Origin: Nanobdellota archaeon | GTDB taxonomy: Archaea > Nanobdellota > Nanobdellia > Pacearchaeales > GW2011-AR1 | Direction: 5' to 3' | Length of the DNA: 64,000 bases | NCBI GenBank assembly: GCA_021818475.1 | Contig: JAKADZ010000002.1 | Span: forward strand, 64,536 to 128,535 | In this document: positions 1 to 64,000 of the stretch, one piece after another | Numbering within the stretch: the stretch's first letter is position 1 | How the letters are laid out: every line of letters starts with the position of its first letter | Made by a program: the position numbers and the translations under genes | The notes under the pieces: model-generated | What the model saw: only the letters and a program-made list of their open reading frames with translations | The model's database searches: none | What the model was told of the DNA's origin: nothing

Positions 1-495
1 CATAATTGGCTTCTTCATCTGCTCTGCAATTTTTATAGCTTTTAATGCGTCTGTCAAAGCAGGCATTTCAGGATTTGTGACAACAATCAAATCATCAGCC
101 ATACCAATAACCGAAATAGCCTCGTTGCCAAGACCTGCAGCGCTGTCAACAATTATATATTCAGAGATTTTTTTGAAATCATCCTTAAAATCTTTGATTT
201 TTTCTGGTTTTATTTTTGCAAGTTCTTTTATTGAAAGAGAAGAAGGCATTATTTTAACCCCGGATTCATGTTCGTAAACTGCTTCAAATGCATCTGCCTT
301 GCCCTGCAAAACATGATTTAAACTGATAGGCACTTCAGGAGAGTTAAGATGAATACCCACATTTGGGGTCGTTAAATTACCGTCGATAACAAGAACATCC
401 TTGCCAAAATAATTAATTGCCGCGCCTAAATTTATTGCAGTAGTAGTTTTGCCTACTCCACCCTTTCCAGAAGTTATTACAATTATTCGTTTCAT
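1..495 (-). CDS. minD: MinD/ParA-family P-loop ATPase, N-terminal part (gene runs off the window start)
   Basis: Manual translation from ATG (complement of 493-495): MKRIIVITSGKGGVGKTTTAINLGAAINYFGKDVLVIDGN... It has the deviant Walker A KGGVGKT. It is absent from the ORF track because the window edge truncates it. Confidence 0.85.
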   Translation of the reverse strand, partial: MKRIIVITSGKGGVGKTTTAINLGAAINYFGKDVLVIDGNLTTPNVGIHLNSPEVPISLNHVLQGKADAFEAVYEHESGVKIMPSSLSIKELAKIKPEKIKDFKDDFKKISEYIIVDSAAGLGNEAISVIGMADDLIVVTNPEMPALTDALKAIKIAEQMKKPIM

Positions 496-506
496 TTTAA
501 TGAAGT

Positions 507-947
507 CTATGTAGAAAGAAATTGCTTAACCTTACTTATAAATTTTTCTAGCAAATCAGCATATTCCTTTAATTTTTCAAGATTTACGTTTATTTCTTTT
601 CCCTGATAGAAAATTCTGAGTTCAACATTTTTTCTGAACTCGCCGATTCTTTCCGTCCTCAGCTCTTTTATTTTTCTAAACATTTCATAAAGATCAATAA
701 CTTCCAAAAATTCCTTGTCTTTCTTGAAAAGTTCTCTGATAGCATTTATCTGTCCGACAGGATTTGTTGGGACTGAAGAAATTTTCTTTTTTTTCTTGGC
801 ATATTCGAGAATTGTTTCGATGCTGGTTTCAATCATTTTTCTCCATCGTAGAATCAGATTCATAATTACATCACACGTCTTCGTGTATTTTAAACTGACA
901 TATAGCAGATGGTCTGCGCTGATTTTTTCCTGAATTATTTCTTCCAT
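507..947 (-). CDS. hypothetical protein (146 aa, Lys/Glu-rich, helical)
   Basis: Longest ORF in the region and co-directional with its neighbours. The opposite-strand ORFs 715-933 and 909-1106 look like shadow ORFs. No motif recognised. Confidence 0.5.
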   Translation of the reverse strand: MEEIIQEKISADHLLYVSLKYTKTCDVIMNLILRWRKMIETSIETILEYAKKKKKISSVPTNPVGQINAIRELFKKDKEFLEVIDLYEMFRKIKELRTERIGEFRKNVELRIFYQGKEINVNLEKLKEYADLLEKFISKVKQFLST

Positions 948-1020
948 AAAACCTCACACCCCTTAGAAGTAAAATTTACTACGATGCTGGAGTATATATA
1001 TCTTTCTTTAAAAAGGGGTT

Positions 1021-1230
1021 TCTATCACCTCTTTTTTAAACAGTATTTGAAAATCAGTCATGAACAATATCTTAAAGGGAAAAACATATTAAAGAAAATC
1101 GATTAGGTGTTCTTTAGTTGAACCTTGCATTAAAATTTATCTCAATTAACAATTTTTCTTGACGGAGCGCCCTGACGAAGTCTGGCGCAGAGCGGTATTT
1201 ATTTCAAAAATTTCTGAAAGAAATTTTTGC
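1021..1230 (+). repeat. modular intergenic repeat, copy 1 (A motif, gattaggt module, attaacaattttt module, GC hairpin, D hairpin)
   Basis: tctatcacctctttttt at 1021-1037. ggagcgccctgacgaagtctggcgcagagc at 1164-1193. Perfect hairpin caaaaatttc-tgaaa-gaaatttttg at 1205-1229, identical to 21450-21474. Confidence 0.8.
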
Positions 1231-1250
1231 TATTTTATCTAAGAATAAAA

Positions 1251-1577
1251 TTAGCTTAATTTCATAATTGCATCAGCCAAATCGCCGGTTTCTTCAAGAG
1301 CTTTTTCTGCTTCTTTTTTTGAAGCGCCTGTTTTTTCCATAACGGTCTTAACATCTTCTTCAGAAAACTTTTCCCCCTCTTCTTCGGAAACATCACCGGA
1401 AATCTGGAAAGATTCCTGCCCCTGCATTTTTATCTTTACAACAGAAGGGTTGTTGATAACAATTTTACCGCCATCCTCTTTCTCGATTATAACTCTTGAA
1501 GAAGAAATTTCAGTTTGGTTTATCCCCATCTGCTTCATAACTGCCTGCATTTGTTTTGGATTAATTCCCGGAATCAT
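1251..1577 (-). CDS. nac: nascent polypeptide-associated complex protein (archaeal NAC, NAC + UBA-like C-terminus)
   Basis: 108 aa. Core is NPKQMQAVMKQMGI...IEKEDGGKIVINNPSVVKIKMQGQESFQISG. The C-terminus EEDVKTVMEKTGASKKEAEKALEETGDLADAIMKL is typical of archaeal NAC. Confidence 0.9.
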   Translation of the reverse strand: MIPGINPKQMQAVMKQMGINQTEISSSRVIIEKEDGGKIVINNPSVVKIKMQGQESFQISGDVSEEEGEKFSEEDVKTVMEKTGASKKEAEKALEETGDLADAIMKLS

Positions 1578-1606
1578 TTTATTTCATAGTATTTTTGTTT
1601 TTTAAA

Positions 1607-2482
1607 TTATCCTAACCTTTCCGCTATAATTCTGAATCTCAAATTATCTTCAATTTTGCTCTTGACAAAATCTTCAATATTTTTTCTTCCAGAATCCCTA
1701 AATCTAGAAAAATCAAGAACTTCAGAATTAGTCATTCTCAATAAAGAATAATTCAATCTCGGATTGCATTCAGAATGCTCTTCCTCCCTAATTTGTTCAA
1801 GGAGGTTATACATTTTTTTAGAATCAGAAAAGGATTTTTTCTGGGATAAAAGAAAATTGAGATACAGCAATCCAATAAATCCAAGCTCAAAACCGGAGGA
1901 AATATTCCTATTAAAAAAATTGAAAATTGAATAAGAAAATGATGCAAAAAGAATAAAATAATCCCTAATCTCTTTGGGAGCTTTAGTTAATGGGTATCTT
2001 TCTCCAAAATCAAGCGAATAAGCAAATGCTTCATGAGTAAGCCCAATTTTATTCATAAAAAAAGGGGAATACAGTTTAATTGCTCTATTCTCCCCCAACC
2101 TTGTTCTCACTGAGTGGATTAATTCATGTCTAAATATCTCTTTGTAACTATGATTAAAGAGTTCATAAGAAAGAATTTCATTTACTGAAACAATTGGAAT
2201 TCCTTGATTTTTATATCTTTTAACAGATGTTGTCCCCCCAGTTACCATTTTTCTACTCCAAGGAAGTTTAGCATAAGAACATGAAACCCAGTCAGGATAA
2301 GTCAAAAAATGCTTTTCAAAATCATCAAGTTCAGACGAAACTTCTATTTGATTTTTTCTTTTCGCTTTAAATTCATAAGCCGTATCTAAAAATCTATTTC
2401 CCCTTTCATAAAAATGAGTTTCATTTTCTCTAACCCTTGGAAGAACTCCTTTATGGTCAAGCTCGATTATTGATTGTTTCAT
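1607..2482 (-). CDS. hypothetical protein with HExxH (HELIH) zinc-metalloprotease-like motif and a hydrophobic region
   Basis: 291 aa. FRHELIHSVRT motif, with THEAFAY downstream. Hydrophobic stretch FILFASFSYSIFNFF...GFIGLLYLNFLL. Its start overlaps the stop of the upstream gene by 1 nt. Confidence 0.55.
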   Translation of the reverse strand: MKQSIIELDHKGVLPRVRENETHFYERGNRFLDTAYEFKAKRKNQIEVSSELDDFEKHFLTYPDWVSCSYAKLPWSRKMVTGGTTSVKRYKNQGIPIVSVNEILSYELFNHSYKEIFRHELIHSVRTRLGENRAIKLYSPFFMNKIGLTHEAFAYSLDFGERYPLTKAPKEIRDYFILFASFSYSIFNFFNRNISSGFELGFIGLLYLNFLLSQKKSFSDSKKMYNLLEQIREEEHSECNPRLNYSLLRMTNSEVLDFSRFRDSGRKNIEDFVKSKIEDNLRFRIIAERLG

Positions 2483-3132
2483 TAGAAACTAACAACTTTA
2501 ACTGAATTTAGTTTTTCAATTTCAGAACTAATTTCATCTTTTTTTCTTTTCTTTTTTTCAGTCTCTTTTAAATTAGAAGTTCTTATTTCTTCAGGGGCAT
2601 TAATTAGTTTATACATTAAAGAAGATAATACGTCAGAATTGTTAACTAATTCTTCTATAATCCTAACAGCAAATTTTTCAGAAAATTCAGGAGAAGATTT
2701 GCCGTTTATCACAGATAAATACTTCCTCCATTTCTTCCCAAAAGAAATTTTATCCCAAAAGAAGGAATAATCATGATGATAAAGAGAAATTCCTTCAATT
2801 TTATCATCTCTCTTAAATAAAATTCTGAAAAGATAATATTCTTGATAAGAATTAAGTGTTAAAGACAGGTCAGAATAACCTTCGGGTATTTTTGGAGGTA
2901 TTTCCTCACTATTCCATCTCGGTTTAGGGATATAGTCTTTTAACAGAAAAATATTGTCAATCGCAGTAGAAACTTTTTGTCTAATTAATTCCCGGTATTG
3001 AGTCATCAACTCTTCCTGTTCTCTTGCAATTTTTTGTCTTTCAGAGACGGAATCTTCAATTGTTCTTATTGTCTTTTCAACTTGCCCAGTTTCTGTATCC
3101 TTAAGTCTTTGAATATCTTCTTCAAGTCCCAT
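2482..3132 (-). CDS. hypothetical coiled-coil protein (216 aa)
   Basis: Long ORF translationally coupled to 1607-2482. No recognisable motif. Confidence 0.5.
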   Translation of the reverse strand: MGLEEDIQRLKDTETGQVEKTIRTIEDSVSERQKIAREQEELMTQYRELIRQKVSTAIDNIFLLKDYIPKPRWNSEEIPPKIPEGYSDLSLTLNSYQEYYLFRILFKRDDKIEGISLYHHDYSFFWDKISFGKKWRKYLSVINGKSSPEFSEKFAVRIIEELVNNSDVLSSLMYKLINAPEEIRTSNLKETEKKKRKKDEISSEIEKLNSVKVVSF

Positions 3133-3192
3133 GAAGAAACTATTAAGAAGCAGTTTAAAAATCTTTAGCCTGTTACTATTTTAGAATTAATA

Positions 3193-3351
3193 CTATTTTA
3201 CAAAAATACCCAAAGCTATTCTGAAAACAACTATCATAATAACAAATAGAACCACATGCGCAGGTTTAAGGTTAAATTTACTCTGATATTCTTCCTTGAA
3301 CTTTACAAGTCCGCCAAATCCTGAAGGGACATTTATTCCGCTGTCTGCCAT
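3193..3351 (-). CDS. secG: preprotein translocase subunit Sec61-beta (SecG-type), 52 aa
   Basis: Manual translation: MADSGINVPSGFGGLVKFKEEYQSKFNLKPAHVVLFVIMIVVFRIALGIFVK, ending in a TAG stop. The G-L-V-K-F motif followed by one C-terminal TM helix is the Sec61-beta architecture. It falls below the ORF-track length cutoff. Confidence 0.7.
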   Translation of the reverse strand: MADSGINVPSGFGGLVKFKEEYQSKFNLKPAHVVLFVIMIVVFRIALGIFVK

Positions 3352-3372
3352 TATAAGATTACAAAGATAAGG

Positions 3373-3382
3373 TATTTAAAAG
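3373..3382 (+). promoter_or_regulatory. TATA-box-like element upstream of valS
   Basis: tatttaaaag lies about 20-29 nt before the ATG at 3402. No Shine-Dalgarno is present, which is consistent with a leaderless transcript. Confidence 0.4.
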
Positions 3383-3401
3383 TTTCTTGATATAATATCT
3401 C

Positions 3402-5774
3402 ATGGCTGAGGAAACAAATCCTATGAAAGATATCGAAGAGAAATGGAAAAAATACTGGGAAGAGGAAGGAATTTACAAATTCAACCAAAAAACAAGGAAA
3501 AAAATTTATTCTGTTGATACGCCTCCTCCAACTGTTTCAGGAAGAATGCACATCGGGCATGCATTTTCATATTCGCAGAGCGATTTTATTGTAAGATTCA
3601 AAAGGATGATGGGAAATGAAGTATTCTATCCTTTCGGAACAGATGATAACGGACTTCCGACTGAAAGGCTTGTTGAAAAAAGCAAAGGAGTTCATGCAAA
3701 AGATATGCCCAGAAAAGAATTCATTAAATTATGTATGGAATTTTTAAAAGAGGAAATCCCAAAATTTATACAAGACTGGAAAAATATCGGGATAAGCTGC
3801 GACTGGAATATGAAATATTCTACCATCGACGACAATTCAAGAAAAGTTGCGCAGTGGTCTTTTCTTGATTTATACAAAAAAAACAGAATGTACCGAAAAG
3901 ACGCGCCTGCAATGTGGTGTCCTGAATGCAGAACAGGGGTAGCACAGGTTGAAGTTCAGGATAAAGAAATTGATTCTTTTTTTAACGATATACTTTTCAA
4001 AACAGGAAAAGAAGATTTGAAAATTGCGACAACACGTCCTGAATTGCTTCCTGCATGTGTTGCGGTTTTTTATCATCCCGAAGACAAAAGATACAAAAAA
4101 TATCAGGGAAAAAAAGCAAAAGTTCCATTGATGGATTTTGAAGTCCCAATTCTCGAAGACAAAAGAGTAGATATGAAAAAAGGAACAGGTATTGTTATGT
4201 GCTGCACATTTGGGGATCAGACAGATATGGAATGGCAAAAAGCTTACAACCTTCCGATAAAAATTGCAATATCCGAAAACGGAGAGATGTTGCCTATTGC
4301 GGGAAAATATAAAGGAATGAAAATAAAAGAAGCAAGAAAGGAGATTATCAAAGACCTGAAAGAAGCAGGACTTCTGACAAATCAGACTCCGATAAAACAT
4401 TTTGTTAATGTTCATGAAAGGTGCGGAACTGAAATTGAATTTGTAAAAAGCAAACAATGGTTTGTGAAATATCTTGATTTGAAAGAGGACTTATTGAAGT
4501 GGGGGGCAGAATTAAATTGGCATCCGCTGTTTATGAAAAACAGATACGATAATTGGGTAAAGGGATTGCAATGGGATTGGCTGATATCAAACCAGAGATA
4601 TTTCGGGGTTCCTTTCCCTGTATGGTATTGTGAAAAATGCGGTGAAGTTATTTTAGCAAAAGAAAGCCAGCTTCCCGTGGATCCTATAAAAGACAAACCT
4701 CCTGTAAGCAAATGTCCAAAGTGTAAATCAGAAAAAATAATTCCTGAAACAGATATTCTTAACACGTGGTTCACTTCTTCAATGTCTCCGAAACTTGCAG
4801 TTGAAAATGTAAAAGATGAGGAAACAAAGAAAAAATTATTCCCTATGAGTCTCCGTCCGCAGGCGCATGAGATAATTTCATTCTGGCTTTTTAATACAGT
4901 CGTAAAATCAAGACTGCATTTCAAAAAAAATCCATGGAAAGATGTTGCAATTTCAGGATTCGTTACAATGAAAGGAGAAAAAATGTCAAAGAGCAAAGGC
5001 AATGTAATCTCCCCGCAGGAGGTCATGGAAAAATTCGGGGCAGATGCATTAAGATACTGGGCAGCATCTTCAAAATTAGGCGAAGATTTTGATTATCAGG
5101 AAAAAGATTTGGTTACGGGAAAAAAATTAATTACAAAATTAATCAATGCTTCAAGATTTATTTTCATGAATTTAAAAGATTACAAAGGAGAAAAACCAAA
5201 AAAGCTGGAAGCAACAGATGAATTATTCCTGAATGAACTAAATAAGTTGATTGAAGGAGTTACGGAAGATTTTGAAAATTATGAATATTCATTGGCAAAA
5301 CAAAAAGTCGACCAATTTTTCTGGAGAGACTTCTGCGACAATTATCTGGAAATAGTCAAGAAAAGAGTTTATAACGGAAAAGGGAATGAAAAAATTTCCG
5401 CGCAATATGCTCTGTATAATTCATTATTAACAATACTAAAATTGTTCGCTCCGATAATCCCATTTATTACTGAAGAAATTTATCAGAACAATTTCAAAAC
5501 TTTTGAAAAAACAAAATCAATTCATATTTGTGAATGGCCGAAATACCAGAAAAAGAAAAAGATAGATGAAAATGAATGGAATTTAATGCTTGAGGTTATT
5601 TCAAAAATAAGACAGGAAAAATCAAACGCGAAAAAACCGATGAATGCCCAAATTATTTTGACAATTACAAAAGAGGACAATTCTTCATTAAAACTATTTT
5701 TAGAAGATTTAAAATCTGTTGCAAATGCTTCTGAAATTAAAGAAGGCAGTTTTAATGTTAAATTTGTCGAATGA
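3402..5774 (+). CDS. valS: valine--tRNA ligase
   Basis: 790 aa. Class I HIGH (RMHIGHAF) and KMSKS (KMSKSKGN) motifs. DTPPPTVSG...GTDDNGLPTE N-terminus and a CP1 editing region, as in archaeal ValRS. Confidence 0.9.
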   Translation: MAEETNPMKDIEEKWKKYWEEEGIYKFNQKTRKKIYSVDTPPPTVSGRMHIGHAFSYSQSDFIVRFKRMMGNEVFYPFGTDDNGLPTERLVEKSKGVHAKDMPRKEFIKLCMEFLKEEIPKFIQDWKNIGISCDWNMKYSTIDDNSRKVAQWSFLDLYKKNRMYRKDAPAMWCPECRTGVAQVEVQDKEIDSFFNDILFKTGKEDLKIATTRPELLPACVAVFYHPEDKRYKKYQGKKAKVPLMDFEVPILEDKRVDMKKGTGIVMCCTFGDQTDMEWQKAYNLPIKIAISENGEMLPIAGKYKGMKIKEARKEIIKDLKEAGLLTNQTPIKHFVNVHERCGTEIEFVKSKQWFVKYLDLKEDLLKWGAELNWHPLFMKNRYDNWVKGLQWDWLISNQRYFGVPFPVWYCEKCGEVILAKESQLPVDPIKDKPPVSKCPKCKSEKIIPETDILNTWFTSSMSPKLAVENVKDEETKKKLFPMSLRPQAHEIISFWLFNTVVKSRLHFKKNPWKDVAISGFVTMKGEKMSKSKGNVISPQEVMEKFGADALRYWAASSKLGEDFDYQEKDLVTGKKLITKLINASRFIFMNLKDYKGEKPKKLEATDELFLNELNKLIEGVTEDFENYEYSLAKQKVDQFFWRDFCDNYLEIVKKRVYNGKGNEKISAQYALYNSLLTILKLFAPIIPFITEEIYQNNFKTFEKTKSIHICEWPKYQKKKKIDENEWNLMLEVISKIRQEKSNAKKPMNAQIILTITKEDNSSLKLFLEDLKSVANASEIKEGSFNVKFVE

Positions 5775-5808
5775 CTAATTTTATAAATCGAAATTCTCTT
5801 TTGATGAT

Positions 5809-6897
5809 ATGCCAATGTCTAAGGACGAACTTGAAGAAGTTCTAAATGAACTTGAAAGCCACAAAGGAAGGCACACAGAACTGATTTCAGTTTACATTTC
5901 TGCAGGTTATGATGCAAATTCTGTGCAGAAGCAGCTGGAAGAAGAAAAATCTACTGCAAAGAATATCAAATCTACGACGACAAGAAATAATGTGATGGAT
6001 GCTCTTGATAAAATTATAAGGTATCTGAAAGGAATGAAAAGAACTCCGGATAACGGGCTTGCTTTGTTTGCAGGAAATATTTCAAAAGTTGAGGGGCAGA
6101 TGGATATGCAGTTGTGGATTATAGAACCGCCGATGCCTTTGAAAATAAGACTTTACAGATGTGATAAAGATTTTGTTCTTGAACCTCTCCAGGAACAATT
6201 GGAAGTTTCTGAAGTTTTCGGACTTTTGGTAATGGACAGGAAAGAAGCGACTATCGGATTGCTCGAGGGAAAAAGAATTGAGGTTATGCAGAAAATGACT
6301 TCCGGAGTTCCCAGCAAAATAAGAGCAGGAGGACAAAGTTCTCAAAGATTCCATAGAATTACAGAAGGACTGACAAAAGAATTTTACAAAAGAATTGCAG
6401 AAGAAATGAAAAAAATATTTTATGAAATGCCAAAGTTGAAAGGAATAATTGTCGGCGGACCAATTCCCACAAAAGATGAATTTCTCGACGGGGAATATCT
6501 TGCTACAAAACTTCAGGAAAAAGTTATAGGCAGAGTTGATATCGGAGGAAGTGATGAATCAGGACTGAAAGAACTTGTTGAAAAATCAAGAGATTTGCTT
6601 GCAGGACAGGAAATTATTCACGAAAAAAAAGTCTTGGAAAAATTCTTCGAAACTCTCGGAGAAAAACCAGACTTAGCTGCTTACAAACTTGAAGATGTAA
6701 AAAAAGCGCTCGAATACGGAGCAGTTGATACTTTGATAATTTCAAAAGAATATGACAAGCAGACTGCTCATGAACTTGTCGCGCTTGCAAAAGCAATTGA
6801 CTCAAACATTGAAATAGTTTCAACAGAAACAACAGAAGGCGAACAGTTCCTAAATCTTTCAGGAATCGGAGCTGTACTGAGATTTAAAGTTATGTAA
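5809..6897 (+). CDS. prf1: peptide chain release factor aRF1
   Basis: 362 aa with the NIKS motif (TAKNIKS) and GGQ motif (AGGQSSQRF). ATG at 5809; an alternative ATG lies at 5815. Confidence 0.93.
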   Translation: MPMSKDELEEVLNELESHKGRHTELISVYISAGYDANSVQKQLEEEKSTAKNIKSTTTRNNVMDALDKIIRYLKGMKRTPDNGLALFAGNISKVEGQMDMQLWIIEPPMPLKIRLYRCDKDFVLEPLQEQLEVSEVFGLLVMDRKEATIGLLEGKRIEVMQKMTSGVPSKIRAGGQSSQRFHRITEGLTKEFYKRIAEEMKKIFYEMPKLKGIIVGGPIPTKDEFLDGEYLATKLQEKVIGRVDIGGSDESGLKELVEKSRDLLAGQEIIHEKKVLEKFFETLGEKPDLAAYKLEDVKKALEYGAVDTLIISKEYDKQTAHELVALAKAIDSNIEIVSTETTEGEQFLNLSGIGAVLRFKVM

Positions 6898-6899
6898 TC

Positions 6900-7223
6900 T
6901 TACTTCTGAATATAATGACCAAAAAAATAAAGTAAACCATATAGAGTAGATCCAGTTATTATCCAACCGACTAAGGTGTATAGTCCCTCTTGATATTCAT
7001 TTACAAAATCTGAAATTTTTCTGACTAGTTTAGAATTTTGTTTTGGAACAATTTTTTCTTTGTCATATTGTTCAAAGATTGGGGGTATTTCTTCTTTACT
7101 TGCTCCAAGATATTCCATCGCTGAAGATAAGTGTTCTTTAGAATAAACTCCCTTTATTGTTCTATCGAATATAGCCTGAGCATCTTCTTCAGTGTATTCT
7201 AATTTTTCAGTTAGTCTATCCAT
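6900..7223 (-). CDS. hypothetical protein with C-terminal TM helix (107 aa)
   Basis: ORF with the hydrophobic tail LYTLVGWIITGSTLYGLLYFF. No motif recognised. Confidence 0.5.
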   Translation of the reverse strand: MDRLTEKLEYTEEDAQAIFDRTIKGVYSKEHLSSAMEYLGASKEEIPPIFEQYDKEKIVPKQNSKLVRKISDFVNEYQEGLYTLVGWIITGSTLYGLLYFFGHYIQK

Positions 7224-7290
7224 AAATTTTATTATTAGGACTTATTTTTTAAATCTTTCTAGTGATACCATTTTAAAGTTACATTAAACA

Positions 7291-7414
7291 TTATTATCAG
7301 ACAACTTCCTCTGGGGGCGGGCGATTTCGCGAGGACAAATTTCGGTTGTGGAGGGGTGGATGGCGGAGGATAAAAAATCGAGCGAAGTCGCTAGTTGGGC
7401 GGAAAAAAGTCGCT
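7291..7414 (+). repeat. modular intergenic repeat, copy 2 (long GC-rich E module)
   Basis: ctgggggcgggcgatttcgcgagg ... atcgagcgaagtcgctagttgggcgg. Shares the gcgatttcgcg and agcg-a/g-gtcgc..agttggg-y-gg blocks with copies at 27866, 28345, 35061, 53407 and 58905. Confidence 0.8.
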
Positions 7415-7417
7415 TAA

Positions 7418-7660
7418 TTATTTTTTCTTTCTTTTCAATAAGACTAAATTTAAAATTAAACCAATAATCGCCACACCAGTAATTATATAATTATAATTTA
7501 AAATTTTGAGCTGAGCAACATTTCTAAGATTTAGAACCATATTCACCAAACTATAAATTCCCGCACCAATCCAAAAACCCACCCCAAATTTGTACATCTC
7601 TTTTGTCCTTATCATAAATTGTACAAGACGAATTTGATTATAAATTCTTTTAAATCCCAT
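7418..7660 (-). CDS. small membrane protein (80 aa, 2 TM)
   Basis: Two hydrophobic helices (FGVGFWIGAGIYSLV; IITGVAIIGLILNLVLL). Confidence 0.5.
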   Translation of the reverse strand: MGFKRIYNQIRLVQFMIRTKEMYKFGVGFWIGAGIYSLVNMVLNLRNVAQLKILNYNYIITGVAIIGLILNLVLLKRKKK

Positions 7661-7698
7661 TTCAAAATCTTTAAAATATTACTTCTATTATTATCCTA

Positions 7699-8235
7699 AT
7701 GGATTCAACAAGCAAAACAATAGAGGAGATTGATGAAGCAAGAGAAAAAGAGGATTTGAAAAAACTCGAGGCAGTTTTTTTTGTGAGCGCGCGATTCCTT
7801 AATATGAGTGAATTAATTTCTCTGACTGATTTAAATCCGATTATAATTCAGGAATTAATTGAGAAGTTGCAGGAAAAATATGATAAATCAGAATCGGCAA
7901 TAGAAATTCTTGAAAAGAATGGGCTGTGGAAGATGGATGTTCGCCCTCAGTTTTATAATATAATTAACAAATTAGCCGGAGGAAAATCTGAATTCACAAA
8001 AGCAGAACAGGAAACATTGGGAATAATTGCATACAAGCAGCCCATTAAACAATCTGTAATAATAAAAATAAGGGGCAACAAGGCATATGAGCATATAAAG
8101 AAATTTGAAGATTTGCAGCTGATAAAAAAGAAAAAAATCGGCCACACAGAGGAATTGTCTTTGTCTGATGATTTTTATGATTATTTCACCTTTCAGGGAG
8201 AAAAGGATGTTTCTTTCAATGACAAAAATCCTTAA
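7699..8235 (+). CDS. scpB: segregation and condensation protein B (ScpB)
   Basis: 178 aa. LEAVFFVS... plus TKAEQETLGIIAYKQPIKQSVIIKIRGNKAYEHIKKFEDLQLI, the tandem winged-helix ScpB signature. Confidence 0.8.
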   Translation: MDSTSKTIEEIDEAREKEDLKKLEAVFFVSARFLNMSELISLTDLNPIIIQELIEKLQEKYDKSESAIEILEKNGLWKMDVRPQFYNIINKLAGGKSEFTKAEQETLGIIAYKQPIKQSVIIKIRGNKAYEHIKKFEDLQLIKKKKIGHTEELSLSDDFYDYFTFQGEKDVSFNDKNP

Positions 8236-8259
8236 AAACAAATAATCCTGAGAAAAATT

Positions 8260-9492
8260 ATGAAACTTTTGCCGATAATATATCTGATATACATGTTTTT
8301 CTCAATTTATTTTCTCTCGCTTTTCTTTATACTTTATGCGAAGAATAAAAAAAATTTATTCAATTACCCCGTAGCCAAAAAAGAATATACCGTTTCATTT
8401 GTCGTTCCGGCATATAATGAAGGGGAAACGATAAAAGATACGATAGAGCATATTTTTGCGGTGGATTACAAAAAAATTGAACAGGTAATAATAGTAAATG
8501 ATTGTTCAACTGACAACACAAAAGAAGTAGTGGAAGAGATGCAAAAAAAATATCCCAAATTAATTTTGATAAATAATGAAAAAAATCTCGGAAATGCAGC
8601 ACGTTCGAAAAATGTCGGGTTAAAACATGCAACAGGAGAACTCATTGCATTTGTCGATGCAGATAGTTATCCTGCAAAAGATTCTTTAAAAAAAATGATT
8701 GGTTTCTTTAATGATGAAAAAGTCGGGGCAGTAACCTGTCCGATTTTAGTGCGGGGAGGGAAGACATTTATTGAGAGACTTCAGGCAATAGAGTATAAAA
8801 TGATTGCATTTACAAGAAAACTTTTGGATTATGTAGATGCAATTTATGTGACTCCCGGACCTTTGGCAATTTACCGGAGGGAAGCAATAGAACAGGTCAA
8901 TGGTTTTGACGGGAACAATATGACTGAAGATATTGAAATCACGTGGAATTTAACTGCAAAAAATTGGGAAAGAAGAATGTGCCTGGCGACAGAAGTCACA
9001 ACAACAGCCCCGAATAAGTTCAAAGATTGGTATAAACAAAGAAGGAGATGGAGTATCGGGGGAGTTCAATGTGTTGCAAAATATAAAAAAGATTTTTTAA
9101 AAAAAGGGATGTTGGGAATGTTTGTTCTTCCGTTTTTTGTCGTCCAGTTTTTCCTCGGTCTTTTAGGGCTTTTAGTATTTTTTTATTTGCTTGCAACAGA
9201 CATAATTTCAAACTATCTTCTTCTGGGGTATTCCATACCCGCGGGAGTTCCGCTCTTAACAATTGACAGTTTATTTATCACTCCAACATTCTTGGATTAT
9301 CTGGGAGTAATACTTTTTATTGTGGGATTCGCATTCACAATGTTTGCATTGTCGATAATGAAAAAAAATGCATTGGAAAAGCAAAGTTTCTTCAGCCTGA
9401 TGTTTTTCTCTGTAGTTTACCTTTCAGTCTATCCTTTTATTACATTAAGTGGAGTATACAATTATTTTAAAGGGGGAAATAAATGGAGATAA
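8260..9492 (+). CDS. family 2 glycosyltransferase, membrane-integrated (processive-type)
   Basis: 410 aa. FVVPAYNE, DCSTDNT and VDADS (DxD) motifs plus the Q-R-R-R-W motif (KQRRRWSIGG). TM helices at both the N- and C-termini. Confidence 0.85.
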   Translation: MKLLPIIYLIYMFFSIYFLSLFFILYAKNKKNLFNYPVAKKEYTVSFVVPAYNEGETIKDTIEHIFAVDYKKIEQVIIVNDCSTDNTKEVVEEMQKKYPKLILINNEKNLGNAARSKNVGLKHATGELIAFVDADSYPAKDSLKKMIGFFNDEKVGAVTCPILVRGGKTFIERLQAIEYKMIAFTRKLLDYVDAIYVTPGPLAIYRREAIEQVNGFDGNNMTEDIEITWNLTAKNWERRMCLATEVTTTAPNKFKDWYKQRRRWSIGGVQCVAKYKKDFLKKGMLGMFVLPFFVVQFFLGLLGLLVFFYLLATDIISNYLLLGYSIPAGVPLLTIDSLFITPTFLDYLGVILFIVGFAFTMFALSIMKKNALEKQSFFSLMFFSVVYLSVYPFITLSGVYNYFKGGNKWR

Positions 9493-9493
9493 T

Positions 9494-10147
9494 ATGGCAA
9501 ATCAAAAATTTGCATTCTTGTATGCGCTGATTGCGACTTTAATAGTTTTCAATCTTGGAATTTTTATGGGTTATATGCTTGAGTCATCAAGGCTGGACAA
9601 AATAAATAATCTTTATTCAGATACTCAAATGGAACTTTTGGACCAGGTAGCACAGAGCGATGCTATGGGAATCCTGAATTTAAACTGTAATTTGCTGACT
9701 CAAGAAAATATACAGTTTGGAGACAAAATTTTCCAGGAAGCATTACAAATACAAAAATATGAAGATGCAAACAGGATTACAAGTGATATTATTTCAGAGC
9801 ATAAAAAATTTGACCTTCTCAGAGCTCTCTTCTGGATAAACAGTATGAAAATAAAACAAGAGTGCAATCCGAAATATCACGATGTTGTTTATTTCTACCA
9901 GTATAACAATCCTTCACTGGATCAGGAATCAAAACAAAAATTCTTTTCCAATGTTCTCTCAGATTTAAAACAGAAAGAAGGGGATAATATTATGCTTATT
10001 CCTCTGTCAGGAGACAATGATATTCCTTCGGTAAATCTGCTGGAAAAAGAGTATAACATCACAGAATTTCCCACAATACTCATTGACGAAAAAGTAAAGA
10101 TTACTGATATAAAAAATATGAGTGATATTGAGAAATATCTAAATTAG
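9494..10147 (+). CDS. membrane-anchored hypothetical protein (217 aa)
   Basis: Start placed at ATG 9494, directly after the GT2 stop (9490-9492). N-terminal TM FAFLYALIATLIVFNLGIFMGYML. Ends in a TAG stop. Confidence 0.55.
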   Translation: MANQKFAFLYALIATLIVFNLGIFMGYMLESSRLDKINNLYSDTQMELLDQVAQSDAMGILNLNCNLLTQENIQFGDKIFQEALQIQKYEDANRITSDIISEHKKFDLLRALFWINSMKIKQECNPKYHDVVYFYQYNNPSLDQESKQKFFSNVLSDLKQKEGDNIMLIPLSGDNDIPSVNLLEKEYNITEFPTILIDEKVKITDIKNMSDIEKYLN

Positions 10148-10196
10148 TATATCTCATCATAGAAATATTAAAAAAGAGAAATTATATATTTTGTTT

Positions 10197-10970
10197 ATGG
10201 CAGAATGTTTTAAATGCGGTGTTTCTGGTGAAAAAAGCAGGTTGCATGATGTTATCTCAAACAGAGGAATAGTGAAAATTTGCGATGAATGCGCCTCTTC
10301 TGAAAACTTGCCAACAGTCAAAAGAATTACAAAAGAACAGCTTGAAGAATCCCAGAAACAGAGGTCAATACGGGACAGGCTGACAAATATGAATAATCGA
10401 AATAGTATTCTGAAAAAAGAAGTTACATTAAGAGATATAATTGACAAAAATTTAAAGAAAAATCAGCCTCCTTCAGATTTAATTGAAAATTTTCACTGGA
10501 CGATTCAGAGAATTAAAAGAGCGAGAAAAATAACAAGGGAAGAATTTGCAAAAGCAATAGGAGAAAATGAAGCAACAATAAGAATGATTGAAAATGGATT
10601 TATCCCGAATAATGATTACAAACTGATAAACAAAATTGAAAGTTATCTAAAAGTTAGTCTAAGAAAATCAGGGGAGTCTGGATTTTCTGACCCTTCAATT
10701 AAAGAACCTTCAAGGAGATATATTCTTGACAACTCTCTTATTGAAAAAGAAGAACAAAAACCGAAGAAACTAAGTTTTAGCATTCCCGCAGCAAAAGAAC
10801 TGAAAATCAGCGATTTGAAAGAGATGAAAAAAAGGCAGGATACAGAATCCAAAAGACCTGAATCAAAGAAAGAACCAATAGACAGCTGGGAAAATGAATA
10901 CAGCCAGGATGATGAAAAATTCCTTGATGAACGTGAAGAATTCGATGATGACGATTTTGATGAGAAATAA
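10197..10970 (+). CDS. zinc-ribbon + XRE/MBF1-like helix-turn-helix protein with acidic tail
   Basis: N-terminal CFKCG...CDEC ribbon. HTH segment IKRARKITREEFAKAIGENEATIRMIENG. C-terminus EREEFDDDDFDEK. First ATG is at 10197; the track ORF starts at TTG 10191. Confidence 0.65.
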   Translation: MAECFKCGVSGEKSRLHDVISNRGIVKICDECASSENLPTVKRITKEQLEESQKQRSIRDRLTNMNNRNSILKKEVTLRDIIDKNLKKNQPPSDLIENFHWTIQRIKRARKITREEFAKAIGENEATIRMIENGFIPNNDYKLINKIESYLKVSLRKSGESGFSDPSIKEPSRRYILDNSLIEKEEQKPKKLSFSIPAAKELKISDLKEMKKRQDTESKRPESKKEPIDSWENEYSQDDEKFLDEREEFDDDDFDEK

Positions 10971-11019
10971 AACCCAACCGTTTTTGTTGAAAAAATCAAT
11001 TTTGTTTTTACAAATATTT

Positions 11020-11060
11020 GCGGACAGCGAAGCTGTCCAAGGGCGGGAGGGCAGGGGATA
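11020..11060 (+). repeat. repeat-family fragment: GAA-loop hairpin + G-quadruplex motif
   Basis: ggacagc-gaa-gctgtcc at 11022-11038, followed by gggcgggagggcagggg at 11041-11057. Confidence 0.7.
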
Positions 11061-11113
11061 AAAAACAAAATTGTAATAAGAGGATATTTTCAGCAAAAAT
11101 AACCCAATCGCAA

Positions 11114-11127
11114 CTTTTATAAATATA
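11114..11127 (+). promoter_or_regulatory. TATA-box-like element upstream of rpoL
   Basis: cttttataaatata lies 18-31 nt upstream of the ATG at 11145. Confidence 0.4.
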
Positions 11128-11144
11128 GTTTTAGATTTCTTTTT

Positions 11145-11408
11145 ATGGAAATGAATATTCTTAAGAATGAAAAGGAAGAACTTGAATTAGAAACAGACAG
11201 CCTGACAATTGCAGAAATTTTGAGAGTTTATCTTAACAAAGATTCTGACGTAACTTTCGCTGCATGGAAAAGAGAACATCCGACAAAAAAAACCACACTT
11301 CTTGTAAAGACAAAAGGCAAAACTGCAAAAAAAGCTATTGATGATGCAGTTTCTGCAATAACAAAAGACCTTGACAGAGTAGAAGCAGATTTCAAGAAAT
11401 TGAAGTAA
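11145..11408 (+). CDS. rpoL: DNA-directed RNA polymerase subunit L (Rpo11)
   Basis: 87 aa. LELETDSLTIAEILRVYLNKDSDVTFAAWKREHPTKKTTLLVKTKGKTAKKAIDDA matches the RpoL/Rpb11 pattern (V-x-F-A-x-Y/W-x-x-x-H-P). Confidence 0.8.
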   Translation: MEMNILKNEKEELELETDSLTIAEILRVYLNKDSDVTFAAWKREHPTKKTTLLVKTKGKTAKKAIDDAVSAITKDLDRVEADFKKLK

Positions 11409-11409
11409 A

Positions 11410-11829
11410 ATGAAAAATATTTCTTTTAAAGACAGATTAAAAATCCTAAGGGGAGAGTTAATTCCGCGAGATTCATCTTTTCTAGAAGAAATTTTAGGAA
11501 ACCACGTTATGCTTAAAGAATTTTCAGGGGCATGGGAAGAGGAAGGGATTTTTGTTAACGGTTGGGAAGGGTATATTTTCCTTTCAAGACATTATTCTGA
11601 TCCTGATCAAAACGGAAGAGGAAATATAATTCTTGCAAGAGAAATTTCTCAAGAGGATATTATTTATTTAACAAAAGAAAAAGAAAAATATTTGATACGA
11701 TTTATAAAAGGAGGACCGACAGCAGTTTATGACGAAGGGGATTTAGATGCAGGATTAAAAGAAGGATATTTTGTTTTTGATAAATTATTAAGCTGTTCAG
11801 GAATCTCTCAAATTAGAAGAGTTAACTAA
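11410..11829 (+). CDS. hypothetical protein (139 aa)
   Basis: ATG lies 1 nt after the rpoL stop, so the two are probably co-transcribed. No motif recognised. Confidence 0.5.
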   Translation: MKNISFKDRLKILRGELIPRDSSFLEEILGNHVMLKEFSGAWEEEGIFVNGWEGYIFLSRHYSDPDQNGRGNIILAREISQEDIIYLTKEKEKYLIRFIKGGPTAVYDEGDLDAGLKEGYFVFDKLLSCSGISQIRRVN

Positions 11830-11861
11830 AAAATTTATAAATATAAAAGATATACATTTAT

Positions 11862-12137
11862 ATGGCAAAAAAGGGTGAAAGAAAAGAAGCCTTATTCAAA
11901 ATTCTCGTTTTTATTATATCGGGAATAATTCTTAATGCATGGGCATACCTCATTGCAATAACCTGCACATTAAACTGGATTGGAACATTAATAAGCGGAA
12001 AAAGAAATAAAGATTTGGCGGAATTTTCAGAATACTTTAATACAGAATTATACAAATTTTCAAGGTATCTTACAGGAGTTTCAAATAAGAGACCTTTCCC
12101 TTTTTCAAAACTGGAAAGAATGAGCAGATTTGGATAA
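11862..12137 (+). CDS. small membrane protein, DUF4389-like (91 aa)
   Basis: Basic N-terminus, then FKILVFIISGIILNAWAYLIAITCTLNWIGTLISGKR and ...RPFPF, resembling DUF4389. Preferred over the overlapping minus ORF 11858-12241, which has no motif. Confidence 0.5.
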   Translation: MAKKGERKEALFKILVFIISGIILNAWAYLIAITCTLNWIGTLISGKRNKDLAEFSEYFNTELYKFSRYLTGVSNKRPFPFSKLERMSRFG

Positions 12138-12200
12138 ATCCAAATATCATTCGTCTCTAAGAGCCAAATGAAAGAATGAGCAGATTTGGATAAATCCAAA
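12114..12200 (+). repeat. 31-bp perfect direct repeat (12114-12144 and 12170-12200)
   Basis: gaaagaatgagcagatttggataaatccaaa occurs twice, 56 bp apart. Each copy contains the inverted repeat tttggat-aa-atccaaa. Copy 1 encodes the last 7 codons plus the stop of 11862-12137. Confidence 0.9.
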
Positions 12201-12239
12201 ACAATAATTCTTATATAATTCTTAATTATCTTCTTTTTC

Positions 12240-12980
12240 ATGGGTTTGGATAAAGTTGAAAAAATATCTACAGGAAGTTATGATTTAAATCGGTGGCTTT
12301 ATGGAGGGTATGAAAAAGGGATTATCACAATGATTGCCGGACCCCCGGGATCAGGAAAAACAAATATGGCCGTTCTTACTGCATGCAGCCAGGCGAAAAA
12401 AGGAAATAAAGTAATTTTTATGGATACTGAAGGGGGGTTTTCACCTGATAGAGTAAAACAAATAGTGGGGGAAAATTTTGAAGAAGTACTGAAAAATATC
12501 TTGTTAATAGAACCAAATAATTTTGAAGAACAAAAAAAACATTTTCAGACGTTGAATAATCAATTAAAAAAAGAACAAATAAGTTTAATTGTGATTGACA
12601 GCATGGCGATGCTTTATAGGTTAGAATTAGGGGATGCAAGAATCAAGGAAACTGATGAAGAAATAAAAAATATAAATCGTGAAGTTGCAAACCAGATGAA
12701 GATACTTGCAGAAATTTCAAAAAAACAAGATATTCCGATTATAATAACAAATCAGGTTTACAGCGGATTTCAATCAGAAGAGGACTGGAAAAAGGGGCTT
12801 GAAAGAGAAATGAATATTGTCGGCGGAGATTTATTTCAGTATTGGAGTAAATGCATAATTCAGTTAAGAAATGAAAAAGGAAAACGAAAAGCAATTTTGA
12901 TAAAACATAGAAGTTTGCCGGAAAAAGAAATGGGATTTGAAATCAAGAACGAAGGAATTTTCAAAAAGAGATGGATATAA
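12240..12980 (+). CDS. radB: DNA repair and recombination protein RadB
   Basis: 246 aa. STGSYDLNRWLYGGYEKGIITMIAGPPGSGKT (Walker A). Short RecA/RadA-family core without the RadA N-terminal domain. Confidence 0.85.
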   Translation: MGLDKVEKISTGSYDLNRWLYGGYEKGIITMIAGPPGSGKTNMAVLTACSQAKKGNKVIFMDTEGGFSPDRVKQIVGENFEEVLKNILLIEPNNFEEQKKHFQTLNNQLKKEQISLIVIDSMAMLYRLELGDARIKETDEEIKNINREVANQMKILAEISKKQDIPIIITNQVYSGFQSEEDWKKGLEREMNIVGGDLFQYWSKCIIQLRNEKGKRKAILIKHRSLPEKEMGFEIKNEGIFKKRWI

Positions 12981-12997
12981 AATAAAATTGAGGCGAT

Positions 12998-14203
12998 ATG
13001 GAAAGCATAAAGTTTGAAACAATAAAAAAAATCAGTGAAATTGGTTTTAGAAACAGAAATTTAAGGAATATTTCAAAATTAGACAGCAATTCTCCTCCGA
13101 GTGTTTTTATCGGCAGCAAATTAAAATATCCATTAGTCAATGTCGGAATCCTGTCTCCTTTGGAAAGAGAAGATAATGTTCAGATTTATGACGATGCAAA
13201 ATTCTGGGCGGAGAATAACTTAAAGATAGAAGATGTTTTAAGGTTAAGAAATGGTTTGTTAAATTCGCGATTTCAGTCAAATGTTCATGATTCAAGAACA
13301 GAAAAAAATTTTGTTCAGATGGCGCAGGAAATAGCAATCGCCTCTAATCCGGTAGATATCGAGATTGAATTAAAAAATAAATTGAATATGAACAGAAATC
13401 CGGACAAGGTCCTTACTCCCCACGGGATGAGTGCAGGATTAAAAAAAGCAAAGATAGTCAGCAATGTAAAAGTTCATCAGAAAGTTGACCGCGTGATAAA
13501 TGATGAAATCAAAGCAAATGAAGGTATCCAGATGCTTTACAAAAATGGATTTAATGAATACACCCTAAGCAAAATTCTCAGTGTCGGTGTTTTAGGGCTG
13601 AAAAAAAATAAAAAACTTGTTCCGACAAGATGGAGCATCACTGCAACAGATGACTCACTGGGAAAAGTTTTGATAAACAAAATAAAAGACTACCCCGTAA
13701 TTGAAAACTATGAATTATTTTTCGGGGAATTTTTGGGAAATCAATACCTGATAATGCTGTTTCCAAGAATTTGGAGCTATGAACTTTTTGAATTATATCT
13801 CCCAAAGAGTTCCTGGAATCCTTCTGATGAGATAAAAGCTTCAACGGATTACGAAAATTATGAAGGAAGAAAAGAATATGCCTATGCAACTGCCGGAGGA
13901 TATTATGCATCACGGCTTCCTATTGCGGAATATCTAAGTTCAATAAAAAAGCAGGCTTCTGCGCTGGTTATCCGAATTGAAACTCCAAGTTATTGGGCAG
14001 GTCTTGGAGTCTGGGTTGTCAGGGAAAGTGTCAGAAAAGCAATTGCAAAAAAAATGGAATTTACCGACGAAAAAGAACTTATGGAAAGTTCAAAAAAAGT
14101 AGGAAAGATAAAATATGGGTTTGATATTTCAGGAATTTTGTCAAAAAGTTTAATATTAAAAGAAAAAAGGGAGCAAAAATCTCTGAGAGATTTTTGGATT
14201 TAA
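12998..14203 (+). CDS. Nre-family DNA repair protein (DUF650/DUF651)
   Basis: 401 aa. PPSVFIGSKLKYPLVNVGILSP N-terminal signature and VPTRWSITATDD. Adjacent to radB. Confidence 0.7.
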   Translation: MESIKFETIKKISEIGFRNRNLRNISKLDSNSPPSVFIGSKLKYPLVNVGILSPLEREDNVQIYDDAKFWAENNLKIEDVLRLRNGLLNSRFQSNVHDSRTEKNFVQMAQEIAIASNPVDIEIELKNKLNMNRNPDKVLTPHGMSAGLKKAKIVSNVKVHQKVDRVINDEIKANEGIQMLYKNGFNEYTLSKILSVGVLGLKKNKKLVPTRWSITATDDSLGKVLINKIKDYPVIENYELFFGEFLGNQYLIMLFPRIWSYELFELYLPKSSWNPSDEIKASTDYENYEGRKEYAYATAGGYYASRLPIAEYLSSIKKQASALVIRIETPSYWAGLGVWVVRESVRKAIAKKMEFTDEKELMESSKKVGKIKYGFDISGILSKSLILKEKREQKSLRDFWI

Positions 14204-14245
14204 AGTAAAATAAAAAAGAAAAAATAAATTAAGAAAAGCAAAATC

Positions 14246-14275
14246 TTACTTTTTCTTTTTCTTTTTAGCTGCCAT
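14246..14275 (-). CDS. micro-ORF MAAKKKKKK (9 aa) behind a perfect Shine-Dalgarno
   Basis: Minus strand reads AAGGAGGTGATTAGATA-ATG GCA GCT AAA AAG AAA AAG AAA AAG TAA. It is part of a 39-nt perfect repeat (14254-14292 = 14452-14490). Confidence 0.3.
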   Translation of the reverse strand: MAAKKKKKK

Positions 14276-14428
14276 TATCTAATCACCTCCTTATAGGATT
14301 ATTATTTTAATGAATAAGAGTATATTAATTTTTTGTTAATAAAAACATAATGAAACAAGAATAGAAGAAGTTTGTGGGGATTAAATCCCCAAATAAAAAA
14401 ATAAAAATAAAACTAAGTAAGACTCACC

Positions 14429-14473
14429 TTACTTTTTTTTCTTTTTTGCTGTCTTTTTCTTTTTAGCTGCCAT
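14429..14473 (-). CDS. micro-ORF MAAKKKKTAKKKKK (14 aa) behind a perfect Shine-Dalgarno
   Basis: Second copy of the same SD + ATG GCA GCT AAA AAG... unit. Confidence 0.3.
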   Translation of the reverse strand: MAAKKKKTAKKKKK

Positions 14474-14670
14474 TATCTAATCACCTCCTTGCTAATAGTA
14501 AAAATAATTTTAGGAAGTATTTAAATGTTATTCTTTTTTCAAATTTTTTTGAAAAAAATATTTTTAGATCAAAAAATTTGTCGTCGGAAAAATAAAAAAT
14601 AAAAATTTATGATAAAAAATAAAAAAAATTTTGCTAAAAAAATGAAAAAAATAATAAAAAATATCAAAAA

Positions 14671-16986
14671 TTATTTGGATTCTAAATTTTCTTTATTTTT
14701 CTTTTCGTGATATTCTTCAAGCCTTTTTTTATTTGATTCACATTCTGAATTAAAGCAAAATATCCATGGGCGTTTGCCCTTGCTTAATCTCATCAGCATC
14801 GGGAATCCGCATGATTCACATATTTTATCAGTTTTTTTGATTATTCCGTTGGGTGGAAGTGAATAAGTTTTTTTGCATTCGGGATAAGCATCGCAAGCGA
14901 CAAAATAACGTCTTGTTTTTCTGGAATACATAATTGCAAGTGTTCCTTTTTTGCATGATGGGCACTGAATTAATTTATTTTCTTCTTTTTCTTTCTTCCA
15001 TTGCTCGCTTTCAGCATTAATAAGTTCATTTCCAATTTCTTTTCTGTTCTTTTGAAAATCTTTTGAAATGTCAATTATTGTCTCTTTTGCCTCTTCAACA
15101 ATCTTATTTTCTTTTTCTTTAAAATTTTCATGAACTTCCAGGATAGAATCCATCTCATTTTCAAATTTTCTTGTGAGTTTCTCGTCGATAATAACAGGAG
15201 AATATTTTTCCAGAGTTTCAATGAGAGAAATTCCAAGAGGAGTGGCTTCGATGCTCTTTTCTTTTATGTAACCTCTGTCATAAAGTGTTTCTATGATAGC
15301 TGCTCTTGTAGCTTTTGTCCCAAGATTTCTTTTTTCAAGTTCAGATACAATTGAAGCAGGCGAATATCTTTTTGGAGGCTGAGTTTCTTTTTCTTCTTTT
15401 CTCAAATCAGTAATCTTAACTTCCCCGTTAATATCCGGAAGACTTTCTTCTTTAATTTTATAAGGATAAATTTCAAGCCATGCTTTTTTTCTGACTTCTG
15501 AACCTTTTGCGCCAAAAGATAAATCTTCATATTTAGCAGTGATTGTTTTGTTGTCAATAACAGCATCATCACAGAACAAAGAAAGGAATCTCTTGACAAT
15601 TAATCCGTAAATCTTTTCCTCCTCACCTGAAATTACCTGAGATTCTCCAGTCGGATAAATTGAAGGGTGTGCTGAATCGGTTTTTTCCCCTTCAATCGGT
15701 TTTTTTCTTGTGATTAATCTTTCAGCATTATACTGTCGGGCAAGTTTTTCCAAAATTTCTTTGTAGTTGATTGAATCGGGAAGTTTTTGTGAGGAAGTTC
15801 TTGGATAAGAAATTAATCCCGCAAGGTACAAAGATTGCGCAATCTGAAGAGTCCTTGCTGGAGTAAGTCCATAGAGGCGATAAGCTTCCATTTGAAGTGA
15901 GGTCAGATTAAAAGGAGGATTGGGGGGAAGTTTTTCCTCTTTTTTTATTGTAGTTGCTGCCGCAGTCTTTCCGACGAGGTTTTCAAATTTATCAAGTTCT
16001 TTTTTATCAAAAATATCTTTATTGTATTTTAATTCAACTTCATGAGAATTTTTTATTTTGATAAAAACCTGCCAGTATTTTTCTGGTTTGAATCCCTGAA
16101 TTTTCCTTTCTCTCTGGACAATTAAATTTAATGCAGGACCCTGGACTCTTCCAACCGACATAATTTTAAACCGGCCCGCTTCTTTTATCGCGTTCATTAA
16201 TGCACGTGAAAGATTTATTCCGTAAAACCAATCAAGATAATGTCTTGTTTCTCCTGCAATTGCCTGCCCCCAATTTATGCTTGAACTTTTTGTATCATAA
16301 GCCTCATTCAGTTCAGGTTTTGTGAGCGTAGAATATTTCATTCTGTTTGCATCTTTTTGATTGCAGATAAAACGCATTACATTATATCCGATTACTTCCC
16401 CCTCGATATCATAGTCTGTTGCGATTGTTATGCTTCCTGCATTTTTTGCAAGGCTCAATAAAGTATCATAATACTTTTTTGTGAAGCTTCCGCCTTTTAT
16501 CATATAATTCGGAACCCAGGTTATATCAAAAACAGGAAATCCTGAACCTTTTTGCAGCTGTGTCAGAGTGAACAAATGGCCTACAGCACACGCAACAATT
16601 ATTTTTTTCCCTTTTCTGTTGACGTCATAATAAGTAATTCCGTGAAGAGATTCTTTTTTGGAGCTGCCCAGTGCATCTGCAATTTTCAAAGCAGCCTGCG
16701 GTTTTTCAGTTACAACCAATTCGTATCCTTCTTTTTTTAGGGAGATATTTGGAATTTCGTATTTTTTCATCGGAGCAGAAATTTTTTTCCTGACATTTTT
16801 TTTCACAACTTTCTTTTTTCTTGTCGCATTAATCTTCCTTTTCGGTTTTGAGATGACAGAAATATCAACGTCCATAGGCTTGTGTTCTTTCTCAACTGCA
16901 TATTTCACATCTTTGACATTAACCGGAAAATAATTCTCAGCTAAAGTTTCTTCTTTGCTCTTCTTGGCTTTTCGAGGCATATTCAT
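14671..16986 (-). CDS. topA: DNA topoisomerase I (type IA) with Lys-rich N-terminal extension and C-terminal zinc ribbons
   Basis: Toprim segments (LVVTEKPQAALKIA, ATDYDIEGE). Catalytic Tyr region GLISYPRTSS. Two Cys4 ribbons (CPSCKKG..CDAYPEC; CESCGFP..CFNSEC). The track ORF starts at TTG 16992; ATGs lie at 16986 and 16980. Confidence 0.9.
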   Translation of the reverse strand: MNMPRKAKKSKEETLAENYFPVNVKDVKYAVEKEHKPMDVDISVISKPKRKINATRKKKVVKKNVRKKISAPMKKYEIPNISLKKEGYELVVTEKPQAALKIADALGSSKKESLHGITYYDVNRKGKKIIVACAVGHLFTLTQLQKGSGFPVFDITWVPNYMIKGGSFTKKYYDTLLSLAKNAGSITIATDYDIEGEVIGYNVMRFICNQKDANRMKYSTLTKPELNEAYDTKSSSINWGQAIAGETRHYLDWFYGINLSRALMNAIKEAGRFKIMSVGRVQGPALNLIVQRERKIQGFKPEKYWQVFIKIKNSHEVELKYNKDIFDKKELDKFENLVGKTAAATTIKKEEKLPPNPPFNLTSLQMEAYRLYGLTPARTLQIAQSLYLAGLISYPRTSSQKLPDSINYKEILEKLARQYNAERLITRKKPIEGEKTDSAHPSIYPTGESQVISGEEEKIYGLIVKRFLSLFCDDAVIDNKTITAKYEDLSFGAKGSEVRKKAWLEIYPYKIKEESLPDINGEVKITDLRKEEKETQPPKRYSPASIVSELEKRNLGTKATRAAIIETLYDRGYIKEKSIEATPLGISLIETLEKYSPVIIDEKLTRKFENEMDSILEVHENFKEKENKIVEEAKETIIDISKDFQKNRKEIGNELINAESEQWKKEKEENKLIQCPSCKKGTLAIMYSRKTRRYFVACDAYPECKKTYSLPPNGIIKKTDKICESCGFPMLMRLSKGKRPWIFCFNSECESNKKRLEEYHEKKNKENLESK

Positions 16987-17083
16987 CCACAAGAATAAGT
17001 GTTTTTATAAGTCTTTAGTTTAAGAAGAAAAACATCTTTTACAAGATAATTATATTTAAATAAGAATATAGAATCTTTTTATT

Positions 17084-17617
17084 ATGGAAAAAGAATTTGA
17101 AGACGAATTCAATCTAAAAAAACAAACAAGTTATGCAATTTTTCTACAATTTAAAACTCCACAGGTTTCTGATTTAGCAATTCCTGATGCAACAAATATT
17201 AAGTATCTTGTAACAATTTCAGGGAGACTTATGAATGGAGAAGATATAAAACCAGAAGAGATAACTTGTGTAACTTCAAATCCTCGTTATAATCATTCAC
17301 AATATTGGAGAAAAGGAAAATTTTTTTCATCACTTTCTCCAAGAGTTTCCGAAGGAATAGAAAAAATATTGGAAGAATCTTATGATGAAAATTCTTTCTT
17401 AGAATTAATTATGTTTCACGGAGATATTCTTGGCAATGAATGGAATTATGGATTTGGAACATGGTACAGATTCAGAGAAGGAAAAAGAGAAAAAGTAGAA
17501 CGGGAAGTTAAACAATATTTCAATGAACAGGAATTGGGTGATTTTGATAAAATAGGAAATTTATTCCAGCCGTTTATAAGAAGAGTCATAGCACCTCATC
17601 CAAACAGAGAAGATTAA
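17084..17617 (+). CDS. hypothetical protein (177 aa)
   Basis: Clean ORF with a TATA-like atatttaaata about 30 nt upstream. A repeat A motif lies 27 nt after its stop. No motif recognised. Confidence 0.55.
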   Translation: MEKEFEDEFNLKKQTSYAIFLQFKTPQVSDLAIPDATNIKYLVTISGRLMNGEDIKPEEITCVTSNPRYNHSQYWRKGKFFSSLSPRVSEGIEKILEESYDENSFLELIMFHGDILGNEWNYGFGTWYRFREGKREKVEREVKQYFNEQELGDFDKIGNLFQPFIRRVIAPHPNRED

Positions 17618-17640
17618 AATTAAATCTCAAATTTTTCAAT

Positions 17641-17755
17641 TTTCTATCACCTCTTTTTCAGTCGAATTTAAAATATTAATAATTCTCACAGATTTTTCTC
17701 CAGTAATAATTTTTATCAGAAATTCTCCAGAGGATGGGCGGGTGGGAACGAGTTG
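17641..17755 (+). repeat. modular intergenic repeat, copy (A motif ... G-run module)
   Basis: ctatcacctcttttt at 17644-17658. About 50 nt are near-identical to 20543-20600 (tatcacctctttttca-n-tgaatttaaaatattaataa). gggcgggtggg at 17736-17746. Confidence 0.8.
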
Positions 17756-17779
17756 AAACAGAAAATAAATTAATTTAAA

Positions 17780-18391
17780 TTAAATCTCAAAAATCTTTTC
17801 CTTTCTTGCAACATTGATTACCTTTGTTTTTCCCATATATTCCTCCATACCTGCAGCTTCATGGATATGGGCAGTGATTAAAATATCCGGCTGAAATTCT
17901 TTTATTGCTTTAGTAACTGCCTTGCTTCCTGGAATTCCTGAAAATTCTGCCTTGCTTCCTTCAGGATGCATATGCGTAACCATAATCTGCTTTGGAGAAT
18001 TTTTAACAGTCTCGTGTCCTTTTTTTAATAAACTAAAAATTTCAGAATCTTTGATGGTGTTAATCCCCACATCAGCAGCACCTGCTCCGAAAATTCCCAG
18101 GTCATCTTTAAGAAAAGAATAACCGTGAATGTTTTTTGTATCCGGGTACATTTCTGCAAGAAAATCTGCCGTTGCGACAGACTCGTGATTTCCTGGAATC
18201 AAAAGGACCTGCTTCTTAGCTTTTACAAAGGGCCCGATTAAATTTTTAGTAGACTGCTCTGCAAAAGTTATATCTCCCGCTAAAATTACTAAGTCCACAT
18301 TTTCCTTCACTGCTTTTTCAGCAAGTTTCTTAACCAGTCCGGTATCTCCATGGATATCTCCTATCGCAAGTATTTTTGTTTTCTTTGACAT
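17780..18391 (-). CDS. metallophosphoesterase (calcineurin-like, YfcE/MJ0936-type)
   Basis: 203 aa with the motifs ILAIGDIHGD, LVILAGDITF, GNHE and MVTHMHP. Confidence 0.85.
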   Translation of the reverse strand: MSKKTKILAIGDIHGDTGLVKKLAEKAVKENVDLVILAGDITFAEQSTKNLIGPFVKAKKQVLLIPGNHESVATADFLAEMYPDTKNIHGYSFLKDDLGIFGAGAADVGINTIKDSEIFSLLKKGHETVKNSPKQIMVTHMHPEGSKAEFSGIPGSKAVTKAIKEFQPDILITAHIHEAAGMEEYMGKTKVINVARKEKIFEI

Positions 18392-18569
18392 AAAATTAAT
18401 AATATTCCTCCATTAATAAATATAAGTTCCGATTTAAATTTCGGGGATTTTTAAATATATTTTCTTATATCCATGCTACAAAAGATTTAAAAGTAAACTA
18501 CTATCTGAATATATACAATGAGAAGAAACTTTCCAAATAAGGGATTTTCTAACTCATTTTATAAATAAA

Positions 18570-18836
18570 ATGAAAGATAACTTTGACGTGTTTTTCCGAA
18601 GAAAACCCGCTTTGATGCTGGTTTCTTTGAAAAGAAATACACGAATAAGGTATGGTAGTGTTCTGGCTAAAGAAGTGGATTGCACTTACAGCCATGCAGT
18701 AAAAATACTGCAGACATTGGAAGACCTGAAGTTAGTTTTTTTCGAGAAAAAGGGGCGGATAAAGGTGATACAACTAACTAAGAAAGGCCGAGCAGTTGCA
18801 GACGCGATAGAAAATATCCAGCAGCTGATTAAGTAA
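18570..18836 (+). CDS. winged-helix transcriptional regulator (88 aa)
   Basis: RYGSVLAKEVDCTYSHAVKILQTLEDLKLVFFEKKGRIKVIQLTKKG shows the wHTH recognition-helix plus wing pattern. Confidence 0.65.
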   Translation: MKDNFDVFFRRKPALMLVSLKRNTRIRYGSVLAKEVDCTYSHAVKILQTLEDLKLVFFEKKGRIKVIQLTKKGRAVADAIENIQQLIK

Positions 18837-27559: not shown

Positions 27560-28204
27560 TTATATTTCCTCTTCCAACTTCTTAATTTTCATCCAGACTT
27601 TTTCAAACTTAGTGTTGGACTCATCAACGATTATTTTTAAAAAATTATCATCGACCAAAAGTTTTCCATCCTGAATTATTGGAAGTTCAATTTTTTCGCT
27701 TGCATTAAGTTCAACAATAAAATTTTTTTTAAGTTCAATAATTCCTGATTTTTTCCATCCCGCTAATTTTCCTTTTTCATAAATTTTTTCAGCATCTTCA
27801 AGTGTTTTGCATGCAATATGGAGAATGCACGGTTCGAATTTGAATTTAATATTTTTAATTCCCTTTTGGGTGGGCGAGCGATTTCGCGAAGGAAAGGTCA
27901 GTGACGAGTGAGCAGGGTCACGAGTTGGGTGGGAACTGGTTATAGAAATCAATTTTCCCAATTCATCTTTCAGTTCCTTAAATGAAATTTTATCGTGGGA
28001 AACAAAAACAAATAAGTTCTCTGCCTTTTTATCCTGGTCAATCATAAGTAAAACTCTTCCTGAACATGAAGAAGTGGTGTAATAATTTTCTAGAGAATTT
28101 ATCTTGTCGCATAAAGAAGAAATTTTCTCATCCCATTTTCCAATTGAAGATTTATCTTCTTTTGAGAGAATATCCTTTTTTCTCTGATTAAAATTGTCTT
28201 TCAT
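27560..28204 (-). CDS. taw3: tRNA wyosine-derivative methyltransferase Taw3/TYW3-like, carrying an in-frame repeat insertion
   Basis: NYYTTSSCSGRVLLM motif of the TYW3 family and ...FEPCILHIACKTLEDAEKIYEKGKLAGWKKSGI. Start placed at ATG 28204 (MKDNFNQRKK); the track ORF extends to 28297. Insert peptide is SHPTRDPAHSSLTFPSRNRSPTQKG. Confidence 0.75.
   Translation of the reverse strand: MKDNFNQRKKDILSKEDKSSIGKWDEKISSLCDKINSLENYYTTSSCSGRVLLMIDQDKKAENLFVFVSHDKISFKELKDELGKLISITSSHPTRDPAHSSLTFPSRNRSPTQKGIKNIKFKFEPCILHIACKTLEDAEKIYEKGKLAGWKKSGIIELKKNFIVELNASEKIELPIIQDGKLLVDDNFLKIIVDESNTKFEKVWMKIKKLEEEI
27862..27938 (+). repeat. GC-rich E module of the repeat family located inside the Taw3-like CDS
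   Basis: ccttttgggtgggcgagcgatttcgcgaaggaaaggtcagtgacgagtgagcagggtcacgagttgggtgggaact. ttgggtggg occurs at both ends (27866-27874 and 27925-27933). Confidence 0.9.
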
Positions 28205-28295
28205 AACAGAAAAATGAAAATGAAGGTTAATAAATTTATCAAGTCCTTTTTGAAGTAGAGTGTAACCAGTTGAACAAAGTTTACTTCTTAATTTC

Positions 28296-28435
28296 AATCA
28301 ATCCAAAAAATTCTGAAAGAATTTTTTGCTCTCTTTCTTTTTTGAGTAGGCAAGCGATTTCGCTAATAGAAATTAATTTCCCTTCGGGTGGGAGGGCGGG
28401 GATTAATGAGCGGGGTCGCGAATTGGGGGGAATTA
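28296..28435 (+). repeat. modular intergenic repeat, copy (D hairpin variant + E module with G-quadruplex motif)
   Basis: caaaaaattc-tgaaa-gaattttttg at 28304-28328. gtaggcaagcgatttcgct... gggtgggagggcgggg at 28386-28401. aatgagcggggtcgcgaattgggggg. Confidence 0.85.
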
Positions 28436-28509
28436 GTAATTAATATAAATTATTTTTTCTCCAATTTGGCTCGTTAGAGACGAATTGTATTAATTTAATA
28501 AATGAAAGG

Positions 28510-28537
28510 GAACGAAGTGAACTTTTGAACTTCGTTC
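28510..28537 (-). terminator. hairpin + T-rich tract just downstream of the MBL-fold gene
   Basis: gaacgaagt (28510-28518) pairs with acttcgttc (28529-28537) across a 10-nt loop. It lies 10 nt past the stop at 28548 and is followed on the minus strand by CCCUUUCAUUUAUU. Confidence 0.4.
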
Positions 28538-28547
28538 AAATAGGCAT

Positions 28548-29213
28548 TCATTTTTTCTCCAGAATTTTTGCATGAATTCCATTCTCTTCGCATAACTTCA
28601 CAAACTCTTCTGCATCTTCATTTGTTCCTATGATATTTGCATAATGCATCGGAATTGCAAGTGCAGGTTTTATCAGCTTAGCTGCTTCGGCAGCCTCTTC
28701 TGCATTCATCGTAAACTTTCCCCCTACAGGAAGAAGCGCGATAAATTGTTTATTCTGCTGATTATGTCCTGTAAGTTTCTGCATTTCAGGAATCAAATCA
28801 GTATCTCCTGCATGATAAATAATAACATCATTCATTTTGACAATATAACCAACCCATCCTTCTTCTTTAGGATGATATTGTTTGTCAAGGTTATATGCAG
28901 GCATAGTTGAAATTTTCAGTTCACCAAAACTAAGTTCCTGATTTGGCTCAACAATCTGAATATCTACCGGAACATCAAGTCGGGTAATTTTACTTTGTGA
29001 ATCCGCAGTAAGGACTATCTTGGTTCCTTTTTTAATGATATTTTTTATATCCGCAATACTGCAGTGATCATAATGACTGTGAGTAATAAGAATAATATCA
29101 GCTTTTTCAGAGTTTTCTTTTATATTAAAAGGGTCGATATAAATTATTCTGTGATTTTTTATTAAGAATCCGGAATGACCAAGCCACTGAATTTCTATTT
29201 CCCCTATGTTCAT
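28548..29213 (-). CDS. metallo-beta-lactamase-fold hydrolase (UPF0173-like)
   Basis: 221 aa. QWLGHSGF, ILITHSHYDHC (HxHxDH) and HAGDT motifs. Confidence 0.85.
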   Translation of the reverse strand: MNIGEIEIQWLGHSGFLIKNHRIIYIDPFNIKENSEKADIILITHSHYDHCSIADIKNIIKKGTKIVLTADSQSKITRLDVPVDIQIVEPNQELSFGELKISTMPAYNLDKQYHPKEEGWVGYIVKMNDVIIYHAGDTDLIPEMQKLTGHNQQNKQFIALLPVGGKFTMNAEEAAEAAKLIKPALAIPMHYANIIGTNEDAEEFVKLCEENGIHAKILEKK

Positions 29214-29257
29214 TGTAAAAATAATAAAAAATCATTTAAAAGGTTTTGGTATTCAAA

Positions 29258-30268
29258 TTATCTCTTAGATACGCTTATTCTATGTTTTGAAAAAAATCTG
29301 AATGTAAAAAATCCAAGCACAACAGCGACCAAAACTCCGGAAGAGATGAATACATTTGTTTTGTTGCTGAAGAAATTTCCAACTGCCCCGATAGGTCCTT
29401 TGATTACACTGCCAACTAAGTTAAAGAAATTTTGTTTAGATTGAGTTTGGGTTTCATTTACGATAGGAGAAGTGCAGGCTTGTGAAGTTTCAGGCATTCC
29501 TTCCTGAATTCCGCAATTATTTGAATCTGTACATGCCCTAACCTGAGTCCCGTTAATACATTCCTGCCAGTCACCACAATTCCAGTTAGGAGAACATGTG
29601 GGAGTTTGCTGAATTGCATCCGCAGTTGCTGTAGTTGAAGTGGTATCAGGAGTAGTAGTTGCACTTACACATTCATGAATTATTGAAGGTTCTGTTAAAG
29701 TAGTCCCGCAGGAATTTGAATCAGTACAGGTTCTTGTTTTATTGCCGTTTGTACAATCAGTCCAGTCCGTGCATGTCCAGTTTTCAACACAAGCAGAAGT
29801 GCAAGTCTGGCTTAACACAGGTTCATCATTTGTGGTCCCGCAGGAATTTGAATCAGTACAGGTTCTTGTCTGAGTTCCATCCGTGCAGTCAGTCCAGTCC
29901 GTGCATGCCCAGTTTTCAGCACAGGTTACAGTGGAATTTGTAGTATCTGTTGAATTTGTAACTGTGGAATTTAAATCAGTAGAATTAGTAATTGTGGAAT
30001 TTGTAGTATCTGTTGAATTTGTAACTGTGGAATTTAAATCAGTAGAATTAGTAATTGTGGAATTTGTAGTAGTTGAAGCTGATGCTACAGATAAATCAAC
30101 ACAAGTGTTATTGACCCATGAATAATTAGCTGCCTCGCATGAAGTCTGATTAGTGTAATCTGAAACTGCATAACCGGTAAACTTAAAATTAGACTGAAGA
30201 ATAATAACTCCGATAGCAAAAGCGAGTAGGATCAGAATTCCAAATTCATGTGCAAACCTCTTTTTCAT
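29258..30268 (-). CDS. secreted/membrane-anchored Cys-repeat surface protein rich in N-glycosylation sequons
   Basis: 336 aa. N-terminal signal/TM and C-terminal TM. Three copies of C-x-ENW-x-C-TDW-TDC-x-G-x-x-TRTCTDSNSCGT. Tandem NST-rich segment (TNSTITNSTDLNSTVTNSTDT, two copies). Confidence 0.75.
   Translation of the reverse strand: MKKRFAHEFGILILLAFAIGVIILQSNFKFTGYAVSDYTNQTSCEAANYSWVNNTCVDLSVASASTTTNSTITNSTDLNSTVTNSTDTTNSTITNSTDLNSTVTNSTDTTNSTVTCAENWACTDWTDCTDGTQTRTCTDSNSCGTTNDEPVLSQTCTSACVENWTCTDWTDCTNGNKTRTCTDSNSCGTTLTEPSIIHECVSATTTPDTTSTTATADAIQQTPTCSPNWNCGDWQECINGTQVRACTDSNNCGIQEGMPETSQACTSPIVNETQTQSKQNFFNLVGSVIKGPIGAVGNFFSNKTNVFISSGVLVAVVLGFFTFRFFSKHRISVSKR
29931..30071. repeat. 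perfect 63-bp tandem duplication (2.2 copies) inside the surface-protein gene
   Basis: 29931-29993 is identical to 29994-30056, followed by a partial third copy. The unit is a multiple of 3 and encodes 21 aa of N-x-T sequons. Confidence 0.95.
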
Positions 30269-30329
30269 ACGAATTAAAGAAAAAAACTATTTAAATATTT
30301 ATCGAAATTATTTATCTAAAAAGATAAGA

Positions 30330-32498
30330 TTATCTTTTCCTTTTCATTTCCCTTCTAATCTTCCTCTTATTTTTTCTTATTTCTTTTCTCTGCTTTCTAC
30401 TTAGTCCATTCTTAGCTCTTCTGTTATGAATAACTCTGATTAAAACAATTGCAAAAATTCCTGTTAAAATTGTTCCTATTAAGAATTTGAACTGTCCTGA
30501 TTTGTAAAATGAAACTGTGCATTTCCCATTGTCGCATGTGTCTGAGCAGTGGTCTGTTACAAGCCATGTTGCATTTCCTAAACATAATTGAACATTATTG
30601 TCCGCGCATCTTGCAGAATTTGGAAGGCAGTCATATTTGTTGAAGAAAATTGCGAAAGTCGAAAATCCAGGAGTTGAAGATTTGAAGTAATAAGCGTTGT
30701 CATCTTCGCCTGTATAATTTGTAATTAAAGGCGCCCAGCTTGAAGTTCCTGTCGGCATTCTGTAAACTGCAATATTTCCGACGATATCATTTTGCAAGAG
30801 CCAGTATCTGTTCGCTTTATGATGAAAAGTGATATTATTTTCTGCAAGGAAAGTTTTGTTTATTTTGAAATCTAAAGTTGCATTTAAAATGTCATTATAT
30901 TGAATTCCTAATGGTTCAATCTGAAATAACTGATACAATTTCCCTATAGGTAATCCGAATAATAAAAATTCAGTCTGGTCAACTTTAGTAATATTCATTG
31001 ATGCATTTTCAACAGACTTTTTCAGAATTAAAGTTATTCCTGTCAAATCCATTTTTGTATTATTTAATGTTATCTGAACAGGTTCTGAAGGAGCTACATT
31101 CATAATAGGTTTTGAAATTGTAACGCTTCCTCCACCGCCACCCCCACTCGGAGATTGAGGCGGAGCTACATGCCCCCCAGTAGAACAAGTTTGGGTTTCT
31201 GCAGGCTTGCCTGCAGTTGTTCCACAAGCATTTGCGTCAGTGCATGTTCTTGTTTGAATTCCTCCAGAACAATCTGACCAAGCAGAACAACCCCACGATT
31301 CAAAGCAGGGGTTTTGCAGGCTGATATTTGAAGCATTTAACTGATAAATGGTATCTCCTCCAAACATAATATTAAGTACTCCCGCATAAACATATCCTCC
31401 CCCAATAGAGATAGAGTTTCCATGACCTGTAGTGGTGTAATTTGCGATTTGCTGTGAAACATTTGAAGCATTTAACTGATAAATTTCATATGGGCCATTA
31501 TCACTACTAAAATAAACGTAGCCGTTTGAAACTGCTGGAGAAGAAGTTGAAAAACCGCTAATATTTGCGATTTGCTGTGAAACATTTGAAGCATTTAACT
31601 GATAAAAGTCATTGTAGTCTCCAATGTAAACGTAGCCGTTTGAAACTGCGGGGGAATAACTCAGACTGGCTCCAGAAGAATAATTTGCGATTTGCTGTGA
31701 AACATTTGAAGCATTTAACTGATAAAGATTATCTGCCCCTACATAAACGTAGCCGTTTGAAACTGCTGGAGAAGAAGGAACAGTATAAAGAGGTATCAAA
31801 TAATTTGCGATTTGCTGTGAAACATTTGAAGCATTTAACTGATAAATTATATATTTTACTGCTCCCTTAAGAGAACTAGAGACAGTAAAATAAACATAGC
31901 CGTTTGAAACTGCTGGAGAAGAAAATGTTTTTCCCCCAGTTGAAAAACTATTTACCATTTGTGAGATATTTGAAGCATTTAACTGATAAAAATTAAAATT
32001 AACAGAATCTCCAACATAAACATAGCCGTTTGAAACTGCTGGAGAATCAAAAGTATCAATTCCCCCAGAATAATTTGCGATTTGCTGTGAAACATTTGAA
32101 GCATTTAACTGATAAAGACCGTTAGAACCAAAGTATAAAAAACCATTTGCAATAACCGGAGAGGAGGAACATACAGCAGAATAATTTGCGATTTGCTGTG
32201 AAACATTTGAAGCATTTAACTGATAAAGATTATCTGCCCCTACATAAACGTAGCCGTTTGAAATTATAGATGGAGAAGGTATACTTGCTAAGGGATTAAA
32301 GGGAGTAGTAAAATTTGCATTGTTTAAATTAGGAATTACTGTAAAATTCTGCCCATCCCAAAAACTATGACCTAAAGTTCTTCCAAACATTAACCATTCA
32401 CTTGTCGAAGAAGAATCTGAACCCTGACTGGAAATAAATAAAATTAAAAATAATAAACATAATGCAAAAATAAAAAAAATAATCCCCTCTTTTTTCAT
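30330..32498 (-). CDS. large surface protein with ~10 PQQ-like beta-propeller repeats, one Cys-repeat module, C-terminal TM and basic tail
   Basis: 722 aa with a signal peptide. Repeats are of the form SPAVSNGYVYVG...YQLNASNVSQQIANYS. Also CFESWGCSAWSDCSGGIQTRTCTDANACGT, a Gly-rich linker, a TM helix and RRAKNGLSRKQRKEIRKNKRKIRREMKRKR. Confidence 0.8.
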   Translation of the reverse strand: MKKEGIIFFIFALCLLFLILFISSQGSDSSSTSEWLMFGRTLGHSFWDGQNFTVIPNLNNANFTTPFNPLASIPSPSIISNGYVYVGADNLYQLNASNVSQQIANYSAVCSSSPVIANGFLYFGSNGLYQLNASNVSQQIANYSGGIDTFDSPAVSNGYVYVGDSVNFNFYQLNASNISQMVNSFSTGGKTFSSPAVSNGYVYFTVSSSLKGAVKYIIYQLNASNVSQQIANYLIPLYTVPSSPAVSNGYVYVGADNLYQLNASNVSQQIANYSSGASLSYSPAVSNGYVYIGDYNDFYQLNASNVSQQIANISGFSTSSPAVSNGYVYFSSDNGPYEIYQLNASNVSQQIANYTTTGHGNSISIGGGYVYAGVLNIMFGGDTIYQLNASNISLQNPCFESWGCSAWSDCSGGIQTRTCTDANACGTTAGKPAETQTCSTGGHVAPPQSPSGGGGGGSVTISKPIMNVAPSEPVQITLNNTKMDLTGITLILKKSVENASMNITKVDQTEFLLFGLPIGKLYQLFQIEPLGIQYNDILNATLDFKINKTFLAENNITFHHKANRYWLLQNDIVGNIAVYRMPTGTSSWAPLITNYTGEDDNAYYFKSSTPGFSTFAIFFNKYDCLPNSARCADNNVQLCLGNATWLVTDHCSDTCDNGKCTVSFYKSGQFKFLIGTILTGIFAIVLIRVIHNRRAKNGLSRKQRKEIRKNKRKIRREMKRKR
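31321..32270. repeat. array of near-identical intragenic repeats (44-nt perfect core, 6 full + 2 partial copies)
   Basis: atttgcgatttgctgtgaaacatttgaagcatttaactgataaa occurs at 31440, 31563, 31683, 31803, 32073 and 32184. Partial copies lie at 31324 and 31957. Confidence 0.95.
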
Positions 32499-32531
32499 AA
32501 ATATTTAAGTTTAAATCAATTTAAAAATTGT

Positions 32532-33563
32532 TCATTTTCCAAGAATATTTTCCTTAAATTTCTCAAAATCTTTTTTCATAAATCTTGCTCCCGAAGCCCT
32601 TGGATGTCCTCCGCCATTTGCATTCTCAAGACCTTCAATTCCTTTTTTCATCAAAACATTCATGTCTTCCTTACCCCCATTACTTCTTGAGCTGACTTTG
32701 TAATAATCAGGATTATCCAGCTGCGGGGAAACAAATATAAAACTTTTGTCAGGCTGCTCTAAAGAAAGTATAGTGGTTACAATGGAAGTGACCCCATATT
32801 TTGGGGTAGCAAAATAAAAATAAAGATTTTTTTCCGGATAATATTCTGCATCTTTTCTGAAAGAGTCAACAAATTTTGCAATTTCAGAATCAATAATCTT
32901 CCGGTATTTTCCAAAACTTCTTAATTTATTCTTTTTTATAAGATTAAAGATTTTCTTTTCTTTACCTGCAAAATAAACCAAAGAAGAGGAAATATTCTTT
33001 GACCATTCTCCTGGTTCAGAATCGTGAATATTTTCTTTAGTCACATTTGGATAATGTTGCTGAATAAATCTAAAGTTAAATTCATCATTAAAAGAAAATT
33101 CAGAAACCATTGTGGCGCAGACAAGCCATTCCAGTCTGCTTAAATCATATATTTCTTTAGACAAGTCATAAATTGTAAACGCTGCACAATCTGGAGTTTT
33201 TGTTTTTATAATATTCTTCCCTTTTATTTCATAAGGATGATGATCAATTAAGAAAGTATCAAATTTTTTTCTTAATTCCTCAAAGCCAGCCATATCAGAA
33301 TTTACACTCAAGTCGCAAAGAATAACTTTATTGATTTTTTTTCTGGATAATTCTGGAAAAAGTTCTTCAAATAATCCAACTTTAAGCTGGACAAATTTCA
33401 AATCTTTGATTTTTCTTTTTTTATAATGTAATAATTTATCAAGAAGAACTGCAGATGCAACACCATCTAAATCATTATGGGCCAATACAGCAATTTTGTC
33501 TGTTTTTTTTATCCCATTAATATAATCCAAAAATTCTTTCTTGCTTCCTATTGAATATTCCAA
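32532..33563 (-). CDS. DHH/DHHA1 phosphoesterase (RecJ/NrnA-like)
   Basis: Motifs AHNDLDGVASA, FLIDHHP and GGGHPRASG. The longest ORF starts at TTG 33653 but overlaps gatA by 89 nt. I prefer TTG 33563, 1 nt after the gatA stop and behind aaggag. The start is uncertain. Confidence 0.75.
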   Translation of the reverse strand: MEYSIGSKKEFLDYINGIKKTDKIAVLAHNDLDGVASAVLLDKLLHYKKRKIKDLKFVQLKVGLFEELFPELSRKKINKVILCDLSVNSDMAGFEELRKKFDTFLIDHHPYEIKGKNIIKTKTPDCAAFTIYDLSKEIYDLSRLEWLVCATMVSEFSFNDEFNFRFIQQHYPNVTKENIHDSEPGEWSKNISSSLVYFAGKEKKIFNLIKKNKLRSFGKYRKIIDSEIAKFVDSFRKDAEYYPEKNLYFYFATPKYGVTSIVTTILSLEQPDKSFIFVSPQLDNPDYYKVSSRSNGGKEDMNVLMKKGIEGLENANGGGHPRASGARFMKKDFEKFKENILGK

Positions 33564-33564
33564 T

Positions 33565-34947
33565 TTATTCTCCTTTTCGACGACTTCCTGCCGTCGGGTT
33601 GCTGGAGTTGGGAAGAACCCGCTGGAGGTTAACCTTTTCAAAGCTTCTTGCAATCTGAAATAATTTTTGTTCGTTTAATTTTTCACAGATAATCTGCATT
33701 CCTATGGGGATTTTATCAATTTCCCCCGCAGGTATGCTGATAGCACAGTCCCCTGATAAATTAATGGGGGAAGTTAATGCATCATATTGGAACATTTCCT
33801 CAATTGAAATTTTCTCTCCGATTTTATGGGGAAGCCTTGGAACAGTCGGGCAGATTAAACAATCAAACTTCCTGAAAGTTTTTTTGAATTCTTCCTCAAT
33901 TAACTTCCTTGCTTTCAGAGCAAGATGATAATATCTTCCTGCATGTTCTGCCTTGCTTATTTCACTTCCACCCAAAATTCTTCTCAAAACTTCAGGTCCG
34001 CATGCTTCTTCAATTTTTTTCCCGAATCTTCTGCCATCAAGTCTTCTTGTACATGAAAAAAATTCAGTATAAACAATTGGAAAATAAGTTGCAACAGCAA
34101 AATCGATGTATTCTAATTTTATTTTTTCCGATTTCCACTTATATTTTTTAACAGTTTCCTCAATTTTTTTGTCAATTAAATTCTGAATTCGCAGGTCATT
34201 TATTTTAAAATCCAAAATTCCTATTTTAATATCTCGCGGAACTTCTTCAACTTCTTTGAGATTAATATTACTGCCCAAACTAATTGCATCTTTTTCATCT
34301 TTTCCTTTGATAATATCGAATAAAAGTGCGGCATCAGAAACATTTTTTGCAATCGGCCCGACCTGATCTAAACTCATGCTCATGTCAATTAAACCGTATC
34401 TTGAAACACTCCCGTAGCTTGGTTTTAATCCTACAACTCCGCAATGAGATGCAGGAACTCTTATGCTTCCGCCGGTATCGCTTCCTAAGGACATATCGCA
34501 AAAATCTGCAGAAACACTCGCGCAGCTTCCGGATGAACTTCCTCCCGCAACTAGTCCTAATGATTTTGGATTATTCGTCGCACCAAACGCAGAAGTTTCT
34601 CCGCTCCAGCCGCATGCAAATTCATCGCAGTTTGCCATTCCGATAATTAATCCGTCTTCCTCTTTTATTTTTTTTATAACTTCTGCATCGTAAGGAGATT
34701 TATAATTTTCCAAAACTTTGCTTCCGCATGATGCATGCAATCCAAGAACATTTATGTTAGCTTTAACAGCAATTATTTTTCCTGCAAGTTTTCCCGCTTT
34801 CTTTTTCTTGATTTTCTCATCAATCAGCTTCGCTTCTTCCATCGCATTAGGATTTATCTCAAGAATTGCATTTATTCTGTTTCCGCTTTTATTATGCATT
34901 TCAATCTGATTCAAGTATGTTTGAAGTCGTTCTTGTGTCGTTACCAT
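33565..34947 (-). CDS. gatA: Asp/Glu-tRNA amidotransferase subunit A
   Basis: 460 aa with the amidase signature (GGSSSGSCASV, ANCDEFACG, GSDTGGSIRVPAS). Confidence 0.92.
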   Translation of the reverse strand: MVTTQERLQTYLNQIEMHNKSGNRINAILEINPNAMEEAKLIDEKIKKKKAGKLAGKIIAVKANINVLGLHASCGSKVLENYKSPYDAEVIKKIKEEDGLIIGMANCDEFACGWSGETSAFGATNNPKSLGLVAGGSSSGSCASVSADFCDMSLGSDTGGSIRVPASHCGVVGLKPSYGSVSRYGLIDMSMSLDQVGPIAKNVSDAALLFDIIKGKDEKDAISLGSNINLKEVEEVPRDIKIGILDFKINDLRIQNLIDKKIEETVKKYKWKSEKIKLEYIDFAVATYFPIVYTEFFSCTRRLDGRRFGKKIEEACGPEVLRRILGGSEISKAEHAGRYYHLALKARKLIEEEFKKTFRKFDCLICPTVPRLPHKIGEKISIEEMFQYDALTSPINLSGDCAISIPAGEIDKIPIGMQIICEKLNEQKLFQIARSFEKVNLQRVLPNSSNPTAGSRRKGE

Positions 34948-35312
34948 TTCTTTTTCTCCGCAATTATAAAATCTTTATTTGCTTCTGGTGCATTTTCAAA
35001 CATTATTCTCTTGTCAAGTTCGCAGATTTTTGAAGTTTCGCGAATAGAATTATTTCCCCGTTGGGTGGGCGAGCGATTTCGCGAAGTTGAGGTCAGTGTT
35101 ATGTGAGCGGGGTCGGGAGTTGGGTGGGAATTAATGAGCGAAACAGAATTTTCTTCCCTTTCAAATTTTTCCCGTTCAATTGAATTATCAACTTCAATCT
35201 TTTGTTTAATCTGAGAAAGTTTCTTGGAGAAAGAATCAATTATAGAATCAACCTGTTTCTTTACTTCTTCCTTTTCTTTATCAGACATTTGTCGCCATAA
35301 AAAATCATCCAT
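34941..35312 (-). CDS. gatC: GatC-like amidotransferase subunit C carrying an in-frame repeat insertion
   Basis: Overlaps the gatA start by 7 nt. The C-terminus ...RIMFENAPEANKDFIIAEKK resembles the GatC L-x-N-A-P...F-x-V-P tail. Insert peptide is SHPTPDPAHITLTSTSRNRSPTQRG. Confidence 0.55.
   Translation of the reverse strand: MDDFLWRQMSDKEKEEVKKQVDSIIDSFSKKLSQIKQKIEVDNSIEREKFEREENSVSLINSHPTPDPAHITLTSTSRNRSPTQRGNNSIRETSKICELDKRIMFENAPEANKDFIIAEKKKW
35055..35140 (+). repeat. GC-rich E module of the repeat family located inside the GatC-like CDS
   Basis: tccccgttgggtgggcgagcgatttcgcgaagttgaggtcagtgttatgtgagcggggtcgggagttgggtgggaattaatgagcg. ttgggtggg occurs at 35061-35069 and 35120-35128, the same 59-nt spacing as in the Taw3 copy. 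Confidence 0.9.
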
Positions 35313-35342
35313 ATTAAACTAAATAATAAAGGGTATAAAAAA

Positions 35343-35699
35343 TTAGTTATTTGCAATATGTCTTCTTATATCTTCCTCGTTATGTTCTTTTTTCACGCCA
35401 AAAACTGCTTCAAATAATTCCCCATTCTTTTTTCCGTCACTATAAGATTCTGCAAATTTCTTCCCGTATTTCTGAATAAATTCCATAAAAGCTCTTTCCT
35501 TGCCGATATCAAAACCCAGTCTTTTTGATTCCATAAATTTGTAATCATAAATTAAAATCATCTGCTCTGCCATACGGTCATCAATTTGAATGTAGGGAAT
35601 TAATTCTCGAAGAATGCACCAGTTCCCCCCATTACAGCTTCCATCATTCATGCATGAAGCATCTTTCAATAAATCTTCCAATATCTCTTTATGTATCAT
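35343..35699 (-). CDS. hypothetical protein (118 aa, Cys-containing N-terminus)
   Basis: ORF only. No motif recognised. Confidence 0.5.
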   Translation of the reverse strand: MIHKEILEDLLKDASCMNDGSCNGGNWCILRELIPYIQIDDRMAEQMILIYDYKFMESKRLGFDIGKERAFMEFIQKYGKKFAESYSDGKKNGELFEAVFGVKKEHNEEDIRRHIANN

Positions 35700-35761
35700 A
35701 AAATAATTTAATGCTAAAAACTATTTAAATGTTATTATTCTAGAGTAGTTATATCATAGAA

Positions 35762-37090
35762 TTATGGAGTTAATCTATCACGATCTCTTGGGAACATTGT
35801 TGCTTCTTTAACATTGTCAAGTCCGCAGATTTTTTGTGTGATTCTTTCAAGTCCAATACTCCATCCTGCATGAGGGGGTGCGCCGTATCTGAAAGAATCA
35901 ATATAAGATTCAAAATTCTTTGGATTAAGTCCTTTCATTTTTATTCTCTTGATTAACAATTCAGGAAGATGAATTCTCTGCCCGCCTGAAGTAATTTCAA
36001 CACCCAGATATAAAGCATCAAATCCCTCGCTGACTTTGCTGTCTTCTTTTTCATCTTTAGGCATAATGTAAAACGGCTTTAATGATGATGGCCACGAATG
36101 TGTAAAAACAAGATCTCCGGGATACATTTCACAAAGTTTAATTTCCTGTTCGGGAGTAAAGTCTTCTCCAAGTTTTCCACCAACTTTTTTTATTGCTTCC
36201 TCATAACTAAGATAAATTCCTTTCGGAACTTTCAAATTCTTAATCCCCAAAATTTCAAGTTCTTTCTTGCATTTCTCGAGAACAGTTTGAACAATATCTG
36301 CAACAACTTCTTCTTCCTCTTTCATAACTTCAAATTGATTTTTGAAAGCTACTTCAATGTCCATTTGCCTTATTTCATTAATATGTCTAGTAGTATTATG
36401 TTTCTCTGCTCTCCAAACAGGAGTAATAGTAAAAACTTTTTCCATGGAACAGGCAAGCATTTGCTTGTATAACTGAGGGGACTGAGCAAGATAAGCTTTC
36501 TTTTCAAAATACTGGACAGGGAACAGTTCTGTTCCTCCTTCAGATGCAGCTGAAATTATGCAGGGTGGCTGGATTTCCAAAAATCCTTTTTTGTAAAAAT
36601 GTTCTCTGAAAGTATTCTCTATCACATTCTGAATTTTAAAAATTGCCTGTGTTTTTCTTCTGTGAAAATCCAAAAATCTGTAATCAAGTCTCTTCGGCAA
36701 TTCCGTCTTTGAATTTTCAGAAACATCAATAAGCAAATCTTCTGCTTTATTAAGAATTTCAATTTTTGTTGGAGAAATTTCTTTTCCTCCTGGAGCCTGC
36801 TTTGAATCTTTAACTTCTCCTGAGATATACACTACTGACTCTCTTGAAATCTTGTCTATGATTTCAAAAATTTTCTTGTCAACTTCACCTTCAACAGCAG
36901 TTACCTGAATTTCTCCTGAGATATCAGATAAGATAAGAAATTTTATTTTCCCTAAAGCACGGGTATTTTTCACCCATCCTGCAAGTTCAACTTCCTTCTT
37001 CTTTCCGCTGAAAACTTCTGAAATTGAAATACGATTTTGCATTAAAAAATTACATAATCGGGATTTATTAGGTTTTTGGTAATTTTCCAT
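35762..37090 (-). CDS. aspS: aspartate--tRNA ligase (archaeal type, probably non-discriminating)
   Basis: 442 aa. OB-fold N-terminus (VELAGWVKNTRALGKIKFLILSDISGEIQV) and class II motif 3 (YGAPPHAGWSIGLERI). The non-discriminating call is inferred from the neighbouring gatCAB. Confidence 0.9.
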   Translation of the reverse strand: MENYQKPNKSRLCNFLMQNRISISEVFSGKKKEVELAGWVKNTRALGKIKFLILSDISGEIQVTAVEGEVDKKIFEIIDKISRESVVYISGEVKDSKQAPGGKEISPTKIEILNKAEDLLIDVSENSKTELPKRLDYRFLDFHRRKTQAIFKIQNVIENTFREHFYKKGFLEIQPPCIISAASEGGTELFPVQYFEKKAYLAQSPQLYKQMLACSMEKVFTITPVWRAEKHNTTRHINEIRQMDIEVAFKNQFEVMKEEEEVVADIVQTVLEKCKKELEILGIKNLKVPKGIYLSYEEAIKKVGGKLGEDFTPEQEIKLCEMYPGDLVFTHSWPSSLKPFYIMPKDEKEDSKVSEGFDALYLGVEITSGGQRIHLPELLIKRIKMKGLNPKNFESYIDSFRYGAPPHAGWSIGLERITQKICGLDNVKEATMFPRDRDRLTP

Positions 37091-37123
37091 TAGATTTTTA
37101 AATCAAAATTATTTTCGGAAAAT

Positions 37124-37675
37124 ATGACAAATCCATGGCATGATATTGAAGTTGGAGATAGAGCTCCTGAAATAATAAATGCGGTAATAGAAATTCCAAA
37201 AGATTCGACGGTAAAATATGAACTTGATAAAAAAACAGGATTGCTAAAGATGGACAGATTCCTTTATTCTGCAGTCCATTATCCCGGAGATTACGGATTC
37301 ATTCCCCAGACACTATGGGATGACAGGGACCCGCTCGATATTATTATATTAACAGGCAGACCGCTCTACCCAATGACGCTAGTAAAAGCCAGAGTCATAG
37401 GAGTTCTGAGGATGATAGACAGTGGGGAAAAAGATGACAAAATAATCGCAGTTTACAACGATGATCCGCGATACAAAGAAATAGAAGATGTCAAACATGC
37501 CCCTTCCCATACAATTGCAGAATTAAGACATTTCTTTGAAACTTACAAGCATCTTCAGGGAAAAAAATGCGAAATACTGGAAGTTCTCGGAAAAGATTCA
37601 GCATTCAAAGATATTGAAAGAGCAAAAAAGATGTATGAAGAAAAATATGGAAAAAAGAATAATTCATCTCTCTAA
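37124..37675 (+). CDS. ppa: inorganic pyrophosphatase (family I)
   Basis: 183 aa. VIEIPKDSTVKYELDK, YPGDYGFIPQT, DRDPLD and DDKIIAV motifs. Confidence 0.92.
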   Translation: MTNPWHDIEVGDRAPEIINAVIEIPKDSTVKYELDKKTGLLKMDRFLYSAVHYPGDYGFIPQTLWDDRDPLDIIILTGRPLYPMTLVKARVIGVLRMIDSGEKDDKIIAVYNDDPRYKEIEDVKHAPSHTIAELRHFFETYKHLQGKKCEILEVLGKDSAFKDIERAKKMYEEKYGKKNNSSL

Positions 37676-39115
37676 TAATTTCTTTATAATTCCCATAACT
37701 TCTCCGCCATTAATTCGGCCTTTCATTTCTTTCATTACCAATCCCATATAAGCATTCTCAGAAAGTCCTGGTTTTTCCTTTATAATTTTCAGAATTTCCT
37801 CTTCAACATTCCCGTCATGTTTCTTGAACTCGATTGCTTTTTCCATAGATTCCCCGTTAACAATTTTTTCCAGAACAAGTTTAATCTGTTCCCGTGAAAT
37901 TTTATTGTCTCTCAAAGATTCAGCAATAAAAATCAAAACATCTTTATTCAAGATTTCTTCAACTTCATTCAGTGATTTTTTTTCATGTGAAGCAATCTCC
38001 TTTGGAAAAACAAGCATGAGTTTTGCCATCAAAGTTGGTTCATTAAAAATATCAAGAAGTTCTTTGAATTCCTCAATTTTGTTATGCTTGAATAAAAGTT
38101 TAATCATTTCTTCATTAAGCCCTATTTTTTCGAGCCCTTTTTCAATATCTTCCCTCAGTTCAGGAAGGGTTTTCTTTGCTTCATTAATCATGTCTCTTGA
38201 AATCTTCAGCAGAGGCAAATCAGTTTCGGGGTACATTCTTGCCGCTCCAGGCAAAGGTCTAAGAAATTCAGTTGTTCCGTCGGGAAGAGCATTTCTGACT
38301 TCAGGTTTTACATATTCTTTTTTCTCAATAATGTCAAGTTGCCTTTTTATTTCAGTATTTATCGTCTGAACCATCATCGCCGGATCCTGAAATCCTTTTA
38401 TTTCAACTCTCTCTCCGTTTTTTATTGAAAGATTCAAATCCTGTCTTATTGTCCCAATCCCCCTTTTAACCTTGCAGCTTCGAAGAACTTTTCCAAGATA
38501 TAATGCAACTTCCTTGACCTGCTCAGGATCTTTCATATCCGGGGAAGTGGCTATCTCCACAAGAGGGATGCCAAGCCTGTCCAGCCTAAAAATACTTGAA
38601 TCTTTTTTTCTTTCAATTATCCTTGCGGCATCTTCTTCAAGACAAATGCTTTGAATTCCGACTCGGCCGGATTTTGTAACAATCCATCCATCATGTGCAA
38701 TCAAAACAGTCCTCTGAAATCCTGAAGTGTTGCTGCCGTCGATAACTGTCTTCCTCATAATCTGGGTGACGGGAAGAATTCTTGCGTTCAGCATGATTGC
38801 AACATGAAGGGCAATTTGCAAGGCTTCCTGATTAATTTCATAAGGAGGCATTTCATCAAGCTCAACAAGACAGGTTGTATCATAACCTTCGTAAATAAAT
38901 TCTTTTTCTTTTTCTGCCTCGTGTTTTGCAGCAATATCAATTTCCCCGCTTTCTCCCGCAACCACATGAAGTTTTCTCTTCACTTTAAAGTCTGGTTCAT
39001 CCTGTCTTAAAACTGAAAGACAATTGCAGAATAATTTTTTAGTGTCTAGCTGCTGATGAATTTCAAGCCCTGATTTGAACCCGATTTTATCATAGTTAAT
39101 TTTCTCTTCAGTCAT
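37664..39115 (-). CDS. gatE: Glu-tRNA(Gln) amidotransferase subunit E (short form)
   Basis: 483 aa. GLEIHQQLDTKKLFCNC, VVAGESGEIDIAAKHE, TCLVELDEMPP and VIDGSNTSGFQRT are GatE-specific blocks. It appears shorter than the GatE proteins I recall (about 600 aa). Confidence 0.8.
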   Translation of the reverse strand: MTEEKINYDKIGFKSGLEIHQQLDTKKLFCNCLSVLRQDEPDFKVKRKLHVVAGESGEIDIAAKHEAEKEKEFIYEGYDTTCLVELDEMPPYEINQEALQIALHVAIMLNARILPVTQIMRKTVIDGSNTSGFQRTVLIAHDGWIVTKSGRVGIQSICLEEDAARIIERKKDSSIFRLDRLGIPLVEIATSPDMKDPEQVKEVALYLGKVLRSCKVKRGIGTIRQDLNLSIKNGERVEIKGFQDPAMMVQTINTEIKRQLDIIEKKEYVKPEVRNALPDGTTEFLRPLPGAARMYPETDLPLLKISRDMINEAKKTLPELREDIEKGLEKIGLNEEMIKLLFKHNKIEEFKELLDIFNEPTLMAKLMLVFPKEIASHEKKSLNEVEEILNKDVLIFIAESLRDNKISREQIKLVLEKIVNGESMEKAIEFKKHDGNVEEEILKIIKEKPGLSENAYMGLVMKEMKGRINGGEVMGIIKKLLER

Positions 39116-39159
39116 AAATTATTAAGAAGAAAAGAGTTTATTAAATTTTAGAATTAATC

Positions 39160-39915
39160 CTAAGGGTTATATGCTTTTTTTACAGAATTTAAAAGTTCAG
39201 GGAAAAATTTTTCAACAATAGGAATTTCCTCTTTTCTTAGGTTGAGGGAATATTTGCTGATAAAATCCAGATAACTCAAAATTAATTCCTGGGAGGATGA
39301 AGAATGTTGTCTAAACAGATTTCCTAATTTATCCGTATCAATGGAAGGGAGTTCAGGCTTATAAAATGGAGCAAGCAATATGTTTAAACTATCAACGGCA
39401 TCTTTCCCATAGAACCTATTTTTAAGAATAGATCTTCTTGCTTTTAGAGTAATCAAAAATTCAGGGGAAATAGAAGTAAGGTTGCCGGTTTCAAAAGAAA
39501 ATCTTCGGGCATCCTGCTCAAAGCTTTCAGGAATTTTCCATCCATGAGTTTCGTCTATATCAAACCCCACCGGAATCCCTTGATATTCTAAAAATACATC
39601 TCCGTAATCTGTTGTCTGAAAAAGTTCTGCCCCAAATCGCTGATAAAGTAAATTCAATCCTTCTTCATTGGTAGTACAATCCAAATCGTTGCTTGTTCTT
39701 CTCATTTTTCTAAAACCAAGAATTTTGGAGCATGCACAAAATCCCCCCATTACAATTAAGTTTCCTTCAGAAATTTCATCAAGTTCAGTCATAGCTCTGA
39801 TTAAATAATCTTCATCAAAATGTTGTTTGCCATACTCGTCAAGTCTTTTTCGTCCAAGTTCTTTCCTTTGAATTTTCATGGAAGAACAAAGTTTAGTCAA
39901 TTTTGATTTTTCCAT
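39160..39915 (-). CDS. putative nucleotidyltransferase (AbiEii/DUF1814-like motif)
   Basis: 251 aa. VMGGFCACSKILGFRKMRRTSNDLDCTT resembles the GG-x-A...R-x-T/S-x-D-L/I-D nucleotidyltransferase motif. The assignment is tentative. Confidence 0.4.
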   Translation of the reverse strand: MEKSKLTKLCSSMKIQRKELGRKRLDEYGKQHFDEDYLIRAMTELDEISEGNLIVMGGFCACSKILGFRKMRRTSNDLDCTTNEEGLNLLYQRFGAELFQTTDYGDVFLEYQGIPVGFDIDETHGWKIPESFEQDARRFSFETGNLTSISPEFLITLKARRSILKNRFYGKDAVDSLNILLAPFYKPELPSIDTDKLGNLFRQHSSSSQELILSYLDFISKYSLNLRKEEIPIVEKFFPELLNSVKKAYNP

Positions 39916-39944
39916 TTTATTTTTTGCTTATTCGGATTTGAAAT

Positions 39945-40748
39945 TTATTTCTCAAAAATATCAATACAGGCAGAAGAAATTTTTAAATCACCGAGAATTT
40001 CGTCTAACCCGGTATTAATCTTGCTTGCACAGTAATTATAAAATTCTCTTTGTCCATCCAGATCCCTTTTCTCATAAGCAGGAAATGTTTTACAAAGCAG
40101 TCTAAGATAATATTTTGCTTCTCCTGCAGGAATGATTACTGGGGGCAATCCTTCGCCATATAAAATTCTGTCCTGGATAAGCCTGAATGTTCTTTTGTTG
40201 CCTTCATCAAAAGGTTGAATAGCTGCACCTTCTAAGTGCCATGTTATCGCTGCTTCTAAAAAATCATCTGAAAAATTTTCTCGGATAGATTCATCAGCTT
40301 TCTGCATTCTCTCCTGAATTTCTTCCGGTTCAGCAGGACTATAATCATCGCAGTTCAGAGTAACTCTATCAGTCCTAAAACCAAAATGTTTTTTTGAGCC
40401 TCCAAGAACCAAAGAATTTAATGATTTAACAATCTCAAAATCATCTTTATTAATATCCTCTATCAAACTTTCGGAAAGCATTGGATTAACAAGATAATTC
40501 CATCCGTTATGCATACTCTGAATCCCTTTTGTTGATAATTTTTTCAGAGTTTTTTGGGATTTATTTTCGAGATATAAACTTCTTCTTAATTCAGGATTCT
40601 CTATCCAGAAAGAAAACACATCTCCGATAGTTCGGAGCTCTTTTATTATCTTTCTTCTTCTTGTTTCGTAACATTGAGGATGATCTCTGATTCTGTCAGC
40701 TTTCTCAGAAATTTCTCTTCTTAAAATAGGATCAATATATTTTTGCAT
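39945..40748 (-). CDS. Fic/Doc-family protein with degenerate core motif (Gln in place of catalytic His)
   Basis: 267 aa. IQPFDEGNKRTFRL aligns with the Fic motif H-P-F-x-[DE]-G-N-G-R-x-x-R, with H to Q and G to K (Doc-like K). Confidence 0.6.
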   Translation of the reverse strand: MQKYIDPILRREISEKADRIRDHPQCYETRRRKIIKELRTIGDVFSFWIENPELRRSLYLENKSQKTLKKLSTKGIQSMHNGWNYLVNPMLSESLIEDINKDDFEIVKSLNSLVLGGSKKHFGFRTDRVTLNCDDYSPAEPEEIQERMQKADESIRENFSDDFLEAAITWHLEGAAIQPFDEGNKRTFRLIQDRILYGEGLPPVIIPAGEAKYYLRLLCKTFPAYEKRDLDGQREFYNYCASKINTGLDEILGDLKISSACIDIFEK

Positions 40749-40811
40749 TATTTAACAGAACCTTCAATATTATTTAAATTCTTCTATTGTAACCTCTTTA
40801 TAGTTATTACA

Positions 40812-41204
40812 TTAAACAATTCTTACTATTTCTCCATTTTTATCAAGCTCAATAAAATGGGTTAATTTTCCGCTGACGTAATCAGGACACTGATTTTCCG
40901 GGAGATTATCTTCTGCCGTTCTTGGAACATGGACTAAATCAACGGCATAATTATCACATGTTCCCAAACATTGTGAATTTTTTTCCTGTTTAAAATTGTC
41001 GAATAAATAATTAGCGCATGAAATTAAATGTTGTTGTTCAAGAACATCTTCAGGTGTTGAAACAGGATTTCCATGCTGAACCCAGACTCCCCGTGAATCT
41101 TTTACCCAGCCATCTTCCTGCATTCTGAAGAATAAAAAAATTCCAAATATGATTAAAAGAAAAATTCCCGCAACCCAATACACCTTCTTTATTTTTGGCT
41201 TCAT
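40812..41204 (-). CDS. membrane-anchored Cys-containing hypothetical protein (130 aa)
   Basis: N-terminal TM VYWVAGIFLLIIFGIFLFF. Its ATG overlaps the gatD stop (ATGA). Confidence 0.5.
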   Translation of the reverse strand: MKPKIKKVYWVAGIFLLIIFGIFLFFRMQEDGWVKDSRGVWVQHGNPVSTPEDVLEQQHLISCANYLFDNFKQEKNSQCLGTCDNYAVDLVHVPRTAEDNLPENQCPDYVSGKLTHFIELDKNGEIVRIV

Positions 41205-42484
41205 TCCTCTAATCGGTTATTAAGCTCTCCCGAAATATTCTCTAGCATTTTTTCTTTAATAATTTTCTTAGTCTTCTTCCACTCATCATGCCCCAAAACC
41301 CAGCCCAGTTTTACAAATGCAGTTTCACTCAGCATATCTTCTAGATAAATTACTCCTGTTCCCAAAACTTCTCTTCCACTCGAATAAACAAGAGGATCAG
41401 TTCTGCCGTAGATGCACTGGCTTGCAGCACAGACAATAATTCCTTTTTTCTGAACCTCTTTTAATTTCTGAATCCATGATTCTCTGGCCTCTTTTGCAGG
41501 AGCGTCCCCAATGCCAAATAATTCCAAAACTATTCCTTTGTATCCTTTCCTCACATAATAATCCAGAATATCCGGACTCTGTCCGGGATAAATTTTAACA
41601 AGTGCAACTTTCTCTTCGAATTTGTAATCTAAAATTGCTTTGTTCTTATTTCTTAATTTCCATTCAGAAATTCGCTCTATTTTGTCAGGAAAAATTTTTG
41701 CAAATGGCTTGTCATTCACAACTTTAAATGCATCTCTCCGTGAAGTGTGAAGTTTTCTGACTTTTGTTCCGGGCATAGCATAGCAATAATCATCATTTGA
41801 GGAAGCATGTCCGACGAGAGAAACCTCTGCAATATCAGAAACAGCAACTAAACTCGCACATTGCAAATTTAAATCTGCGTCGCTGCTTGCTCTGTCTATG
41901 CTTCTCTGTGAATAAGTAAGAACAACCGGCTTGTTTAGATTTTTAATAAAAAAACTCAAAGCTGAAGAGGTATAATGCAGAGTATCAGTCCCATGAGTAA
42001 TTATTACTCCCTGAATATTATTATCATTCAATGAATCCACAGTTAATTTCGCAATTTTCTGCCAGTCCTTAAAATCCATTGCGCTGGAATCTTTTAGAAA
42101 AGGAACTTCCACCTTGGAAATATTTACTTTATCAAAAATTTTCGGAAATGTTTTAAATAAATCCTCGGGGGTTTTTATCGGGGAAACTCCTCCTGTTCTG
42201 TAATCCATTTTCGAAGCGATTGTCCCTCCGGTAATAATGAGAGCAACATTTTTTTTCTCAGGGTCTTTTTTGATCTCAAAAGGTTTTTCTTTCTCTTCTT
42301 TATTTTTTTTCATAAGAACAATTTTCAAAACATCTTTTTTGTTGAATCCGATGTTATATCCAGAATCAAGTTTGAGCATAACAATCCCTGTTTCAGGACT
42401 GTCAAGCAAAACTCCTTCATAAATTAATTTTGTAAGATGAACTTCAACGTAATCTCCGGGTTTAACTCCAGTTTTTTCCATCAA
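41201..42484 (-). CDS. gatD: Glu-tRNA(Gln) amidotransferase subunit D
   Basis: 427 aa. N-terminal barrel domain plus an asparaginase-like domain (ALIITGGTIASK, ITHGTDTL). Confidence 0.9.
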   Translation of the reverse strand: MMEKTGVKPGDYVEVHLTKLIYEGVLLDSPETGIVMLKLDSGYNIGFNKKDVLKIVLMKKNKEEKEKPFEIKKDPEKKNVALIITGGTIASKMDYRTGGVSPIKTPEDLFKTFPKIFDKVNISKVEVPFLKDSSAMDFKDWQKIAKLTVDSLNDNNIQGVIITHGTDTLHYTSSALSFFIKNLNKPVVLTYSQRSIDRASSDADLNLQCASLVAVSDIAEVSLVGHASSNDDYCYAMPGTKVRKLHTSRRDAFKVVNDKPFAKIFPDKIERISEWKLRNKNKAILDYKFEEKVALVKIYPGQSPDILDYYVRKGYKGIVLELFGIGDAPAKEARESWIQKLKEVQKKGIIVCAASQCIYGRTDPLVYSSGREVLGTGVIYLEDMLSETAFVKLGWVLGHDEWKKTKKIIKEKMLENISGELNNRLEE

Positions 42485-42519
42485 TCAGAGAGAGTAGAGA
42501 AATATAAAAAACTTCTTGT

Positions 42520-42783
42520 TTATACAAACCCCATAAGTCCGGTTTCCAATTTTTTAAATTTGGTTATCTTTCCGTTTTTTATTCCTTTCTGAATTTCATC
42601 AAAAGATTGATACTCCACAGAAAAAGAGCGGTCTTTCATTGAACGATTCATAAAAATGTTCATGTTCTCATTAATACAGTAAACTTCCCCTTCATTTGTG
42701 ACATAACCCCCCTGTTTGATAATTTCCTGATTGCAAAACTGGCAATAAAATCTTTCATTCTTCTGAAATAAAAACTTAAACAT
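42520..42783 (-). CDS. small hypothetical protein (87 aa)
   Basis: ORF with CQFC...C residues. No confident motif. Confidence 0.4.
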   Translation of the reverse strand: MFKFLFQKNERFYCQFCNQEIIKQGGYVTNEGEVYCINENMNIFMNRSMKDRSFSVEYQSFDEIQKGIKNGKITKFKKLETGLMGFV

Positions 42784-42857
42784 TTACCAAAAAAATGTTA
42801 ATAATTTTTAAATGTTTATATACAAAATTTAATAAATTAAAATAAATTCAAGAATAG

Positions 42858-44219
42858 ATGGTAAAAATAGGATTGGAAATTCATGGTTATATAAACACAG
42901 GTGAAAAACTTTTCTGCAGATGCAAAACAGTTCATGGGTTAAAATTTTCAGAACCAAATACAAATATCTGCCCGATTTGCACAGGACAACCTGGAGCGAA
43001 GCCGATGCTTCCGAATAAATCAGCAATTGACAAATCAATTCAGATAGGCCTTATATTAAACTGCAAGATAAATCCAAAATTAATCTGGCAAAGGAAACAT
43101 TATGACTGGCCTGACCTTCCAAAAGGATACCAAAATACAATTTCAGGAGCTCATGCAAAAACTACGGGAGAAAACGGAGAGTTTATGGGAATAAAAATAA
43201 GGGAGATTCATCTTGAAGAAGACCCCGCCGCATGGAATCCAAAAACAGGGGAAATAGATTACAACCGTTCTGGTTCACCATTAATTGAAATTGTAACAGA
43301 GCCCGATTTCTCTTCGGCGGAACAGGTAATTGACTGGCTTAAACAATTAGTCTTAACTTTAAGTTATATAAAAGTATTTGATAAAAAATCAGGGATAAAA
43401 GCAGATGTGAATATTTCTCTTCCTGAATTAAAGGGAGAAAGAGTCGAAGTAAAAAATATCAATTCACTGAAAAATATCAAAACTGCAATAGAGTTCGAGA
43501 TAAGCAGACAAAAAACAGATGTTCCAAAGGTTCAGGAAACAAGAATGTTTGATGAATCAAAAGGAGCAACATTAAAAATGCGAAGCAAAGAACAGGCAGA
43601 AGATTACAGATTCATTTCAGATCCGGATTTGCCTGCAATAATAATTGAAAAATCAAGAGTAGAAAAAATAAAATCTGCAATTCCTGAAACCCCTCAGGAA
43701 AAACTAAAAAAGCTGATTAAAAAATATAACATTGAAAAAAAATATGCCGAGATTCTTACTAAAAAAATTGATATTGCAGAATTTTTCGAAAAAATTATTG
43801 AGAAAGCAAACCCTAAGATTGCATCACAGTGGACAACAATTGAACTTCTTAGCGTTTTGAATTACAACAAAAAAGAATTTGAAGATGTTGAAATTTCTCC
43901 CGAGCATTTCATTGAACTTTTGAAATTAATTGAAAATAAAAAAATTACAGAATTAAAAGCAAAAGAAATTCTAAGAAGCTGGAAAGAAAAATCTTCATCT
44001 CCTGCAAAAGAAGCAGAAAGCAGTTCAAAAATTTCTTCAGAAGGAGAAATTGAAAAAGTTGCAAAAAAAATAATCAAAGAAAATTCAAATGCAGTAAAAG
44101 ATTTCAGGGCAGGAAAATCAGAATCTTTAAATTTCCTGATAGGAAAAGTCATGCAAAAAACAAATAAGCGCGCAGATTTCAAAACAGCTAGGGAAGTTTT
44201 GGAAAAATTATTAAGATAA
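42858..44219 (+). CDS. gatB: Asp/Glu-tRNA amidotransferase subunit B
   Basis: 453 aa. IGLEIHGYINTGEKLFCRC, PNTNICPICTGQPGAKPMLPN, HYDWPDLPKGYQNT and a YqeY-like tail. Confidence 0.9.
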   Translation: MVKIGLEIHGYINTGEKLFCRCKTVHGLKFSEPNTNICPICTGQPGAKPMLPNKSAIDKSIQIGLILNCKINPKLIWQRKHYDWPDLPKGYQNTISGAHAKTTGENGEFMGIKIREIHLEEDPAAWNPKTGEIDYNRSGSPLIEIVTEPDFSSAEQVIDWLKQLVLTLSYIKVFDKKSGIKADVNISLPELKGERVEVKNINSLKNIKTAIEFEISRQKTDVPKVQETRMFDESKGATLKMRSKEQAEDYRFISDPDLPAIIIEKSRVEKIKSAIPETPQEKLKKLIKKYNIEKKYAEILTKKIDIAEFFEKIIEKANPKIASQWTTIELLSVLNYNKKEFEDVEISPEHFIELLKLIENKKITELKAKEILRSWKEKSSSPAKEAESSSKISSEGEIEKVAKKIIKENSNAVKDFRAGKSESLNFLIGKVMQKTNKRADFKTAREVLEKLLR

Positions 44220-44228
44220 TTTAATATT

Positions 44229-44625
44229 TTATCACCTCTTTTTTATTTAAGAAGTTGGATTTAATCTGTTTTATTTTGTTGGGATTTCATTTGAGTTTTT
44301 TCTCCTTAACAATTTTTCCGGCGTAGCGTCGTGTCTGAAAGCCGACACAAAGCAATCAATAATAAAAAAAGAAAGGATAAAATTTTTCTTCCCTCTTCGG
44401 ATGTGCGAGCGTTTGCACAAGTGATAACTTTCCTCTTGGGGCGGGGGCGGGAAGAAAATTCCCTTGAATATGAGAAACTTCGCGAGTAGAAACATTTTCC
44501 CTTCGGGCGTGAGGGGGGGAATAAATGAGCGAAGTCGCGAATGAAATTCTATTAAATAAATTTACTCCATAAAAAAATATTCCTTTGGGGAGGGCGGGTG
44601 GGAACGGGTAGAATAAGGCAAGAAA
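44229..44625 (+). repeat. largest cluster of the modular repeat (A motif, hairpin module, several E-type GC modules, G-quadruplex motif)
   Basis: ttatcacctctttttt at 44229-44244. gtgtc-tgaaagcc-gacac hairpin. gatgtgcgagcgtttgcac. ggggcgggggcggg at 44438-44451. aatgagcgaagtcgcgaatg. ggggagggcgggtggg at 44587-44602. Confidence 0.85.
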
Positions 44626-44636
44626 GAAAATAAAAT

Positions 44637-44828
44637 TTATTTCTTTAGAACAAGACAAGTATAATAATCCTCACATAAATCACAACTTTTCCCTGGACGA
44701 TAACATCTTGGCTCAGGTTTATCTTTTTCTTCTTGCTGTTCCGAAGATGCAAGTGCTTTATCTGACCACATCCATCTTTCCCGTGCATCTAAAAAAGAAG
44801 AAAGTTCTCTGTAATTTTCTTTTCCCAT
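44637..44828 (-). CDS. small Cys-rich hypothetical protein (63 aa)
   Basis: ORF with a CYRPGKSCDLCEDYYTC C-terminus. No motif recognised. Confidence 0.4.
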   Translation of the reverse strand: MGKENYRELSSFLDARERWMWSDKALASSEQQEEKDKPEPRCYRPGKSCDLCEDYYTCLVLKK

Positions 44829-44990
44829 TTGGGTAAAATAATCTTCCGATTTTTAAAGATTATTGTGATAAAAATTCCTTTTAAGTTACGATTAAAAAAA
44901 TTTCCTTTGGGTTTTCTACCACATTAGGTTCTTTCCGAATTTCTATGCGGAATGGGTAAGTTTCTACTCTCACTTTTTTCAAAAGAACCC

Positions 44991-45009
44991 ATGAGCCCAC
45001 GAGGAATTG
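44991..45009 (-). repeat. duplicated 3' fragment of tRNA-Arg (19 nt, identical to 45164-45182)
   Basis: atgagcccacgaggaattg is repeated exactly, covering the T-loop/T-stem/acceptor 3' strand plus 1 nt. The two copies are separated by 154 bp. Confidence 0.9.
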
Positions 45010-45079
45010 GGCCTCACGTTCGCTCGACCTAATTCATCTTTTTCAAATCCGAATTAAACCCAAGAGTTCAATTCAAATA

Positions 45080-45135
45080 GATTAATTTTGTTTTCAACAT
45101 CAGGCTTGACCACAAATTCAAGGGGAAAATGAGTG
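45080..45135 (+). repeat. repeat-family fragment between tRNA-Arg and its duplicated 3' end
   Basis: gattaattttgttttcaacatcaggcttgaccacaaattcaaggggaaaatgagtg is collinear with 58862-58911 (gattaggttgtcttcaacaggcttgaccacactttcaaggggaaaatgtgtg). Confidence 0.8.
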
Positions 45136-45164
45136 TAAAGAAACCGTGTAGGTTTCGTTCATTA

Positions 45165-45236
45165 TGAGCCCACGAGGAATTGAACCCCGATCAACCGGTC
45201 CGAAGCCGATTGTTCTATCCGTTAAACTATGGGCCC
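45165..45236 (-). tRNA. tRNA-Arg (anticodon UCG)
   Basis: Manual fold, 72 nt: acceptor GGGCCCA/UGGGCUC, D arm GUUU-AACGGAUA-GAAC, anticodon arm AUCGG-CUUCGGA-CCGGU, variable UGAU, T arm CGGGG-UUCAAUU-CCUCG, discriminator A. CCA is not encoded. Confidence 0.9.
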
Positions 45237-45286
45237 ATAAAAAGTAGAGGAATAAGGTTTTTATATGTTATTTGCATACTAAAAAA

Positions 45287-46150
45287 ATGGCATTAAAGAG
45301 GCATCACAAAATAATTATCGGTGGAGTCAGTTTTTTGGTAATTTTATTCATGATAACGAGCACTCTTTTTATGTATATGATTTTTACTAAACAAACAACA
45401 GATTATAATGAATTAAATCAAAAAATAATAAATCTCCAGACTGATACTCAGACAAAATTCAACAGTGTCTCAGATAATTTAAGAAGCCTCGAAAATCAGT
45501 CTCAATACCTCGGTTCACAGTTTGGTTCATTGGATACAGAAATGACAAAGTTAAAAGCTTCCACAAGTTCAGATTTCTCTGGGATAATAGACAATGCAGT
45601 TAAATCTGTAGTCACAATAAAAACTGATTTAGGCCAGGGTTCTGGTTTTGTAATTGCCAATGGAGGTTATGTTGTTACAAATGAACATGTTATGGAAGGG
45701 GCAACAGCTGCAGTGATAATAACTTATGATGGGAAACAGCACCGTGTTGCAATAATCAATGATGATCCAACAATGGATATTGCATTATTAAAAATGGATG
45801 ATACTAGTTATCCTTCCTTAGAATTAGGAGATTCTGATACAGTTCAGGTAGGGGAAAAAGTAATTGCGATAGGAAATCCTCTTGGGCTGCAATTCTCTGT
45901 ATCTGAAGGAATAGTTTCTGCAGTTCATAGAGAAGGAGAAAACCAATTGGATGCATATATCCAGACTGATGCATCGCTAAATCCTGGAAATTCCGGTGGT
46001 CCGTTGATAGATGTAAATGGCAAAGTGATAGGTATAAATAACTTCAAATTAAGCAATAGCGAGAATATAGGATTTGCGCTCGAATCAAATTATATTAAAA
46101 GTACGGTTAATAATCTTGCACAGAAATCCTTGGGACAAACATTAATATAA
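45287..46150 (+). CDS. membrane-anchored trypsin-like serine protease (HtrA/S1C-like, no obvious PDZ)
   Basis: ATG at 45287; the track ORF starts at TTG 45272. N-terminal TM. GSGFVIANGGYVVTNEHV (His), DIALLK (Asp), GNSGGPL (Ser). Confidence 0.85.
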   Translation: MALKRHHKIIIGGVSFLVILFMITSTLFMYMIFTKQTTDYNELNQKIINLQTDTQTKFNSVSDNLRSLENQSQYLGSQFGSLDTEMTKLKASTSSDFSGIIDNAVKSVVTIKTDLGQGSGFVIANGGYVVTNEHVMEGATAAVIITYDGKQHRVAIINDDPTMDIALLKMDDTSYPSLELGDSDTVQVGEKVIAIGNPLGLQFSVSEGIVSAVHREGENQLDAYIQTDASLNPGNSGGPLIDVNGKVIGINNFKLSNSENIGFALESNYIKSTVNNLAQKSLGQTLI

Positions 46151-46186
46151 ATTCTTATAAACTCTGAAATTTTAAATAATAGTCTG

Positions 46187-47161
46187 ATGGAATTGGAAAA
46201 AACAATTTTAGATCCAGAAAAAGGATTTGGTTTGGTTCTTTCTGGTGGAGGAGCCTGGGGGGCATATGAAGCAGGAGTAATAAAATGCCTTGACGAAGCA
46301 GGAATAAAATTTGAAGTAATATCAGGAACTTCTGCGGGTTCTCTGAATGCAGCTTTGACTGCAGCAGGAAAAATCCCAGATATGATAAGAATTTGGGAAA
46401 CTATCTCACCAAATAAAGTTTTAAAATTTACCCCTAAAAATTTAATGCATGGGGCAATAATGGATAATACTCCCCTGGAAAAACTTATCAGGGAAGAGAT
46501 TAAAAAAGAGGATGCAGACAAAATCATAAATTCCCCTACAAGATTAGTCATTGTCTCATCATGCCTGCAGGATAAAAAAGAAATAACTGAAACTGATTTT
46601 AAAAATTATGAGCAGATTGTGGAATCGCTGCTTTCATCATGCACAATTCCGCTTACATTTAAGCCAAGGGAATATCACAGTCAGGGAAGTGTAGTCCAGC
46701 GTGTCGATGGAGGGATAATTAATAATTTTCCTCTGGATGAAGCGATACAGAACAGCAGGTGCAAAAACTTTTTTTCTGTCTCATTATTTCCTCACAATTT
46801 ACAGCAGGGAGCGGATTATCATTATAATGATTTTCTCCATATAGGTATGAGAACCCTGGAAATAATGTTTACCAATTCTTATTTAAGGGAAATTTCAGAT
46901 GTAAAAGAAAAAATAAACCTTGCATATAAGTTAAAAGAAATAATTGAACCTGGAATTTTTAGGGGAAAGAAAAAAAGAAAAAAAGCAGATGAATTATACA
47001 GGCAATACGAAAGATATGATGACATGCAGATAGTTGAAATTAATCCCGTGGAAGAATTTCCTGGAGGGGTTTTGGATTTTATGTCTGAAAAAACAAAAAA
47101 GATGATGAATCAGGGTTATGAAGATGCATTAAAGACTCTGGAAAGAGTAAAAATAGTTTAA
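46187..47161 (+). CDS. patatin-like phospholipase
   Basis: 324 aa. SGGGAWGAYEAG oxyanion loop, GTSAG nucleophile elbow and VDGG (Asp of the dyad). Confidence 0.85.
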   Translation: MELEKTILDPEKGFGLVLSGGGAWGAYEAGVIKCLDEAGIKFEVISGTSAGSLNAALTAAGKIPDMIRIWETISPNKVLKFTPKNLMHGAIMDNTPLEKLIREEIKKEDADKIINSPTRLVIVSSCLQDKKEITETDFKNYEQIVESLLSSCTIPLTFKPREYHSQGSVVQRVDGGIINNFPLDEAIQNSRCKNFFSVSLFPHNLQQGADYHYNDFLHIGMRTLEIMFTNSYLREISDVKEKINLAYKLKEIIEPGIFRGKKKRKKADELYRQYERYDDMQIVEINPVEEFPGGVLDFMSEKTKKMMNQGYEDALKTLERVKIV

Positions 47162-47167
47162 CAGTAA

Positions 47168-47180
47168 TTTTAAATATATA
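47168..47180 (+). promoter_or_regulatory. TATA-box-like element upstream of proS
   Basis: ttttaaatatata lies 17-29 nt upstream of the ATG at 47197. Confidence 0.4.
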
Positions 47181-47196
47181 ATTTCTATAAAATAAT

Positions 47197-48639
47197 ATGG
47201 AAAAATCTCAGGAAGGATTAACTGTAAAGAAAGATGAAAATTTCAGTGAATGGTATACGCAATTGATAGAAAAAGCAGAGCTAGCTGATCTAAGGTATAA
47301 CATTAAAGGATTCTTAGTATTCCAACCTTGGTCTGTACTTTCTATGGAGAAGATGTTTTCTTCAATGGAAAAAGTTTTACAAAGAAAGGGGCATTCTCCT
47401 TATTTCTTTCCAACACTAATTCCAGAAAATAATTTAAAAAAAGAGAGTTCACACATTAAAGGATTCACACCCGAAGTATTTTGGGTAACTCAGGGAGGGG
47501 ATAATGTTCTTGAAGAAAAATTTGCTTTAAGACCCACAAGTGAAACTGCATTTTATCAAATGTTTTCTTTGTGGATTAGAAGTTATAAAGAATTACCATT
47601 TAAAACTTATCAAAGAGCAAATATATTTAGACATGAAACAAAAGCAACACGTCCATTTTTAAGAAGTAGAGAATTTCATTGGATTGAAACACATTGTGCT
47701 CATGCTTCAAAAGAAGATGCAATGTCTCAAGTGAAAGAAGATATGGAAACCACAAAAGAAGTTTTACATGATATTTTTGGATTACCTTTTATGTTTTTTG
47801 AAAGACCTTCTTGGGATAAATTTCCTGGAGCAGAAAAAACTTTTGCAGCAGATGTTTTAAATCCAGACGGGAAAGTTGTTCAGCAACCCTCAACTCATAT
47901 TTTAAAACAAGAATTTCCAAGAGCGTTTGGAGTAACATTTAAAGATAAAAATGGAGAAGAAAAAACAGTTTGGACAACCTGTTATGGTCCAGCGATATCA
48001 AGAATATTCGCAAGTGTGATGATTGTTCATGGAGATGACAAGGGATTAAAATTTCCTTGGGATATTGCTCCATTGCAAGTTGTAATTATCCCAATAAATG
48101 AAGAAGTAAAACAAAAAGCGGAAAAATTAAAATTAGAAATAGAAAAATTCGCTTCTGTAAAAATTGACTATTCAGATAAGCGCCCAGGAGAAAAATTCAA
48201 TTATTGGGAAATGAAAGGGGTTCCAATAAGAATAGATTTAGGATTGAAAGATTTGGAAAATAAAAAAATAACTGTATTTAGAAGAGACTTAGATAAAAAA
48301 GAAGTTGTTAGTGAATCCGAACTTATTAAAAAAATAAAAAAAATTTCAGAAGAAATAACAAAAAATTTAACAAAGAAAGCAGATAATCTTTTCAATAATA
48401 AAATAAAAGATGCAAAAAATATTAAAGAAATTAAAAAAATAATAGAGGAGGGAGGAATTGCAAGATGCAATTTTTGCTCTGTAGAAAAAGAGGGAGAAAA
48501 ATGTGCAGAAATAATCGAAAAAGAAACAGGAGCCCAAGTGAGGGGAACAAAATTAGATGAAAAACAAAAACCAAACGGAAAATGTGCAATATGTGGAAAA
48601 CCTGCTCATAACATAGTTTATATTGCTAAATCATATTAA
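47197..48639 (+). CDS. proS: proline--tRNA ligase (archaeal/eukaryotic type)
   Basis: 480 aa. FSEWYTQLIEKAEL start, motif 2 IFRHETKATRPFLRSREF, class IIa anticodon-binding domain (APLQVVIIPI) and a C-terminal Cys cluster ending ...YIAKSY. Confidence 0.92.
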   Translation: MEKSQEGLTVKKDENFSEWYTQLIEKAELADLRYNIKGFLVFQPWSVLSMEKMFSSMEKVLQRKGHSPYFFPTLIPENNLKKESSHIKGFTPEVFWVTQGGDNVLEEKFALRPTSETAFYQMFSLWIRSYKELPFKTYQRANIFRHETKATRPFLRSREFHWIETHCAHASKEDAMSQVKEDMETTKEVLHDIFGLPFMFFERPSWDKFPGAEKTFAADVLNPDGKVVQQPSTHILKQEFPRAFGVTFKDKNGEEKTVWTTCYGPAISRIFASVMIVHGDDKGLKFPWDIAPLQVVIIPINEEVKQKAEKLKLEIEKFASVKIDYSDKRPGEKFNYWEMKGVPIRIDLGLKDLENKKITVFRRDLDKKEVVSESELIKKIKKISEEITKNLTKKADNLFNNKIKDAKNIKEIKKIIEEGGIARCNFCSVEKEGEKCAEIIEKETGAQVRGTKLDEKQKPNGKCAICGKPAHNIVYIAKSY

Positions 48640-48727
48640 TTAGAGGGGGAGGTAGTTTAAGATAAAACATATATCATGGAGATATAAAATCTAGAATCAT
48701 TTCCTAGCCTCCCCATAATTAAAAAAA

Positions 48728-50164
48728 ATGACTTTCCAACTTAATCCAACAATATCATTAATTTTTTTGGGTTCACTTACCCTAATAACAGTAGGGTTAA
48801 TTCTTTTACTTTCTAAAAAATATAAAAATAATTTAGACAACTTTTTAGTTTCAGGAAGAAATATTAGTGGGGTTACGGGTGCATTTTCCGTTGCAGTAAC
48901 ATGGGTCTGGGCTCCAGCATTGTTAGTTTCTTCACAACAAGCATTTGAGAAAGGGCTACCTGGAGCTTTTTGGTTCATAATTCCTAACACATTAGCTTTA
49001 ATCTTAATTGGAACACTTATTAGTAAATTAAAAAAAAGGATGCCTAAAGGATTTACCCTTCCTCAATTTATAAAAGAGAATTTAGGGAAAAAGAATCATA
49101 TTTTATACATTAGCATCATATTGTTAGTACAAATATACTCAATTATTATTCATCTAACTGCAATATTATTAATCTTGTCTCCTCTATTAAATATAAGTAA
49201 AACAAGTATAATGATAATTCTTGCAATGATATTTTTATTGCTTGCATCAATAAGGGGAATTAGGTCTTCTTTCTTTTCAGATTGGGTTAAATTTATTTTT
49301 ATATTTATTATCGTTTTATTTATAGTTCCCTTAACCATCTACTTATCAGGAGGATTATCATCTATCTTAGGGGGAATAGGAGGAACAAGTGGAAAATTTA
49401 CAAATATTTTTGATTGGAGTGTATTCTTAACATTTGGAATTGCAATTAGTATTTCATTATTATCAGGGGCAACAATTGACCAACAATTATGGCAAAGAGC
49501 ATTTTCTATAAAAGAGGGGAAAGAAAAAAAAGCGTTTTACATTGGAGCAATTCTTTTCTTTTTAATCCCCTTACTTTTATCTTTATTAGGGTTTATTGCA
49601 GCAAACAAAACTTTAAATTTATCTATTTTAAATAGCCAATTAGCAGGATATGATGTAATCTTAAATTATCTTCCAAATGTACTAATATTAATTTTTATAT
49701 CTTCCTTAATGATAAGTTTATTTGCTGCGGGAGCTTCAGCATTATGTGCAGCGAGTTCTGTTTTCACCATAGACATTTATTCAACATATATTAATTCAAA
49801 AGCGTCAGAAAAGAAAAAATTATTTGTTGGTAGAAGTTCTATGATCTTAATACTTCTTCTTGGGATGATGATTGCATTTATTCCAAATATTCAAATTGTG
49901 TACTTAGTTCTATTAATAGGTTCTATACGAGGAGCATTGCTTATTCCAACTATTGTTGCCATTTATAAAGAAAAAATCTCAAGCAAATATTTTTTTATAA
50001 GTTCAGTTTTAGGAATCTTATTTGGATTACCCTTATTCATTTTAGGGACAATTGTCAAAAATCCAATTTTATCCAGCATTGGTGCTCTCCTTTCAGTAGG
50101 GATTAGCTCGATAATAATATTAATTTCTTTAAAATTAAAAAAATATTCAAATAAATATGGTTAA
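48728..50164 (+). CDS. sodium:solute symporter family transporter
   Basis: 478 aa, about 13 TM. FLVSGRNISGVTGAFSVAVTWVWAPALLVSSQQAFEKGLPGAFWF is typical of the SSS family N-terminal region. Substrate unknown. Confidence 0.8.
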   Translation: MTFQLNPTISLIFLGSLTLITVGLILLLSKKYKNNLDNFLVSGRNISGVTGAFSVAVTWVWAPALLVSSQQAFEKGLPGAFWFIIPNTLALILIGTLISKLKKRMPKGFTLPQFIKENLGKKNHILYISIILLVQIYSIIIHLTAILLILSPLLNISKTSIMIILAMIFLLLASIRGIRSSFFSDWVKFIFIFIIVLFIVPLTIYLSGGLSSILGGIGGTSGKFTNIFDWSVFLTFGIAISISLLSGATIDQQLWQRAFSIKEGKEKKAFYIGAILFFLIPLLLSLLGFIAANKTLNLSILNSQLAGYDVILNYLPNVLILIFISSLMISLFAAGASALCAASSVFTIDIYSTYINSKASEKKKLFVGRSSMILILLLGMMIAFIPNIQIVYLVLLIGSIRGALLIPTIVAIYKEKISSKYFFISSVLGILFGLPLFILGTIVKNPILSSIGALLSVGISSIIILISLKLKKYSNKYG

Positions 50165-51533
50165 TTATTCCACATTTTTAAAATTATTAAAGGAAGCGGG
50201 AATATTGGATTATACCTATCCAGTAAGGGGAGATATTGTTTGGTTACCTTATGGAGTCAAATTAATGCAATTATTTAAAGAAAATATAATCTCTTTAATA
50301 GAAAAAGAAGGGTATGAAGGATACGACTTCCCAATTCTCATGCAAGGAAACTATTTAAGACAAGTAAGTAAAAAGGTTAGTAATTTTTTAGATAATGTTT
50401 TTTGGATAAAAGATAAAGATTTATTTATTAAACCAACAGGAGAATATTCAATATACCCTATGTTCCATAGATGGATTAAAACTCAAAAAGATTTACCCCT
50501 CCGGATATATCAAATAGGATCTTTTTTTAGGCCAATTAAAAATTGTGATAAATTATTTAACCTTCAAGAAAGGCATTATTTTTTTGAAGGTCATGTTGCA
50601 ACAAAAAATGAAAAAGAATGTGAAGAAGAATTTAACAAAGCAAAAAAAATTAATGAGAATATTTTTAGGTTATTAGCAATCCCCGTTCTAAAATCAGAAA
50701 GACCTTTATCTACTAATAAACCGGTTTCCAAAAAGACAATAGGATATGATACATTGTTATATATAAATAAAACCTTGCAAGTAGGGGCAGTTTACCTACA
50801 GTCAGATATTCATTCGAAAATGTTTGATATAAAATTTACTGATAAAGACAATCAAAAAAAATATACCCATCAGATAACTTGGGGATCCTCAGAACGTTTA
50901 GTATTTGCTAGTCTTATGAGTACTATAATAAATGGAGAATTAAATATTATTCCAAGAATTGCTCCTTATCAGATAGTAATCATTCCTATAATAAAAAGGG
51001 GAAAATTTAAAGAAATTAACTCTTTTTGCGAAAAATTAAATAAAAAAATTATTTCTTCAGGATTCAGAAGTTATATAGACTATTCAGATATACCTATCGG
51101 AAAAAAATTTCATGAATGGGGGGTAAAAGGAATTCCATTAAGAATCGATATTGGAGAAAAAGAGATTAAAGAAAAAAAGTTTTCAATATACTCGAAATAT
51201 CTAGAAGTTAAGGAAAAGTATTCATTTAATGAATTATCTTCCTCAAGAATAAACCAATTCTTAAATAAGATAGAAGAAAATATGATCAAAACAAATGAAG
51301 AAAATTTTAAAAAAAAGATAAAAACTATACAATCCATTAAAGGAATAAAAGAGAAACAGAAGGATTATCCTATTTTAAAATTTCCATTAGATTATGATAA
51401 CTCTTTAGTTAAGGAGATTGAAAAAGATTATTCTGGAGAGATACTAGGTTTTGAAAAAAATATTTCAGAAGAGAAATGCATTTTTACGGGTAAATTAACC
51501 AATTATTTAGTTTATTTTTCTAGAAGAATATAA
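50157..51533 (+). CDS. divergent ProRS paralog (class IIa aaRS-like, degenerate catalytic motifs)
   Basis: 458 aa, collinear with ProRS: WLPYGVKLMQLF, IKPTGEYSIYPMF, LPLRIYQIGSFFRP, ITWGSSERLVF, APYQIVIIPI. It lacks the motif-2 Glu, the C-terminal Cys cluster and the terminal Tyr. Its start overlaps the transporter stop by 8 nt. Confidence 0.7.
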   Translation: MVNYSTFLKLLKEAGILDYTYPVRGDIVWLPYGVKLMQLFKENIISLIEKEGYEGYDFPILMQGNYLRQVSKKVSNFLDNVFWIKDKDLFIKPTGEYSIYPMFHRWIKTQKDLPLRIYQIGSFFRPIKNCDKLFNLQERHYFFEGHVATKNEKECEEEFNKAKKINENIFRLLAIPVLKSERPLSTNKPVSKKTIGYDTLLYINKTLQVGAVYLQSDIHSKMFDIKFTDKDNQKKYTHQITWGSSERLVFASLMSTIINGELNIIPRIAPYQIVIIPIIKRGKFKEINSFCEKLNKKIISSGFRSYIDYSDIPIGKKFHEWGVKGIPLRIDIGEKEIKEKKFSIYSKYLEVKEKYSFNELSSSRINQFLNKIEENMIKTNEENFKKKIKTIQSIKGIKEKQKDYPILKFPLDYDNSLVKEIEKDYSGEILGFEKNISEEKCIFTGKLTNYLVYFSRRI

Positions 51534-51661
51534 ACAGTCCGGTCAAGGAAAAGAAATGCGTTGTTTGCGGAAAACAGGCAGATTATTGGGGGTATGTGGG
51601 GAAAACCTACTAAAGAGGAATAATAAGCAAGATTTATAAATAAATTCTAAAGAATAAAAAT

Positions 51662-52627
51662 ATGAAGTTGTATCAAAAATTAGCCGCAGGAGTATTATCA
51701 TTAGCAATGATGTATCAAACTGGTTGCGGACTTTCTGAACGGGCAAAGGAAGATGAAGCAAAATTTAGAAGAGAAGAGTCTGCAATTGTTAAAATGATTG
51801 AAAATGAAAGCCCCTTCTCACAAACTCCTGTTGAAGCTCCTTATAAGAAAGAAGAAAGTAAAAAATGGTATGAGAATGAAGAACATTATCCATTTATAAT
51901 CAATCAAAAAGGAGATGTAATCTATACAAAAGCAGAAGGGCCATTTTCTCCTAATAGTTTATATCTTGCTTCCAAGGGGGAAGAAAAAAATTCTCGAGAA
52001 ATTGCAAAAGATGTTAGCATACTAAAGAATTATCTCTATTCAACAAATTTTAGAGATAAAGAAAATCCGGATATATACTGGTTTACTGATTCCCCATTTT
52101 TAAAGAATGTCAAGTTAATGTATTTAAAAAATGAAGAAGGAACTTTTGTTCAAAAAGGTCCTTTACTTTCTGCAGGAGATTATTTTAGCAGAGGAGGAGA
52201 TGCAGATTACTTAGATTTAGGAGACATAAATGGAGACGGAAGATTAGACCTAGTTTATAATGATTTTATAAAAGTAGGGAATAGAAAAATGAATGTAATA
52301 AGTGCTTTAATAGGAAAAGAAGACGGAGGATTTGATAAAAAAATTCTTTATTATCTAGGAGAGAAAAAACTTGAAGGATTGATTGCAAGAGATGTCGATA
52401 ATGACGGGGACTCAGATTTAATTTTTAAATTGGAAGGAGATGACAATCATCTTTTCGGTTTGGAAAATCAAACTAAAAAAAATAATTCTCCATTAGTTTT
52501 TCAAGATGGATTTAGGGAAAAAATTGAAAGCGGAAATAATACCGTAAATATAGCTGCTATAACGGTACTGTTTAATACAATCCGTATAATGAACACGGTT
52601 TATATGACTACACATATTGGAAGATAA
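51662..52627 (+). CDS. putative lipoprotein with FG-GAP/VCBS-like repeats
   Basis: 321 aa. Signal peptide ending LAMMYQTGC. DLGDINGDGRLDLVYND and ARDVDNDGDSDLIFK are Ca-binding FG-GAP-like repeats. Confidence 0.65.
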   Translation: MKLYQKLAAGVLSLAMMYQTGCGLSERAKEDEAKFRREESAIVKMIENESPFSQTPVEAPYKKEESKKWYENEEHYPFIINQKGDVIYTKAEGPFSPNSLYLASKGEEKNSREIAKDVSILKNYLYSTNFRDKENPDIYWFTDSPFLKNVKLMYLKNEEGTFVQKGPLLSAGDYFSRGGDADYLDLGDINGDGRLDLVYNDFIKVGNRKMNVISALIGKEDGGFDKKILYYLGEKKLEGLIARDVDNDGDSDLIFKLEGDDNHLFGLENQTKKNNSPLVFQDGFREKIESGNNTVNIAAITVLFNTIRIMNTVYMTTHIGR

Positions 52628-52699
52628 ATTTTAGAAGTTATTTATTTCTAGAAAACATATTAGAAATTTCTCAATAGGAGAAGCTTACTCTAAGAAAAG

Positions 52700-52825
52700 C
52701 TATTCTGCTATTAAGTTCAATTCGTCTTCTAGTCTAAGAGTCATTGCCATAATCCGGCTTAACTCCTGTTCCAGAACCTCTTTTTCAGGGTTGTATTCTC
52801 TTTTTTCTAATTTATTTTTTTCCAT
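52700..52825 (-). CDS. possible small ORF (41 aa, MEKNKLEKREYNPEKEVLEQELSRIMAMTLRLEDELNLIAE)
   Basis: Manual translation only, in an otherwise empty 900-bp gap. Confidence 0.2.
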   Translation of the reverse strand: MEKNKLEKREYNPEKEVLEQELSRIMAMTLRLEDELNLIAE

Positions 52826-53170
52826 TTTGATTTATCAGGTTTCTTGTCTAAATTGGAAGCAGAAAAACTCAATCAATTCAGGCAGGAAAAACACTGAATT
52901 AATATGAGGGTTTAATTGAAGTGTAAACTATAATACACAAATTACTCTTCATAAAGTTTGTATTATTTTTCACTTGCATAAAAAAGAAAACAAAAGTTTC
53001 TTTTTATAGTTTTCGTAGTTGAAATCTCTGCAATAAAATTTATAAAGGGGAAGGAAAATAAGGATATTATGAATGATGAAGAATACATTAATATGAGATT
53101 AAAAGAGGGGAGATAGACTGAAAAACCAGTATACAAATTAAGAGCTTCAGACTTTATCCCAATAGTTGGA

Positions 53171-53320
53171 ATGATAAATCGGATTGAAAGGCAGTATAGT
53201 GAAAAAGAGCAGCCAGGATTAGACAATGAGAAATACTTTATCAGGAATGCTGCTTTAACTGCATACAACTTTGCATTCTTAACCGGGCTCGGGGGACTTG
53301 CTGCTTTATTAGTTAAATAA
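53171..53320 (+). CDS. possible small membrane protein (49 aa; an 83-codon frame if the in-frame TAG at 53114 is read through)
   Basis: MINRIERQYSEKEQPGLDNEKYFIRNAALTAYNFAFLTGLGGLAALLVK. A repeat A-motif variant (ttatcgcctcttttt) begins 6 nt after its stop, as for other + strand genes. Confidence 0.3.
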   Translation: MINRIERQYSEKEQPGLDNEKYFIRNAALTAYNFAFLTGLGGLAALLVK

Positions 53321-53325
53321 TTACT

Positions 53326-53485
53326 TTATCGCCTCTTTTTTAAAACATATTTGCAGTTAATTCTAATTAACCAACAGATTTTTCCCTCATTAACAAATTT
53401 TCCCTCGGGGGTGGGCGAGAGTTTTCGCAATGCCAGTAAATTTTTGAATGCATTTGCGAGGGCTCGAGTTGGGCGGGAACAAGTA
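53326..53485 (+). repeat. modular intergenic repeat, copy (A-motif variant, attaacaaatttt module, long E module)
   Basis: ttatcgcctcttttt at 53326-53340. gggggtgggcgagagttttcgcaatg...tttgcgagggctcgagttgggcgggaac at 53407-53480. Confidence 0.8.
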
Positions 53486-53539
53486 AGGGTTTAAGTGGTA
53501 AATAATAAATAAATACAAACGTGGATTAAAAACAGATTA

Positions 53540-54577
53540 TTAAATTTCTTTTTCTAAATTTTCCCGGAATCTTTCCAAATCTTCAATTTTTACCTGAGCG
53601 CCGACTGCATTTTCATGTCCGCCGCCAGTCGCTCCTTCTATATCTTTGATTGATTTTAGAATAAGCTCTTTTACATTTTTTCCACGGGCAGAAATATTTG
53701 CTTTTATTCCCGTAGTATAAATTACAATAATTATTTTTTTTGGAAAAGTATAAGAAAGTTCATTGGACAAATCTGCGCTGATGCTTAAATCTCCGGAATA
53801 CTGGAATAACAAAAGTTTATTATTGTCTGCAAGAAGTTTGGCTTTATCAAATAGCTTGTCATATTTTCTTGAGATTTGCTTAAATCTGGTGTGCATTTCT
53901 CTATTTTTTCCAGTTTCTTCAAGAACTTCATAGGGCGTTTTAACTTCCTCAAAAAATTTCAGCATTTTCATTACATTAGTAATTCTATCTTTGAGCCCGA
54001 AACACATCATTTTCACAATGCGCCCAATTTGAGATTTATAATAAATGTCAAATGCCTCTTTTGATTTAATTGCAAGATCAGGATACATTTTGTAAAAGTC
54101 AGGATAAAAATCAGGAACAAATCTGTCAAATACACAGCCAAGAACTGCAATCCACATATCTTCTTTTTTATTTGCAACCTGATTGCACAAATAAGTAACG
54201 GGAGCATTCTTCTTGGGATTTTTCATGGCCGGATTATAATAATTAACAAAGTCTGGAACTTTCAGCCCATCAATTTTATGGTGGTCTATCCAGACAATAG
54301 GGATGTTAAAATTTCTTGCTTCTTCGAAGAAAGCAGAAGAAACAACTGGTTTGTCTAAAATAAAGATATAATCAGAATTAAACTCGCTGACTCTTCTGAA
54401 ATATTCTTCAGTCATTTCAGGAAAAGATTTTATAGCAACTCCCTTGCCTCGTTTAATATATCTCTGCAGCAGAAGAAAAGAACATAATCCATCAGGGTCA
54501 TTGTCAAAGAAGAAAACAGGATTTTGCGCCTTCTCAAGGTGTTCTCTGATTTCTTTAACCTGTTTTTTAGTTAACAT
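53540..54577 (-). CDS. DHH/DHHA1 phosphoesterase (second RecJ-like paralog)
   Basis: ATG at 54577 (MLTKKQVKEIREHL); the track ORF starts at TTG 54637. Motifs FFFDNDPDGLCS, WIDHHK and GGGHENAVGA. Confidence 0.8.
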   Translation of the reverse strand: MLTKKQVKEIREHLEKAQNPVFFFDNDPDGLCSFLLLQRYIKRGKGVAIKSFPEMTEEYFRRVSEFNSDYIFILDKPVVSSAFFEEARNFNIPIVWIDHHKIDGLKVPDFVNYYNPAMKNPKKNAPVTYLCNQVANKKEDMWIAVLGCVFDRFVPDFYPDFYKMYPDLAIKSKEAFDIYYKSQIGRIVKMMCFGLKDRITNVMKMLKFFEEVKTPYEVLEETGKNREMHTRFKQISRKYDKLFDKAKLLADNNKLLLFQYSGDLSISADLSNELSYTFPKKIIIVIYTTGIKANISARGKNVKELILKSIKDIEGATGGGHENAVGAQVKIEDLERFRENLEKEI

Positions 54578-54652
54578 AAGAAAAAGAGCAGGCTTTATTA
54601 TATAAGGTTTTGGAACCGAGAGATTTAAAAATATCAAGTTTTCTAAAGAAGA

Positions 54653-55339
54653 ATGGGAAAAACAAGATTAAAGATAAATAAAGAAATACCAGAAATTCGC
54701 TTAGATGACTGGATAAAAAAACATGACTTCGAAATTAGGAAGATTATGGACCTTGAGGAGGTTAGTTTAAATTATACAAAAGAAATTCTTGATGACTTTA
54801 AAAGAACGATAGCCCGAATGGAGCAAGACTTAGATTATCCGTTGCCCATGGAAGATAAACAAATTATATTTGAAAAGAGAGAGAATTTACAAGCCTCAAG
54901 TTATGAAGAAATAATTGAGGAAATAAAAACATACGGGAAAGTTATTTCTCGTGCAGCAGTTTGTGATAGATTAAAAGACGGAACCTTTTTAATAAGACAA
55001 GGAATTTCTGAAAAAGGAAGTTACCTTCCAAAACATTTGGTTTTAGAATATTTATCACATGAATTCGGGCATACTTTAGGAAATTGTATAGAAGATGTAC
55101 TAGATGAAGAACTAAAGGCATATACTTTTGCGTCATTATTCTTTAAGTATTATAACGGAAAATCTCTTTATTCAACATTCACAAATAAACAAAAGGAGGA
55201 TATTCACCGCCGAGCATTAAGAGAACTGGGAAAAATATTGCGGGCAGGAATTTCTGAAGAAACAATTATCTCTCATTTGATTAAGGAAAAGTTTGGAAAA
55301 GCAAAACCAACTGATTTGTTCAAATTTCTTATGAACTAA
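54653..55339 (+). CDS. hypothetical protein with HExxH (HEFGH) motif
   Basis: 228 aa. YLSHEFGHTLGNCIEDVLDEELKAY could be a gluzincin-like site. Otherwise unrecognised. Confidence 0.5.
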   Translation: MGKTRLKINKEIPEIRLDDWIKKHDFEIRKIMDLEEVSLNYTKEILDDFKRTIARMEQDLDYPLPMEDKQIIFEKRENLQASSYEEIIEEIKTYGKVISRAAVCDRLKDGTFLIRQGISEKGSYLPKHLVLEYLSHEFGHTLGNCIEDVLDEELKAYTFASLFFKYYNGKSLYSTFTNKQKEDIHRRALRELGKILRAGISEETIISHLIKEKFGKAKPTDLFKFLMN

Positions 55340-56391
55340 AAATTCTCTTTAATTTCAGTTTCTAATTTTTTGTATCCAAAAAAGTCAGTTGTATAGTTAT
55401 ATGCTCCTGCGTTCAGGAAAACAATTTTATCTCCAACTTTTATGTTTTTGTTTAATCTGACTTTATATCTAAAAATATCATCTCTCGTTGGGGAATTCCC
55501 TTTTATCAAAAAATAGCTTCCTTCCTCGTTTTCAGAAAGTTCTCCTTCAACCAGCATTTTAGTCTCAGTTAAAATTGTATCAAGAGCACAGTTGTAAATA
55601 GTGGTATTAAGAATTAAATTATTATCATATTTTTGAATTATTTCTGCTGCAAGTTTAATGCAAGGAGCAGCAAGGAATCTTCCGGGCTCAATAATTGTTT
55701 CAATCCCTTTTTCATCAAGCCATTTTTTTGTTTCCTTTAATTTTGAAAAAATGTATTTAAATGAATCAGGATTTGAATTTCTGTAAATACTGGGAATTCC
55801 CCCTCCTAAATTTACAAAATCTATTCTGTCAAAACTCTCTTCAGTCAAAGAATCTTTCAGTTCATCAATAATTTCCCACTCGGAAGTGTTTTGAGATTTT
55901 CGGTGGAGATTAATTCCAAGTTTATTTATTAGAGGATTATTTTTTATTTTAGAGATTAATTCATTGACTTTTGATGAAGGCATACCATAAACAAAATATT
56001 TCCCCGTCCCGATTCTATGCTCCTGAAATTTCATCCTTAAAGAAAGATTAATTTCTGTTTTTGTTTTCTCAATAAGGCTTAAAATTCTTTCAAAATCAAC
56101 TTCATTATCAACAACAAAATTTCTTACTCCTTTATTCAAAATTTCTTTTAGTTCTTCCTCAGATTCTGCCTGGGTAAAAAACCAGATTTTAAATTTGTCT
56201 TTTATCATTTCAATTTCTTCTTCAGCATGAATTGAAAAGTCAACATTTTTTCCTTCGGGCAAATTCTGGATTATATCCCCAACAATTCTATTTGTTTTAT
56301 AAGAGTAAGAAATTTTCATTCCTATTTCTTCGAGGCTTTTTATCTGTTCTTTCAGGATTTTTTTAGATAAAATAAATTTAGCTTCGCTCAT
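55336..56391 (-). CDS. PLP-dependent decarboxylase, Orn/DAP/Arg decarboxylase family (fold III)
   Basis: 351 aa. YSYKTN (PLP Lys), NLGGGIPS and EPGRFLAAP motifs. Its ATG overlaps the dys stop (ATGA). Confidence 0.75.
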   Translation of the reverse strand: MSEAKFILSKKILKEQIKSLEEIGMKISYSYKTNRIVGDIIQNLPEGKNVDFSIHAEEEIEMIKDKFKIWFFTQAESEEELKEILNKGVRNFVVDNEVDFERILSLIEKTKTEINLSLRMKFQEHRIGTGKYFVYGMPSSKVNELISKIKNNPLINKLGINLHRKSQNTSEWEIIDELKDSLTEESFDRIDFVNLGGGIPSIYRNSNPDSFKYIFSKLKETKKWLDEKGIETIIEPGRFLAAPCIKLAAEIIQKYDNNLILNTTIYNCALDTILTETKMLVEGELSENEEGSYFLIKGNSPTRDDIFRYKVRLNKNIKVGDKIVFLNAGAYNYTTDFFGYKKLETEIKENF

Positions 56392-57326
56392 TTCAATAAT
56401 CCTTCTTTTTTCATTTTTTCGAGAACACTGCTCATTATGAGAGGAAAAGTTATTGAAACATCTCCGATAACTGTAGCAGCTTCTCCGTCATCTTTTATTT
56501 TTCCCCATGATTTTGCTTCCTGTGTCGTAGCCCCCGACATAGAGCCGGAACTTGAATGCGAAGTTGTAAGATAAACTGCATAATCAAAACCTCCTGAAAG
56601 CAAAGCAGCAAAGATTGCATAATGTTTTGAGATGCTCCCTCCTAAGGAGATTAATCCTTTTTTCTCATCAAAACTTAAATCAACAGTTATTCTCTCCATA
56701 TCTTTTATGACATCAACAACAAAATCAGGATGTTTTTGCTGGAACATATATAACTGAAAACCAAAAGAAGAATCTGCAATTCCTGGGCAATAAATAGGAA
56801 TATTATTTTTAGCTGCCTGAAATAAAACTGAATTATTATCGTTTAGCATCATTCCTATTTCATAAATTAATTCAGAAGAGGAAATTCTTTTTTTCTTCTC
56901 ATAAATTTTTTCTAAAAGTTCAGTCATCTTATCTTCAAATTTCATGTAACCCGAAGTATGGATTAACAAATTGCCAACTCTGTTTTCCCCGCGTTCATGC
57001 ATTGAAACATCATCAGCATTAAAATTAGTTATTTCAAAATTTTCTCCAAGAGATTTTATGATATCTTCCTCAATCGAACCGGAAGTGGTTACGAGAATAT
57101 TTGGAATATTTAATTCGCATAATTGTGCAAAAAATCCTCTCAATCCAGAAGTCGCCATGTTAGAAGTAAATGTAAGAAAAATCCTTGCATTTGTTCTTTT
57201 CATTTTCATAATTACTTTGACTGCTTCAGAAAGTTCTGTCGCCTGATAGCCGACAGAGCCGAGACTATCAACGAGCGCCTCAACAGACATACCTTCAGAC
57301 CATAAAAAATCTTTGACTAATTTCAT
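56388..57326 (-). CDS. dys: deoxyhypusine synthase
   Basis: 312 aa. IFLTFTSNMATSGLRG, NILVTTSGSIEEDI and LISLGGSISKH blocks are typical of DHS. Confidence 0.88.
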   Translation of the reverse strand: MKLVKDFLWSEGMSVEALVDSLGSVGYQATELSEAVKVIMKMKRTNARIFLTFTSNMATSGLRGFFAQLCELNIPNILVTTSGSIEEDIIKSLGENFEITNFNADDVSMHERGENRVGNLLIHTSGYMKFEDKMTELLEKIYEKKKRISSSELIYEIGMMLNDNNSVLFQAAKNNIPIYCPGIADSSFGFQLYMFQQKHPDFVVDVIKDMERITVDLSFDEKKGLISLGGSISKHYAIFAALLSGGFDYAVYLTTSHSSSGSMSGATTQEAKSWGKIKDDGEAATVIGDVSITFPLIMSSVLEKMKKEGLLK

Positions 57327-57480
57327 TTTAGAAAAAGCACAGCTACACTTATTGTTTTGGAATCGGAATCGCCAAAATAGTGTAATCGCTCTGCATAAAA
57401 AAACTAAAATAAGGTCATTTTTAAATCTTCCTCAAGAAATATTCAAAGTTCTAAAGACATAAGTTTCAGGCGAGTCAATC

Positions 57481-58233
57481 CTAACTTGCTCTCCTAACTG
57501 CCCTTACCCCGAGAGCGGAAAACTGATTAGAGGGAATCCTGCTGCAAATGAGGCTAACCCACTCGGGATCAGCAACGAACCTAGCGACTGAATTATTATC
57601 GCTTCGCGAATACCAATAATATAAATTTCCTGATTTAATTTTTTTATTTGGAAGTCCTTGTTTTGTATGAGAGTTATCTAAATAATCTTCCAAAGAAATT
57701 CCCGGCTCTTTATCTTTCATTAGAGTATCTCTATCAAGAATGTTTGAACTTCTTGGAACAAGATTTCCATTTGAATCTAAAATATGATTATAATTAATTA
57801 CTAAATCTTTTCCGTTTGTTTTAAAATAAGCATCAATCCATTCTGCTCTCTGAGGATTTCTTACTTCGGTAATTTCTTTGTAAATATCTTGGTGATTTAT
57901 TTTGCAATATTTCAAGAACTCAATAAACTCAGGAAGAATCAACATTCTTTCATTATTTGCCTGAAGAAGTTTATGGCAATCAAACCAATTTTCTCCTAAA
58001 CAAGTTCTTTCTTTTGCAACATAAAGATTTATTGAAGGAACATAAATAAAACGATTATCTTTTTGAAGAGAAGTATGTCTTTCTAATATCTCTTTTACTC
58101 TCTCTTGATTTAATCTTAAACTTGGATCAGAACAAACTTCCTGAATAAATGATAAATCTTCTCCTTGAGATAAGAAATCTCTGATTATCTCTCTTTCTGT
58201 CTGATAAGTTTCAGTTAATTCTTCAGTTTGCAT
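57481..58233 (-). CDS. hypothetical protein (250 aa) with a GC-rich 3' end
   Basis: Clean ORF with no motif recognised. The last ~40 codons (57481-57610) are visibly GC-richer than the rest. Confidence 0.5.
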   Translation of the reverse strand: MQTEELTETYQTEREIIRDFLSQGEDLSFIQEVCSDPSLRLNQERVKEILERHTSLQKDNRFIYVPSINLYVAKERTCLGENWFDCHKLLQANNERMLILPEFIEFLKYCKINHQDIYKEITEVRNPQRAEWIDAYFKTNGKDLVINYNHILDSNGNLVPRSSNILDRDTLMKDKEPGISLEDYLDNSHTKQGLPNKKIKSGNLYYWYSRSDNNSVARFVADPEWVSLICSRIPSNQFSALGVRAVRRAS

Positions 58234-58360
58234 TCTATTACCTGATTAATCTTATTTAAAAAACTTTCTAATGTAACTTCTTAAAAGTTATAACAATAAA
58301 GAGGTTATTAATAACTTTTTTAGATTAACAAAATTTTCAATAATATCAAAAAAAGGGTAA

Positions 58361-58391
58361 CTTTTTCCCTCAGGGTGGGCGGGTGGGACTG
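58361..58391 (+). repeat. repeat-family fragment: short E module = G-quadruplex motif
   Basis: ctttttccctcagggtgggcgggtgggactg, with gggtgggcgggtggg at 58373-58387. Confidence 0.75.
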
Positions 58392-58494
58392 ATGAAGGAT
58401 GAAAATTTTCTAGAATTGATGTGCGATTTAACAAATAATAAAAATATAGTTCTACTACAAAAATCTTTTTAAATGGAAATTTTATAGAAATTGT

Positions 58495-58680
58495 ATGAAT
58501 AAATGGATTGAAATTTTGTTTGGATTGATTCTTCTGAACGGAGCAATCTTCACTTGGATGACAAATTTCTGGGCATTAGGTGACGCCGCATTGACTTTCT
58601 TCAAGGGCGGATTGGTTTGGATGGTTATCCTTTTAGGGTTTGTTTTTATCGTTCTTGGAATTAGCGACCTTAAAGATTAA
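58495..58680 (+). CDS. small membrane protein (61 aa, 2 TM)
   Basis: IEILFGLILLNGAIFTW and LVWMVILLGFVFIVLGI hydrophobic helices. Confidence 0.5.
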   Translation: MNKWIEILFGLILLNGAIFTWMTNFWALGDAALTFFKGGLVWMVILLGFVFIVLGISDLKD

Positions 58681-58682
58681 TC

Positions 58683-58992
58683 AGGCTTAACCAAAAAGGA
58701 AAACGGGTTAGATTATTTTAGTTAGTTCAAACACAAATTCAGGAAAGTTTAAACAAAAATTTAAGGAATTTCTTTATTAACAAATTTCCAAACAGAGCGC
58801 CTTGACGAATGTCTGGCGCGAAGCAATCAACATCAAAATTTCAGGGAAATTTTTAAGAAAGGATTAGGTTGTCTTCAACAGGCTTGACCACACTTTCAAG
58901 GGGAAAATGTGTGCGAGCGATTTCGCGGAAGTGAGGCCAGTGATATGCAAGCGAGGTCGCGAGTTGAGAAAACCGATTAGGTTGTCTTCAAC
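58683..58992 (+). repeat. modular intergenic repeat cluster (GC hairpin module, D hairpin variant, gattaggt module twice, long E module)
   Basis: agagcgccttgacgaatgtctggcgcgaagc. aaaatttc-agg-gaaatttt at 58835-58853. gattaggttgtcttcaac at 58862-58879 and again at 58975-58992. gtgtgcgagcgatttcgcggaagtgaggccagtgatatgcaagcgaggtcgcgagttgag. Confidence 0.85.
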
Positions 58993-59596
58993 TTAATAAA
59001 GCAATTAATGTCCCTTCAATAATTCCGGCAACAAGAAGAAGAGGGATTATTATTAACAGAAATACTTTTAGTGATTTTATCATATAATCTCTGAAAGATT
59101 GAAGTTTCTTTTTCTGGAATATGAAAGTTCCCATTTTTAACCCCAACCCAAGTGAAATAAAAACTGCGGGCAGTTCAAAAATTCCGTGGGGAAGAATTCT
59201 CCAGAGAGTCAAAAACCCGTCAGCTTTAACGCTTAAAAGTGAGACAAATCCAAGCATATAACCGTTTGCAATTGCACTTATGAGAGGAAAAATTCCCAGG
59301 ATTGTTCCAAAAACAATCACTAATAAAGTACTCTTAAGATTATTTGAAATTATAAACTGAATAAGCTGCATTTGGGACATCCCTGCAGTTTGCTTGACCA
59401 AATCCTGTATGAAAGAAATTATTTTTGTGTAAATAAATTGCGGAGCAGGTATAAAATAAGCAAAAAAAACAAAAAAGAAAAAAATCCCTATTGAAGCATA
59501 AATAAATTTTTTAGATTCTTTAATATACTTCCAGCTGTCTTTGTATTCTTCAGAAAGGCTGAATCCTTTCCTCTTTTTTTTTGTTTTTTTTACCAT
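58988..59596 (-). CDS. SpoIIM/DUF95-family membrane protein
   Basis: 202 aa, multi-TM. ILPHGIFELPAVFISLGLGLKMG is the family signature. Confidence 0.7.
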   Translation of the reverse strand: MVKKTKKKRKGFSLSEEYKDSWKYIKESKKFIYASIGIFFFFVFFAYFIPAPQFIYTKIISFIQDLVKQTAGMSQMQLIQFIISNNLKSTLLVIVFGTILGIFPLISAIANGYMLGFVSLLSVKADGFLTLWRILPHGIFELPAVFISLGLGLKMGTFIFQKKKLQSFRDYMIKSLKVFLLIIIPLLLVAGIIEGTLIALLS

Positions 59597-60255
59597 CAGT
59601 GAAAATATTGTCTTATATATTGAGTCTTATTCTTATATTTTTTTCTCAGATAAAATCCGTATCCAATCCCTGCAACAAATCCCCCCAGATGTGCTGTATT
59701 CCCAATAGGAATATTTCCAAGCGAAGAAATCATCCATAATAAAACAAGCATCATAGGTGCAGCATATTTCATTTTAATGGGGATAGGAATAAACATCATA
59801 TAAACAGAAAGATCCGGGGTTAAAACCATTAAAAGTCCTGTAAGCCCGAATAATGCCCCTGATGCTCCGACGGCATAACTGTTGAAATCAGAGGGGAAAA
59901 TAAAGCTCAAAGCAACAAAAGAAATTCCTGCGAATAATCCTGAAAGGAGATAAAAATTAAGGTATCTTTTTTTTCCGATTATCTTCTCTGTAAAAGCTCC
60001 GAGAAAAAGAAGTGAAATCATATTTGCAAAAATATGAAAAAATCCTGCATGCATAAACATGCTTGTTAAAAAAGTCCAGATGTAAAAATGATTGATTATA
60101 TTTGCAGGTTTTAATGCAATATAATCCAGAAAGTTAGGATTAATTAAAAGGATAATGGAGAAAAGAATAAAACATATTACATTTACAATAACCAGCAGTA
60201 AAGTGATATTAAAATCAAATAATCCTCTCCTCTTCTTTACAGAGTAAAAATTCAT
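59596..60255 (-). CDS. rhomboid-family intramembrane serine protease
   Basis: 219 aa. HAGFFHIFANM, GASGALFGL (catalytic Ser) and AHLGGFVAG (catalytic His). Confidence 0.88.
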   Translation of the reverse strand: MNFYSVKKRRGLFDFNITLLLVIVNVICFILFSIILLINPNFLDYIALKPANIINHFYIWTFLTSMFMHAGFFHIFANMISLLFLGAFTEKIIGKKRYLNFYLLSGLFAGISFVALSFIFPSDFNSYAVGASGALFGLTGLLMVLTPDLSVYMMFIPIPIKMKYAAPMMLVLLWMISSLGNIPIGNTAHLGGFVAGIGYGFYLRKKYKNKTQYIRQYFH

Positions 60256-60953
60256 TTTTTACTTTTAGTTTTTTTAACAGATTTTTTTGATGGCTTTGCA
60301 GATTTCTTCACCTTTGCTTTTTCTTTTTTTGGAGCATTTTTGGCTTTCTCTGCTTTTTTCTTTTCTTTTTCCTTCTTGGCTAATCTCTCTTCTTTTTTCA
60401 TCTCTTTTGCTTTCTTTTTTTCAACTTTTTCTTTTTCAATCTTAATTTCATCGTCGACAGATTCAAGCTCTTTTCTCAGCTTATCCAGTTCTTTGTTATA
60501 CTCTTTTATTGCCGGGGAATTATCTTTTCTGGAAACTATATTCCCGCATTCATTGCAGATAAAATTATGCACTAATGCAGTTTCTTCATTAAATTCAATA
60601 TTGCAGGTTTCACAGGTGTAAAATTCTTTTGTCTCCCTGCTTTTTATCTGATGTTGCACCTGCTCCATTTGTTTCAGGATCGCTTCTCTTAGGAATTCTA
60701 AACTTTTCATGACTTCAATTTTCCAGAAATAAGTATACCATCCTTTTCTCTTGTCTTTCTTTCTTATGAATGAAACAAGCCCTTCATCTGAAATTTTGTA
60801 GAGGATATTTCTCGTCTGATTTATTGTAAGATTTAGTTTTTTTGCAATAAGAAATTCATTGACATATTTCTCCCCGTCGAGTAAATCTACTATCTGTTCG
60901 GCCTGTTTTCCTGCTATGGAAGTCACAATTTCAGTAAGAAGTTTTTTGAGCAT
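60252..60953 (-). CDS. tfe: transcription factor E (TFE alpha) with Lys-rich C-terminal tail
   Basis: 233 aa. Winged helix (FLIAKKLNLTINQTRNILYKISDEGLVSFIRKKD), zinc ribbon (CETCN...CNECG) and a KKEKEKKKAEKAK tail. Confidence 0.85.
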   Translation of the reverse strand: MLKKLLTEIVTSIAGKQAEQIVDLLDGEKYVNEFLIAKKLNLTINQTRNILYKISDEGLVSFIRKKDKRKGWYTYFWKIEVMKSLEFLREAILKQMEQVQHQIKSRETKEFYTCETCNIEFNEETALVHNFICNECGNIVSRKDNSPAIKEYNKELDKLRKELESVDDEIKIEKEKVEKKKAKEMKKEERLAKKEKEKKKAEKAKNAPKKEKAKVKKSAKPSKKSVKKTKSKK

Positions 60954-61190
60954 AATTTTAATAAAAAAAAGTCAAATAAATATCTTTCGGTTCCGTGAAG
61001 CAGAAAGAATAAGAGAATTATTCTCGGTTTAGGTTTAGTTTCCTGGCTAAAATGAATGAAAAAAATGTTCTGTTTTTTGATTTCGGTTCAAAAATTTCTG
61101 GGCAAGCATGGAGATTTTACGCATTTTTATTAGATTAAAAAAACATTTTTAAACCTATATTACATATTATATATTAGAGTATATATTCAA

Positions 61191-61739
61191 ATGGCACTAT
61201 TCAAAAAAAAAGAGGAGAGTAAACCAGAAGGGATTCCAAAACTTCCTGATTTAAAATTGGCAGAGCCACCTATTCTTCCGGAACTTCCGGAGATGAAAAA
61301 AGACGATGAAGATTATGATAATGAAAAAATTTCTCAGCTCCCAAGTTTTCCTCCTGGAACTTTAGGGGATAAGTTTTCGCAGTATAATATTAAAGATGCT
61401 GTATCAGGGAAAAAAGAAGAAGCAGAAGAAGTTGAGGAAGATAATCAGAAGATGCAGAAAACTCCCTTAAAAGAAGAAAAAAGAACAATGTTTTATCAAA
61501 CTCCTGAAAAAGTAAAAGAAGAGGAACCAATTTTTATAAGGATAGACAAATTTGAAGAAGGTTCAAAAACATTTGACGAAGCAAAAAAACAAATTTCAGC
61601 AATAGAAGGAATGTTTGAAGAGCTGAAAAAAGTCAAAGAAGACGAAGAAAAAGAATTAAAAAATTTTGAAGAAGAATTAAGAGAAATAAAAGAAAAACTT
61701 GAAAAAATTGATGAAAATATTTTTTCTAAAGTAGGTTAA
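61191..61739 (+). CDS. hypothetical acidic coiled-coil protein (182 aa)
   Basis: ORF with a TATA-like region upstream. No motif recognised. Confidence 0.5.
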   Translation: MALFKKKEESKPEGIPKLPDLKLAEPPILPELPEMKKDDEDYDNEKISQLPSFPPGTLGDKFSQYNIKDAVSGKKEEAEEVEEDNQKMQKTPLKEEKRTMFYQTPEKVKEEEPIFIRIDKFEEGSKTFDEAKKQISAIEGMFEELKKVKEDEEKELKNFEEELREIKEKLEKIDENIFSKVG

Positions 61740-61740
61740 A

Positions 61741-62094
61741 ATGGAACAAAAGAGCCCGATTTATTTCCGAATAGGTTATGATGAATCAATTGAATCAAAA
61801 AAAGGTGTATTGTCTTCAGAAGTTTCTTTGCTTAATCTGATTAAGATAATTAAAAGATACAATTTAATCCGGCTCGAGGAATTTAAAATAAAAACCGAGA
61901 TTTCCAGAGCAATAAAAAAATTGGATTTGGAGATGAAAAAAACAAAATCATCTTTCCCGTTTTTTAAGGTGCCAAAAACAAAAAAAAGAGAAACATATGA
62001 AAAAAGAACTGTCGGAACAAAGGAAAAAGTTGATATTAATTTAGAGGCCGAACTTAGGGAAATACAGGAAAAATTGAATTCTCTTAACAGATAA
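61741..62094 (+). CDS. hypothetical protein (117 aa)
   Basis: ATG lies 1 nt after the previous stop, so the two are probably co-transcribed. No motif recognised. Confidence 0.5.
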   Translation: MEQKSPIYFRIGYDESIESKKGVLSSEVSLLNLIKIIKRYNLIRLEEFKIKTEISRAIKKLDLEMKKTKSSFPFFKVPKTKKRETYEKRTVGTKEKVDINLEAELREIQEKLNSLNR

Positions 62095-62100
62095 CAAAAA

Positions 62101-62110
62101 TTTTTAAAAT
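62101..62110 (+). promoter_or_regulatory. TATA-box-like element upstream of alaS
   Basis: tttttaaaat lies 20-29 nt upstream of the ATG at 62130. Confidence 0.35.
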
Positions 62111-62129
62111 ACTTCTTCCTGAATTTTGT

Positions 62130-63827
62130 ATGGACAGAAAAGAATTAATAAAAAAATTCATTGATTTTTTCAAATCAAAGGGGCACAGGGAAATTCAGAA
62201 TTCCAGTCTGATTCCGGAAAATGATCCAACTGTTCTGTTTACAACTGCAGGAATGCATCCTCTTGTCCCATATCTCCTTGGCCAAAAACATCCCCAGGGA
62301 AAACTTTTGGTAAATGTTCAGAAATGCGTCAGAACAGATGATATAGATGAAGTCGGAGATGAAACACACCACACATTTTTTGAGATGATGGGGGATTGGA
62401 GTCTTGGAGATTATTTTAAGGAGGGGGCAATTACGAACTCATTTGAATTTCTGACTAAAATATTAAAAATCCCGAAAGAGAAAATTTCAGTAACTTGTTT
62501 TGAGGGGGATAAAGATGCCCCAAGAGATGATGAATCTGCAGAAATCTGGAAAAAATTAAGTATAAACAAAATAAAATTCCTCCCAAAAAAAGATAACTGG
62601 TGGGGGCCGGCAGGAAAAACAGGACCTTGCGGGCCTGATACAGAAATGTTTGTGAACAATGTTGAAATATGGAATGATGTTTTCATGCAGTACAATAAAA
62701 CCGAAGAAGGAAAATTCTCCCCTCTCGCTCAAAAAAATGTTGATACCGGAATGGGTGTTGAAAGAACACTTGCAATTCTTAATAAGTTAGATGATAATTA
62801 TCTTACAGACTGTTTTCTTCCGATAATAAATTCAATTGAAAAGGAATCAGACAAAACATACGGAAAAAATGAAAAAGATACAAAGGCAATGAGAATTATT
62901 GCAGACCACATTAAAGCATCAATTTTTATTTTGGGAGACGGGATTGTCCCTGGAAATAAAGAGCAAGGCTACATTTTAAGAAGATTGATAAGAAGAGCAA
63001 TACGGTACGCAAAAGATTTAGGGGAAAAATTTTCCGTTGAGGAAGTAGCAAAACCAGTTTTTGAAATTTACTCGGACTATGAACATTTAAAGAAAAATAA
63101 AAATAAGATTCTGGATGAATTAAAGAGGGAAGAAATTAAATTTCTGGAGACTCTTGAAAAAGGGATGAATATCTTCGAAAAATTAACAAAGGGCAAAAAA
63201 GAAATTGACTGCAAAGATGCTTTCCTTTTATATCAGAGTTATGGATTTCCTGTAGAAATGATTGAAGAAGAATGCAAAAAAAGGAAGATAAAATTCTCTA
63301 TAGAAAAATTTGAAAAAGAGTGCAAAGTTCATCAGGAACTTTCACGGACAGCAACTGCAGGAAAATTTAAATCAGGCCTGGCAGATGAATCATTGCAAAC
63401 AACAAAATTGCACACTGCTTCGCATTTGCTTTTAGCAGCATTAAGAATCGTATTAAAAGATAAAGAAATTATTCAAAAAGGAAGTAATATAACTCCGGAG
63501 AGATTAAGATTGGATTTTAATTTCCCGAGAAAACTTACCGATGAAGAAATCAAAAAAACAGAAGATTTAGTTAATAAGCAAATTCAAAAATCTTGTGAAG
63601 TTATAAGGCAGGAAATGCCAATCAAAGAAGCAAAAGAAAAAGGAGCAAGGGGTTCATTTGATTCAAAATACGGAGAAAATGTTTCAGTTTATACGGTAGA
63701 AGATTTCTCCAAAGAGATTTGCGCAGGCCCTCATGTAAAAAATACTTGTGAACTTGGACATTTCAAAATATTAAAAGAAGAATCTTCTTCATCAGGAGTC
63801 AGGAGAATTAAAGCAGTTGTGGAATAA
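62130..63827 (+). CDS. alaS: alanine--tRNA ligase, compact bacterial-like form (no C-Ala domain)
   Basis: 565 aa. FFKSKGHREIQNSSLIPENDPTVLFTTAGMHPLVPY, QKCVRTDDIDEVGDETHHTFFEMMGDWSLGDYFK, GPCGPDTEMF, VDTGMGVERT and RIIADHIKA. Editing-site HTASHLL and CAGPHV. Ends GVRRIKAVVE. Confidence 0.88.
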   Translation: MDRKELIKKFIDFFKSKGHREIQNSSLIPENDPTVLFTTAGMHPLVPYLLGQKHPQGKLLVNVQKCVRTDDIDEVGDETHHTFFEMMGDWSLGDYFKEGAITNSFEFLTKILKIPKEKISVTCFEGDKDAPRDDESAEIWKKLSINKIKFLPKKDNWWGPAGKTGPCGPDTEMFVNNVEIWNDVFMQYNKTEEGKFSPLAQKNVDTGMGVERTLAILNKLDDNYLTDCFLPIINSIEKESDKTYGKNEKDTKAMRIIADHIKASIFILGDGIVPGNKEQGYILRRLIRRAIRYAKDLGEKFSVEEVAKPVFEIYSDYEHLKKNKNKILDELKREEIKFLETLEKGMNIFEKLTKGKKEIDCKDAFLLYQSYGFPVEMIEEECKKRKIKFSIEKFEKECKVHQELSRTATAGKFKSGLADESLQTTKLHTASHLLLAALRIVLKDKEIIQKGSNITPERLRLDFNFPRKLTDEEIKKTEDLVNKQIQKSCEVIRQEMPIKEAKEKGARGSFDSKYGENVSVYTVEDFSKEICAGPHVKNTCELGHFKILKEESSSSGVRRIKAVVE

Positions 63828-63836
63828 TATTAGTTT

Positions 63837-64000
63837 TTATCAATTCTTTTTGGGTTGGGTTAAACTTAAGGTTAAAGCCCGCCAGAATTTACTTCATTAA
63901 CAATTTTTCTCGGAAATTTTTTCTTCACGCGAACTAAGTGAGTGTGCGACGGAAAATTCCTGTTTCCAGTCTTCGAAGGCAGGAAAAATTTTATTAATCC
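63837..64000 (+). repeat. modular intergenic repeat, copy (A-motif variant, attaacaattttt module, GC modules), cut by the window end
   Basis: ttatcaattcttttt at 63837-63851, 10 nt after the alaS stop. cattaacaatttttctc. cacgcgaactaagtgagtgtgcgacgg. Inverted repeat ttcctg...caggaa. Confidence 0.7.

Follow-up and report, generated by a model that had tools for sequence, protein, structure and literature searches.

Strand-polarised repeat modules in a Pacearchaeota-type archaeon, some lying in frame within genes, as a probable family of selfish insertion elements

The DNA analysed here, a stretch of 64,000 nucleotides that we call the window, belongs to a Pacearchaeota-type (DPANN) archaeon with a tiny AT-rich genome of 33% GC. 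Scattered along it, at about one locus per 4-5 kb, are short repeats that an earlier note had described as GC-rich, intergenic copies of one ordered element, variably truncated and all in (+) orientation. The layout A...N-H-D-G/E is visible in our alignment (A2), but the repeats are a toolkit of partly independent modules and not one ordered element with truncations. The toolkit comprises motifs A, N, B and C, a GC hairpin with a GAA loop (H), an AT hairpin (D), G-tract modules and the E element. The description as GC-rich held for the H, G-tract and E sub-modules and failed for the blocks 1021-1230 (31% GC), 17641-17755 (34%) and 20543-20645 (23%). The G-tract module (TTYCC-N-GGGNGGGNGGGNGGGAA) is by its sequence capable of forming a G-quadruplex (G4). 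E measures 57-87 nt and reads GGGTGGG-CGAGCGATTTCGCGA-variable-GAGCGGGGTCGCGAGTT-GGGTGGG, a pair of G-tracts split by two direct GAGCG-N3-TCGCGA boxes around a variable core of 15-30 nt. In H and D, pairing is kept by compensatory changes across copies.

Unless stated otherwise, the features lie on the + strand; D copies are palindromic and their orientation is undefinable. Motif A (CTATCACCTCTTTTT; 1022..1036) forms the left edge of a composite A...B'-N-H-D, which continues with a B-like motif (GATTAGGTGTTCTTTAGTTGAAC; 1101..1123), read from the sequence and compared with the B repeats, and with motif N (TTAACAATTTTTC; 1146..1158), A and N being placed by motif count and alignment. It ends in the H hairpin GAGCGCC-CTGAC-GAA-GTC-TGGCGC-AGAGC (1165..1193; DNA fold z=-3.1, compensatory changes) and the D hairpin CAAAAATTTC-TGAAA-GAAATTTTTG (1205..1229; blastn, fold, compensatory comparison). 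A degenerate E with a G-rich interior lies between two minus-strand genes (7313..7405; nhmmer E=3.4e-6), and at 11022..11057 fold and hairpin comparison gave the GAA-loop hairpin GGACAGC-GAA-GCTGTCC, then the G4 motif GGGCGGGAGGGCAGGGG. Motif A recurs 27 nt past the stop of a + gene (17644..17658; motif count), ahead of a G-tract module found as a sequence motif (GGATGGGCGGGTGGG; 17732..17746), and once more with its spacer at 20543..20610, which is 81% identical to 17645-17712 (blastn E=2e-12). A variant of N (TTAACAACTTCTC; 21390..21402; alignment) precedes a long hairpin, GGAAATTTTTCCT...AGGAAAAATTTC, and a D hairpin (21450-21474), both within 21403..21474 (DNA fold z=-3.8), and the G4 motif GGGGCGGGTGGGCCGGG (21489..21505; G4 motif count). 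Four nt past the CDC48 stop codon lies another motif A (27408..27422; motif count), followed by an H copy with a degenerate left arm (27483..27512; blastn, fold, alignment) and a D copy (27523..27547; blastn, fold). On the far side of the minus-strand gene TYW3 (27560..28204) are a D copy with a compensatory A/T swap (28304..28328; blastn, hairpin comparison) and an E with a nested G4 module at 28386-28401 (28342..28432; nhmmer).

Past the GatB stop, 44229..44353 holds motif A (44229-44243), N (44306-44318) and an H-like hairpin (44320-44353), identified by motif counts and alignment, and 44397..44602 combines clustered, degenerate E halves with G-tract modules at 44438-44451, 44506-44520 and 44587-44602 (blastn, nhmmer). 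Adjoining tRNA-Arg is a B'-C-B'' unit with no E core (45080..45160; blastn 82% over 51 nt), the 'empty' version of 58862..58992, in which 18-bp perfect direct repeats of B (58862-58879, 58975-58992) surround C (58879-58909) and an E core without G-tracts (58909-58968; motifs, nhmmer); the B-C-B unit occurs both with and without the E core. The remaining features are a motif A with one mismatch (53326..53340; motif count), motif N then E (53390..53480; nhmmer E=5.9e-13), a G4 motif whose loops are 1 nt long, between divergent genes (GGGTGGGCGGGTGGG; 58373..58387; G4 motif count), a C-like motif with N (58777-58789), an H hairpin (58795-58824) and a D-like hairpin (58835-58853) in 58682..58853 (motifs, fold, hairpin comparison), and a degenerate motif A with N (63897-63909) and hairpin-rich sequence in 63837..64000 (blastn, motif count).

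The repeat family is genuine and confined to one strand. When the 16 listed blocks were searched against the window by sensitive blastn, 48 plus/plus pairs emerged, and every significant pairwise match was +/+. Thus 27866-27935 paired with 35061-35130 (86% over 70 nt, E=2e-18), 17645-17712 with 20544-20610, 28359-28423 with 44479-44542, and 45085-45135 with 58863-58913. Ten minus matches stem from the palindromic D hairpin, matching itself or another copy, or from low-complexity AT sequence. Within the window, GGGBGGG was counted 22 times on the + and twice on the - strand versus 3.7 expected, both minus matches being isolated Gly/Trp codons within genes and not elements. Motif A (TATCACCTCTTTTT, at most one mismatch) was counted 6/0 versus 0.10 expected and canonical G4 motifs 6/0 versus 0.035, while motif N alone was weakly above chance (10 versus 6 expected). 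A profile of E in nhmmer recovered six strong and two weak copies, all on the + strand. Therefore, the single orientation reported earlier is borne out, and it extends 9.5 kb upstream of the window. The modules cluster and nest in spacers, with uneven spacing.

Their most telling property, missed by a description as an intergenic ordered mosaic, is in-frame insertion into housekeeping genes together with presence/absence polymorphism. The repeats are not purely intergenic: block 27862-27938 falls inside TYW3 and block 35055-35140 inside a 123-aa ORF adjoining the amidase gene. Both contain an E that is in frame and antisense to its host gene, at 27859..27935 (TTCCC-TTTT-GGGTGGG...GGGTGGGAA; nhmmer E=8.5e-18) and 35054..35130 (nhmmer E=8e-17). 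TYW3 has 214 aa, versus about 186 aa in most homologues among the 120 matches listed, and its insert of 81 nt (about 28 aa) is missing from the closest empty orthologue among those matches (L031, 86% identity). The whole 343-nt spacer 28205-28547 is missing from this relative too, in which the Lactamase_B stop and the TYW3 start overlap. In an AF2 model, the insert is a coil with pLDDT<50 between well-folded elements. The 123-aa ORF (34941..35312, minus strand; ORF call, orthologues) encodes a small protein without a Pfam match, and its 3' end overlaps the amidase (GatA) start; from gene position, we would guess that the product is GatC-like. It carries an insert of about 37 aa that is absent from three orthologues of 83-102 aa. 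Conversely, another relative (L032) has a G-tract module downstream of TYW3 that the window lacks. Since close orthologues lack the inserts, these are polymorphic insertions. Their boundaries are approximate because the orthologues in the empty/filled comparisons are all at least 6-14% diverged, and neither a target-site duplication nor a conserved target sequence was definable from these comparisons and the E copies.

In relatives, E was found in long ORFs which, judged by sequence, resemble Cbf5 (with an intein), PEP synthase (PpsA), GatA and deoxyhypusine synthase; between them, the copies cover four frames and either orientation. In the deoxyhypusine-synthase-like ORF, it occupies one shared site in two contigs, in different frames. 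Repeated insertion at one loop of TYW3 or deoxyhypusine synthase could be a single ancient insertion that later diverged, instead of repeated mobility. Modules probably persist in proteins because the conserved ends of E have a stop codon in none of the six frames and its total length is a multiple of three (14 of 16 copies). E with conserved ends occurs in about ten Pacearchaeota/Woesearchaeota assemblies, Nanoarchaeia assemblies also carry the conserved ends, and interior sub-families are common to all three groups.

The orientation of the elements is set by the chromosome strand and not by neighbouring genes. In the window, AT3 was +0.157 in + genes versus -0.017 in - genes (p=4e-6), uniformly across all four quarters, and the G-rich strand of the elements is the one with A>T at third codon positions. 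The same sign was obtained at 8 of 8 relative loci, at L041 and at three loci of JAQTLT010000001.1; at every element-bearing relative locus examined, the G-rich strand was the A>T third-position strand. A block of 22 kb and 11 genes is inverted between the window and JAQTLT010000001.1, and after the inversion elements and skew lie on one chromosome strand in both genomes. AT3 of the orthologues in this block shifts with strand by about 0.18 on average, a direction followed by 8 of 10 gene pairs. The asymmetry, the relatives and the inversion thus support the core of the original proposal, that is, strand-specific insertion or a link to replication direction. The third-position asymmetry is presumably replicative, and independent loci together with the block inversion suggest that element orientation flips at the origin or terminus. 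A>T (and C>G) at synonymous sites is the composition usual for the lagging strand. Assignment of the element strand to leading or lagging is uncertain because the GC3 component reaches -0.18 solely in other relatives; its value for the window and for JAQTLT010000001.1 is about 0.

On balance, the modules probably constitute a new family of selfish, non-autonomous, strand-asymmetric insertion modules that take their orientation from replication. They would build up where harm is small, in convergent and other intergenic spacers and in protein surface loops, with the G-rich face on the strand that has A>T (in most relatives also C>G) at synonymous sites. The polarity may arise by insertion through single-stranded DNA at the replication fork, of IS200/IS605 type or by oligonucleotide annealing, and/or by purging of wrong-orientation copies of the G4-forming strand. 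Pfam scans of called genes found no transposase, integrase, Y1/HUH or reverse transcriptase gene in the window or its flanks, as the earlier note had stated of transposases and integrases for the window.

The elements might instead be cis-acting polar signals of host replication or segregation, kept co-oriented with replication by selection, such as sites where primase prefers to start on the AT-rich template of the lagging strand, sites of polar fork pausing or KOPS/Chi-like orienting sequences, acting through the G-rich modules or their C-rich complements. Strict polarity tied to strand asymmetry and restored after inversion would fit such a role, as would the density of loci, the conservation of E ends across distant genomes, and two relatives of the same gene order that are almost element-free and likewise lack strand asymmetry. 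Polar G-rich oligomers, KOPS (GGGNAGGG) among them, provide an established precedent; like the present elements, KOPS, Chi and architecture-imparting sequences are frequent, rich in G and found almost only on one strand relative to replication. However, all of these oligomers are 5-8-mers that form part of ordinary sequence, are conserved host signals and occupy the G-rich leading strand, whereas the present elements are modular inserts of 25-400 nt on the A>T (often C>G) strand, of lagging-type composition. Copies are polymorphic in close relatives and missing from related genomes of the same gene order, disordered inserts interrupt the reading frames of conserved enzymes, modules cluster and nest instead of being evenly spaced, and their variety fits poorly with a single recognition site. 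We therefore consider a host signal unlikely.

Small structured RNA genes or RNA-level elements transcribed from the + strand, like hgc RNAs or C/D-box sRNAs, are very unlikely. The elements resemble these in being GC-rich islands in an AT-rich archaeal genome; the preserved pairing of H and D and the GTGATGA-like and k-turn-like strings of one E sub-family point the same way. However, the two richest regions had no Rfam match at gathering threshold or E<=5, E folded no better than shuffled sequence (z=-0.9 and +0.45), and mismatches in its only possible long-range stem were uncompensated (alignment A3). Moreover, copies are polymorphic, and those within coding genes are in frame, occur in either orientation and keep lengths in multiples of three; some 16 RNA genes on one strand irrespective of context would have no known precedent.

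Ordinary gene-expression signals (terminators, 3'-UTR or promoter elements), with motif A as a 3'-end signal and D as a bidirectional terminator, are highly improbable. Motif A resembles the 3' end of 16S rRNA and follows the stop codon of five + genes by 1-27 nt; D is a hairpin then a T-run located in convergent spacers, and all large convergent spacers except 14204-14670 carry modules. The compensatory conservation of H and D is also compatible with a host function such as transcription termination. Nevertheless, no minus-strand gene, of about 36, is accompanied by motif A, H or a G-tract module oriented as the gene is, two copies of motif A precede genes on the minus strand, relatives have different orthologous spacers or none, and the block inversion leaves the elements reversed relative to the same genes. 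Chance low-complexity similarity or a contig-confined assembly artefact, in favour of which stand the AT-richness of some listed blocks, the near-chance count of motif N and the breaking of other assemblies about 200 nt past AlaRS, at the 63.8-kb repeat, is refuted by pairwise E-values down to 1e-19, motif counts 6- to 170-fold over shuffles, the identical sequence in several independent ENA assemblies and the presence of E in unrelated sequencing projects and genomes.

As probable selfish insertion modules, the elements can be compared with several known systems. Rickettsia palindromic elements (RPE), reportedly described by Ogata et al. in 2000, are said to occupy spacers and also conserved protein-coding genes, which they enter in frame, contributing a peptide that is tolerated. 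Like E, they are short non-autonomous repeats without an encoded transposase, found in a host-dependent microbe whose genome is reduced and AT-rich, and E shares both kinds of location. RPE differ in being bacterial palindromes of 100-150 bp predicted to form one long stem-loop, whereas E is archaeal, 57-87 nt long, non-palindromic, G-rich on one strand, G4-capable and strictly chromosome-polarised; the two share no sequence similarity.

Elements of the IS200/IS605 and REP/BIME-RAYT types, to which strand specificity had led the earlier note, are likewise asymmetric, without terminal inverted repeats, and form mosaic clusters in spacers. The orientation bias of IS200/IS608 has been explained via lagging-strand single-stranded DNA (PMC3971601). 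Their hairpins are recognised on one strand, and the two direct, imperfectly palindromic boxes of E resemble left- and right-end hairpins. However, these palindromes form stems of only 3-4 bp, E lacks both a conserved 5' target tetranucleotide and a GTAG/CGTC tag (cf. PMC3733652), inverted REP pairs do not occur, in-frame residence in genes is atypical of both groups, and about 250 kb of sequence yielded no gene for TnpA (Y1), TnpB or RAYT. Membership in the IS200/IS605, REP/RAYT or MITE families is therefore not supported.

Yeast mitochondrial GC clusters are modular, shuffled into new combinations and regarded as mobile, and are mostly intergenic with optional in-frame inserts in var1 (PMC8811140). 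Like the present modules, they are small GC-rich elements of a genome that is otherwise very AT-rich. They differ in being organellar and palindromic, with AG/TAG terminal repeats taken as target-site duplications, whereas the modules described here showed no target duplication and are strand-asymmetric, with an orientation that tracks a replication-type skew.

Sensitive blastn of the 16 blocks listed in an earlier note against the window returned 48 plus/plus pairs, among them 27866-27935 with 35061-35130 (86%, E=2e-18), 17645-17712 with 20544-20610 (81%), 28359-28423 with 44479-44542 (82%), 45085-45135 with 58863-58913 (82%) and 21436-21482 with 28290-28336 (87%). The same search gave 10 minus pairs, which come from AT low-complexity sequence or from the palindromic D hairpin matching itself or another copy. 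Motif counts in the window were far over chance and favoured one strand: GGGBGGG was found 22 times on + and twice on - (3.7 expected), motif A (TATCACCTCTTTTT, at most one mismatch) six times on + and never on - (0.10 expected), and canonical G4 motifs at six loci on + and none on - (0.035 expected). The two minus-strand GGGBGGG matches are isolated Gly/Trp codons and not elements, and the + polarity extends 9.5 kb upstream of the window. These results bear out the earlier note in its claim that all copies that can be oriented share one orientation. Since the same sequence is present, identical, in several independent ENA metagenome assemblies, an assembly artefact, which had also been considered, is ruled out.

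An alignment of nine composites gave the + strand order of the modules as motif A, variable spacer, motif N, H hairpin, D hairpin, pyrimidine tract, and G-tract or E. The order proposed earlier is visible in this alignment. Motif N by itself is barely above its chance count, and the description of the blocks as GC-rich had to be given up for several of them. H, a GC hairpin, closes its loop with an invariant C-GAA-G and has GAGCG...AGAGC flanks; across its copies in the window and in two other genomes, 5/6 stem pairs show compensatory changes, and its DNA fold has a z of about -3. H hairpins are longer than the stems of the E boxes and occur singly. D is an AT hairpin, CAAAAATTTC-TGAAA-GAAATTTTTG, with both sides changed at 4/11 pairs, and D and H may double as terminators. 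The G module typically reads TTYCCYT-NN-GGGNGGGNGGGNGGGAA, and its sequence GGGTGGGCGGGTGGG has loops of 1 nt; quadruplexes with such loops are the most stable class of parallel quadruplex. E reads GGGTGGG-C-GAGCGATTTCGCGA-A-(15-30 nt variable)-GAGCGGGGTCGCGA-GTT-GGGTGGG. Here the central loop of a G module has given way to a variable core between two direct copies of a 14-nt box, a layout compatible with two-plus-two G-tracts separated by a long central loop. The canonical motifs at the six + loci (four runs of at least 3 G, loops of 1-7 nt) are predicted from sequence to form quadruplexes. As single-stranded DNA, E folds no better than shuffled sequence, and a palindromic or REP-like nature was rejected on this ground; its only possible long-range stem has mismatches without compensation (alignment A3). 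At locus 58862-58992, E lacks the G-tracts, adjoins motif C and is bracketed by a perfect 18-bp direct repeat. Locus 45080-45160 shares this B-C-B frame but has no E.

Motif A, TATCACCTC followed by T5-6, starts at window positions 1022, 17644, 20543, 27408, 44229 and 53326. It resembles the 16S rRNA 3' end, and its complement is a perfect Shine-Dalgarno sequence with no start codon after it. A role as Shine-Dalgarno sequence of minus-strand genes (reverse complement AAAAAGAGGTGATA) was rejected, as none of the copies is followed by a start codon and five of them directly adjoin + genes at the 3' end. At L015, a locus of a relative, an A-like motif is opposite to E in orientation.

The family had been called intergenic, which is not the case for two of the listed copies. 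Both are E copies, antisense and in frame: 27859-27935 is inside TYW3, and 35054-35130 is in a 123-aa ORF overlapping the start of the amidase (GatA) gene. For both in-frame copies there are orthologues that lack them. The TYW3 of the window has 214 aa versus about 186 aa in most of 120 homologues among the matches listed, and the extra 28 residues are the translation of E. In the closest TYW3 orthologue without the insert among these matches, that of relative L031 (86% identity), 81 nt are missing at the insert point; the entire 343-nt spacer 28205-28547 is missing as well, with the Lactamase_B stop overlapping the start of TYW3. A 94% identical relative (L032) does carry E in its TYW3, but the spacers on either side hold other modules. 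The ~37-aa insert of the small ORF is missing from its orthologues, which have 83-102 aa. In the AlphaFold model, the TYW3 insert is a coil with pLDDT<50 between a helix and a strand otherwise above 90, and the same loop holds different proline-rich inserts in many other homologues; in relative L041 the loop insert is a GAA hairpin plus G-tract.

In relatives, E was also found in long ORFs whose sequences resemble Cbf5 (with intein), PEP synthase (PpsA), PP-loop ATPase, GatA and deoxyhypusine synthase, the last with E at the same site in two contigs and in differing frames. The Cbf5-like case is an 883-aa ORF (L028, 1072-3723, -) with an N-terminal part like this pseudouridine synthase, an apparent intein-like insertion and an apparent in-frame E near the C-terminus. 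Within ORFs, E copies run sense or antisense to the gene and use four reading frames. Copy length is a multiple of three in 14/16 copies (estimated p about 1e-5 if the copies are independent, about 1e-3 with sub-families collapsed), and the conserved ends of the consensus, read directly, are stop-free in all six frames; lengths and frames point to translation of in-gene E. No element polymorphisms were found among the loci of near-identical strains (L001, L002, L034-L037, L046), which differ by an indel of 63 nt in a tandem repeat, by another of ~40 nt near 21.9 kb and by an alternative C-terminus of the topoisomerase. The comparison with relatives shows that E is a polymorphic insertion, in genes too.

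In order to tell chromosome-strand from coding-strand effects, we used the A-versus-T (AT3) and G-versus-C (GC3) skews at third codon positions. In the window, AT3 was +0.157 in + genes and -0.017 in - genes (Mann-Whitney p=4e-6), a contrast uniform across the four quarters, and GC3 did not differ between + and - genes. Therefore, the + strand, which carries the G-rich face of every element, has A>T whatever the gene direction. When eight independent loci of relatives were oriented by their elements, AT3 was positive in co-oriented and negative in anti-oriented genes in 8/8, with pooled values of +0.199 versus -0.155 for AT3 and +0.034 versus +0.389 for GC3. The same AT3 behaviour was observed at L041 and at three loci of the 447-kb contig JAQTLT010000001.1, which are all neighbours (at 352-431 kb). 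A profile search found no locus with E copies on both strands.

The contig JAQTLT010000001.1 also carries an inversion: a block of 11 genes that runs from eRF1 to CDC48 (5.8-27.4 kb in the window, 353.8-373.5 kb in the contig) is inverted relative to the block from TYW3 to AlaRS. The right-hand boundary of the inverted block in the window is the convergent CDC48/TYW3 spacer, which is full of modules. In both genomes the elements of both blocks are on one chromosome strand, so that with respect to the same genes their direction is reversed. Between orthologues of the inverted block, AT3 differs by about 0.18 on average with the strand occupied, and the direction held in 8/10 gene pairs. Elements and AT3 skew thus follow the chromosome strand, also after inversion, and the polarity is a property of that strand. 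This agrees with the earlier suggestion that orientation is tied to replication or to strand-specific insertion. Replication is the only process known to us with such symmetry, and we infer from the independent loci and the inversion, rather than from a switch seen at an origin or terminus, that the polarity is of replication type. In bacterial and archaeal skews, A>T with C>G is the composition usual on the lagging strand, and A>T together with C>G was seen in most relatives. The G4-forming strand would then belong to the template of the leading strand and its C-rich complement to that of the lagging strand. This assignment is tentative, since both the window and JAQTLT010000001.1 have a GC3 component of about zero.

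Exact-pattern scans located E in four DPANN genomes from the GTDB set and in seven metagenome contigs at 28-35% GC, its ends being nearly invariant, and interior sub-families of E are common to different assemblies. The 19-mer scan of genome contigs gave 4 true DPANN matches and 17 chance matches in GC-rich bacteria. Scans of IMG/VR for viral copies yielded no true copies, and a viral origin was rejected, the two matches being chance ones in GC-rich contigs. Two relatives of the same gene order, L038 (a 782-kb contig, ERZ25039477) and L040 (CAYHEN010000007.1), have almost no copies; therefore, the expansion is lineage-specific. These two also lack third-position strand asymmetry (AT3 0.07 versus 0.11 in one and 0.02 versus 0.09 in the other), and across lineages the elements and the skew seem to go together. 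A search of the literature on DPANN archaea found no prior description of such repeats.

The comparisons establish insertion, polymorphism, in-frame tolerance, spread and a polarity of replication type. We read the modules as selfish, non-autonomous insertions whose polarity would come from insertion via single-stranded DNA at the fork, for which IS200/IS608 is a precedent (PMC3971601), and/or from orientation-dependent loss of G4-forming copies. As the earlier note had stated, no transposase or integrase gene is present among the called genes of the window; with the flanks included, there was no transposase, integrase, reverse transcriptase or Y1 (HUH) TnpA among the called genes. Among 13 E copies, the 2-6 nt upstream have no target consensus in common, and no target-site duplication was found at E copies or in the filled/empty comparison.

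The more exciting reading, if true, is that the modules are not only parasites and serve as polar, cis-acting parts of chromosome replication in minimal archaea. In one version, the C-rich complement on the lagging-strand template would provide preferred, GC-stable primase start sites; in another, the G4 plus hairpin would be a direction-dependent fork signal; in a third, the replication machinery itself would write the copies by incorporating a G-rich primer or oligonucleotide in the lagging strand, with no transposase. Any of them would explain the strict polarity, the joint occurrence of elements and strong strand asymmetry in some lineages and the lack of both in the two relatives of the same gene order. 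However, copies are polymorphic between relatives, absent from related genomes and present as disordered inserts in enzymes, which disfavours host replication signals, and we consider this reading improbable in any version. Readings of the modules as RNA genes or gene-expression signals fail on the in-gene copies, the lack of a minus-strand counterpart and the reversal relative to genes after inversion; in addition, no module matched an Rfam family, only two tRNAs in the window passing the gathering threshold of Rfam 15 and nothing besides tRNA appearing at E<=5 in 27350-28600 and 44150-45300, the two regions richest in modules. A bulge-helix-bulge intron (helix, 3-nt bulge, 4-bp helix and 3-nt bulge from paired ends, with the element sense to the host RNA) was rejected, since both flanks are the same G-tract and unable to pair, copies are both sense and antisense in genes, and copy lengths are multiples of three.

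The window has a GC content of 32.8% and carries archaeal housekeeping genes (CDC48/VAT, GatD/GatE, archaeal ProRS, TFIIS, TFIIE-alpha, proteasome, topoisomerase I and a 565-aa AlaRS); homologues of its proteins with a named source are assigned to Candidatus Pacearchaeota, Nanoarchaeia or Woesearchaeota. The AlaRS (62130-63827, +) consists of the catalytic domain plus SAD. Its homologues have 561-595 aa in 120/120 of the matches listed and, therefore, the lineage of the window has a short or split AlaRS, for which Nanoarchaeum is known. The AlaRS gene plus ~200 nt, inside the repeat-rich spacer 63828-64000, is where contigs end in other assemblies of the same organism, which suggests that the modules break short-read assemblies. 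A 94-nt tRNA at 21573-21666 (-), matched by Rfam and missed by ARAGORN, probably contains an intron. Its 5' end (AACCAGGCTGAGCTACGGAGTCAT on the + strand) has two further copies upstream, of the first ~24 nt at 21743-21766 and of the first ~15 nt at 21850-21864, which look like scars of integration at the tRNA or partial duplications. Gene 29258-30268 has an internal tandem 132-nt duplication (29700-29936), in which the window and assembly L001 differ by 63 nt, and the neighbouring 722-aa beta-propeller/PQQ-like gene (30330-32498) is built of roughly 111-144-nt repeats. At the topoisomerase I 3' end (~14750), strain L046, otherwise 99.95-100% identical, has ~98 extra nt, which change the zinc-ribbon region at the C-terminus. 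There are two ProRS-like genes (47197-48639 and 50157-51533) at a distance of 1.5 kb, the second a weak match to the ProRS C-terminal domain.

Some of the smallest cellular genomes are those of DPANN archaea, on whose replication we know of no experimental work. The repeat family is a sequence marker of chromosome strand polarity on any contig, which could help to find origins and termini in uncultured Pacearchaeota and Woesearchaeota. By linking G-quadruplex-capable DNA to replication orientation, it is also a natural system for separating insertion bias from orientation-dependent G4 toxicity. For annotation it is a warning, as the elements probably break assemblies, add 20-40 residues to proteins and create spurious ORFs.

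We class the repeats with a known kind, small non-autonomous selfish repeats, in which they combine three unusual features: an asymmetry of G-quadruplex type, residence in frame within archaeal housekeeping genes and a nearly absolute polarity that is tied to a strand asymmetry of replication type. Miniature IS200/IS605 elements carry at either end, on one and the same strand, a sub-terminal imperfect palindrome whose stem has roughly 8-12 bp. E has two direct copies of GAGCG-N3-TCGCGA, each of which can form a stem of only 3-4 bp. IS200/IS605 elements insert 3' of a conserved tetra- or pentanucleotide, a consensus that E copies lack; the missing target duplication is compatible with them, and their replication-linked orientation bias is shared by the E family. 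REP/BIME sequences with RAYT are 20-40 bp imperfect palindromes with a GTAG or CGTC tag and frequently form inverted pairs (REPIN/BIME). Here there is no such tag, neither E nor the G module is palindromic, every copy that can be oriented is direct, and the inverted matches in the window are only the self-palindromic D hairpins. MITEs have TIRs of at least 10 bp and a duplication of fixed length; here there is only TTCCC...GGGAA (5 bp) in some window copies, the 18-bp direct repeat 58862/58975 is a single case, and no MITE-type duplication was found. The link to IS200/IS605 or REP/RAYT drawn earlier, like membership of the MITE families, is therefore not supported, because no mobility gene was found among the called genes of the window and flanks and no target duplication or conserved target could be defined, although the E family may work similarly. 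Rickettsia RPEs (RPE-1 to RPE-8) are long palindromic stem-loops and, as here, in-frame inserts in conserved genes that are absent from orthologues; E, in contrast, is not palindromic, and its host is an archaeon. Besides RPEs, the closest behavioural analogue is the yeast mitochondrial GC cluster, which occurs also as an optional in-frame insert in var1 (PMC8811140). The family described here is thus an archaeal parallel to both, with selfish repeats in frame within essential genes, and the likeness suggests convergent evolution in AT-rich reduced genomes.

Follow-up and report, generated by a model that had tools for sequence, protein, structure and literature searches.

The hairpin D of this genome is, in our judgement with about even confidence, the closing stem-loop of a short composite repeat that has multiplied in one species of Pacearchaeota, a DPANN archaeon. 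The D repeat family was found only in this one uncultured species and is not a conserved regulatory RNA. Its copies, traced in a stretch of 64,000 nucleotides (the window) and in contigs of the same species, are paralogues spread via duplication or mobilisation, not vertically conserved sites. The D cassette is best read as a lineage-specific element resembling REP/BIME and MITE repeats, with D carrying a T-run.

Results

D copies form a sequence family in one orientation

A covariance model of D, scored at every position of the window, gave six matches on the + strand at E<1e-5 (the weakest at E<=4e-6), while the next best match in the whole window had E=0.12. Five of them are the D copies of Table 1, and beyond these the model yielded no further homologous copy within the window. 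The sixth match (14174-14196) was rejected as a D copy, since its palindrome is produced by synonymous codons of the conserved Nre peptide QKSLRDF. Coordinates, arms and loops of the five hairpins are exactly those given by the initial annotation; this includes the 25-mer common to 1205-1229 and 21450-21474, the T>A/A>T double change at 28304-28328, and the one A.T pair by which each arm at 27523-27547 is longer. Two more homologous copies lie just beyond the window on contigs of the same species (L177:11872-11892 and L187:16346-16385), and the sequence at ~44355 may be a decayed copy. The homologous set numbers only seven, drawn from ~84 kb of one genome; all seven are intergenic, with palindromes of 19-25 bp. 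Since the copies have common flanks (AATCRATCC on the left, GCAATTTT on the right) as well as common arms, they represent a sequence family with one orientation rather than independent hairpins. In agreement with this, the model scores for D are 39-58 bits on the + strand versus 25-36 bits on the - strand.

Table 1. Coordinates of D copies and associated modules in the window
Feature	Position	Strand	Sequence or structure	Context
D copy	1205..1229	+	arms CAAAAATTTC-TGAAA-GAAATTTTTG; 53.1 bits on +, 31.8 on -	downstream of NAC (minus-strand gene), stop codon 21 nt away
D copy	21450..21474	+	25-mer same as 1205 copy; 58.5 bits	flanked by B-variant hairpin and G-rich module
D copy	27523..27547	+	arms A7T2; loop GTA	12 nt downstream of TYW3 stop codon (minus-strand gene)
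D copy	28304..28328	+	arms A6T2; loop TGAAA	within ~340-nt insert separating lactamase-fold gene from TYW3
D copy	58835..58853	+	stem cut to 8 bp; loop AGG; outer positions unpaired; 38.8 bits	
Solo D right arm and right flank	20632..20648	+	AAAATTTTTGCAATATT; without left arm; 16.5 bits	fused directly to A module
Palindrome look-alike, not D family	14174..14196	+		inside 3' end of Nre gene
T module	27410..27422	+	ATCACCTCTTTTT	directly behind CDC48 stop codon
Other T modules	1024, 17646, 20545, 44231, 53328	+		
AT box and A module	1128..1160	+	AT box ATTAAAATTTAT; A ATTAACAAtttttctt	at -33..-1 of B start
Same AT box and A layout	21372-21403, 27449-27481, 58757-58789, 63878-63907, 44296-44319			
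B module	1161..1193	+	hairpin GCGCC..GAC-GAA-GTC..GGCGC	just upstream of D
B-module variant	21404..21441	+	outer stem GAAATTTTTCC/GGAAAAATTTC re-employs D arm sequence	
B module	27482..27513	+		
B module	58790..58824	+		
Short G-rich module	21484..21510	+	TTCTCTTGGGGCGGGTGGGCCGGGAAG	10 nt behind D
Similar short G modules	11041, 17736, 28386, 44439, 44587, 58373	+		
Long G-rich module	28335..28440	+	GCGATTTCGC...GCGGGGTCGC helix	begins 7 nt past D
Long G paralogues	7294-7417, 27860-27952, 35052-35150, 53397-53502, 58899-58978			

D belongs to a strand-polarised composite repeat

D is among the modules of a composite repeat, all of them optional and in the fixed order T-A-B-D-G, which recurs at ~12 loci. 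The T module has the sequence ATCACCTCTTTTTT. Every B start is preceded by an AT-rich box at -33..-22 and by ATTAACAA (A) at -17..-10, and B itself is a G+C-rich hairpin with a GAA-type loop, separated from D by the spacer AATCAATC. D is often followed by one or more structured G-rich modules. The long G paralogue at 27860-27952 sits in frame inside TYW3.

All modules keep to one strand, with + strand/- strand counts of 5/0 for B, 7/0 for short G, 5/0 for long G and 6/0 for T. The homologous D copies are on the + strand in 7/7 cases, though the adjoining genes occupy both strands. U.G pairs in the B and long G modules work on the + strand only. Modules occur in convergent and tandem intergenic regions, and all five divergent ones with a length of 90 nt or more are free of them. 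On both strands the 3' arm of D presents a T5-T7 run, which lies 12-21 nt past the TYW3 and NAC stops, in the place of a putative archaeal oligo-T terminator (five or more T on the sense strand soon after a gene end). The ordinary promoters of this genome have a TTTAAA box ~27 nt upstream of the ATG.

No consistent terminal inverted repeats bounding the composite were found, the sides of B-D carrying similar direct motifs (CAATTTTTCT) that are not inverted, and no clean target-site duplications were found around it. Neither the window ORFs nor the ~20 kb flanks, Pfam annotation included, contain a transposase or RAYT-type gene. When Rfam 15 was searched over the window, only two tRNAs reached the gathering score and the hairpins remained unmatched even at E<=5; related hairpins from metagenomes had no Rfam 15 match either.

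D is absent from close relatives

In contigs of the same species obtained from other samples, identity is 99.9-100% and every copy is retained; no presence/absence polymorphism of copies was seen between these samples. Conservation in related genomes, on which the initial annotation had made its reading depend, was not found: D is absent from syntenic loci (12-22 kb) in four lineages of relatives and from two TYW3 orthologous loci, and three window copies have no D at their orthologous sites in relatives. D, B, long-G and T modules are all absent from the relatives L181-183, L184-186, L193-194 and L195. Their identity is 92% (L181-183) and 90% (L184-186) for CDC48, and 90% (L193-194) and 88% (L195) for the 146-aa protein; overall, relatives show ~90-92% identity in conserved proteins and 76-94% in TYW3. 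They have no inserts and, at 76-92% protein identity, are too diverged to define insertion junctions. Orthologous intergenic regions in relatives are short or absent. NAC and the 146-aa gene are 303 nt apart here versus 78 nt in L193, the lactamase-fold gene and TYW3 overlap (ATGA) in L002, and the region downstream of CDC48 is plain. L001, whose TYW3 is 94% identical, carries another module combination downstream of this gene.

The same 23-nt D core is present in many unrelated metagenome lineages, which hints at a wider role outside the repeat-cassette explanation. In the archaeal metagenome contigs L064, L072, L140, L111 and L154 the core ends 5-7 nt ahead of the first base of tRNA-Leu, with the left arm AAAAATTTC at ~-29..-21 and a neighbourhood devoid of further AT-rich stretches. 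Related hairpins also occur in metagenome contigs L079 and L153, where they follow tRNA 3' ends at a distance of 1-5 nt.

Arm pairing is maintained, with about two independent events as evidence for selection

The nine inner bp vary only symmetrically across all seven homologues (A5T3C, A6T2C, A7T2C), while the loops take five forms (TGAAA three times, GTA, ATA, TAA and AGG) and the flanks diverge too. In the aligned D set 96% of cells pair, compared to 34-70% after a shift of the 3' partners by one to three columns, and together with the symmetric inner arms this indicates that arm complementarity is kept. The initial annotation had deduced selection on a stem-loop from covariation and perfect arms in all five copies. 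The arms do match in all five, partly as a product of trimming at 58835-58853, where loss of an A from the left arm and an uncompensated change of the outer G to A leave a stem of only 8 bp. The deduction of selection is overstated. Double changes at five pairs in 7 sequences, a set ascertained as hairpins with one contributing row non-homologous, collapse to ~2 independent events, since two copies have the A7T2 form in common and the 14174 look-alike accounts for one C-G change in the count. The evidence for selection on pairing thus amounts to about two events, and because the copies were chosen for being hairpins, the pair statistics are biased towards pairing. Uncompensated changes also occur: two D copies have lost the outer C-G pair, and further cases are the solo arm at 20632 and possibly the decayed copy at ~44355.

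All compensated arm changes are A.T<->T.A and the number of G.U pairs is zero, so nothing favours RNA over DNA. Template switching during replication can create and maintain perfect stems and can homogenise palindrome arms without selection (PMC8794818). Arm pairing is maintained, yet RNA and DNA are indistinguishable, and a DNA palindrome subject to template switching would look no different.

Discussion

As the closing stem-loop of a composite repeat, the D hairpin itself would be the unit that is copied and kept, and the arms would stay complementary for this reason. Arm-to-arm correction in the DNA palindrome by template switching probably contributes, and selection may do so too. Due to the T5-T7 run in the 3' arm on both strands, D would act as a putative U-tract element that forms 3' ends or terminates transcription. 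It would close a short unit presumed to start at B on the + strand, and the convergent NAC and TYW3 genes, on the - strand, would be ended by it incidentally. The strict strand polarity suggests a propagation that is tied to a single DNA strand, and the system would be analogous to REP/BIME, BOX or MITE-type repeats.

REP/BIME of enterobacteria and pseudomonads are species-specific extragenic palindromes in mosaic arrays, which were proposed to function in termination or mRNA-end protection (PMC3184786, PMC3733652). The D cassette resembles them in being species-specific and in its short extragenic palindromic units, which join other short motifs in a mosaic of fixed order and are sited at gene 3' ends and between convergent or tandem genes. 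The repeated extragenic imperfect palindrome of 20-40 bp has its counterpart in the seven D copies of 19-25 bp, and mosaic arrays are seen at ~12 loci, though in one orientation, unlike alternating BIMEs. REP sequences have a conserved GTAG or CGTC tetranucleotide at one stem end (PMC3733652), whereas the stem foot of D is C-A5.../...T5-G between the flanks AATCRATC and CAATTTT, with GTAG/CGTC absent. Furthermore, D is A/T-rich and REP is G+C-rich, the host here is a DPANN archaeon, and a RAYT (Y1 HUH transposase) gene was not seen among the window ORFs or flanking loci.

MITE density in DPANN genomes is reported to be among the highest in archaea (PMC11602168). With MITEs and IS200/IS605-derived palindrome-associated elements the repeat shares its small size, non-coding nature, strong hairpin potential, lineage restriction and multiplication within the genome. 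It differs in that terminal inverted repeats, target-site duplications, empty-site polymorphisms and a partner transposase were not found here, and in being an array of optional modules and not one bounded element. Single-strand transposition coupled to replication gives a one-strand orientation bias. BOX elements of Streptococcus pneumoniae consist of ordered boxA-boxB-boxC modules, each with stem-loop potential, and insertions of Rickettsia palindromic elements (RPE) into protein-coding genes preserve the reading frame. The ordered modules resemble BOX, and the in-frame element within TYW3 resembles RPE, but this is a G module and not D; neither family has sequence similarity to the repeat described here.

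Three other explanations of D have to be weighed. That the copies are chance A/T-rich palindromes of a genome with 33% G+C, their covariation being an artefact of picking perfect hairpins, is highly improbable and effectively refuted by the common flanks and the gap that separates the copies from background in the model scores. At a stem length of 8 bp or more, perfect hairpins do occur at the rate of dinucleotide shuffles (16 observed, 16.0 expected, no excess), the 8-bp copy at 58835 would be unremarkable alone, and the 14174 look-alike shows that such palindromes can arise in coding sequence. Longer stems are enriched, however, ~6-fold at 10 bp or more (8 observed, 1.25 expected) and 11-fold at 11 bp or more (5 versus 0.45), and the excess from 10 bp is made up mostly of D copies. 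Two copies are moreover identical over a 25-mer, non-palindromic flanks and adjoining modules are common to the copies, and the model matches are well apart from background (E<=4e-6 versus >=0.12). A search of 185,579 species-representative genomes with the flank-plus-outer-arm pattern gave chance matches only, 47/50 of which extend the stem inward by <=1 bp.

It is rather unlikely that D is primarily a selected RNA element, i.e. a bidirectional U-tract terminator or 3'-end-protecting stem-loop for which the association with modules is secondary. The fully compensated inner-arm changes with varying loops, the T5-T7 run read alike on either strand and the related hairpins behind tRNAs in L079 and L153 would suit such an element, as would the two copies 12-21 nt past stop codons, where the first post-stop T-run of TYW3 comes from the hairpin. 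But close relatives have no D behind the same genes, most window genes end without it, and the flank orientation is fixed regardless of gene strand. G.U pairs are absent, and D deviates from bacterial intrinsic terminators in having two G-C pairs only and its T-run inside the stem instead of after it; a consensus scan of 20500-29000 flagged 0/3 D copies there. Archaeal termination is generally thought to require only a T-run. We consider it improbable that D is a palindromic DNA site whose half-sites change together, either a TATA-like promoter element, uni- or bidirectional, or a sequence bound by a dimeric protein. Every change is strand-symmetric, the core before tRNA-Leu genes in metagenome contigs puts its left arm at the usual TATA-box position, and the G-rich modules at 21484 and 28335 begin 7-10 nt past D. 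On the other hand, the AAATTT arms do not fit the TTTAAA-type box of promoters in this genome, separate boxes nearer to the ATG serve TYW3 and the 146-aa gene, and two copies face the 3' ends of convergent genes. Most G modules are without an upstream D, and the loop of 3 to 5 nt changes the half-site spacing.

Beyond the composite-repeat reading, we tentatively propose, as a fairly unlikely extension, an undescribed, strictly strand-polarised modular system of structured repeats in a DPANN archaeon, with AT box-A-B-D promoter-to-hairpin cassettes and G-rich modules copied onto one strand, and a D core signal shared beyond the host. Copying would perhaps proceed via a single-stranded intermediate tied to replication, and G-rich modules could land in frame inside genes, e.g. 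TYW3. The D core AAAAWTTTC-TGAAA-GAAAWTTTT would then be a hairpin signal common to many small-genome archaea and bacteria, in whose genomes it would also sit directly before or after tRNA genes.

D alone is an ordinary small dispersed palindromic repeat. It serves as a warning that symmetric change in a multi-copy DNA palindrome mimics RNA covariation, here alongside complete absence from sister lineages. To our knowledge, ordered modules, total strand polarity and an in-frame module in a conserved tRNA-modification gene have not been described together for DPANN. If the polarity tracks the direction of replication, it would be a possible marker of replichore structure for unculturable genomes, and it could also indicate single-strand-based mobility in such genomes.

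Results

The window belongs to an archaeon of the Pacearchaeota (DPANN). Its genes include NAC, TFS, CDC48, TYW3 and Nre, the homologues of which are named Candidatus Pacearchaeota. Sequence inspection and an exhaustive scan for perfect stems confirmed the coordinates, arms and loops of the five hairpins reported by the initial annotation, here called D. The 25-mers at 1205 and 21450 are identical, the copy at 28304 carries a T to A change in the left arm together with A to T at the pairing position, and each arm of the copy at 27523 is longer by one A.T pair. Perfect hairpins per se are unremarkable in a window of 33% G+C, with 16 stems of 8 bp or more compared to 16.0 in dinucleotide shuffles. 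For stems of at least 10 bp (8 vs 1.25) and at least 11 bp (5 vs 0.45) there is an excess, which is mostly due to the D copies. What makes the 8-bp copy at 58835 a family member is solely its flanks. These non-palindromic sequences, AATCRATCC to the left of the hairpin and GCAATTTT to its right, are common to the copies.

A covariance model built from the aligned D copies and scored at every position of the window gave six + strand matches (E 7e-11 to 4e-6), with the next best in the whole window at E = 0.12. Since the model scores 39–58 bits on the + strand compared to 25–36 bits on the − strand, the D copies have a direction. All seven homologous copies lie on the + strand (7/7), while genes occupy both strands. 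The hairpin at 14174 was also assessed as a possible sixth homologue, which would have added a compensatory C-G pair, but it was rejected as a non-homologous look-alike: it falls in the last codons of Nre, which specify the conserved peptide QKSLRDF, and the synonymous codons used by a relative for this peptide break the palindrome. Short-read contigs from other samples end exactly at D hairpins, either just after window base 64000 (L177/L178) or, starting there, at window base 1234 (L191/L192); this might be the sort of assembly break to be expected at a repeated palindrome.

Positions of D copies and other features (window coordinates unless a contig handle is given)
Feature	Position	Strand	Remark
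D	1205-1229	+	
D	21450-21474	+	
D	27523-27547	+	
D	28304-28328	+	
D	58835-58853	+	
D, outside window	L177:11872-11892		CC-AAAAATTTC-TAA-GAAATTTTT-AC; same-species contig, directly after base 64000
D, outside window	L187:16346-16385		CAAAAAAATTC-ATA-GAATTTTTTTG; same-species contig, window's + orientation, ~5.4 kb before base 1
Solo right arm of D and its flank	20632-20648		
D look-alike	14174-14196		end of Nre
TTATCACCTCTTTTTT motif	1024, 17646, 20545, 27410, 44231, 53328	+	+ strand only in window
TTATCACCTCTTTTTT motif	L187:16473	−	
TYW3	27560-28204	−	
Long G module	27860-27952		in frame inside TYW3
ORF	34941-35312	−	holds long G module
Long G module	58899-58978		
Direct repeat GATTAGGTTGTCT, 13-14 nt	58862-58876, 58975-58987		flanks long G module
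tRNA-Lys(CUU), with intron	21573-21666	−	
Partial 5' duplicates of tRNA-Lys(CUU)	21737-21770, 21848-21866		upstream of gene
tRNA-Lys(CUU) of a relative	L184:7130-7300		opposite orientation, also with partial 5' duplicate
tRNA-Arg(UCG) and partial 3' duplicate	44983-45041, 45164-45237	−	~130 nt apart
Tiny lysine-rich ORFs, tandem	14230-14300, 14420-14495	−	MAAKKKKKK* and MAAKKKKTAKKKKKVR*
ORF, beta-propeller-like product	30330-32498	−	tandem coding repeats of ~111-135 nt at 31300-32300

D belongs to a composite of several modules, present at about twelve loci. In + strand order the composite consists of T (ATCACCTCTTTTTT), an AT-rich box followed by A (ATTAACAA), B (a hairpin rich in G+C whose loop is of the GAA type), AATCAATC followed by D, and G-rich structured modules; each module is optional. 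At two loci the outer stem of B reuses the D arm sequence. The recognisable modules occur exclusively on the + strand (+/−: B 5/0, short G 7/0, long G 5/0, T 6/0), and U.G pairs in the B and long G modules work solely on this strand. They are located in convergent and tandem intergenic regions; the five divergent ones in the window that measure 90 nt or more carry no repeat module. By eye, no consistent box order was found that would make B a C/D-box or k-turn. The G-rich modules were also rejected as origin-recognition boxes, as they share one orientation and are scattered over 84 kb.

The short G modules consist of GGGNGGGNGGGNGGG runs and could form G-quadruplexes; in the relative L195 one of them is reversed relative to the same neighbouring gene. 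The T-type motif TTATCACCTCTTTTTT looks like the anti-Shine-Dalgarno 3' end of 16S rRNA with a T-run behind it. The motif usually lies at most 30 nt past the stop of a + strand gene, follows 0 of ~36 minus-strand genes and is found in none of the relatives. The direct repeat GATTAGGTTGTCT around one long G module could stem from duplication of a target site or from a local duplication.

The long G module inside TYW3 adds ~27–31 residues (..SSHPTRDPAHSSLTFPSRNRSPT..) to a protein that in most Pacearchaeota has 186–187 aa and no insert. Several other TYW3 proteins have variable inserts with similar peptides at the same loop. This in-frame module resembles the Rickettsia palindromic elements.

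Same-species contigs from other samples are 99.9–100% identical to the window and carry an identical set of D copies; at this identity they are uninformative on mobility. Neither D nor the B, long G or T modules were found in the syntenic loci (12–22 kb) of relatives with 92% (L181–183) and 90% (L184–186) identity in CDC48, or in those with 90% (L193–194) and 88% (L195) identity in the 146-aa protein. The intergenic region from NAC to the 146-aa gene comprises 303 nt in the window vs 78 nt in L193, and the lactamase-fold gene and TYW3, which overlap in the TYW3 locus L002, are separated in the window by a 340-nt insert with D. Downstream of CDC48 two relatives have plain sequence, and the closest TYW3 relative (L001, 94%) has another module combination without D.

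Among 185,579 species-representative genomes, the flank-plus-outer-arm pattern TCRATCCAAAAA-N13-TTTTTGC gave only 50 single matches, at chance level and from bacteria and archaea that are unrelated. These matches served as null set, and the sole full inner stem among them (L049) was rejected as a different palindrome. The 23-nt core AAAAWWTTCTGAAAGAAWWTTTT is present in at least 120 metagenome contigs. The matches listed provide 104 distinct core contexts with 21–55% G+C; both variable pairs are complementary in 84/104, compared to a chance expectation of 25%, and in 51/84 of these the stem extends outward by at least 3 bp, with many different sequences. None of the contigs among the matches listed has the other modules of the window. 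Some core contigs are bacterial, one with a bacterial 16S rRNA and others with a long-arm tRNA-Tyr, while in archaeal ones the core ends 5–7 nt before intron-containing tRNA-Leu genes, so that the left arm lies at the TATA-box position. Within one bacterial family, about half of the copies (10 vs 11) carry the loop in the reverse orientation with respect to the flanks. The matches listed (L053–L172) come from many bacterial and archaeal lineages that are unrelated and differ in the outer stem, and the core is also seen directly downstream (1–5 nt) of other tRNAs. Rfam gave no match at the metagenome core hairpins, nor at the D hairpins at the gathering score and at E ≤ 5, and a full-text literature search with the core sequence returned irrelevant papers only. 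Viral contigs showed no enrichment (one match for the target pattern; two scrambled controls gave 3 and 0).

The tRNA-Lys(CUU) gene was found by Rfam and missed by ARAGORN. An integration event may have left behind the partial tRNA-Arg(UCG) duplicate, which covers the 3' part of the gene. Each of the tiny lysine-rich ORFs is preceded by a perfect Shine-Dalgarno sequence (AAGGAGGTGAT), and a similar ORF is present in the relative L184. The beta-propeller-like ORF product weakly matches the PQQ_2 and ACSF4 beta-propellers. A change in repeat length near 29994–30008 distinguishes one same-species contig from the window.

Discussion

The initial annotation took covariation between the hairpin arms as a sign of a selected stem-loop. 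That arm pairing is kept holds true, with 96% of the cells of the aligned D set pairing, five pairs with double changes, and much worse pairing for shuffled or slid partners; these statistics refer to sequences picked as hairpins and include one row for the look-alike at 14174. Beyond this the interpretation overreaches, since the events are few, set members were selected for being hairpins, RNA and DNA are indistinguishable, and close relatives lack the element. In its strong form, for which the annotation itself looked to conservation in related genomes, the claim fails, as these show none. The arms of the seven homologues (A5T3C in three, A6T2C in one, A7T2C in two, A4T3C in one) differ symmetrically by about two independent events, both of them A.T<->T.A swaps or additions where the A-run meets the T-run. 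Uncompensated changes also occur: the outer C-G pair is absent in two copies, the 58835 copy has an A deleted from one arm, and a solo arm without partner is present. Change is faster in the loops (TGAAA in three copies, GTA, ATA, TAA, AGG) than in the inner arms, so something keeps the arms matched. This matching need not reflect selection on RNA: the D stems contain no G.U pairs, the palindrome is the same on both strands, and replication template switching can produce one arm as a copy of the other in one step (PMC8794818).

Every B start has an AT-rich box at −33 to −22 and ATTAACAA at −17 to −10, and D ends in T5–T7. Due to these upstream boxes and the terminal T-run, the AT box, A, B and D may form a small cassette, whose + strand product would be a short hairpin RNA ending at the U-tract of D. 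As D is palindromic, a T-run also faces the convergent genes NAC and TYW3, 21 nt and 12 nt past their stops, respectively. D differs from the pattern of bacterial intrinsic terminators. A function as ordinary promoter of the neighbouring genes was rejected, since promoters of this genome use a TTTAAA box ~27 nt upstream of the ATG. Because D flanks TYW3, a mimic of the tRNA-Phe anticodon loop is a tempting idea; the loop CUGAAAG, however, does not match CUGAAGA.

The spread of the D cassettes within one lineage, their single polarity and their avoidance of divergent promoters give them the look of REP/BIME/BOX/MITE-type repeats and not of conserved regulators. The window and about 20 kb of its flanks yielded no transposase, and neither terminal repeats nor target duplications were found. 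D is one of the small dispersed palindromic repeat modules, and the strand polarity of the surrounding repeat system and its in-frame insertion in TYW3 are more interesting than the D hairpin.

Follow-up and report, generated by a model that had tools for sequence, protein, structure and literature searches.

G-quadruplex motifs of a Nanobdellota genome appear to be cores of small folded G-rich insertion elements

The G-quadruplex (G4) motifs found in a 64,000-nt stretch of DNA from a Nanobdellota archaeon (the whole stretch analysed, hereafter the window) are apparently the cores of small, folded insertion elements, rich in G, which form a so far undescribed family in Pacearchaeota-like DPANN archaea. 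Copies occupy intergenic sites and, in frame, the interior of essential genes. A search for published descriptions of the family gave no match. On balance, these are probably non-autonomous selfish elements, like Rickettsia palindromic elements (RPEs) or REPs, with a replication-coupled single-strand step.

G-quadruplex motifs in the window

A preliminary description of the sequence had listed five canonical G4 motifs, and direct look-up in the window found every one of them: GGGCGGGAGGGCAGGGG (11041-11057), GGGGCGGGTGGGCCGGG (21489-21505), GGGTGGGAGGGCGGGG (28386-28401), GGGGAGGGCGGGTGGG (44587-44602, after which a fifth G tract extends to 44608) and GGGTGGGCGGGTGGG (58373-58387). Both near-motifs with three tracts (17736-17746 and 44438-44451) are also present. 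The claim that the G strand always lies on the + strand was borne out by a regex scan of the whole window ((G3+N1-7)x4), which gave six motifs on + and none on -; the sixth, at 35109-35128, is the 3' half of one of the long modules described below. Five of the six are located outside annotated housekeeping genes, the exception being 35109, which lies within an ORF of 123 aa, and their orientation is independent of the direction of the flanking genes.

Such motifs had been expected to be rare by chance in DNA this AT-rich (32.8% GC), and they are. In 300 simulated 64-kb sequences for each of Markov orders 1, 3 and 5, tight motifs averaged 0-0.063 versus five observed, and motifs with 1-7 nt loops averaged 0.03-0.21 versus six observed. 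The shorter GGGNGGG shows the same asymmetry, with 27 occurrences on + and 2 on - (21 and 1 in the 11.3 kb of intergenic DNA), as do GAA-loop hairpins, with 8 on + and 1 on -. The proposed membership of the G4 motifs in a repeat family also held, as they are the G-tract cores of mosaic repeats. Copies have 3 to 5 G tracts, and the number also differs between strains. The potential for a canonical four-tract G4 is thus not conserved throughout, and G4 formation may be incidental.

Anatomy and folding of the elements

The element occurs in two forms, with a G-tract pair as the feature common to all types. In the short form, a pyrimidine leader precedes 3-5 G tracts that are spaced by loops of 1-2 nt. 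The long form, E, is built as GGGTGGG-CGA-(hairpin)-GAG-TT-GGGTGGG, where a conserved 12-pair hairpin (GCGAUUUCGC pairs with GCGGGGUCGC) separates two GGGYGGG tract pairs; the stem is extended through a tandem G.A step, and the loop is variable and about 30 nt long.

All copies in the window have their G strand on +. Short-form elements lie at 11022..11057, where a GAA-triloop hairpin (GGACAGC-GAA-GCTGTCC, 11022-11038) precedes the four-tract G4 71 nt past the stop of a + strand gene (10191-10970), and at 58355..58400, where the leader TTTTTCCCTCA and the G4 at 58373-58387 occupy a divergent promoter region. At 21436..21505 an A/T hairpin module (CAAAAATTTCT-GAA-AGAAATTTTTG, 21450-21474) is followed by a pyrimidine leader and a G4; the 3' end of a - strand tRNA with an intron is 68 nt away. 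A composite intergenic unit of 144 nt (17632..17775) carries TATCACCTCTTTTT (17645), the three-tract GGGCGGGTGGG (17736-17746) and the tail AACGAGTTGAAACAG. A tandem mosaic of five leader-plus-G-run units (44380..44610), between convergent GatB (+) and a small - strand ORF, contains a degenerate E 5' half (44390-44421), GGGGCGGGGGCGGG (44438-44451), GGG..GGGGGGG with the box-2-like GAGCGAAGTCGCGA (44505-44540) and the G4 at 44587-44608.

The E module at 27858..27940 comprises a leader, GGGTGGG, box 1 (CGAGCGATTTCGCG), a variable loop, box 2 and TT-GGGTGGG. Another, at 35053..35135, contains the sixth G4 match and lies within an ORF on the - strand (34941-35312) whose frame stays open. A degenerate E unit (58861..58993; cmsearch match 58904-58978, 56.6 bits) belongs to a mosaic of about 300 nt (58684-58987), and diverged E copies are found at 53398..53483 (47 bits, with compensatory stem changes, between convergent genes) and 7305..7409 (37.8 bits, with a longer loop). 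Upstream of the TYW3 gene, the mosaic 28290..28437 combines an A/T GAA hairpin (28304-28328) with an outer stem of the E type (28348-28429); enclosed in the loop of the latter are an inner stem (ATTAAT/ATTAAT), a leader and the G4 of 28386-28401. In total, a profile HMM recovered 6 E-like copies in the window and a covariance model 7.

The preliminary description had read E as the same G-run motif split by an insert. The GGGTGGG tract pairs are indeed the same, about 50 nt apart. The nested insertion suggested to explain this stands only in reverse, since in the one clear case of nesting the loop of an E-like hairpin (28348-28429) encloses a short G4 unit (28386-28401). E itself is not a recent insert into a G4 but an old conserved unit, present in at least 9 DPANN genomes and with a hairpin under structural selection.

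This selection acts on the G strand. In the E stem 94.8% of the cells are paired, compared with 31-51% in slid controls. Compensatory changes affect 9 of the 12 pairs, and 25 cells show double-sided changes versus 4.2 +/- 1.8 in shuffles (reached in none of 500), these changes coming from diverged copies with scores of 25-47 bits (E-values 1e-3 to 1e-9). The box framing is kept in these copies and the G-tract frame in most of them; in many E copies the 3' tract pair is gone. As the stem holds 3-4 wobble (G.U) pairs per copy, only the G strand folds, with energies of -19 to -29 kcal/mol versus -9 to -17 for the C strand, a 50-nt G4 loop being outside the modelling range of ViennaRNA. The covariation could be a sign of host function instead of competence to move.

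Copies in genes, strain differences and insertion footprints

Elements reside in frame in genuine genes. The E module at 27858..27940 sits within TYW3 (27560-28204, -), its C strand serving as the sense strand. The 27 codons that it adds are absent from PDB homologues and from relatives of 185-188 aa. AlphaFold2 assigns a pLDDT below 50 to exactly residues 91-114, and the copy is predicted to encode a disordered loop. In many relatives the same site holds AT-decayed remnants in which the reading frame is still kept. Other in-frame hosts, with identity confirmed by Pfam, are PheT, MnmA, GatA and an ELP3-like gene. Copies are sense or antisense to their host genes without preference.

The exact E 21-mer was found at 11 loci in 9 DPANN metagenome-assembled genomes, and the covariance model recovered 31 E-like copies in 743 kb of relatives. 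Abundance is very uneven among close relatives, and many 20-kb loci have no element at all. Close strains differ in presence and absence. In one relative (L016), neither the TYW3 insert nor the 334-nt spacer with the mosaic 28290..28437 is present. Strain A lacks the mosaic 58684-58987, and has another G run and another 3' tail at the site orthologous to 58373. A short G-run insert in PheT distinguishes the close strains L004 and L006. The PheT E copy, in turn, is orthologous in two genomes, which indicates vertical inheritance and not movement, and copies within the genome studied here are only 78-87% identical, so that no recent burst is visible.

The fast change in tract number and sequence at the orthologous site, and the poly-G runs that also occur in relatives, would be consistent with G runs arising from local slippage, mutational bias or assembly artefact, their similarity being convergent. 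We consider this highly improbable. The 57-nt E unit recurs with its conserved boxes in unrelated genes and genomes, a conservation that contradicts such an origin; in 10 of 11 loci the G strand opposes the C>G background skew of the strand on which it lies; and independent assemblies gave identical sequence.

Direct repeats of 15-24 nt flank three units, out of about 11 in the window. The composite unit 17632..17775 is bracketed by 15-16-nt repeats (17616-17631 and 17776-17791), and the unit 58861..58993 has a perfect 17-nt repeat at both sides (58863-58879 and 58977-58993). Short target-site duplications were not above chance, terminal inverted repeats are at most 5 nt, and two units have short A-rich ends. 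No transposase, reverse transcriptase or integrase was found among the approximately 55 ORFs of the window, and no copies were found on viral contigs.

The variable flanking repeats and A-rich ends resemble target-primed reverse transcription. They would fit a SINE-like retroposon copied via RNA by a resident reverse transcriptase, a variant of the speculation that the G strand is transcribed as a small RNA or cis-acting element with a functional hairpin and possibly an RNA G4. The G.U wobbles and the tandem G.A step are typical of RNA helices, covariation is present, and reverse transcriptases occur in these lineages, one locus (L011) having an RVT_1 gene. Such an RNA is nevertheless unlikely. 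That RVT_1 gene is itself broken by an E copy and the window has none; no Rfam family matched; many copies would need a promoter of their own, given the lack of sense or antisense preference; and orientation follows the chromosome strand, not transcription units. Furthermore, GAA-triloop mini-hairpins are especially stable as DNA.

Orientation, mode of spread and known systems

Wherever a locus holds two or more strict elements, they share one orientation (12 of 12 do so in the window), and the strand bias of the G motifs follows the compositional asymmetry of the chromosome, not the genes. At four-fold sites the G strand is the A>T strand in 11 of 12 informative loci, including all 7 independent ones, with locus L076 discordant, and usually also lies on the C>G strand. 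The AT and GC skews are correlated at r = -0.93, with the GC component weakly opposite in direction in the window itself, and 62% of coding bases are on the T>A, G>C strand. By Lobry's rule and gene-strand bias, as opposed to a mapped origin, the A>T, C>G strand is probably the lagging one.

This orientation could also reflect a polar DNA signal of the host, in which GGGYGGG pairs with or without the hairpin are read by a DNA translocase, recombination machine or replisome, and selection keeps them co-oriented, which would make them archaeal analogues of KOPS (GGGNAGGG), Chi or Ter sites. The extreme skew, its coupling to strand asymmetry, a frequency of about one per 2.4 kb, comparable to that of Chi and KOPS, the structural selection on the stem and the shared G-tract pair are all consistent with such a role. 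It comes next in likelihood after the RNA and is quite unlikely, as a core function would forbid the uneven abundance and the many empty loci; copies also occur and decay within coding regions, the same sites differ between close strains, and the strand is opposite to that of KOPS and Chi if Lobry's rule holds.

Non-autonomous selfish elements, the reading that we favour, would have colonised intergenic DNA as well as housekeeping genes, there at sites that encode permissive surface loops. Being GC-rich, they contain few stop codons, and copies in genes would be translated as disordered peptides, as with RPEs and yeast mitochondrial GC clusters. The G strand would fold via G.T/G.U wobbles, GAA triloops and possibly a G4, and, lying on the A>T, C>G ('lagging') chromosome strand, would be the template for the leading-strand polymerase. 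A replication-coupled single-strand step may fix the orientation. A folded G-strand intermediate might enter the nascent lagging strand where nicks are staggered by 15-24 nt; alternatively, copies exposing the G strand on the lagging-strand template may get lost. The elements are presumed to be mobile, and an enzyme that moves them presumably exists.

A more specific proposal is single-strand transposition of the IS200/IS605 or REP/RAYT type, with palindrome-associated derivatives served by an HUH Y1 transposase whose gene lies elsewhere in the genome. Imperfect strand-specific hairpins, the lack of terminal inverted repeats and of regular target duplication, and a strong orientation bias relative to replication-linked skew, a hallmark of this mechanism, are in line with it. 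It ranks lower again and is improbable: the folding strand probably lies on the leading-strand template, whereas in IS608-type elements the active strand is on the lagging-strand template; no gene for TnpA or RAYT was found in the annotated sequence (about 64 kb, the window); a conserved 5' tetranucleotide of the GTAG type is missing; and the mechanism does not predict long flanking repeats.

Several known systems share features with the elements. Quadruplex-duplex hybrids, in which a G4 carries a stem-loop as a long loop, were reportedly described in vitro by Lim and Phan in 2013 and by Lim and co-workers in 2015. The E module, with 2 + 2 G tracts around a stable hairpin, resembles them in architecture only, and many E copies differ in having no 3' tract pair. 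The target sites of diversity-generating retroelements (DGRs; a GC-rich IMH and a GNRA-type hairpin) likewise place a GC-only stretch of about 15 nt beside a short GAA(A)-loop hairpin, and DGRs are common in the same lineages. However, the present elements are dispersed in unrelated contexts without template-repeat/variable-repeat pairs or an adjacent reverse transcriptase, and on their G strand the hairpin and the GC stretch stand in the opposite order. Bacterial KOPS and Chi are also short G-rich motifs with extreme replication-tied strand skew, one per few kb, whereas the motifs reported here are on the opposite strand and on repeated elements that are rare or absent in close relatives.

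REP/BIME sequences with RAYT, and IS200/IS605-derived elements, are similar as mosaic, modular intergenic repeats of imperfect hairpins with strand-specific structure, no terminal inverted repeats and, through the IS200/IS605 mechanism, replication-linked orientation bias. The present elements differ in being also intragenic, in lacking a GTAG-type guide tetranucleotide and a Y1 transposase in the window, and in a polarity that appears opposite, with the folding strand on the leading-strand template. Yeast GC clusters and byp elements are also GC-rich mobile islands in a very AT-rich genome, both intergenic and coding (VAR1), although mitochondrial. In byp elements the frame is broken and the ribosome bypasses them, whereas frames here are open and decayed remnants show ordinary translation; to our knowledge, neither a G-tract/hairpin plan nor strand locking has been described for these clusters.

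The RPEs (Ogata et al. 2000; reviewed in PMC10969869) are likewise short structured repeats of a small AT-rich genome, both intergenic and inserted in frame into unrelated housekeeping genes, where they are translated as extra surface peptides, and their cognate transposase is also not known. The likeness is drawn from behaviour, not sequence similarity, and the host here is archaeal. Furthermore, the present elements are shorter (57-80 nt versus 100-150 nt), are rich in G tracts with G4 potential, and are read in any frame and either sense, so that no peptide is conserved. Orientation locked to the chromosome strand is a property of these archaeal elements, and not an RPE feature.

Orientation and modules of the repeat family

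Direct inspection of the window placed the five tight G-quadruplex (G4) motifs exactly where the preliminary description had reported them, at 11041-11057, 21489-21505, 28386-28401, 44587-44602 and 58373-58387, and likewise the two near-motifs with three tracts at 17736-17746 and 44438-44451. Such motifs had been expected to be extremely rare by chance, and simulation bore this out: sequences generated at Markov orders 1, 3 and 5 had a mean of 0-0.06 per 64 kb against the five observed. The G+C content of the window is 32.8%. A regular expression search for (G3+N1-7)x4 returned six matches on the + strand, the sixth at 35109-35128, and none on the - strand, in agreement with the claim that the G strand is always +. 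The looser motif GGGNGGG has 27 occurrences on + against two on -, of which the intergenic DNA (11.3 kb) holds 21 and one. The motifs are found between + genes, between - genes, and in both convergent and divergent pairs, thus their orientation is independent of transcription units. The short forms, a pyrimidine leader followed by G tracts, are predicted by ViennaRNA with the G4 option to fold as G4 at -39 to -43 kcal/mol. Three, four and five tracts are roughly equally frequent at strict sites, and at an orthologous site the sequence changes, yet at least four tracts stay.

Repeat searches and direct reading revealed that the family is a mosaic of modules with a single orientation throughout the window, and the G4 motifs belong to this family. 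The leader module consists of TTYCCYTY followed by three to five G tracts, the hairpin modules have a GAA triloop on A/T-rich or GC-rich stems, and the E module, or long form, reads GGGTGGG-CGAGCGATTTCGCG-(about 25-30 variable nt)-GAGCGGGGTCGCGAG-TT-GGGTGGG. GAA-triloop hairpins are located at 1205-1229, 21450-21474, 28304-28328 and 11022-11038, with GAA on +, and imperfect copies near 1163, 27481 and 58797. Counting those with perfect stems of at least 6 bp gave eight on + and one on -, indicating that even the palindromic modules are strand-specific. Upstream stems of at least 7 bp were present at 36% of 22 G-run sites versus 21.5% of random ones; this excess is weak, and a hairpin before the G run was kept as a feature of a subset only. 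As to terminal inverted repeats, some copies in this genome show no more than a TTCCC/GGGAA pairing of 5-7 nt, and this end pairing is absent from the related loci L003, L005 and L013.

A further sequence, TATCACCTCTTTT(T), was found in six copies, at 1023, 17645, 20544, 27409 and 44230 and in L100, a locus approximately 5.5 kb to the left of the window. All six are on + and none on -, most of them 3-40 nt past the stop codons of + genes. Its complement, GAGGTGATA, is Shine-Dalgarno-like, with no start codon after it. GAGGTGATA is located directly upstream of a G run on the G strand in both strain A (L097) and L007, another relative, and at 17632-17775 TATCACCTCTTTT and a G run form a single unit between direct repeats.

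A profile HMM identified six E-like copies in the window, every one on +, and a covariance model added a copy at 7310-7409 (37.8 bits), giving seven. The preliminary description had read E as the G-run motif split by an insert, implying nested insertion or two alternative forms of one element. Nesting does exist, at 28348-28429, but there the nested part is a short G4 unit: an E-like stem has in its loop an inner ATTAAT stem, which encloses the G4 unit.

The Pfam content of the window is a housekeeping block with CDC48, TYW3, GatD/GatE, eRF1, TFE, a RadA-like protein and deoxyhypusine synthase. The presence of CDC48, TYW3, GatDE and an intron-containing tRNA shows that the host is an archaeon, and its nearest named relatives are Candidatus Pacearchaeota. 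Proteins identical to those of the window are encoded on ENA, NCBI and Logan metagenome contigs of up to 128.7 kb, and L001, an assembly of the same strain, is 100% identical to the window. The 8.4 kb to the left of the window hold weak sites only, + oriented. Several samples gave assemblies that all stop approximately 200 nt past the AlaRS gene, at the right end of the window (about 63830-64000), which suggests a repeat or strain-variable region just outside the window. No transposase, integrase, reverse transcriptase or Orc1/Cdc6 gene was found in the window, nor a cognate autonomous insertion sequence or transposase among its ~55 ORFs. Scans of IMG/VR for a viral or plasmid carrier gave chance matches alone, in GC-rich contigs.

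Other local repeats were also noted. The near-identical starts of two tiny lysine-rich genes (14254-14292 and 14452-14490, both -), each with a perfect Shine-Dalgarno site GGAGGTGAT, look like a local duplication. A 722-aa protein with weak PQQ/beta-propeller Pfam matches (30330-32498, -) is encoded with eight internal DNA repeats of ~120 nt.

Conservation and fold of the E module

The exact 21-mer GGGNGGGCGAGCGATTTCGCG was found at 11 loci in nine genomes of Pacearchaeota, Woesearchaeota or Nanoarchaeota; two more matches, in GC-rich bacteria, are due to chance. RNAalifold paired box 1 (GCGAUUUCGC) with box 2 (GCGGGGUCGC), the two arms of a stem that includes three consecutive U.G pairs and is extended by a tandem G.A step. 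Applied to DPANN loci totalling 743 kb, the covariance model recovered 31 copies. In their alignment, the fit of which to the model favours structure, 94.8% of the stem cells are paired, versus 31-51% in slid controls. Compensatory double changes affect 9 of 12 pairs, with 25 both-side changes compared to 4.2 +/- 1.8 after shuffling (0 of 500 shuffles reached 25). These changes reside in diverged copies, with scores of 25-47 bits (E-values 1e-3 to 1e-9). All of these copies retain the box framing, and the frame GGGYGGG-CGA...GAG-TT-GGGYGGG is preserved in most of them.

The fold is asymmetric between strands. On the opposite strand the wobble pairs become A.C mismatches, and the predicted energy is -19 to -29 kcal/mol for the G strand and -9 to -17 for the C strand. 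Once formed, the hairpin would bring both GGGTGGG pairs together, so that E may be regarded structurally as a G4 with the duplex as its long central loop, the short form being the same four tracts with 1-nt loops. The 3' tract pair is missing from approximately half of the E copies. None of the elements matched Rfam 15 even at E = 5, only two tRNAs in the window reaching the gathering score, and a known RNA family was therefore ruled out.

Copies within genes, signs of gain and loss

In the TYW3 gene (-) an E copy is in frame, with the C strand as sense. The protein is 214 aa in the window compared to 185-188 aa in relatives, PDB homologues align on both sides of the insert, and in L016, a relative at 76-86% identity, TYW3 is missing precisely 81 nt, equal to 27 codons. 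AlphaFold2 predicted a confident fold except for residues 91-114, the element-encoded peptide. This stretch, flanked by a helix and a strand, is coil and has pLDDT below 50. Among 60 relatives, 24 have the base length at this site and about 25 carry 10-55 extra residues, some still encoded by E-like DNA and others AT-decayed yet in frame; the TYW3 loop is an insertion site of long standing.

Elsewhere, E was found in Pfam-confirmed ORFs for MnmA, PheT, GatA, an ELP3-like radical-SAM enzyme and a reverse transcriptase, in all frames and both senses. Only the reverse transcriptase gene is broken among the in-gene copies seen: in locus L011 it encodes RVT_1 and HTH_40 domains with a DGR-like IGNLTSQ motif, and is in two frames, split exactly at the E copy (5784-5858). 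The E core is 57 nt long in 10 of 15 copies and has 3.4 of 6 frames open, versus 2.3 of 6 in random windows.

Archaeal bulge-helix-bulge introns have junctions that pair as helix-bulge-helix-bulge-helix and are removed from the RNA. Here both junctions are G tracts, unable to pair together. This junction sequence, the occurrence of copies in both senses and the in-frame decayed remnants led us to reject both such an intron and an intein. The retention in frame of AT-decayed remnants argues, at the level of sequence, for in-gene copies being translated rather than spliced. A peptide of the kind expected from such read-through is SHPTRDPAHSSLTFPSR.

Comparison between relatives revealed both presence and absence at the same sites. 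L016 lacks the entire 334-nt spacer upstream of TYW3, which in the window holds a repeat mosaic with the G4 at 28386, and the flanking genes abut. In L015 (TYW3 94% identical) a different G-run element is located right after the stop codon. Strain A (88% identity) has an orthologue of the 58373 site with flanks almost 100% identical, the G run reading GGGGGGGTGGGCGGG as opposed to GGGTGGGCGGGTGGG in the window and the 3' tail being replaced. The same strain lacks a ~300-nt mosaic that carries the E copy at 58909. PheT contains a short G-run insert in L004 and none in L006, two loci whose PheT E copies are orthologues with 51 of 57 nt in common.

Three units are enclosed by long direct repeats, of 15-16 nt (17616/17776), 17 nt (58863/58977) and 24 nt (L007). 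The last surrounds a degenerate E (2185-2260, -) directly after the aIF2-beta stop codon and is a duplication of the 3' end of that gene (CATTCTGTTAGAAGTAAGATTTAG, CATTCTGTTAGAAGTAAAATTTAA). A regular short target duplication was rejected: comparison of the 12-nt leader with the 80-nt downstream flank gave nothing significant against random controls, the downstream recurrence of the pyrimidine leader being at chance level. A tRNA gene with a 21-nt intron (21573-21666, -; Rfam 56 bits, missed by ARAGORN) has its first 15-24 nt repeated twice upstream, at 21740-21767 and 21848-21865, with spacings of 99 and 98 nt; these repeats resemble the long flanking duplications around some E units.

An RNA function or an RNA intermediate is possible, in view of flanking repeats that vary in length and of a stem with wobble pairs and a tandem G.A step. 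However, copies are antisense to host genes as often as sense.

Strand asymmetry and comparison with known systems

Co-orientation extends beyond the window. In every locus with at least two strict elements (L002, L003, L004, L007, L012/L035, L015, L073, L076 and the window) the copies have the same orientation, 12 of 12 in the window, with cmsearch matches as further evidence. Counts in the relatives were restricted to intergenic sites, sites of three or more tracts and profile matches; loose GGGNGGG within their genes tracks gene orientation, as expected of coding background, and was left out.

Four-fold degenerate sites revealed a strong compositional asymmetry independent of gene orientation. 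On the + strand of the window A exceeds T by 0.13 (z = 8.8). All 7 independent loci with |z| of at least 2 have A>T on the G strand, as do 11 of 12 overall, the exception being L076, where the skew is mixed. Background GC skew on the G strand is negative in 10 of 11 loci, so the G-rich elements oppose the local mutational bias. AT and GC skew are tightly anticorrelated across loci (r = -0.93), and the T>A, G>C strand carries 62% of coding bases. The asymmetry at four-fold sites is very strong in L058, L074, L073, L084 and most other DPANN loci, with AT skew of up to +/-0.55 and GC skew of up to -/+0.67. Neither an Orc1/Cdc6 gene nor a skew switch was found in 715 kb of loci, and our literature searches on DPANN skew or origins returned nothing.

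By Lobry's rule and the usual gene-strand bias, the T>A, G>C strand is taken as leading. Judged from composition, the element G strand would then have the sequence of the lagging strand, that is, of the leading-strand polymerase template and of the nascent Okazaki strand. This polarity bears on two alternatives. IS200/IS605 elements encode TnpA (Y1), and their active, hairpin-bearing strand is on the lagging-strand template. A similar single-strand mechanism is attractive given the orientation bias, but it predicts the opposite polarity, since here the folding strand is A>T, C>G and by that rule would be the leading-strand template, and no TnpA or Y1 gene was seen in the window. Host polar signals such as KOPS and Chi are skewed toward the leading strand. 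A signal of this type is unlikely: a skew is present but on what would, by Lobry's rule, be the opposite strand, and abundance is very uneven among close relatives, many of which have none.

Our preferred reading, held with moderate confidence, is that the elements are non-autonomous, selfish, structured insertions, whose orientation could have arisen by either of two routes. A folded single-stranded G-strand intermediate may insert and end in the nascent lagging strand; the 15-24 nt flanking repeats point to staggered nicks. Alternatively, insertion may be random and followed by loss of those copies that expose the G strand, and so fold, on the lagging-strand template. The widest reading is a DPANN-wide mobile family that relies on a one-strand G-quadruplex/hairpin fold, whose folded G strand is taken up at the fork into the nascent lagging strand via staggered nicks, independently of any known transposase class, and which keeps seeding disordered loops in essential proteins of ultra-small archaea; it appears to us rather improbable as a whole. 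Under this fork-coupled reading the GGGYGGG pair would act as the signal, for recognition or for structure, and both forms, short and long, would be alternative solutions to a single quadruplex, or quadruplex-duplex, fold.

The genomes of DPANN archaea are minimal and thought to be poor in mobile elements. A family that enters genes for tRNA modification and for aminoacyl-tRNA synthetases in frame would give these lineages a source, so far unrecognised, of both protein innovation and annotation artefacts. In Archaea the replisome is eukaryote-like and its MCM tracks on the leading-strand template, and a strand-locked, G-strand-specific fold could show how G4/hairpin DNA meets such a replisome. 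Copy orientation could mark replication direction in metagenome-assembled genomes, and four-fold-site asymmetry could orient their contigs relative to replication. The two forms also provide ready sequences for comparing quadruplex with quadruplex-duplex folds.

Full-text literature searches returned no description of these elements. A survey of G4 motifs in Archaea gives bulk frequencies only (PMC7565180), and a review of MITEs includes none from DPANN and places Rickettsia palindromic elements (RPEs) at the extreme of in-frame insertion (PMC10969869). MITEs differ from the present elements in having target-site duplications of fixed length, as opposed to flanking repeats of 15, 17 and 24 nt.

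REP/BIME sequences with RAYT are imperfect palindromes that occur strictly outside genes, carry a conserved 5' tetranucleotide of GTAG type and are accompanied by a RAYT gene. Here, in contrast, copies are located within TYW3, PheT, MnmA, GatA and the ELP3-like gene, there is no GTAG, and no Y1 gene is present in the window. The target of a DGR (IMH plus hairpin) is a variable repeat located at the 3' end of a gene, and both a template repeat and a reverse transcriptase lie nearby. Our elements occur in unrelated contexts, the window lacks a reverse transcriptase, and a repeat search found no template-repeat/variable-repeat pair around them, so a role as DGR target was rejected.

A close likeness is to RPEs, which share in-frame insertion into unrelated housekeeping ORFs and translation as an added peptide, the L011 reverse transcriptase excepted. 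The hosts of RPEs are Rickettsiales and the present host is an archaeon, thus the likeness is one of behaviour, and the family is an analogue of RPEs rather than a member; it would be their first archaeal counterpart in the literature searched. The data fit a reading of the elements as selfish and structured insertions, non-autonomous and similar in behaviour to RPEs or to the GC clusters of yeast mitochondria, from which the family is set apart by its G-tract/hairpin plan and by an orientation locked to replication-linked strand asymmetry.

Follow-up and report, generated by a model that had tools for sequence, protein, structure and literature searches.

A gene for a tRNA-modification enzyme of a DPANN archaeon contains, in frame, a GC-rich module that also lies between other genes of the same DNA, raising the question of what this module is, how it came to sit within a coding sequence and whether it is carried into the protein. 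We examined the question over the window, that is, the whole stretch of 64,000 nt that was analysed. The answer that we consider likely is that the module, hereafter named element E, represents a non-autonomous mobile repeat, short, rich in GC and able to form a hairpin, that lies in frame in the gene and is probably translated with it; we infer its translation and its selfish, mobile nature from comparisons of sequences and from predicted structures. The host gene is encoded on the minus strand at 27560-28204, and since its true ATG is at 28204, the product is 214 aa long. Its assignment as a TYW3/Taw3-like tRNA wybutosine-synthesis gene, made earlier by reading the translation only, was borne out both by the Pfam profile PF02676 (TYW3), which is matched over its whole length (E=3.7e-46, 157.6 bits, cut-off 27), and by Foldseek, for which the top matches of the AlphaFold2 model are the solved TYW3 structures 2it2, 2drv and 2qg3 (E=6e-13). 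All invariant TYW3 motifs are kept in the product.

The copy of element E in TYW3 spans 27856-27940, with its G-rich strand on the plus strand (nhmmer E=1e-17, match 27856-27937), and amounts to an in-frame insertion of 81 nt. On the minus strand it corresponds to residues ~88-116, with an uncertainty of ~10 nt in the boundaries, and the segment 27860-27937 (residues 90-115) encodes SSHPTRDPAHSSLTFPSRNRSPTQKG; DPAHSSLTFPSR and LISITSSHPTR are predicted as diagnostic tryptic peptides. The two arms of the stem are found on the plus strand at 27878-27887 (GCGATTTCGC) and 27912-27921 (GCAGGGTCAC), and in this copy the stem contains 2 mismatches. In agreement with the sequence-only reading, the frame used is the single one of the three in the gene's orientation in which this copy has no stop. 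In the AlphaFold2 model of TYW3 with the insert (mean pLDDT 82.9, pTM 0.76), residues 95-114 are coil with pLDDT <50, flanked by a confident helix (76-91) and a confident strand (119-125), and the sequence alignments to the solved TYW3 structures cover both flanks and skip the insert. The insert is thus probably a disordered surface loop between a helix and a strand, which agrees with the surface position that had been considered for it.

Comparison with related genomes revealed both empty and filled versions of the site. The TYW3 gene of locus L026, which is syntenic with the window (same Lactamase_B-TYW3 gene order) and the product of which is 85% identical to the window protein outside the insert, is without exactly 81 nt (27 codons). 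The site is empty in this orthologue, the closest of those free of the insert. L026 also lacks the entire ~340-bp spacer that in the window carries a neighbouring copy of element E at 28334-28433. In L029 the site is filled likewise, the protein being 94% identical to that of the window. More broadly, canonical spacing with no insert was found in 78 of the 102 relatives with recognisable anchors, and extra residues at the TYW3 site in about 22 of them. The empty site, the insert-free state of most relatives, the predicted loop and the purifying selection described below together uphold the earlier reading of an in-frame insertion like those of the Rickettsia palindromic elements (RPEs).

A nucleotide profile of element E was built from window and external copies, and an nhmmer search of the window with it returned six copies, with E-values from 1e-17 to 1e-6. 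Besides the TYW3 copy and a copy in GatC, these comprise four intergenic ones: a copy with a long loop at 7304-7406 (E=1e-6); the copy in the ~340-bp spacer at 28334-28433, with a G-run module nested in its loop (E=1e-7); a copy at 53399-53482 (E=2e-10), whose subfamily arms GAGTTTTCGC and GCGAGGGCTC differ by compensatory changes; and a core-only copy at 58907-58973 (E=8e-15), 15 nt downstream of the gene at 58988-59596. A degenerate seventh copy, recognised by inspection of the sequence around a weak match (E=0.55), lies at about 44389-44456 on the plus strand. The G-rich strand is the plus strand in all window copies, and their GC content is 40-50%, against 32.8% for the window. The profile recovered the four intergenic copies that had been listed earlier (7313-7405, 28345-28433, 53407-53480 and 58905-58968); the list had missed the GatC copy. 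The DNA-level match of the TYW3 module to intergenic copies and to copies in unrelated genes confirms that it is a copy of an interspersed repeat; for a 32-nt piece of the module, 0 chance matches are expected from shuffles, yet the piece recurs at 35056. Further GC-rich islands in window genes were considered as possible element copies and turned out mostly to be normal conserved motifs, and an extra insert suspected in a topoisomerase Toprim domain is ordinary sequence.

In the conserved core of element E, two arms, GAGCGATTTCGCGA and GAGCGRGGTCGCGAGTTG, enclose a loop that varies from 20 to 47 nt and can hold further modules or whole copies. The core measures ~55-85 bp and reaches up to ~120 bp when nested. 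When pairing and covariation were counted on the arms only, with a fixed spacer replacing the loops, 96.2% of the cells of the 10-bp stem pair across copies, as compared with only 27-48% in slid controls, and 4 pairs are changed on both sides; the covariation score is 0.287 versus 0.168 in shuffles, and 0 of 500 shuffles reach 0.287. The stem is asymmetric with respect to strand. Of 280 positions, 270 pair on the G-rich strand (195 Watson-Crick and 75 G-T/U wobble) and only 199 on the C-rich strand. Element E is not a simple palindrome, a point missed in the earlier likening to palindromic elements, as good pairing of the stem is restricted to the G-rich strand. Numerous copies have additional GGGTGGG blocks, which could form a G-quadruplex, and short inverted ends (TTCCC...GGGAA). 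As terminal inverted repeats, TTCCC/GGGAA are limited to a subset of copies, reach up to ~11 nt in L020 (ATCA(A)TTTTCCC/GGGAAAATGAT) and are absent from core-only copies. AATT[AC] is present on both sides of nested copies (w35056, w28345, L027 and L028), and no clear target-site duplication was seen at the outer junctions in TYW3 and GatC. As to a possible kinship with structured RNAs, a C/D-box sRNA, K-turn or tRNA-derived origin was considered on the sequence only and set aside, with no consistent boxes visible and no Rfam support.

The same window contains a second host of an in-frame insertion. The GatC gene (34941-35312, minus strand), which adjoins GatA, encodes 123 aa, whereas GatC measures 77-103 aa, mostly 83-85 aa, in 54 other homologues. 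Its element-derived stretch at 35022-35147 (plus-strand coordinates) comprises 42 aa, with a net insertion of 117 nt (39 codons), and includes an inner element E at 35052-35134 (nhmmer E=4e-17) that is nested in an outer mini-hairpin with perfectly complementary arms, GTTTCGC and GCGAAAC. The inner element is read in the same frame as the TYW3 copy, giving SHPTPDPAHITLTSTSRNRSPTQRG, and the insert segment SVSLINSHPTPDPAHITLTSTSR is predicted to yield a diagnostic peptide. L111 has the empty GatC site, showing a clean difference of 117 nt (39 codons) from the window. Among 55 homologues the insert occurs in this genome only, and the sole database entry with the insert is identical to the window protein. 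Adjacent to GatC, a second family of GC-rich elements forms the 3′ end of GatA (33565-34947), where the element at 33573-33641 (minus strand) supplies the last 19 aa and the stop codon; the C-terminus accordingly reads ...SFEKVNLQRVLPNSSNPTAGSRRKGE in the window versus ...SFEKLE in L111. The DNA of this tail element shares 97% identity, over 38 nt, with the TYW3 insert that a metagenomic relative, L114, carries, and was also found by tblastn with the P0019 insert (E=5e-5). Neither the GatC copy nor the element-derived GatA tail had been noticed in the sequence-only reading.

At the TYW3 site itself, relatives carry inserts of several kinds. The insert of L112 is a copy of element E in a different frame (nhmmer E=1e-9) and that of L113 a copy of the 53407 subfamily, also in another frame; L114 has the second family, with the ancestral ELNSALKK flank retained; L027 and L028 have nested or composite copies. 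Two more families are present at this site, one of which (in L086) also occurs at the GatC site of P0150. Related peptides in orthologues had been named as a sign of ancestral protein sequence, and some orthologues do carry related peptides there; at the DNA level, though, these are element copies, some of them in other frames or of other families, which points to independent insertions and not to ancestral protein sequence. In a neighbour-joining tree of the TYW3 core protein, a short tree of weak resolution, the sequences with an insert lie dispersed among those without one. A left flank of the form E-x-K-I-[IV]-S, apparently partly element-derived, is common among insert-bearing alleles, and some of these alleles may descend from one older event. 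As judged from these comparisons, the TYW3 site is an insertion hot spot rather than the trace of one old event.

Searching 185,579 species-representative genomes with the two-arm DNA pattern gave 25 loci, 15 of them in MAGs of Pacearchaeota, Woesearchaeota and Nanoarchaeota (~13 MAGs) and 10 in GC-rich bacteria, the latter being about the number expected by chance. The pattern had no match in viral contigs. At the protein level, alignment of the 42-aa element peptide found nothing among 5.8 billion proteins, and when 1.84 billion representatives were searched exhaustively with the peptide by HMMER, the sole matches were GatC itself and two repeat proteins unrelated to it. In 517 kb, made up of the window and the archaeal loci, 31 copies were detected, 17 intergenic and 14 inside ORFs of at least 100 aa; the ORF uses the C-rich strand in ten of the ORF-internal copies and the G-rich strand in the other four, and in the C-rich orientation all three frames are used somewhere among the loci. 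Hosts with an internal copy that were confirmed by Pfam are an Elp3-like radical-SAM/GNAT protein, MnmA, the GatA amidase and a methyltransferase, and the reading frame of the conserved hosts (TYW3, GatC, GatA, Elp3-like, MnmA and methyltransferase) is preserved. One copy, found where a ProRS ORF begins at its 5′ end, possibly precedes the true start.

Would the module reach the protein at all? It could be removed before translation, as a bulge-helix-bulge (BHB) or other small intron, or be bypassed by the ribosome, so that the protein would lack the 27 residues. Introns do appear to be processed in this genome, in which a tRNA match of intron length (94 nt) lies at 21573-21666; element E is structured and GC-rich in an AT-rich genome; and comparable GC-rich mobile inserts are bypassed in a yeast mitochondrion, as with the 'byp' elements of Magnusiomyces. 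We nevertheless regard removal or bypass as very improbable. The N- and C-terminal halves of TYW3 were located independently in 85 loci, and in 85 of 85 they are in one frame with no stop between them. Sixteen of these loci have large inserts at the site (gaps of 66-192 nt), all 16 being multiples of three and stop-free, which would be unexpected for segments that are never translated and argues for translation over splicing. Twelve of the 16 were recovered at the DNA level by a search for which the ORF need not be intact, and the chance of 12 out of 12 lengths being divisible by three is (1/3)^12, or ~2e-6, on length alone. Furthermore, genic copies occur in both orientations and in several frames, the stem in the mRNA sense (C-rich) has three C-A mismatches, and no bulge-helix-bulge appears in the folds. 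Judging from these lengths and from the structural model, translation of the TYW3 insert, giving a disordered surface loop, is the most likely outcome. It is still less probable that the segment is a fast-evolving, lineage-specific loop of TYW3, ancestral or locally expanded, with a likeness to the repeat that is coincidental or gene-derived. The extra residues seen in ~22 of 102 relatives vary from 5 to 66 aa in length, and some of these stretches are AT-rich and K/N-rich, with no resemblance to element E, which would favour such a loop; but the DNA identity to intergenic copies and to copies in unrelated genes includes both stem arms, the closest insert-free relative shows a clean 81-nt gap, and at the orthologous site L112 and L113 read element DNA in frames other than that of the window, while L114 has another family there.

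Least credible of all is that the repeat has turned TYW3 into a pseudogene or has given rise to it as an artefact of assembly. Metagenomes can be mis-assembled at short repeats, but the exact 214-aa insert-bearing protein is encoded on 10 contigs from several independent samples, and therefore the insert is not an assembly artefact. The two filled-site genes, those of the window and of L029, differ at 45 synonymous and 13 non-synonymous codons, which indicates purifying selection on TYW3 after the insertion. Together with the intact motifs, these observations contradict the dead-gene scenario that had been named as one that would refute the insertion reading. More weight, although it too is improbable, can be given to the idea that the repeat is mainly functional for the host, either as a protein-binding DNA hairpin or as a structured RNA made from the G-rich strand (antisense to TYW3 here), in which case the copies in ORFs would be tolerated side effects. 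Wobble-compatible and compensatory changes keep the stem on the G-rich strand only, and the six window copies, six out of six, are on the same strand. Moreover, nucleotide differences between the window and L029 amount to 2/75 in the insert and 68/564 in the rest of the gene (Fisher p=0.010). For this pair of sequences, conservation at the DNA level is four to five times higher in the insert than in its host gene, whereas a purely neutral passenger in an AT-rich genome should decay faster than TYW3, not slower. Against a host function, no Rfam 15 family overlaps any copy at gathering scores, nor at E<=10 for 27700-28600; intergenic copies across the loci have no orientation bias relative to neighbouring genes (10 vs 9 downstream of genes); shuffle z-scores for folds of single copies are modest; and mobile repeats typically show presence/absence polymorphism, nesting and composite copies, as element E does. 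The high conservation of the insert DNA, which also counts against the preferred reading in so far as element E would be a purely neutral passenger, suggests a structural constraint on the DNA or RNA, concerted evolution that homogenises the copies, or a recent event of re-insertion or replacement.

Under the preferred reading, that of a translated mobile repeat, element E would have spread through genomes of the Pacearchaeota/Woesearchaeota type (DPANN), and one 81-bp copy would have inserted into the part of TYW3 that encodes the linker from helix to β-strand. As the length of the insert is a multiple of three and its C-rich strand is stop-free in the frame used, TYW3 would have stayed open. 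The insert would add 27 residues rich in Pro, Ser, Thr, Arg and His as a disordered loop, with the enzyme presumably still working. Genic copies would be the survivors of selection, with only in-frame, stop-free insertions in permissive loops persisting, and this could account for the recurrent insertions at the loop sites of TYW3 and GatC, which involve different copies, different frames and different families. The stem, asymmetric between the strands and dependent on G-T/G-U wobble, is a hint that movement may proceed through the G-rich strand in single-stranded form. A bolder proposal, which we find conceivable but rather unlikely, is that several families of GC-rich hairpin elements in Pacearchaeota, moving via single-stranded G-rich DNA (HUH/RAYT-like) or via RNA, constitute a standing source from which core proteins of translation and tRNA modification gain new disordered loops and tails, defined hot-spot loops being struck many times over. 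If this were true, the TYW3 copy would owe its nucleotide conservation to continuing activity of the element or to selection acting on the element, and the RPE phenomenon would have its first counterpart in archaea, with its own mechanism of mobilisation.

Among known systems, RPEs insert in frame into many unrelated genes at fold-compatible positions (PMC10969869, summarising Ogata et al. 2000). Element E resembles them in being a short interspersed hairpin repeat that is found both between genes and in frame in unrelated housekeeping genes, in adding a peptide at a fold-compatible site (predicted in the case of element E) and in inhabiting small AT-rich genomes of host-dependent organisms. 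It differs in size (~55-85 bp vs ~100-150 bp for RPEs), in having no evident sequence relationship to them, in being archaeal and GC-rich against its genome, in its strand-asymmetric stem with G-T/G-U wobble, and in its nested and modular build, with several families sharing loop sites. As the host is a DPANN archaeon, we do not claim membership in the Rickettsia RPE families proper. MITEs of prokaryotes (ERIC, Correia, Nezha and others) also occasionally fuse in frame with genes (PMC10969869, PMC11602168). Element E is like them in its small size, its numerous copies, an origin from non-coding DNA, polymorphism for presence or absence, a frequent position just downstream of genes and, in a subset of its copies, short terminal inverted repeats; it differs from them in having very short terminal repeats, no clear target-site duplication and no parent insertion sequence or transposase among the 38 window ORFs scanned with Pfam. 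Whereas ~89% of archaeal MITEs are intergenic, with one Woesearchaeal genome being MITE-dense (PMC11602168), ~45% of the detected element E copies are inside ORFs, as compared with roughly 11% of archaeal MITEs (PMC11602168). In size and copy number element E thus corresponds to a MITE, the terminal repeats, target-site duplication and parent insertion sequence being less clear, and we class it as an RPE-like, MITE-like family.

Two further comparisons bear on how the element might move and be read. The GC clusters and 'byp' elements of yeast mitochondria are GC-rich mobile hairpins of a very AT-rich genome that lie inside protein genes, some of them being translated in frame; both are organellar and eukaryotic, and byps disrupt the reading frame, the ribosome skipping over them. 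Element E differs from byps in that the copies seen all keep the frame and that the host is archaeal. In the REP/RAYT system and in the PATEs derived from IS200/IS605, identity resides in an imperfect hairpin and not in long terminal repeats, and non-Watson-Crick pairs are tolerated on one strand, as expected for recognition of single-stranded DNA. The imperfect hairpin of element E, with stem pairs that are non-Watson-Crick on one strand, resembles these; it differs in having no conserved GTAG-type tetranucleotide, in the variable 20-47-nt loop between the arms, and in that the 38 window ORFs scanned include no Y1/HUH transposase. These ORFs yielded housekeeping genes only, with no transposase or other mobilising gene among them.

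In full-text literature on DPANN, Pacearchaeota and archaea, no description of such in-frame elements was found, and the family is apparently undescribed in archaea. Element E would extend an RPE-like phenomenon, known mainly from Rickettsia, in which selfish repeats become protein parts, to the reduced genomes of DPANN archaea. Insertions of this kind would be a concrete and datable source of disordered segments and C-terminal tails in essential enzymes, and the recurrent hot spots, together with a hairpin formed on one strand, offer a handle on an archaeal mechanism of mobilisation. There is also a practical side for annotation. The database entry identical to the window GatC has no precomputed domain, and because the insert drops the Pfam score of GatC to 18.3 bits, below the cut-off of 23, such genes can look 'missing' in metabolic reconstructions of DPANN MAGs.

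The GatC gene (34941-35312) carries an insert at 35022-35147 with a nested in-frame copy of element E, the GC-rich hairpin repeat of the type inserted in TYW3, and this copy is read in the same frame as the one used in TYW3. The GatC score falls below the Pfam GatC cut-off, which is caused by the element insertion. A second GC-rich element family was found in the window at 33573-33641, where it encodes the C-terminal 19 aa of GatA together with its stop codon, and the same DNA constitutes the TYW3 insert in one relative (locus L114). The ORF that follows GatA (32532-33653) is listed with a TTG start that overlaps this element and is probably placed too far upstream.

Other element families occur at the same hot spots in relatives. 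One of them, encoding ...PQAYT...K[SF]STKISTKG, occupies the hot spot of TYW3 in one relative (locus L086) and that of GatC in a second (protein P0150), and was also found at L071:420-509 and L105:427-519. Another, encoding ...KKEPN[LMV]VENRK..., makes up the insert of TYW3 in P0046/L041, whereas other loci have it upstream of TYW3 (family matches include L028:111-158 and L040:1170-1214); its match in the window, at 44905-44940, is weak (E=0.05).

The 340-bp spacer between Lactamase_B and TYW3 (28208-28547) is missing entirely in L026, the syntenic relative with an empty TYW3 site, in which the two genes directly adjoin. The spacer contains an element copy, an AT-rich palindrome and an additional hairpin, GAACGAAGTTCAAAAGTTCACTTCGTTC. 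The AT-rich palindromic motif, of ~45 nt (AATCCAAAAAATTCTGAAAGAATTTTTTGC), is present in the window at 1196-1243, 14158-14200 (inverted), 21441-21488, 27517-27561, 28295-28342 and 57026-57057, and flanks TYW3 on both sides, that is, directly past the stop codon and upstream of the start. It may represent a further family of repeats or, alternatively, a two-way T-run terminator. In L029, a 94%-identical relative with a filled TYW3 site, a fragment resembling an element terminus (TTCCCGCCCCACCC; L029:1343-1375) lies directly 3′ of the TYW3 stop codon, and the window lacks this fragment at the equivalent position.

Among the other GC-rich stretches of the window, 11007-11070 is intergenic and holds a hairpin (GGACAGC-GAA-GCTGTCC) followed by a G-run block, GGGCGGGAGGGCAGGGGA, similar to the loop-nested module of the element copy at 28334-28433. 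Two further stretches, at 57467-57590 (where ORF 57481-58233 has its 3′ end) and at 44979-45038 (intergenic, near a tRNA-Arg), gave no Rfam match at gathering score. A 94-nt tRNA on the reverse strand (21573-21666) was matched by Rfam with 56 bits although ARAGORN did not detect it; this tRNA probably contains an intron. Finally, 29258-30268 and 30330-32498 each encode a large protein that looks secreted and contains internal tandem repeats: the former has TNSTD and CTDWTDC modules, and in the latter repeat units of ~111-135 nt extend over 31313-32282 and a Pro/Gly-rich linker is encoded at 31112-31214 by DNA of 70% GC.
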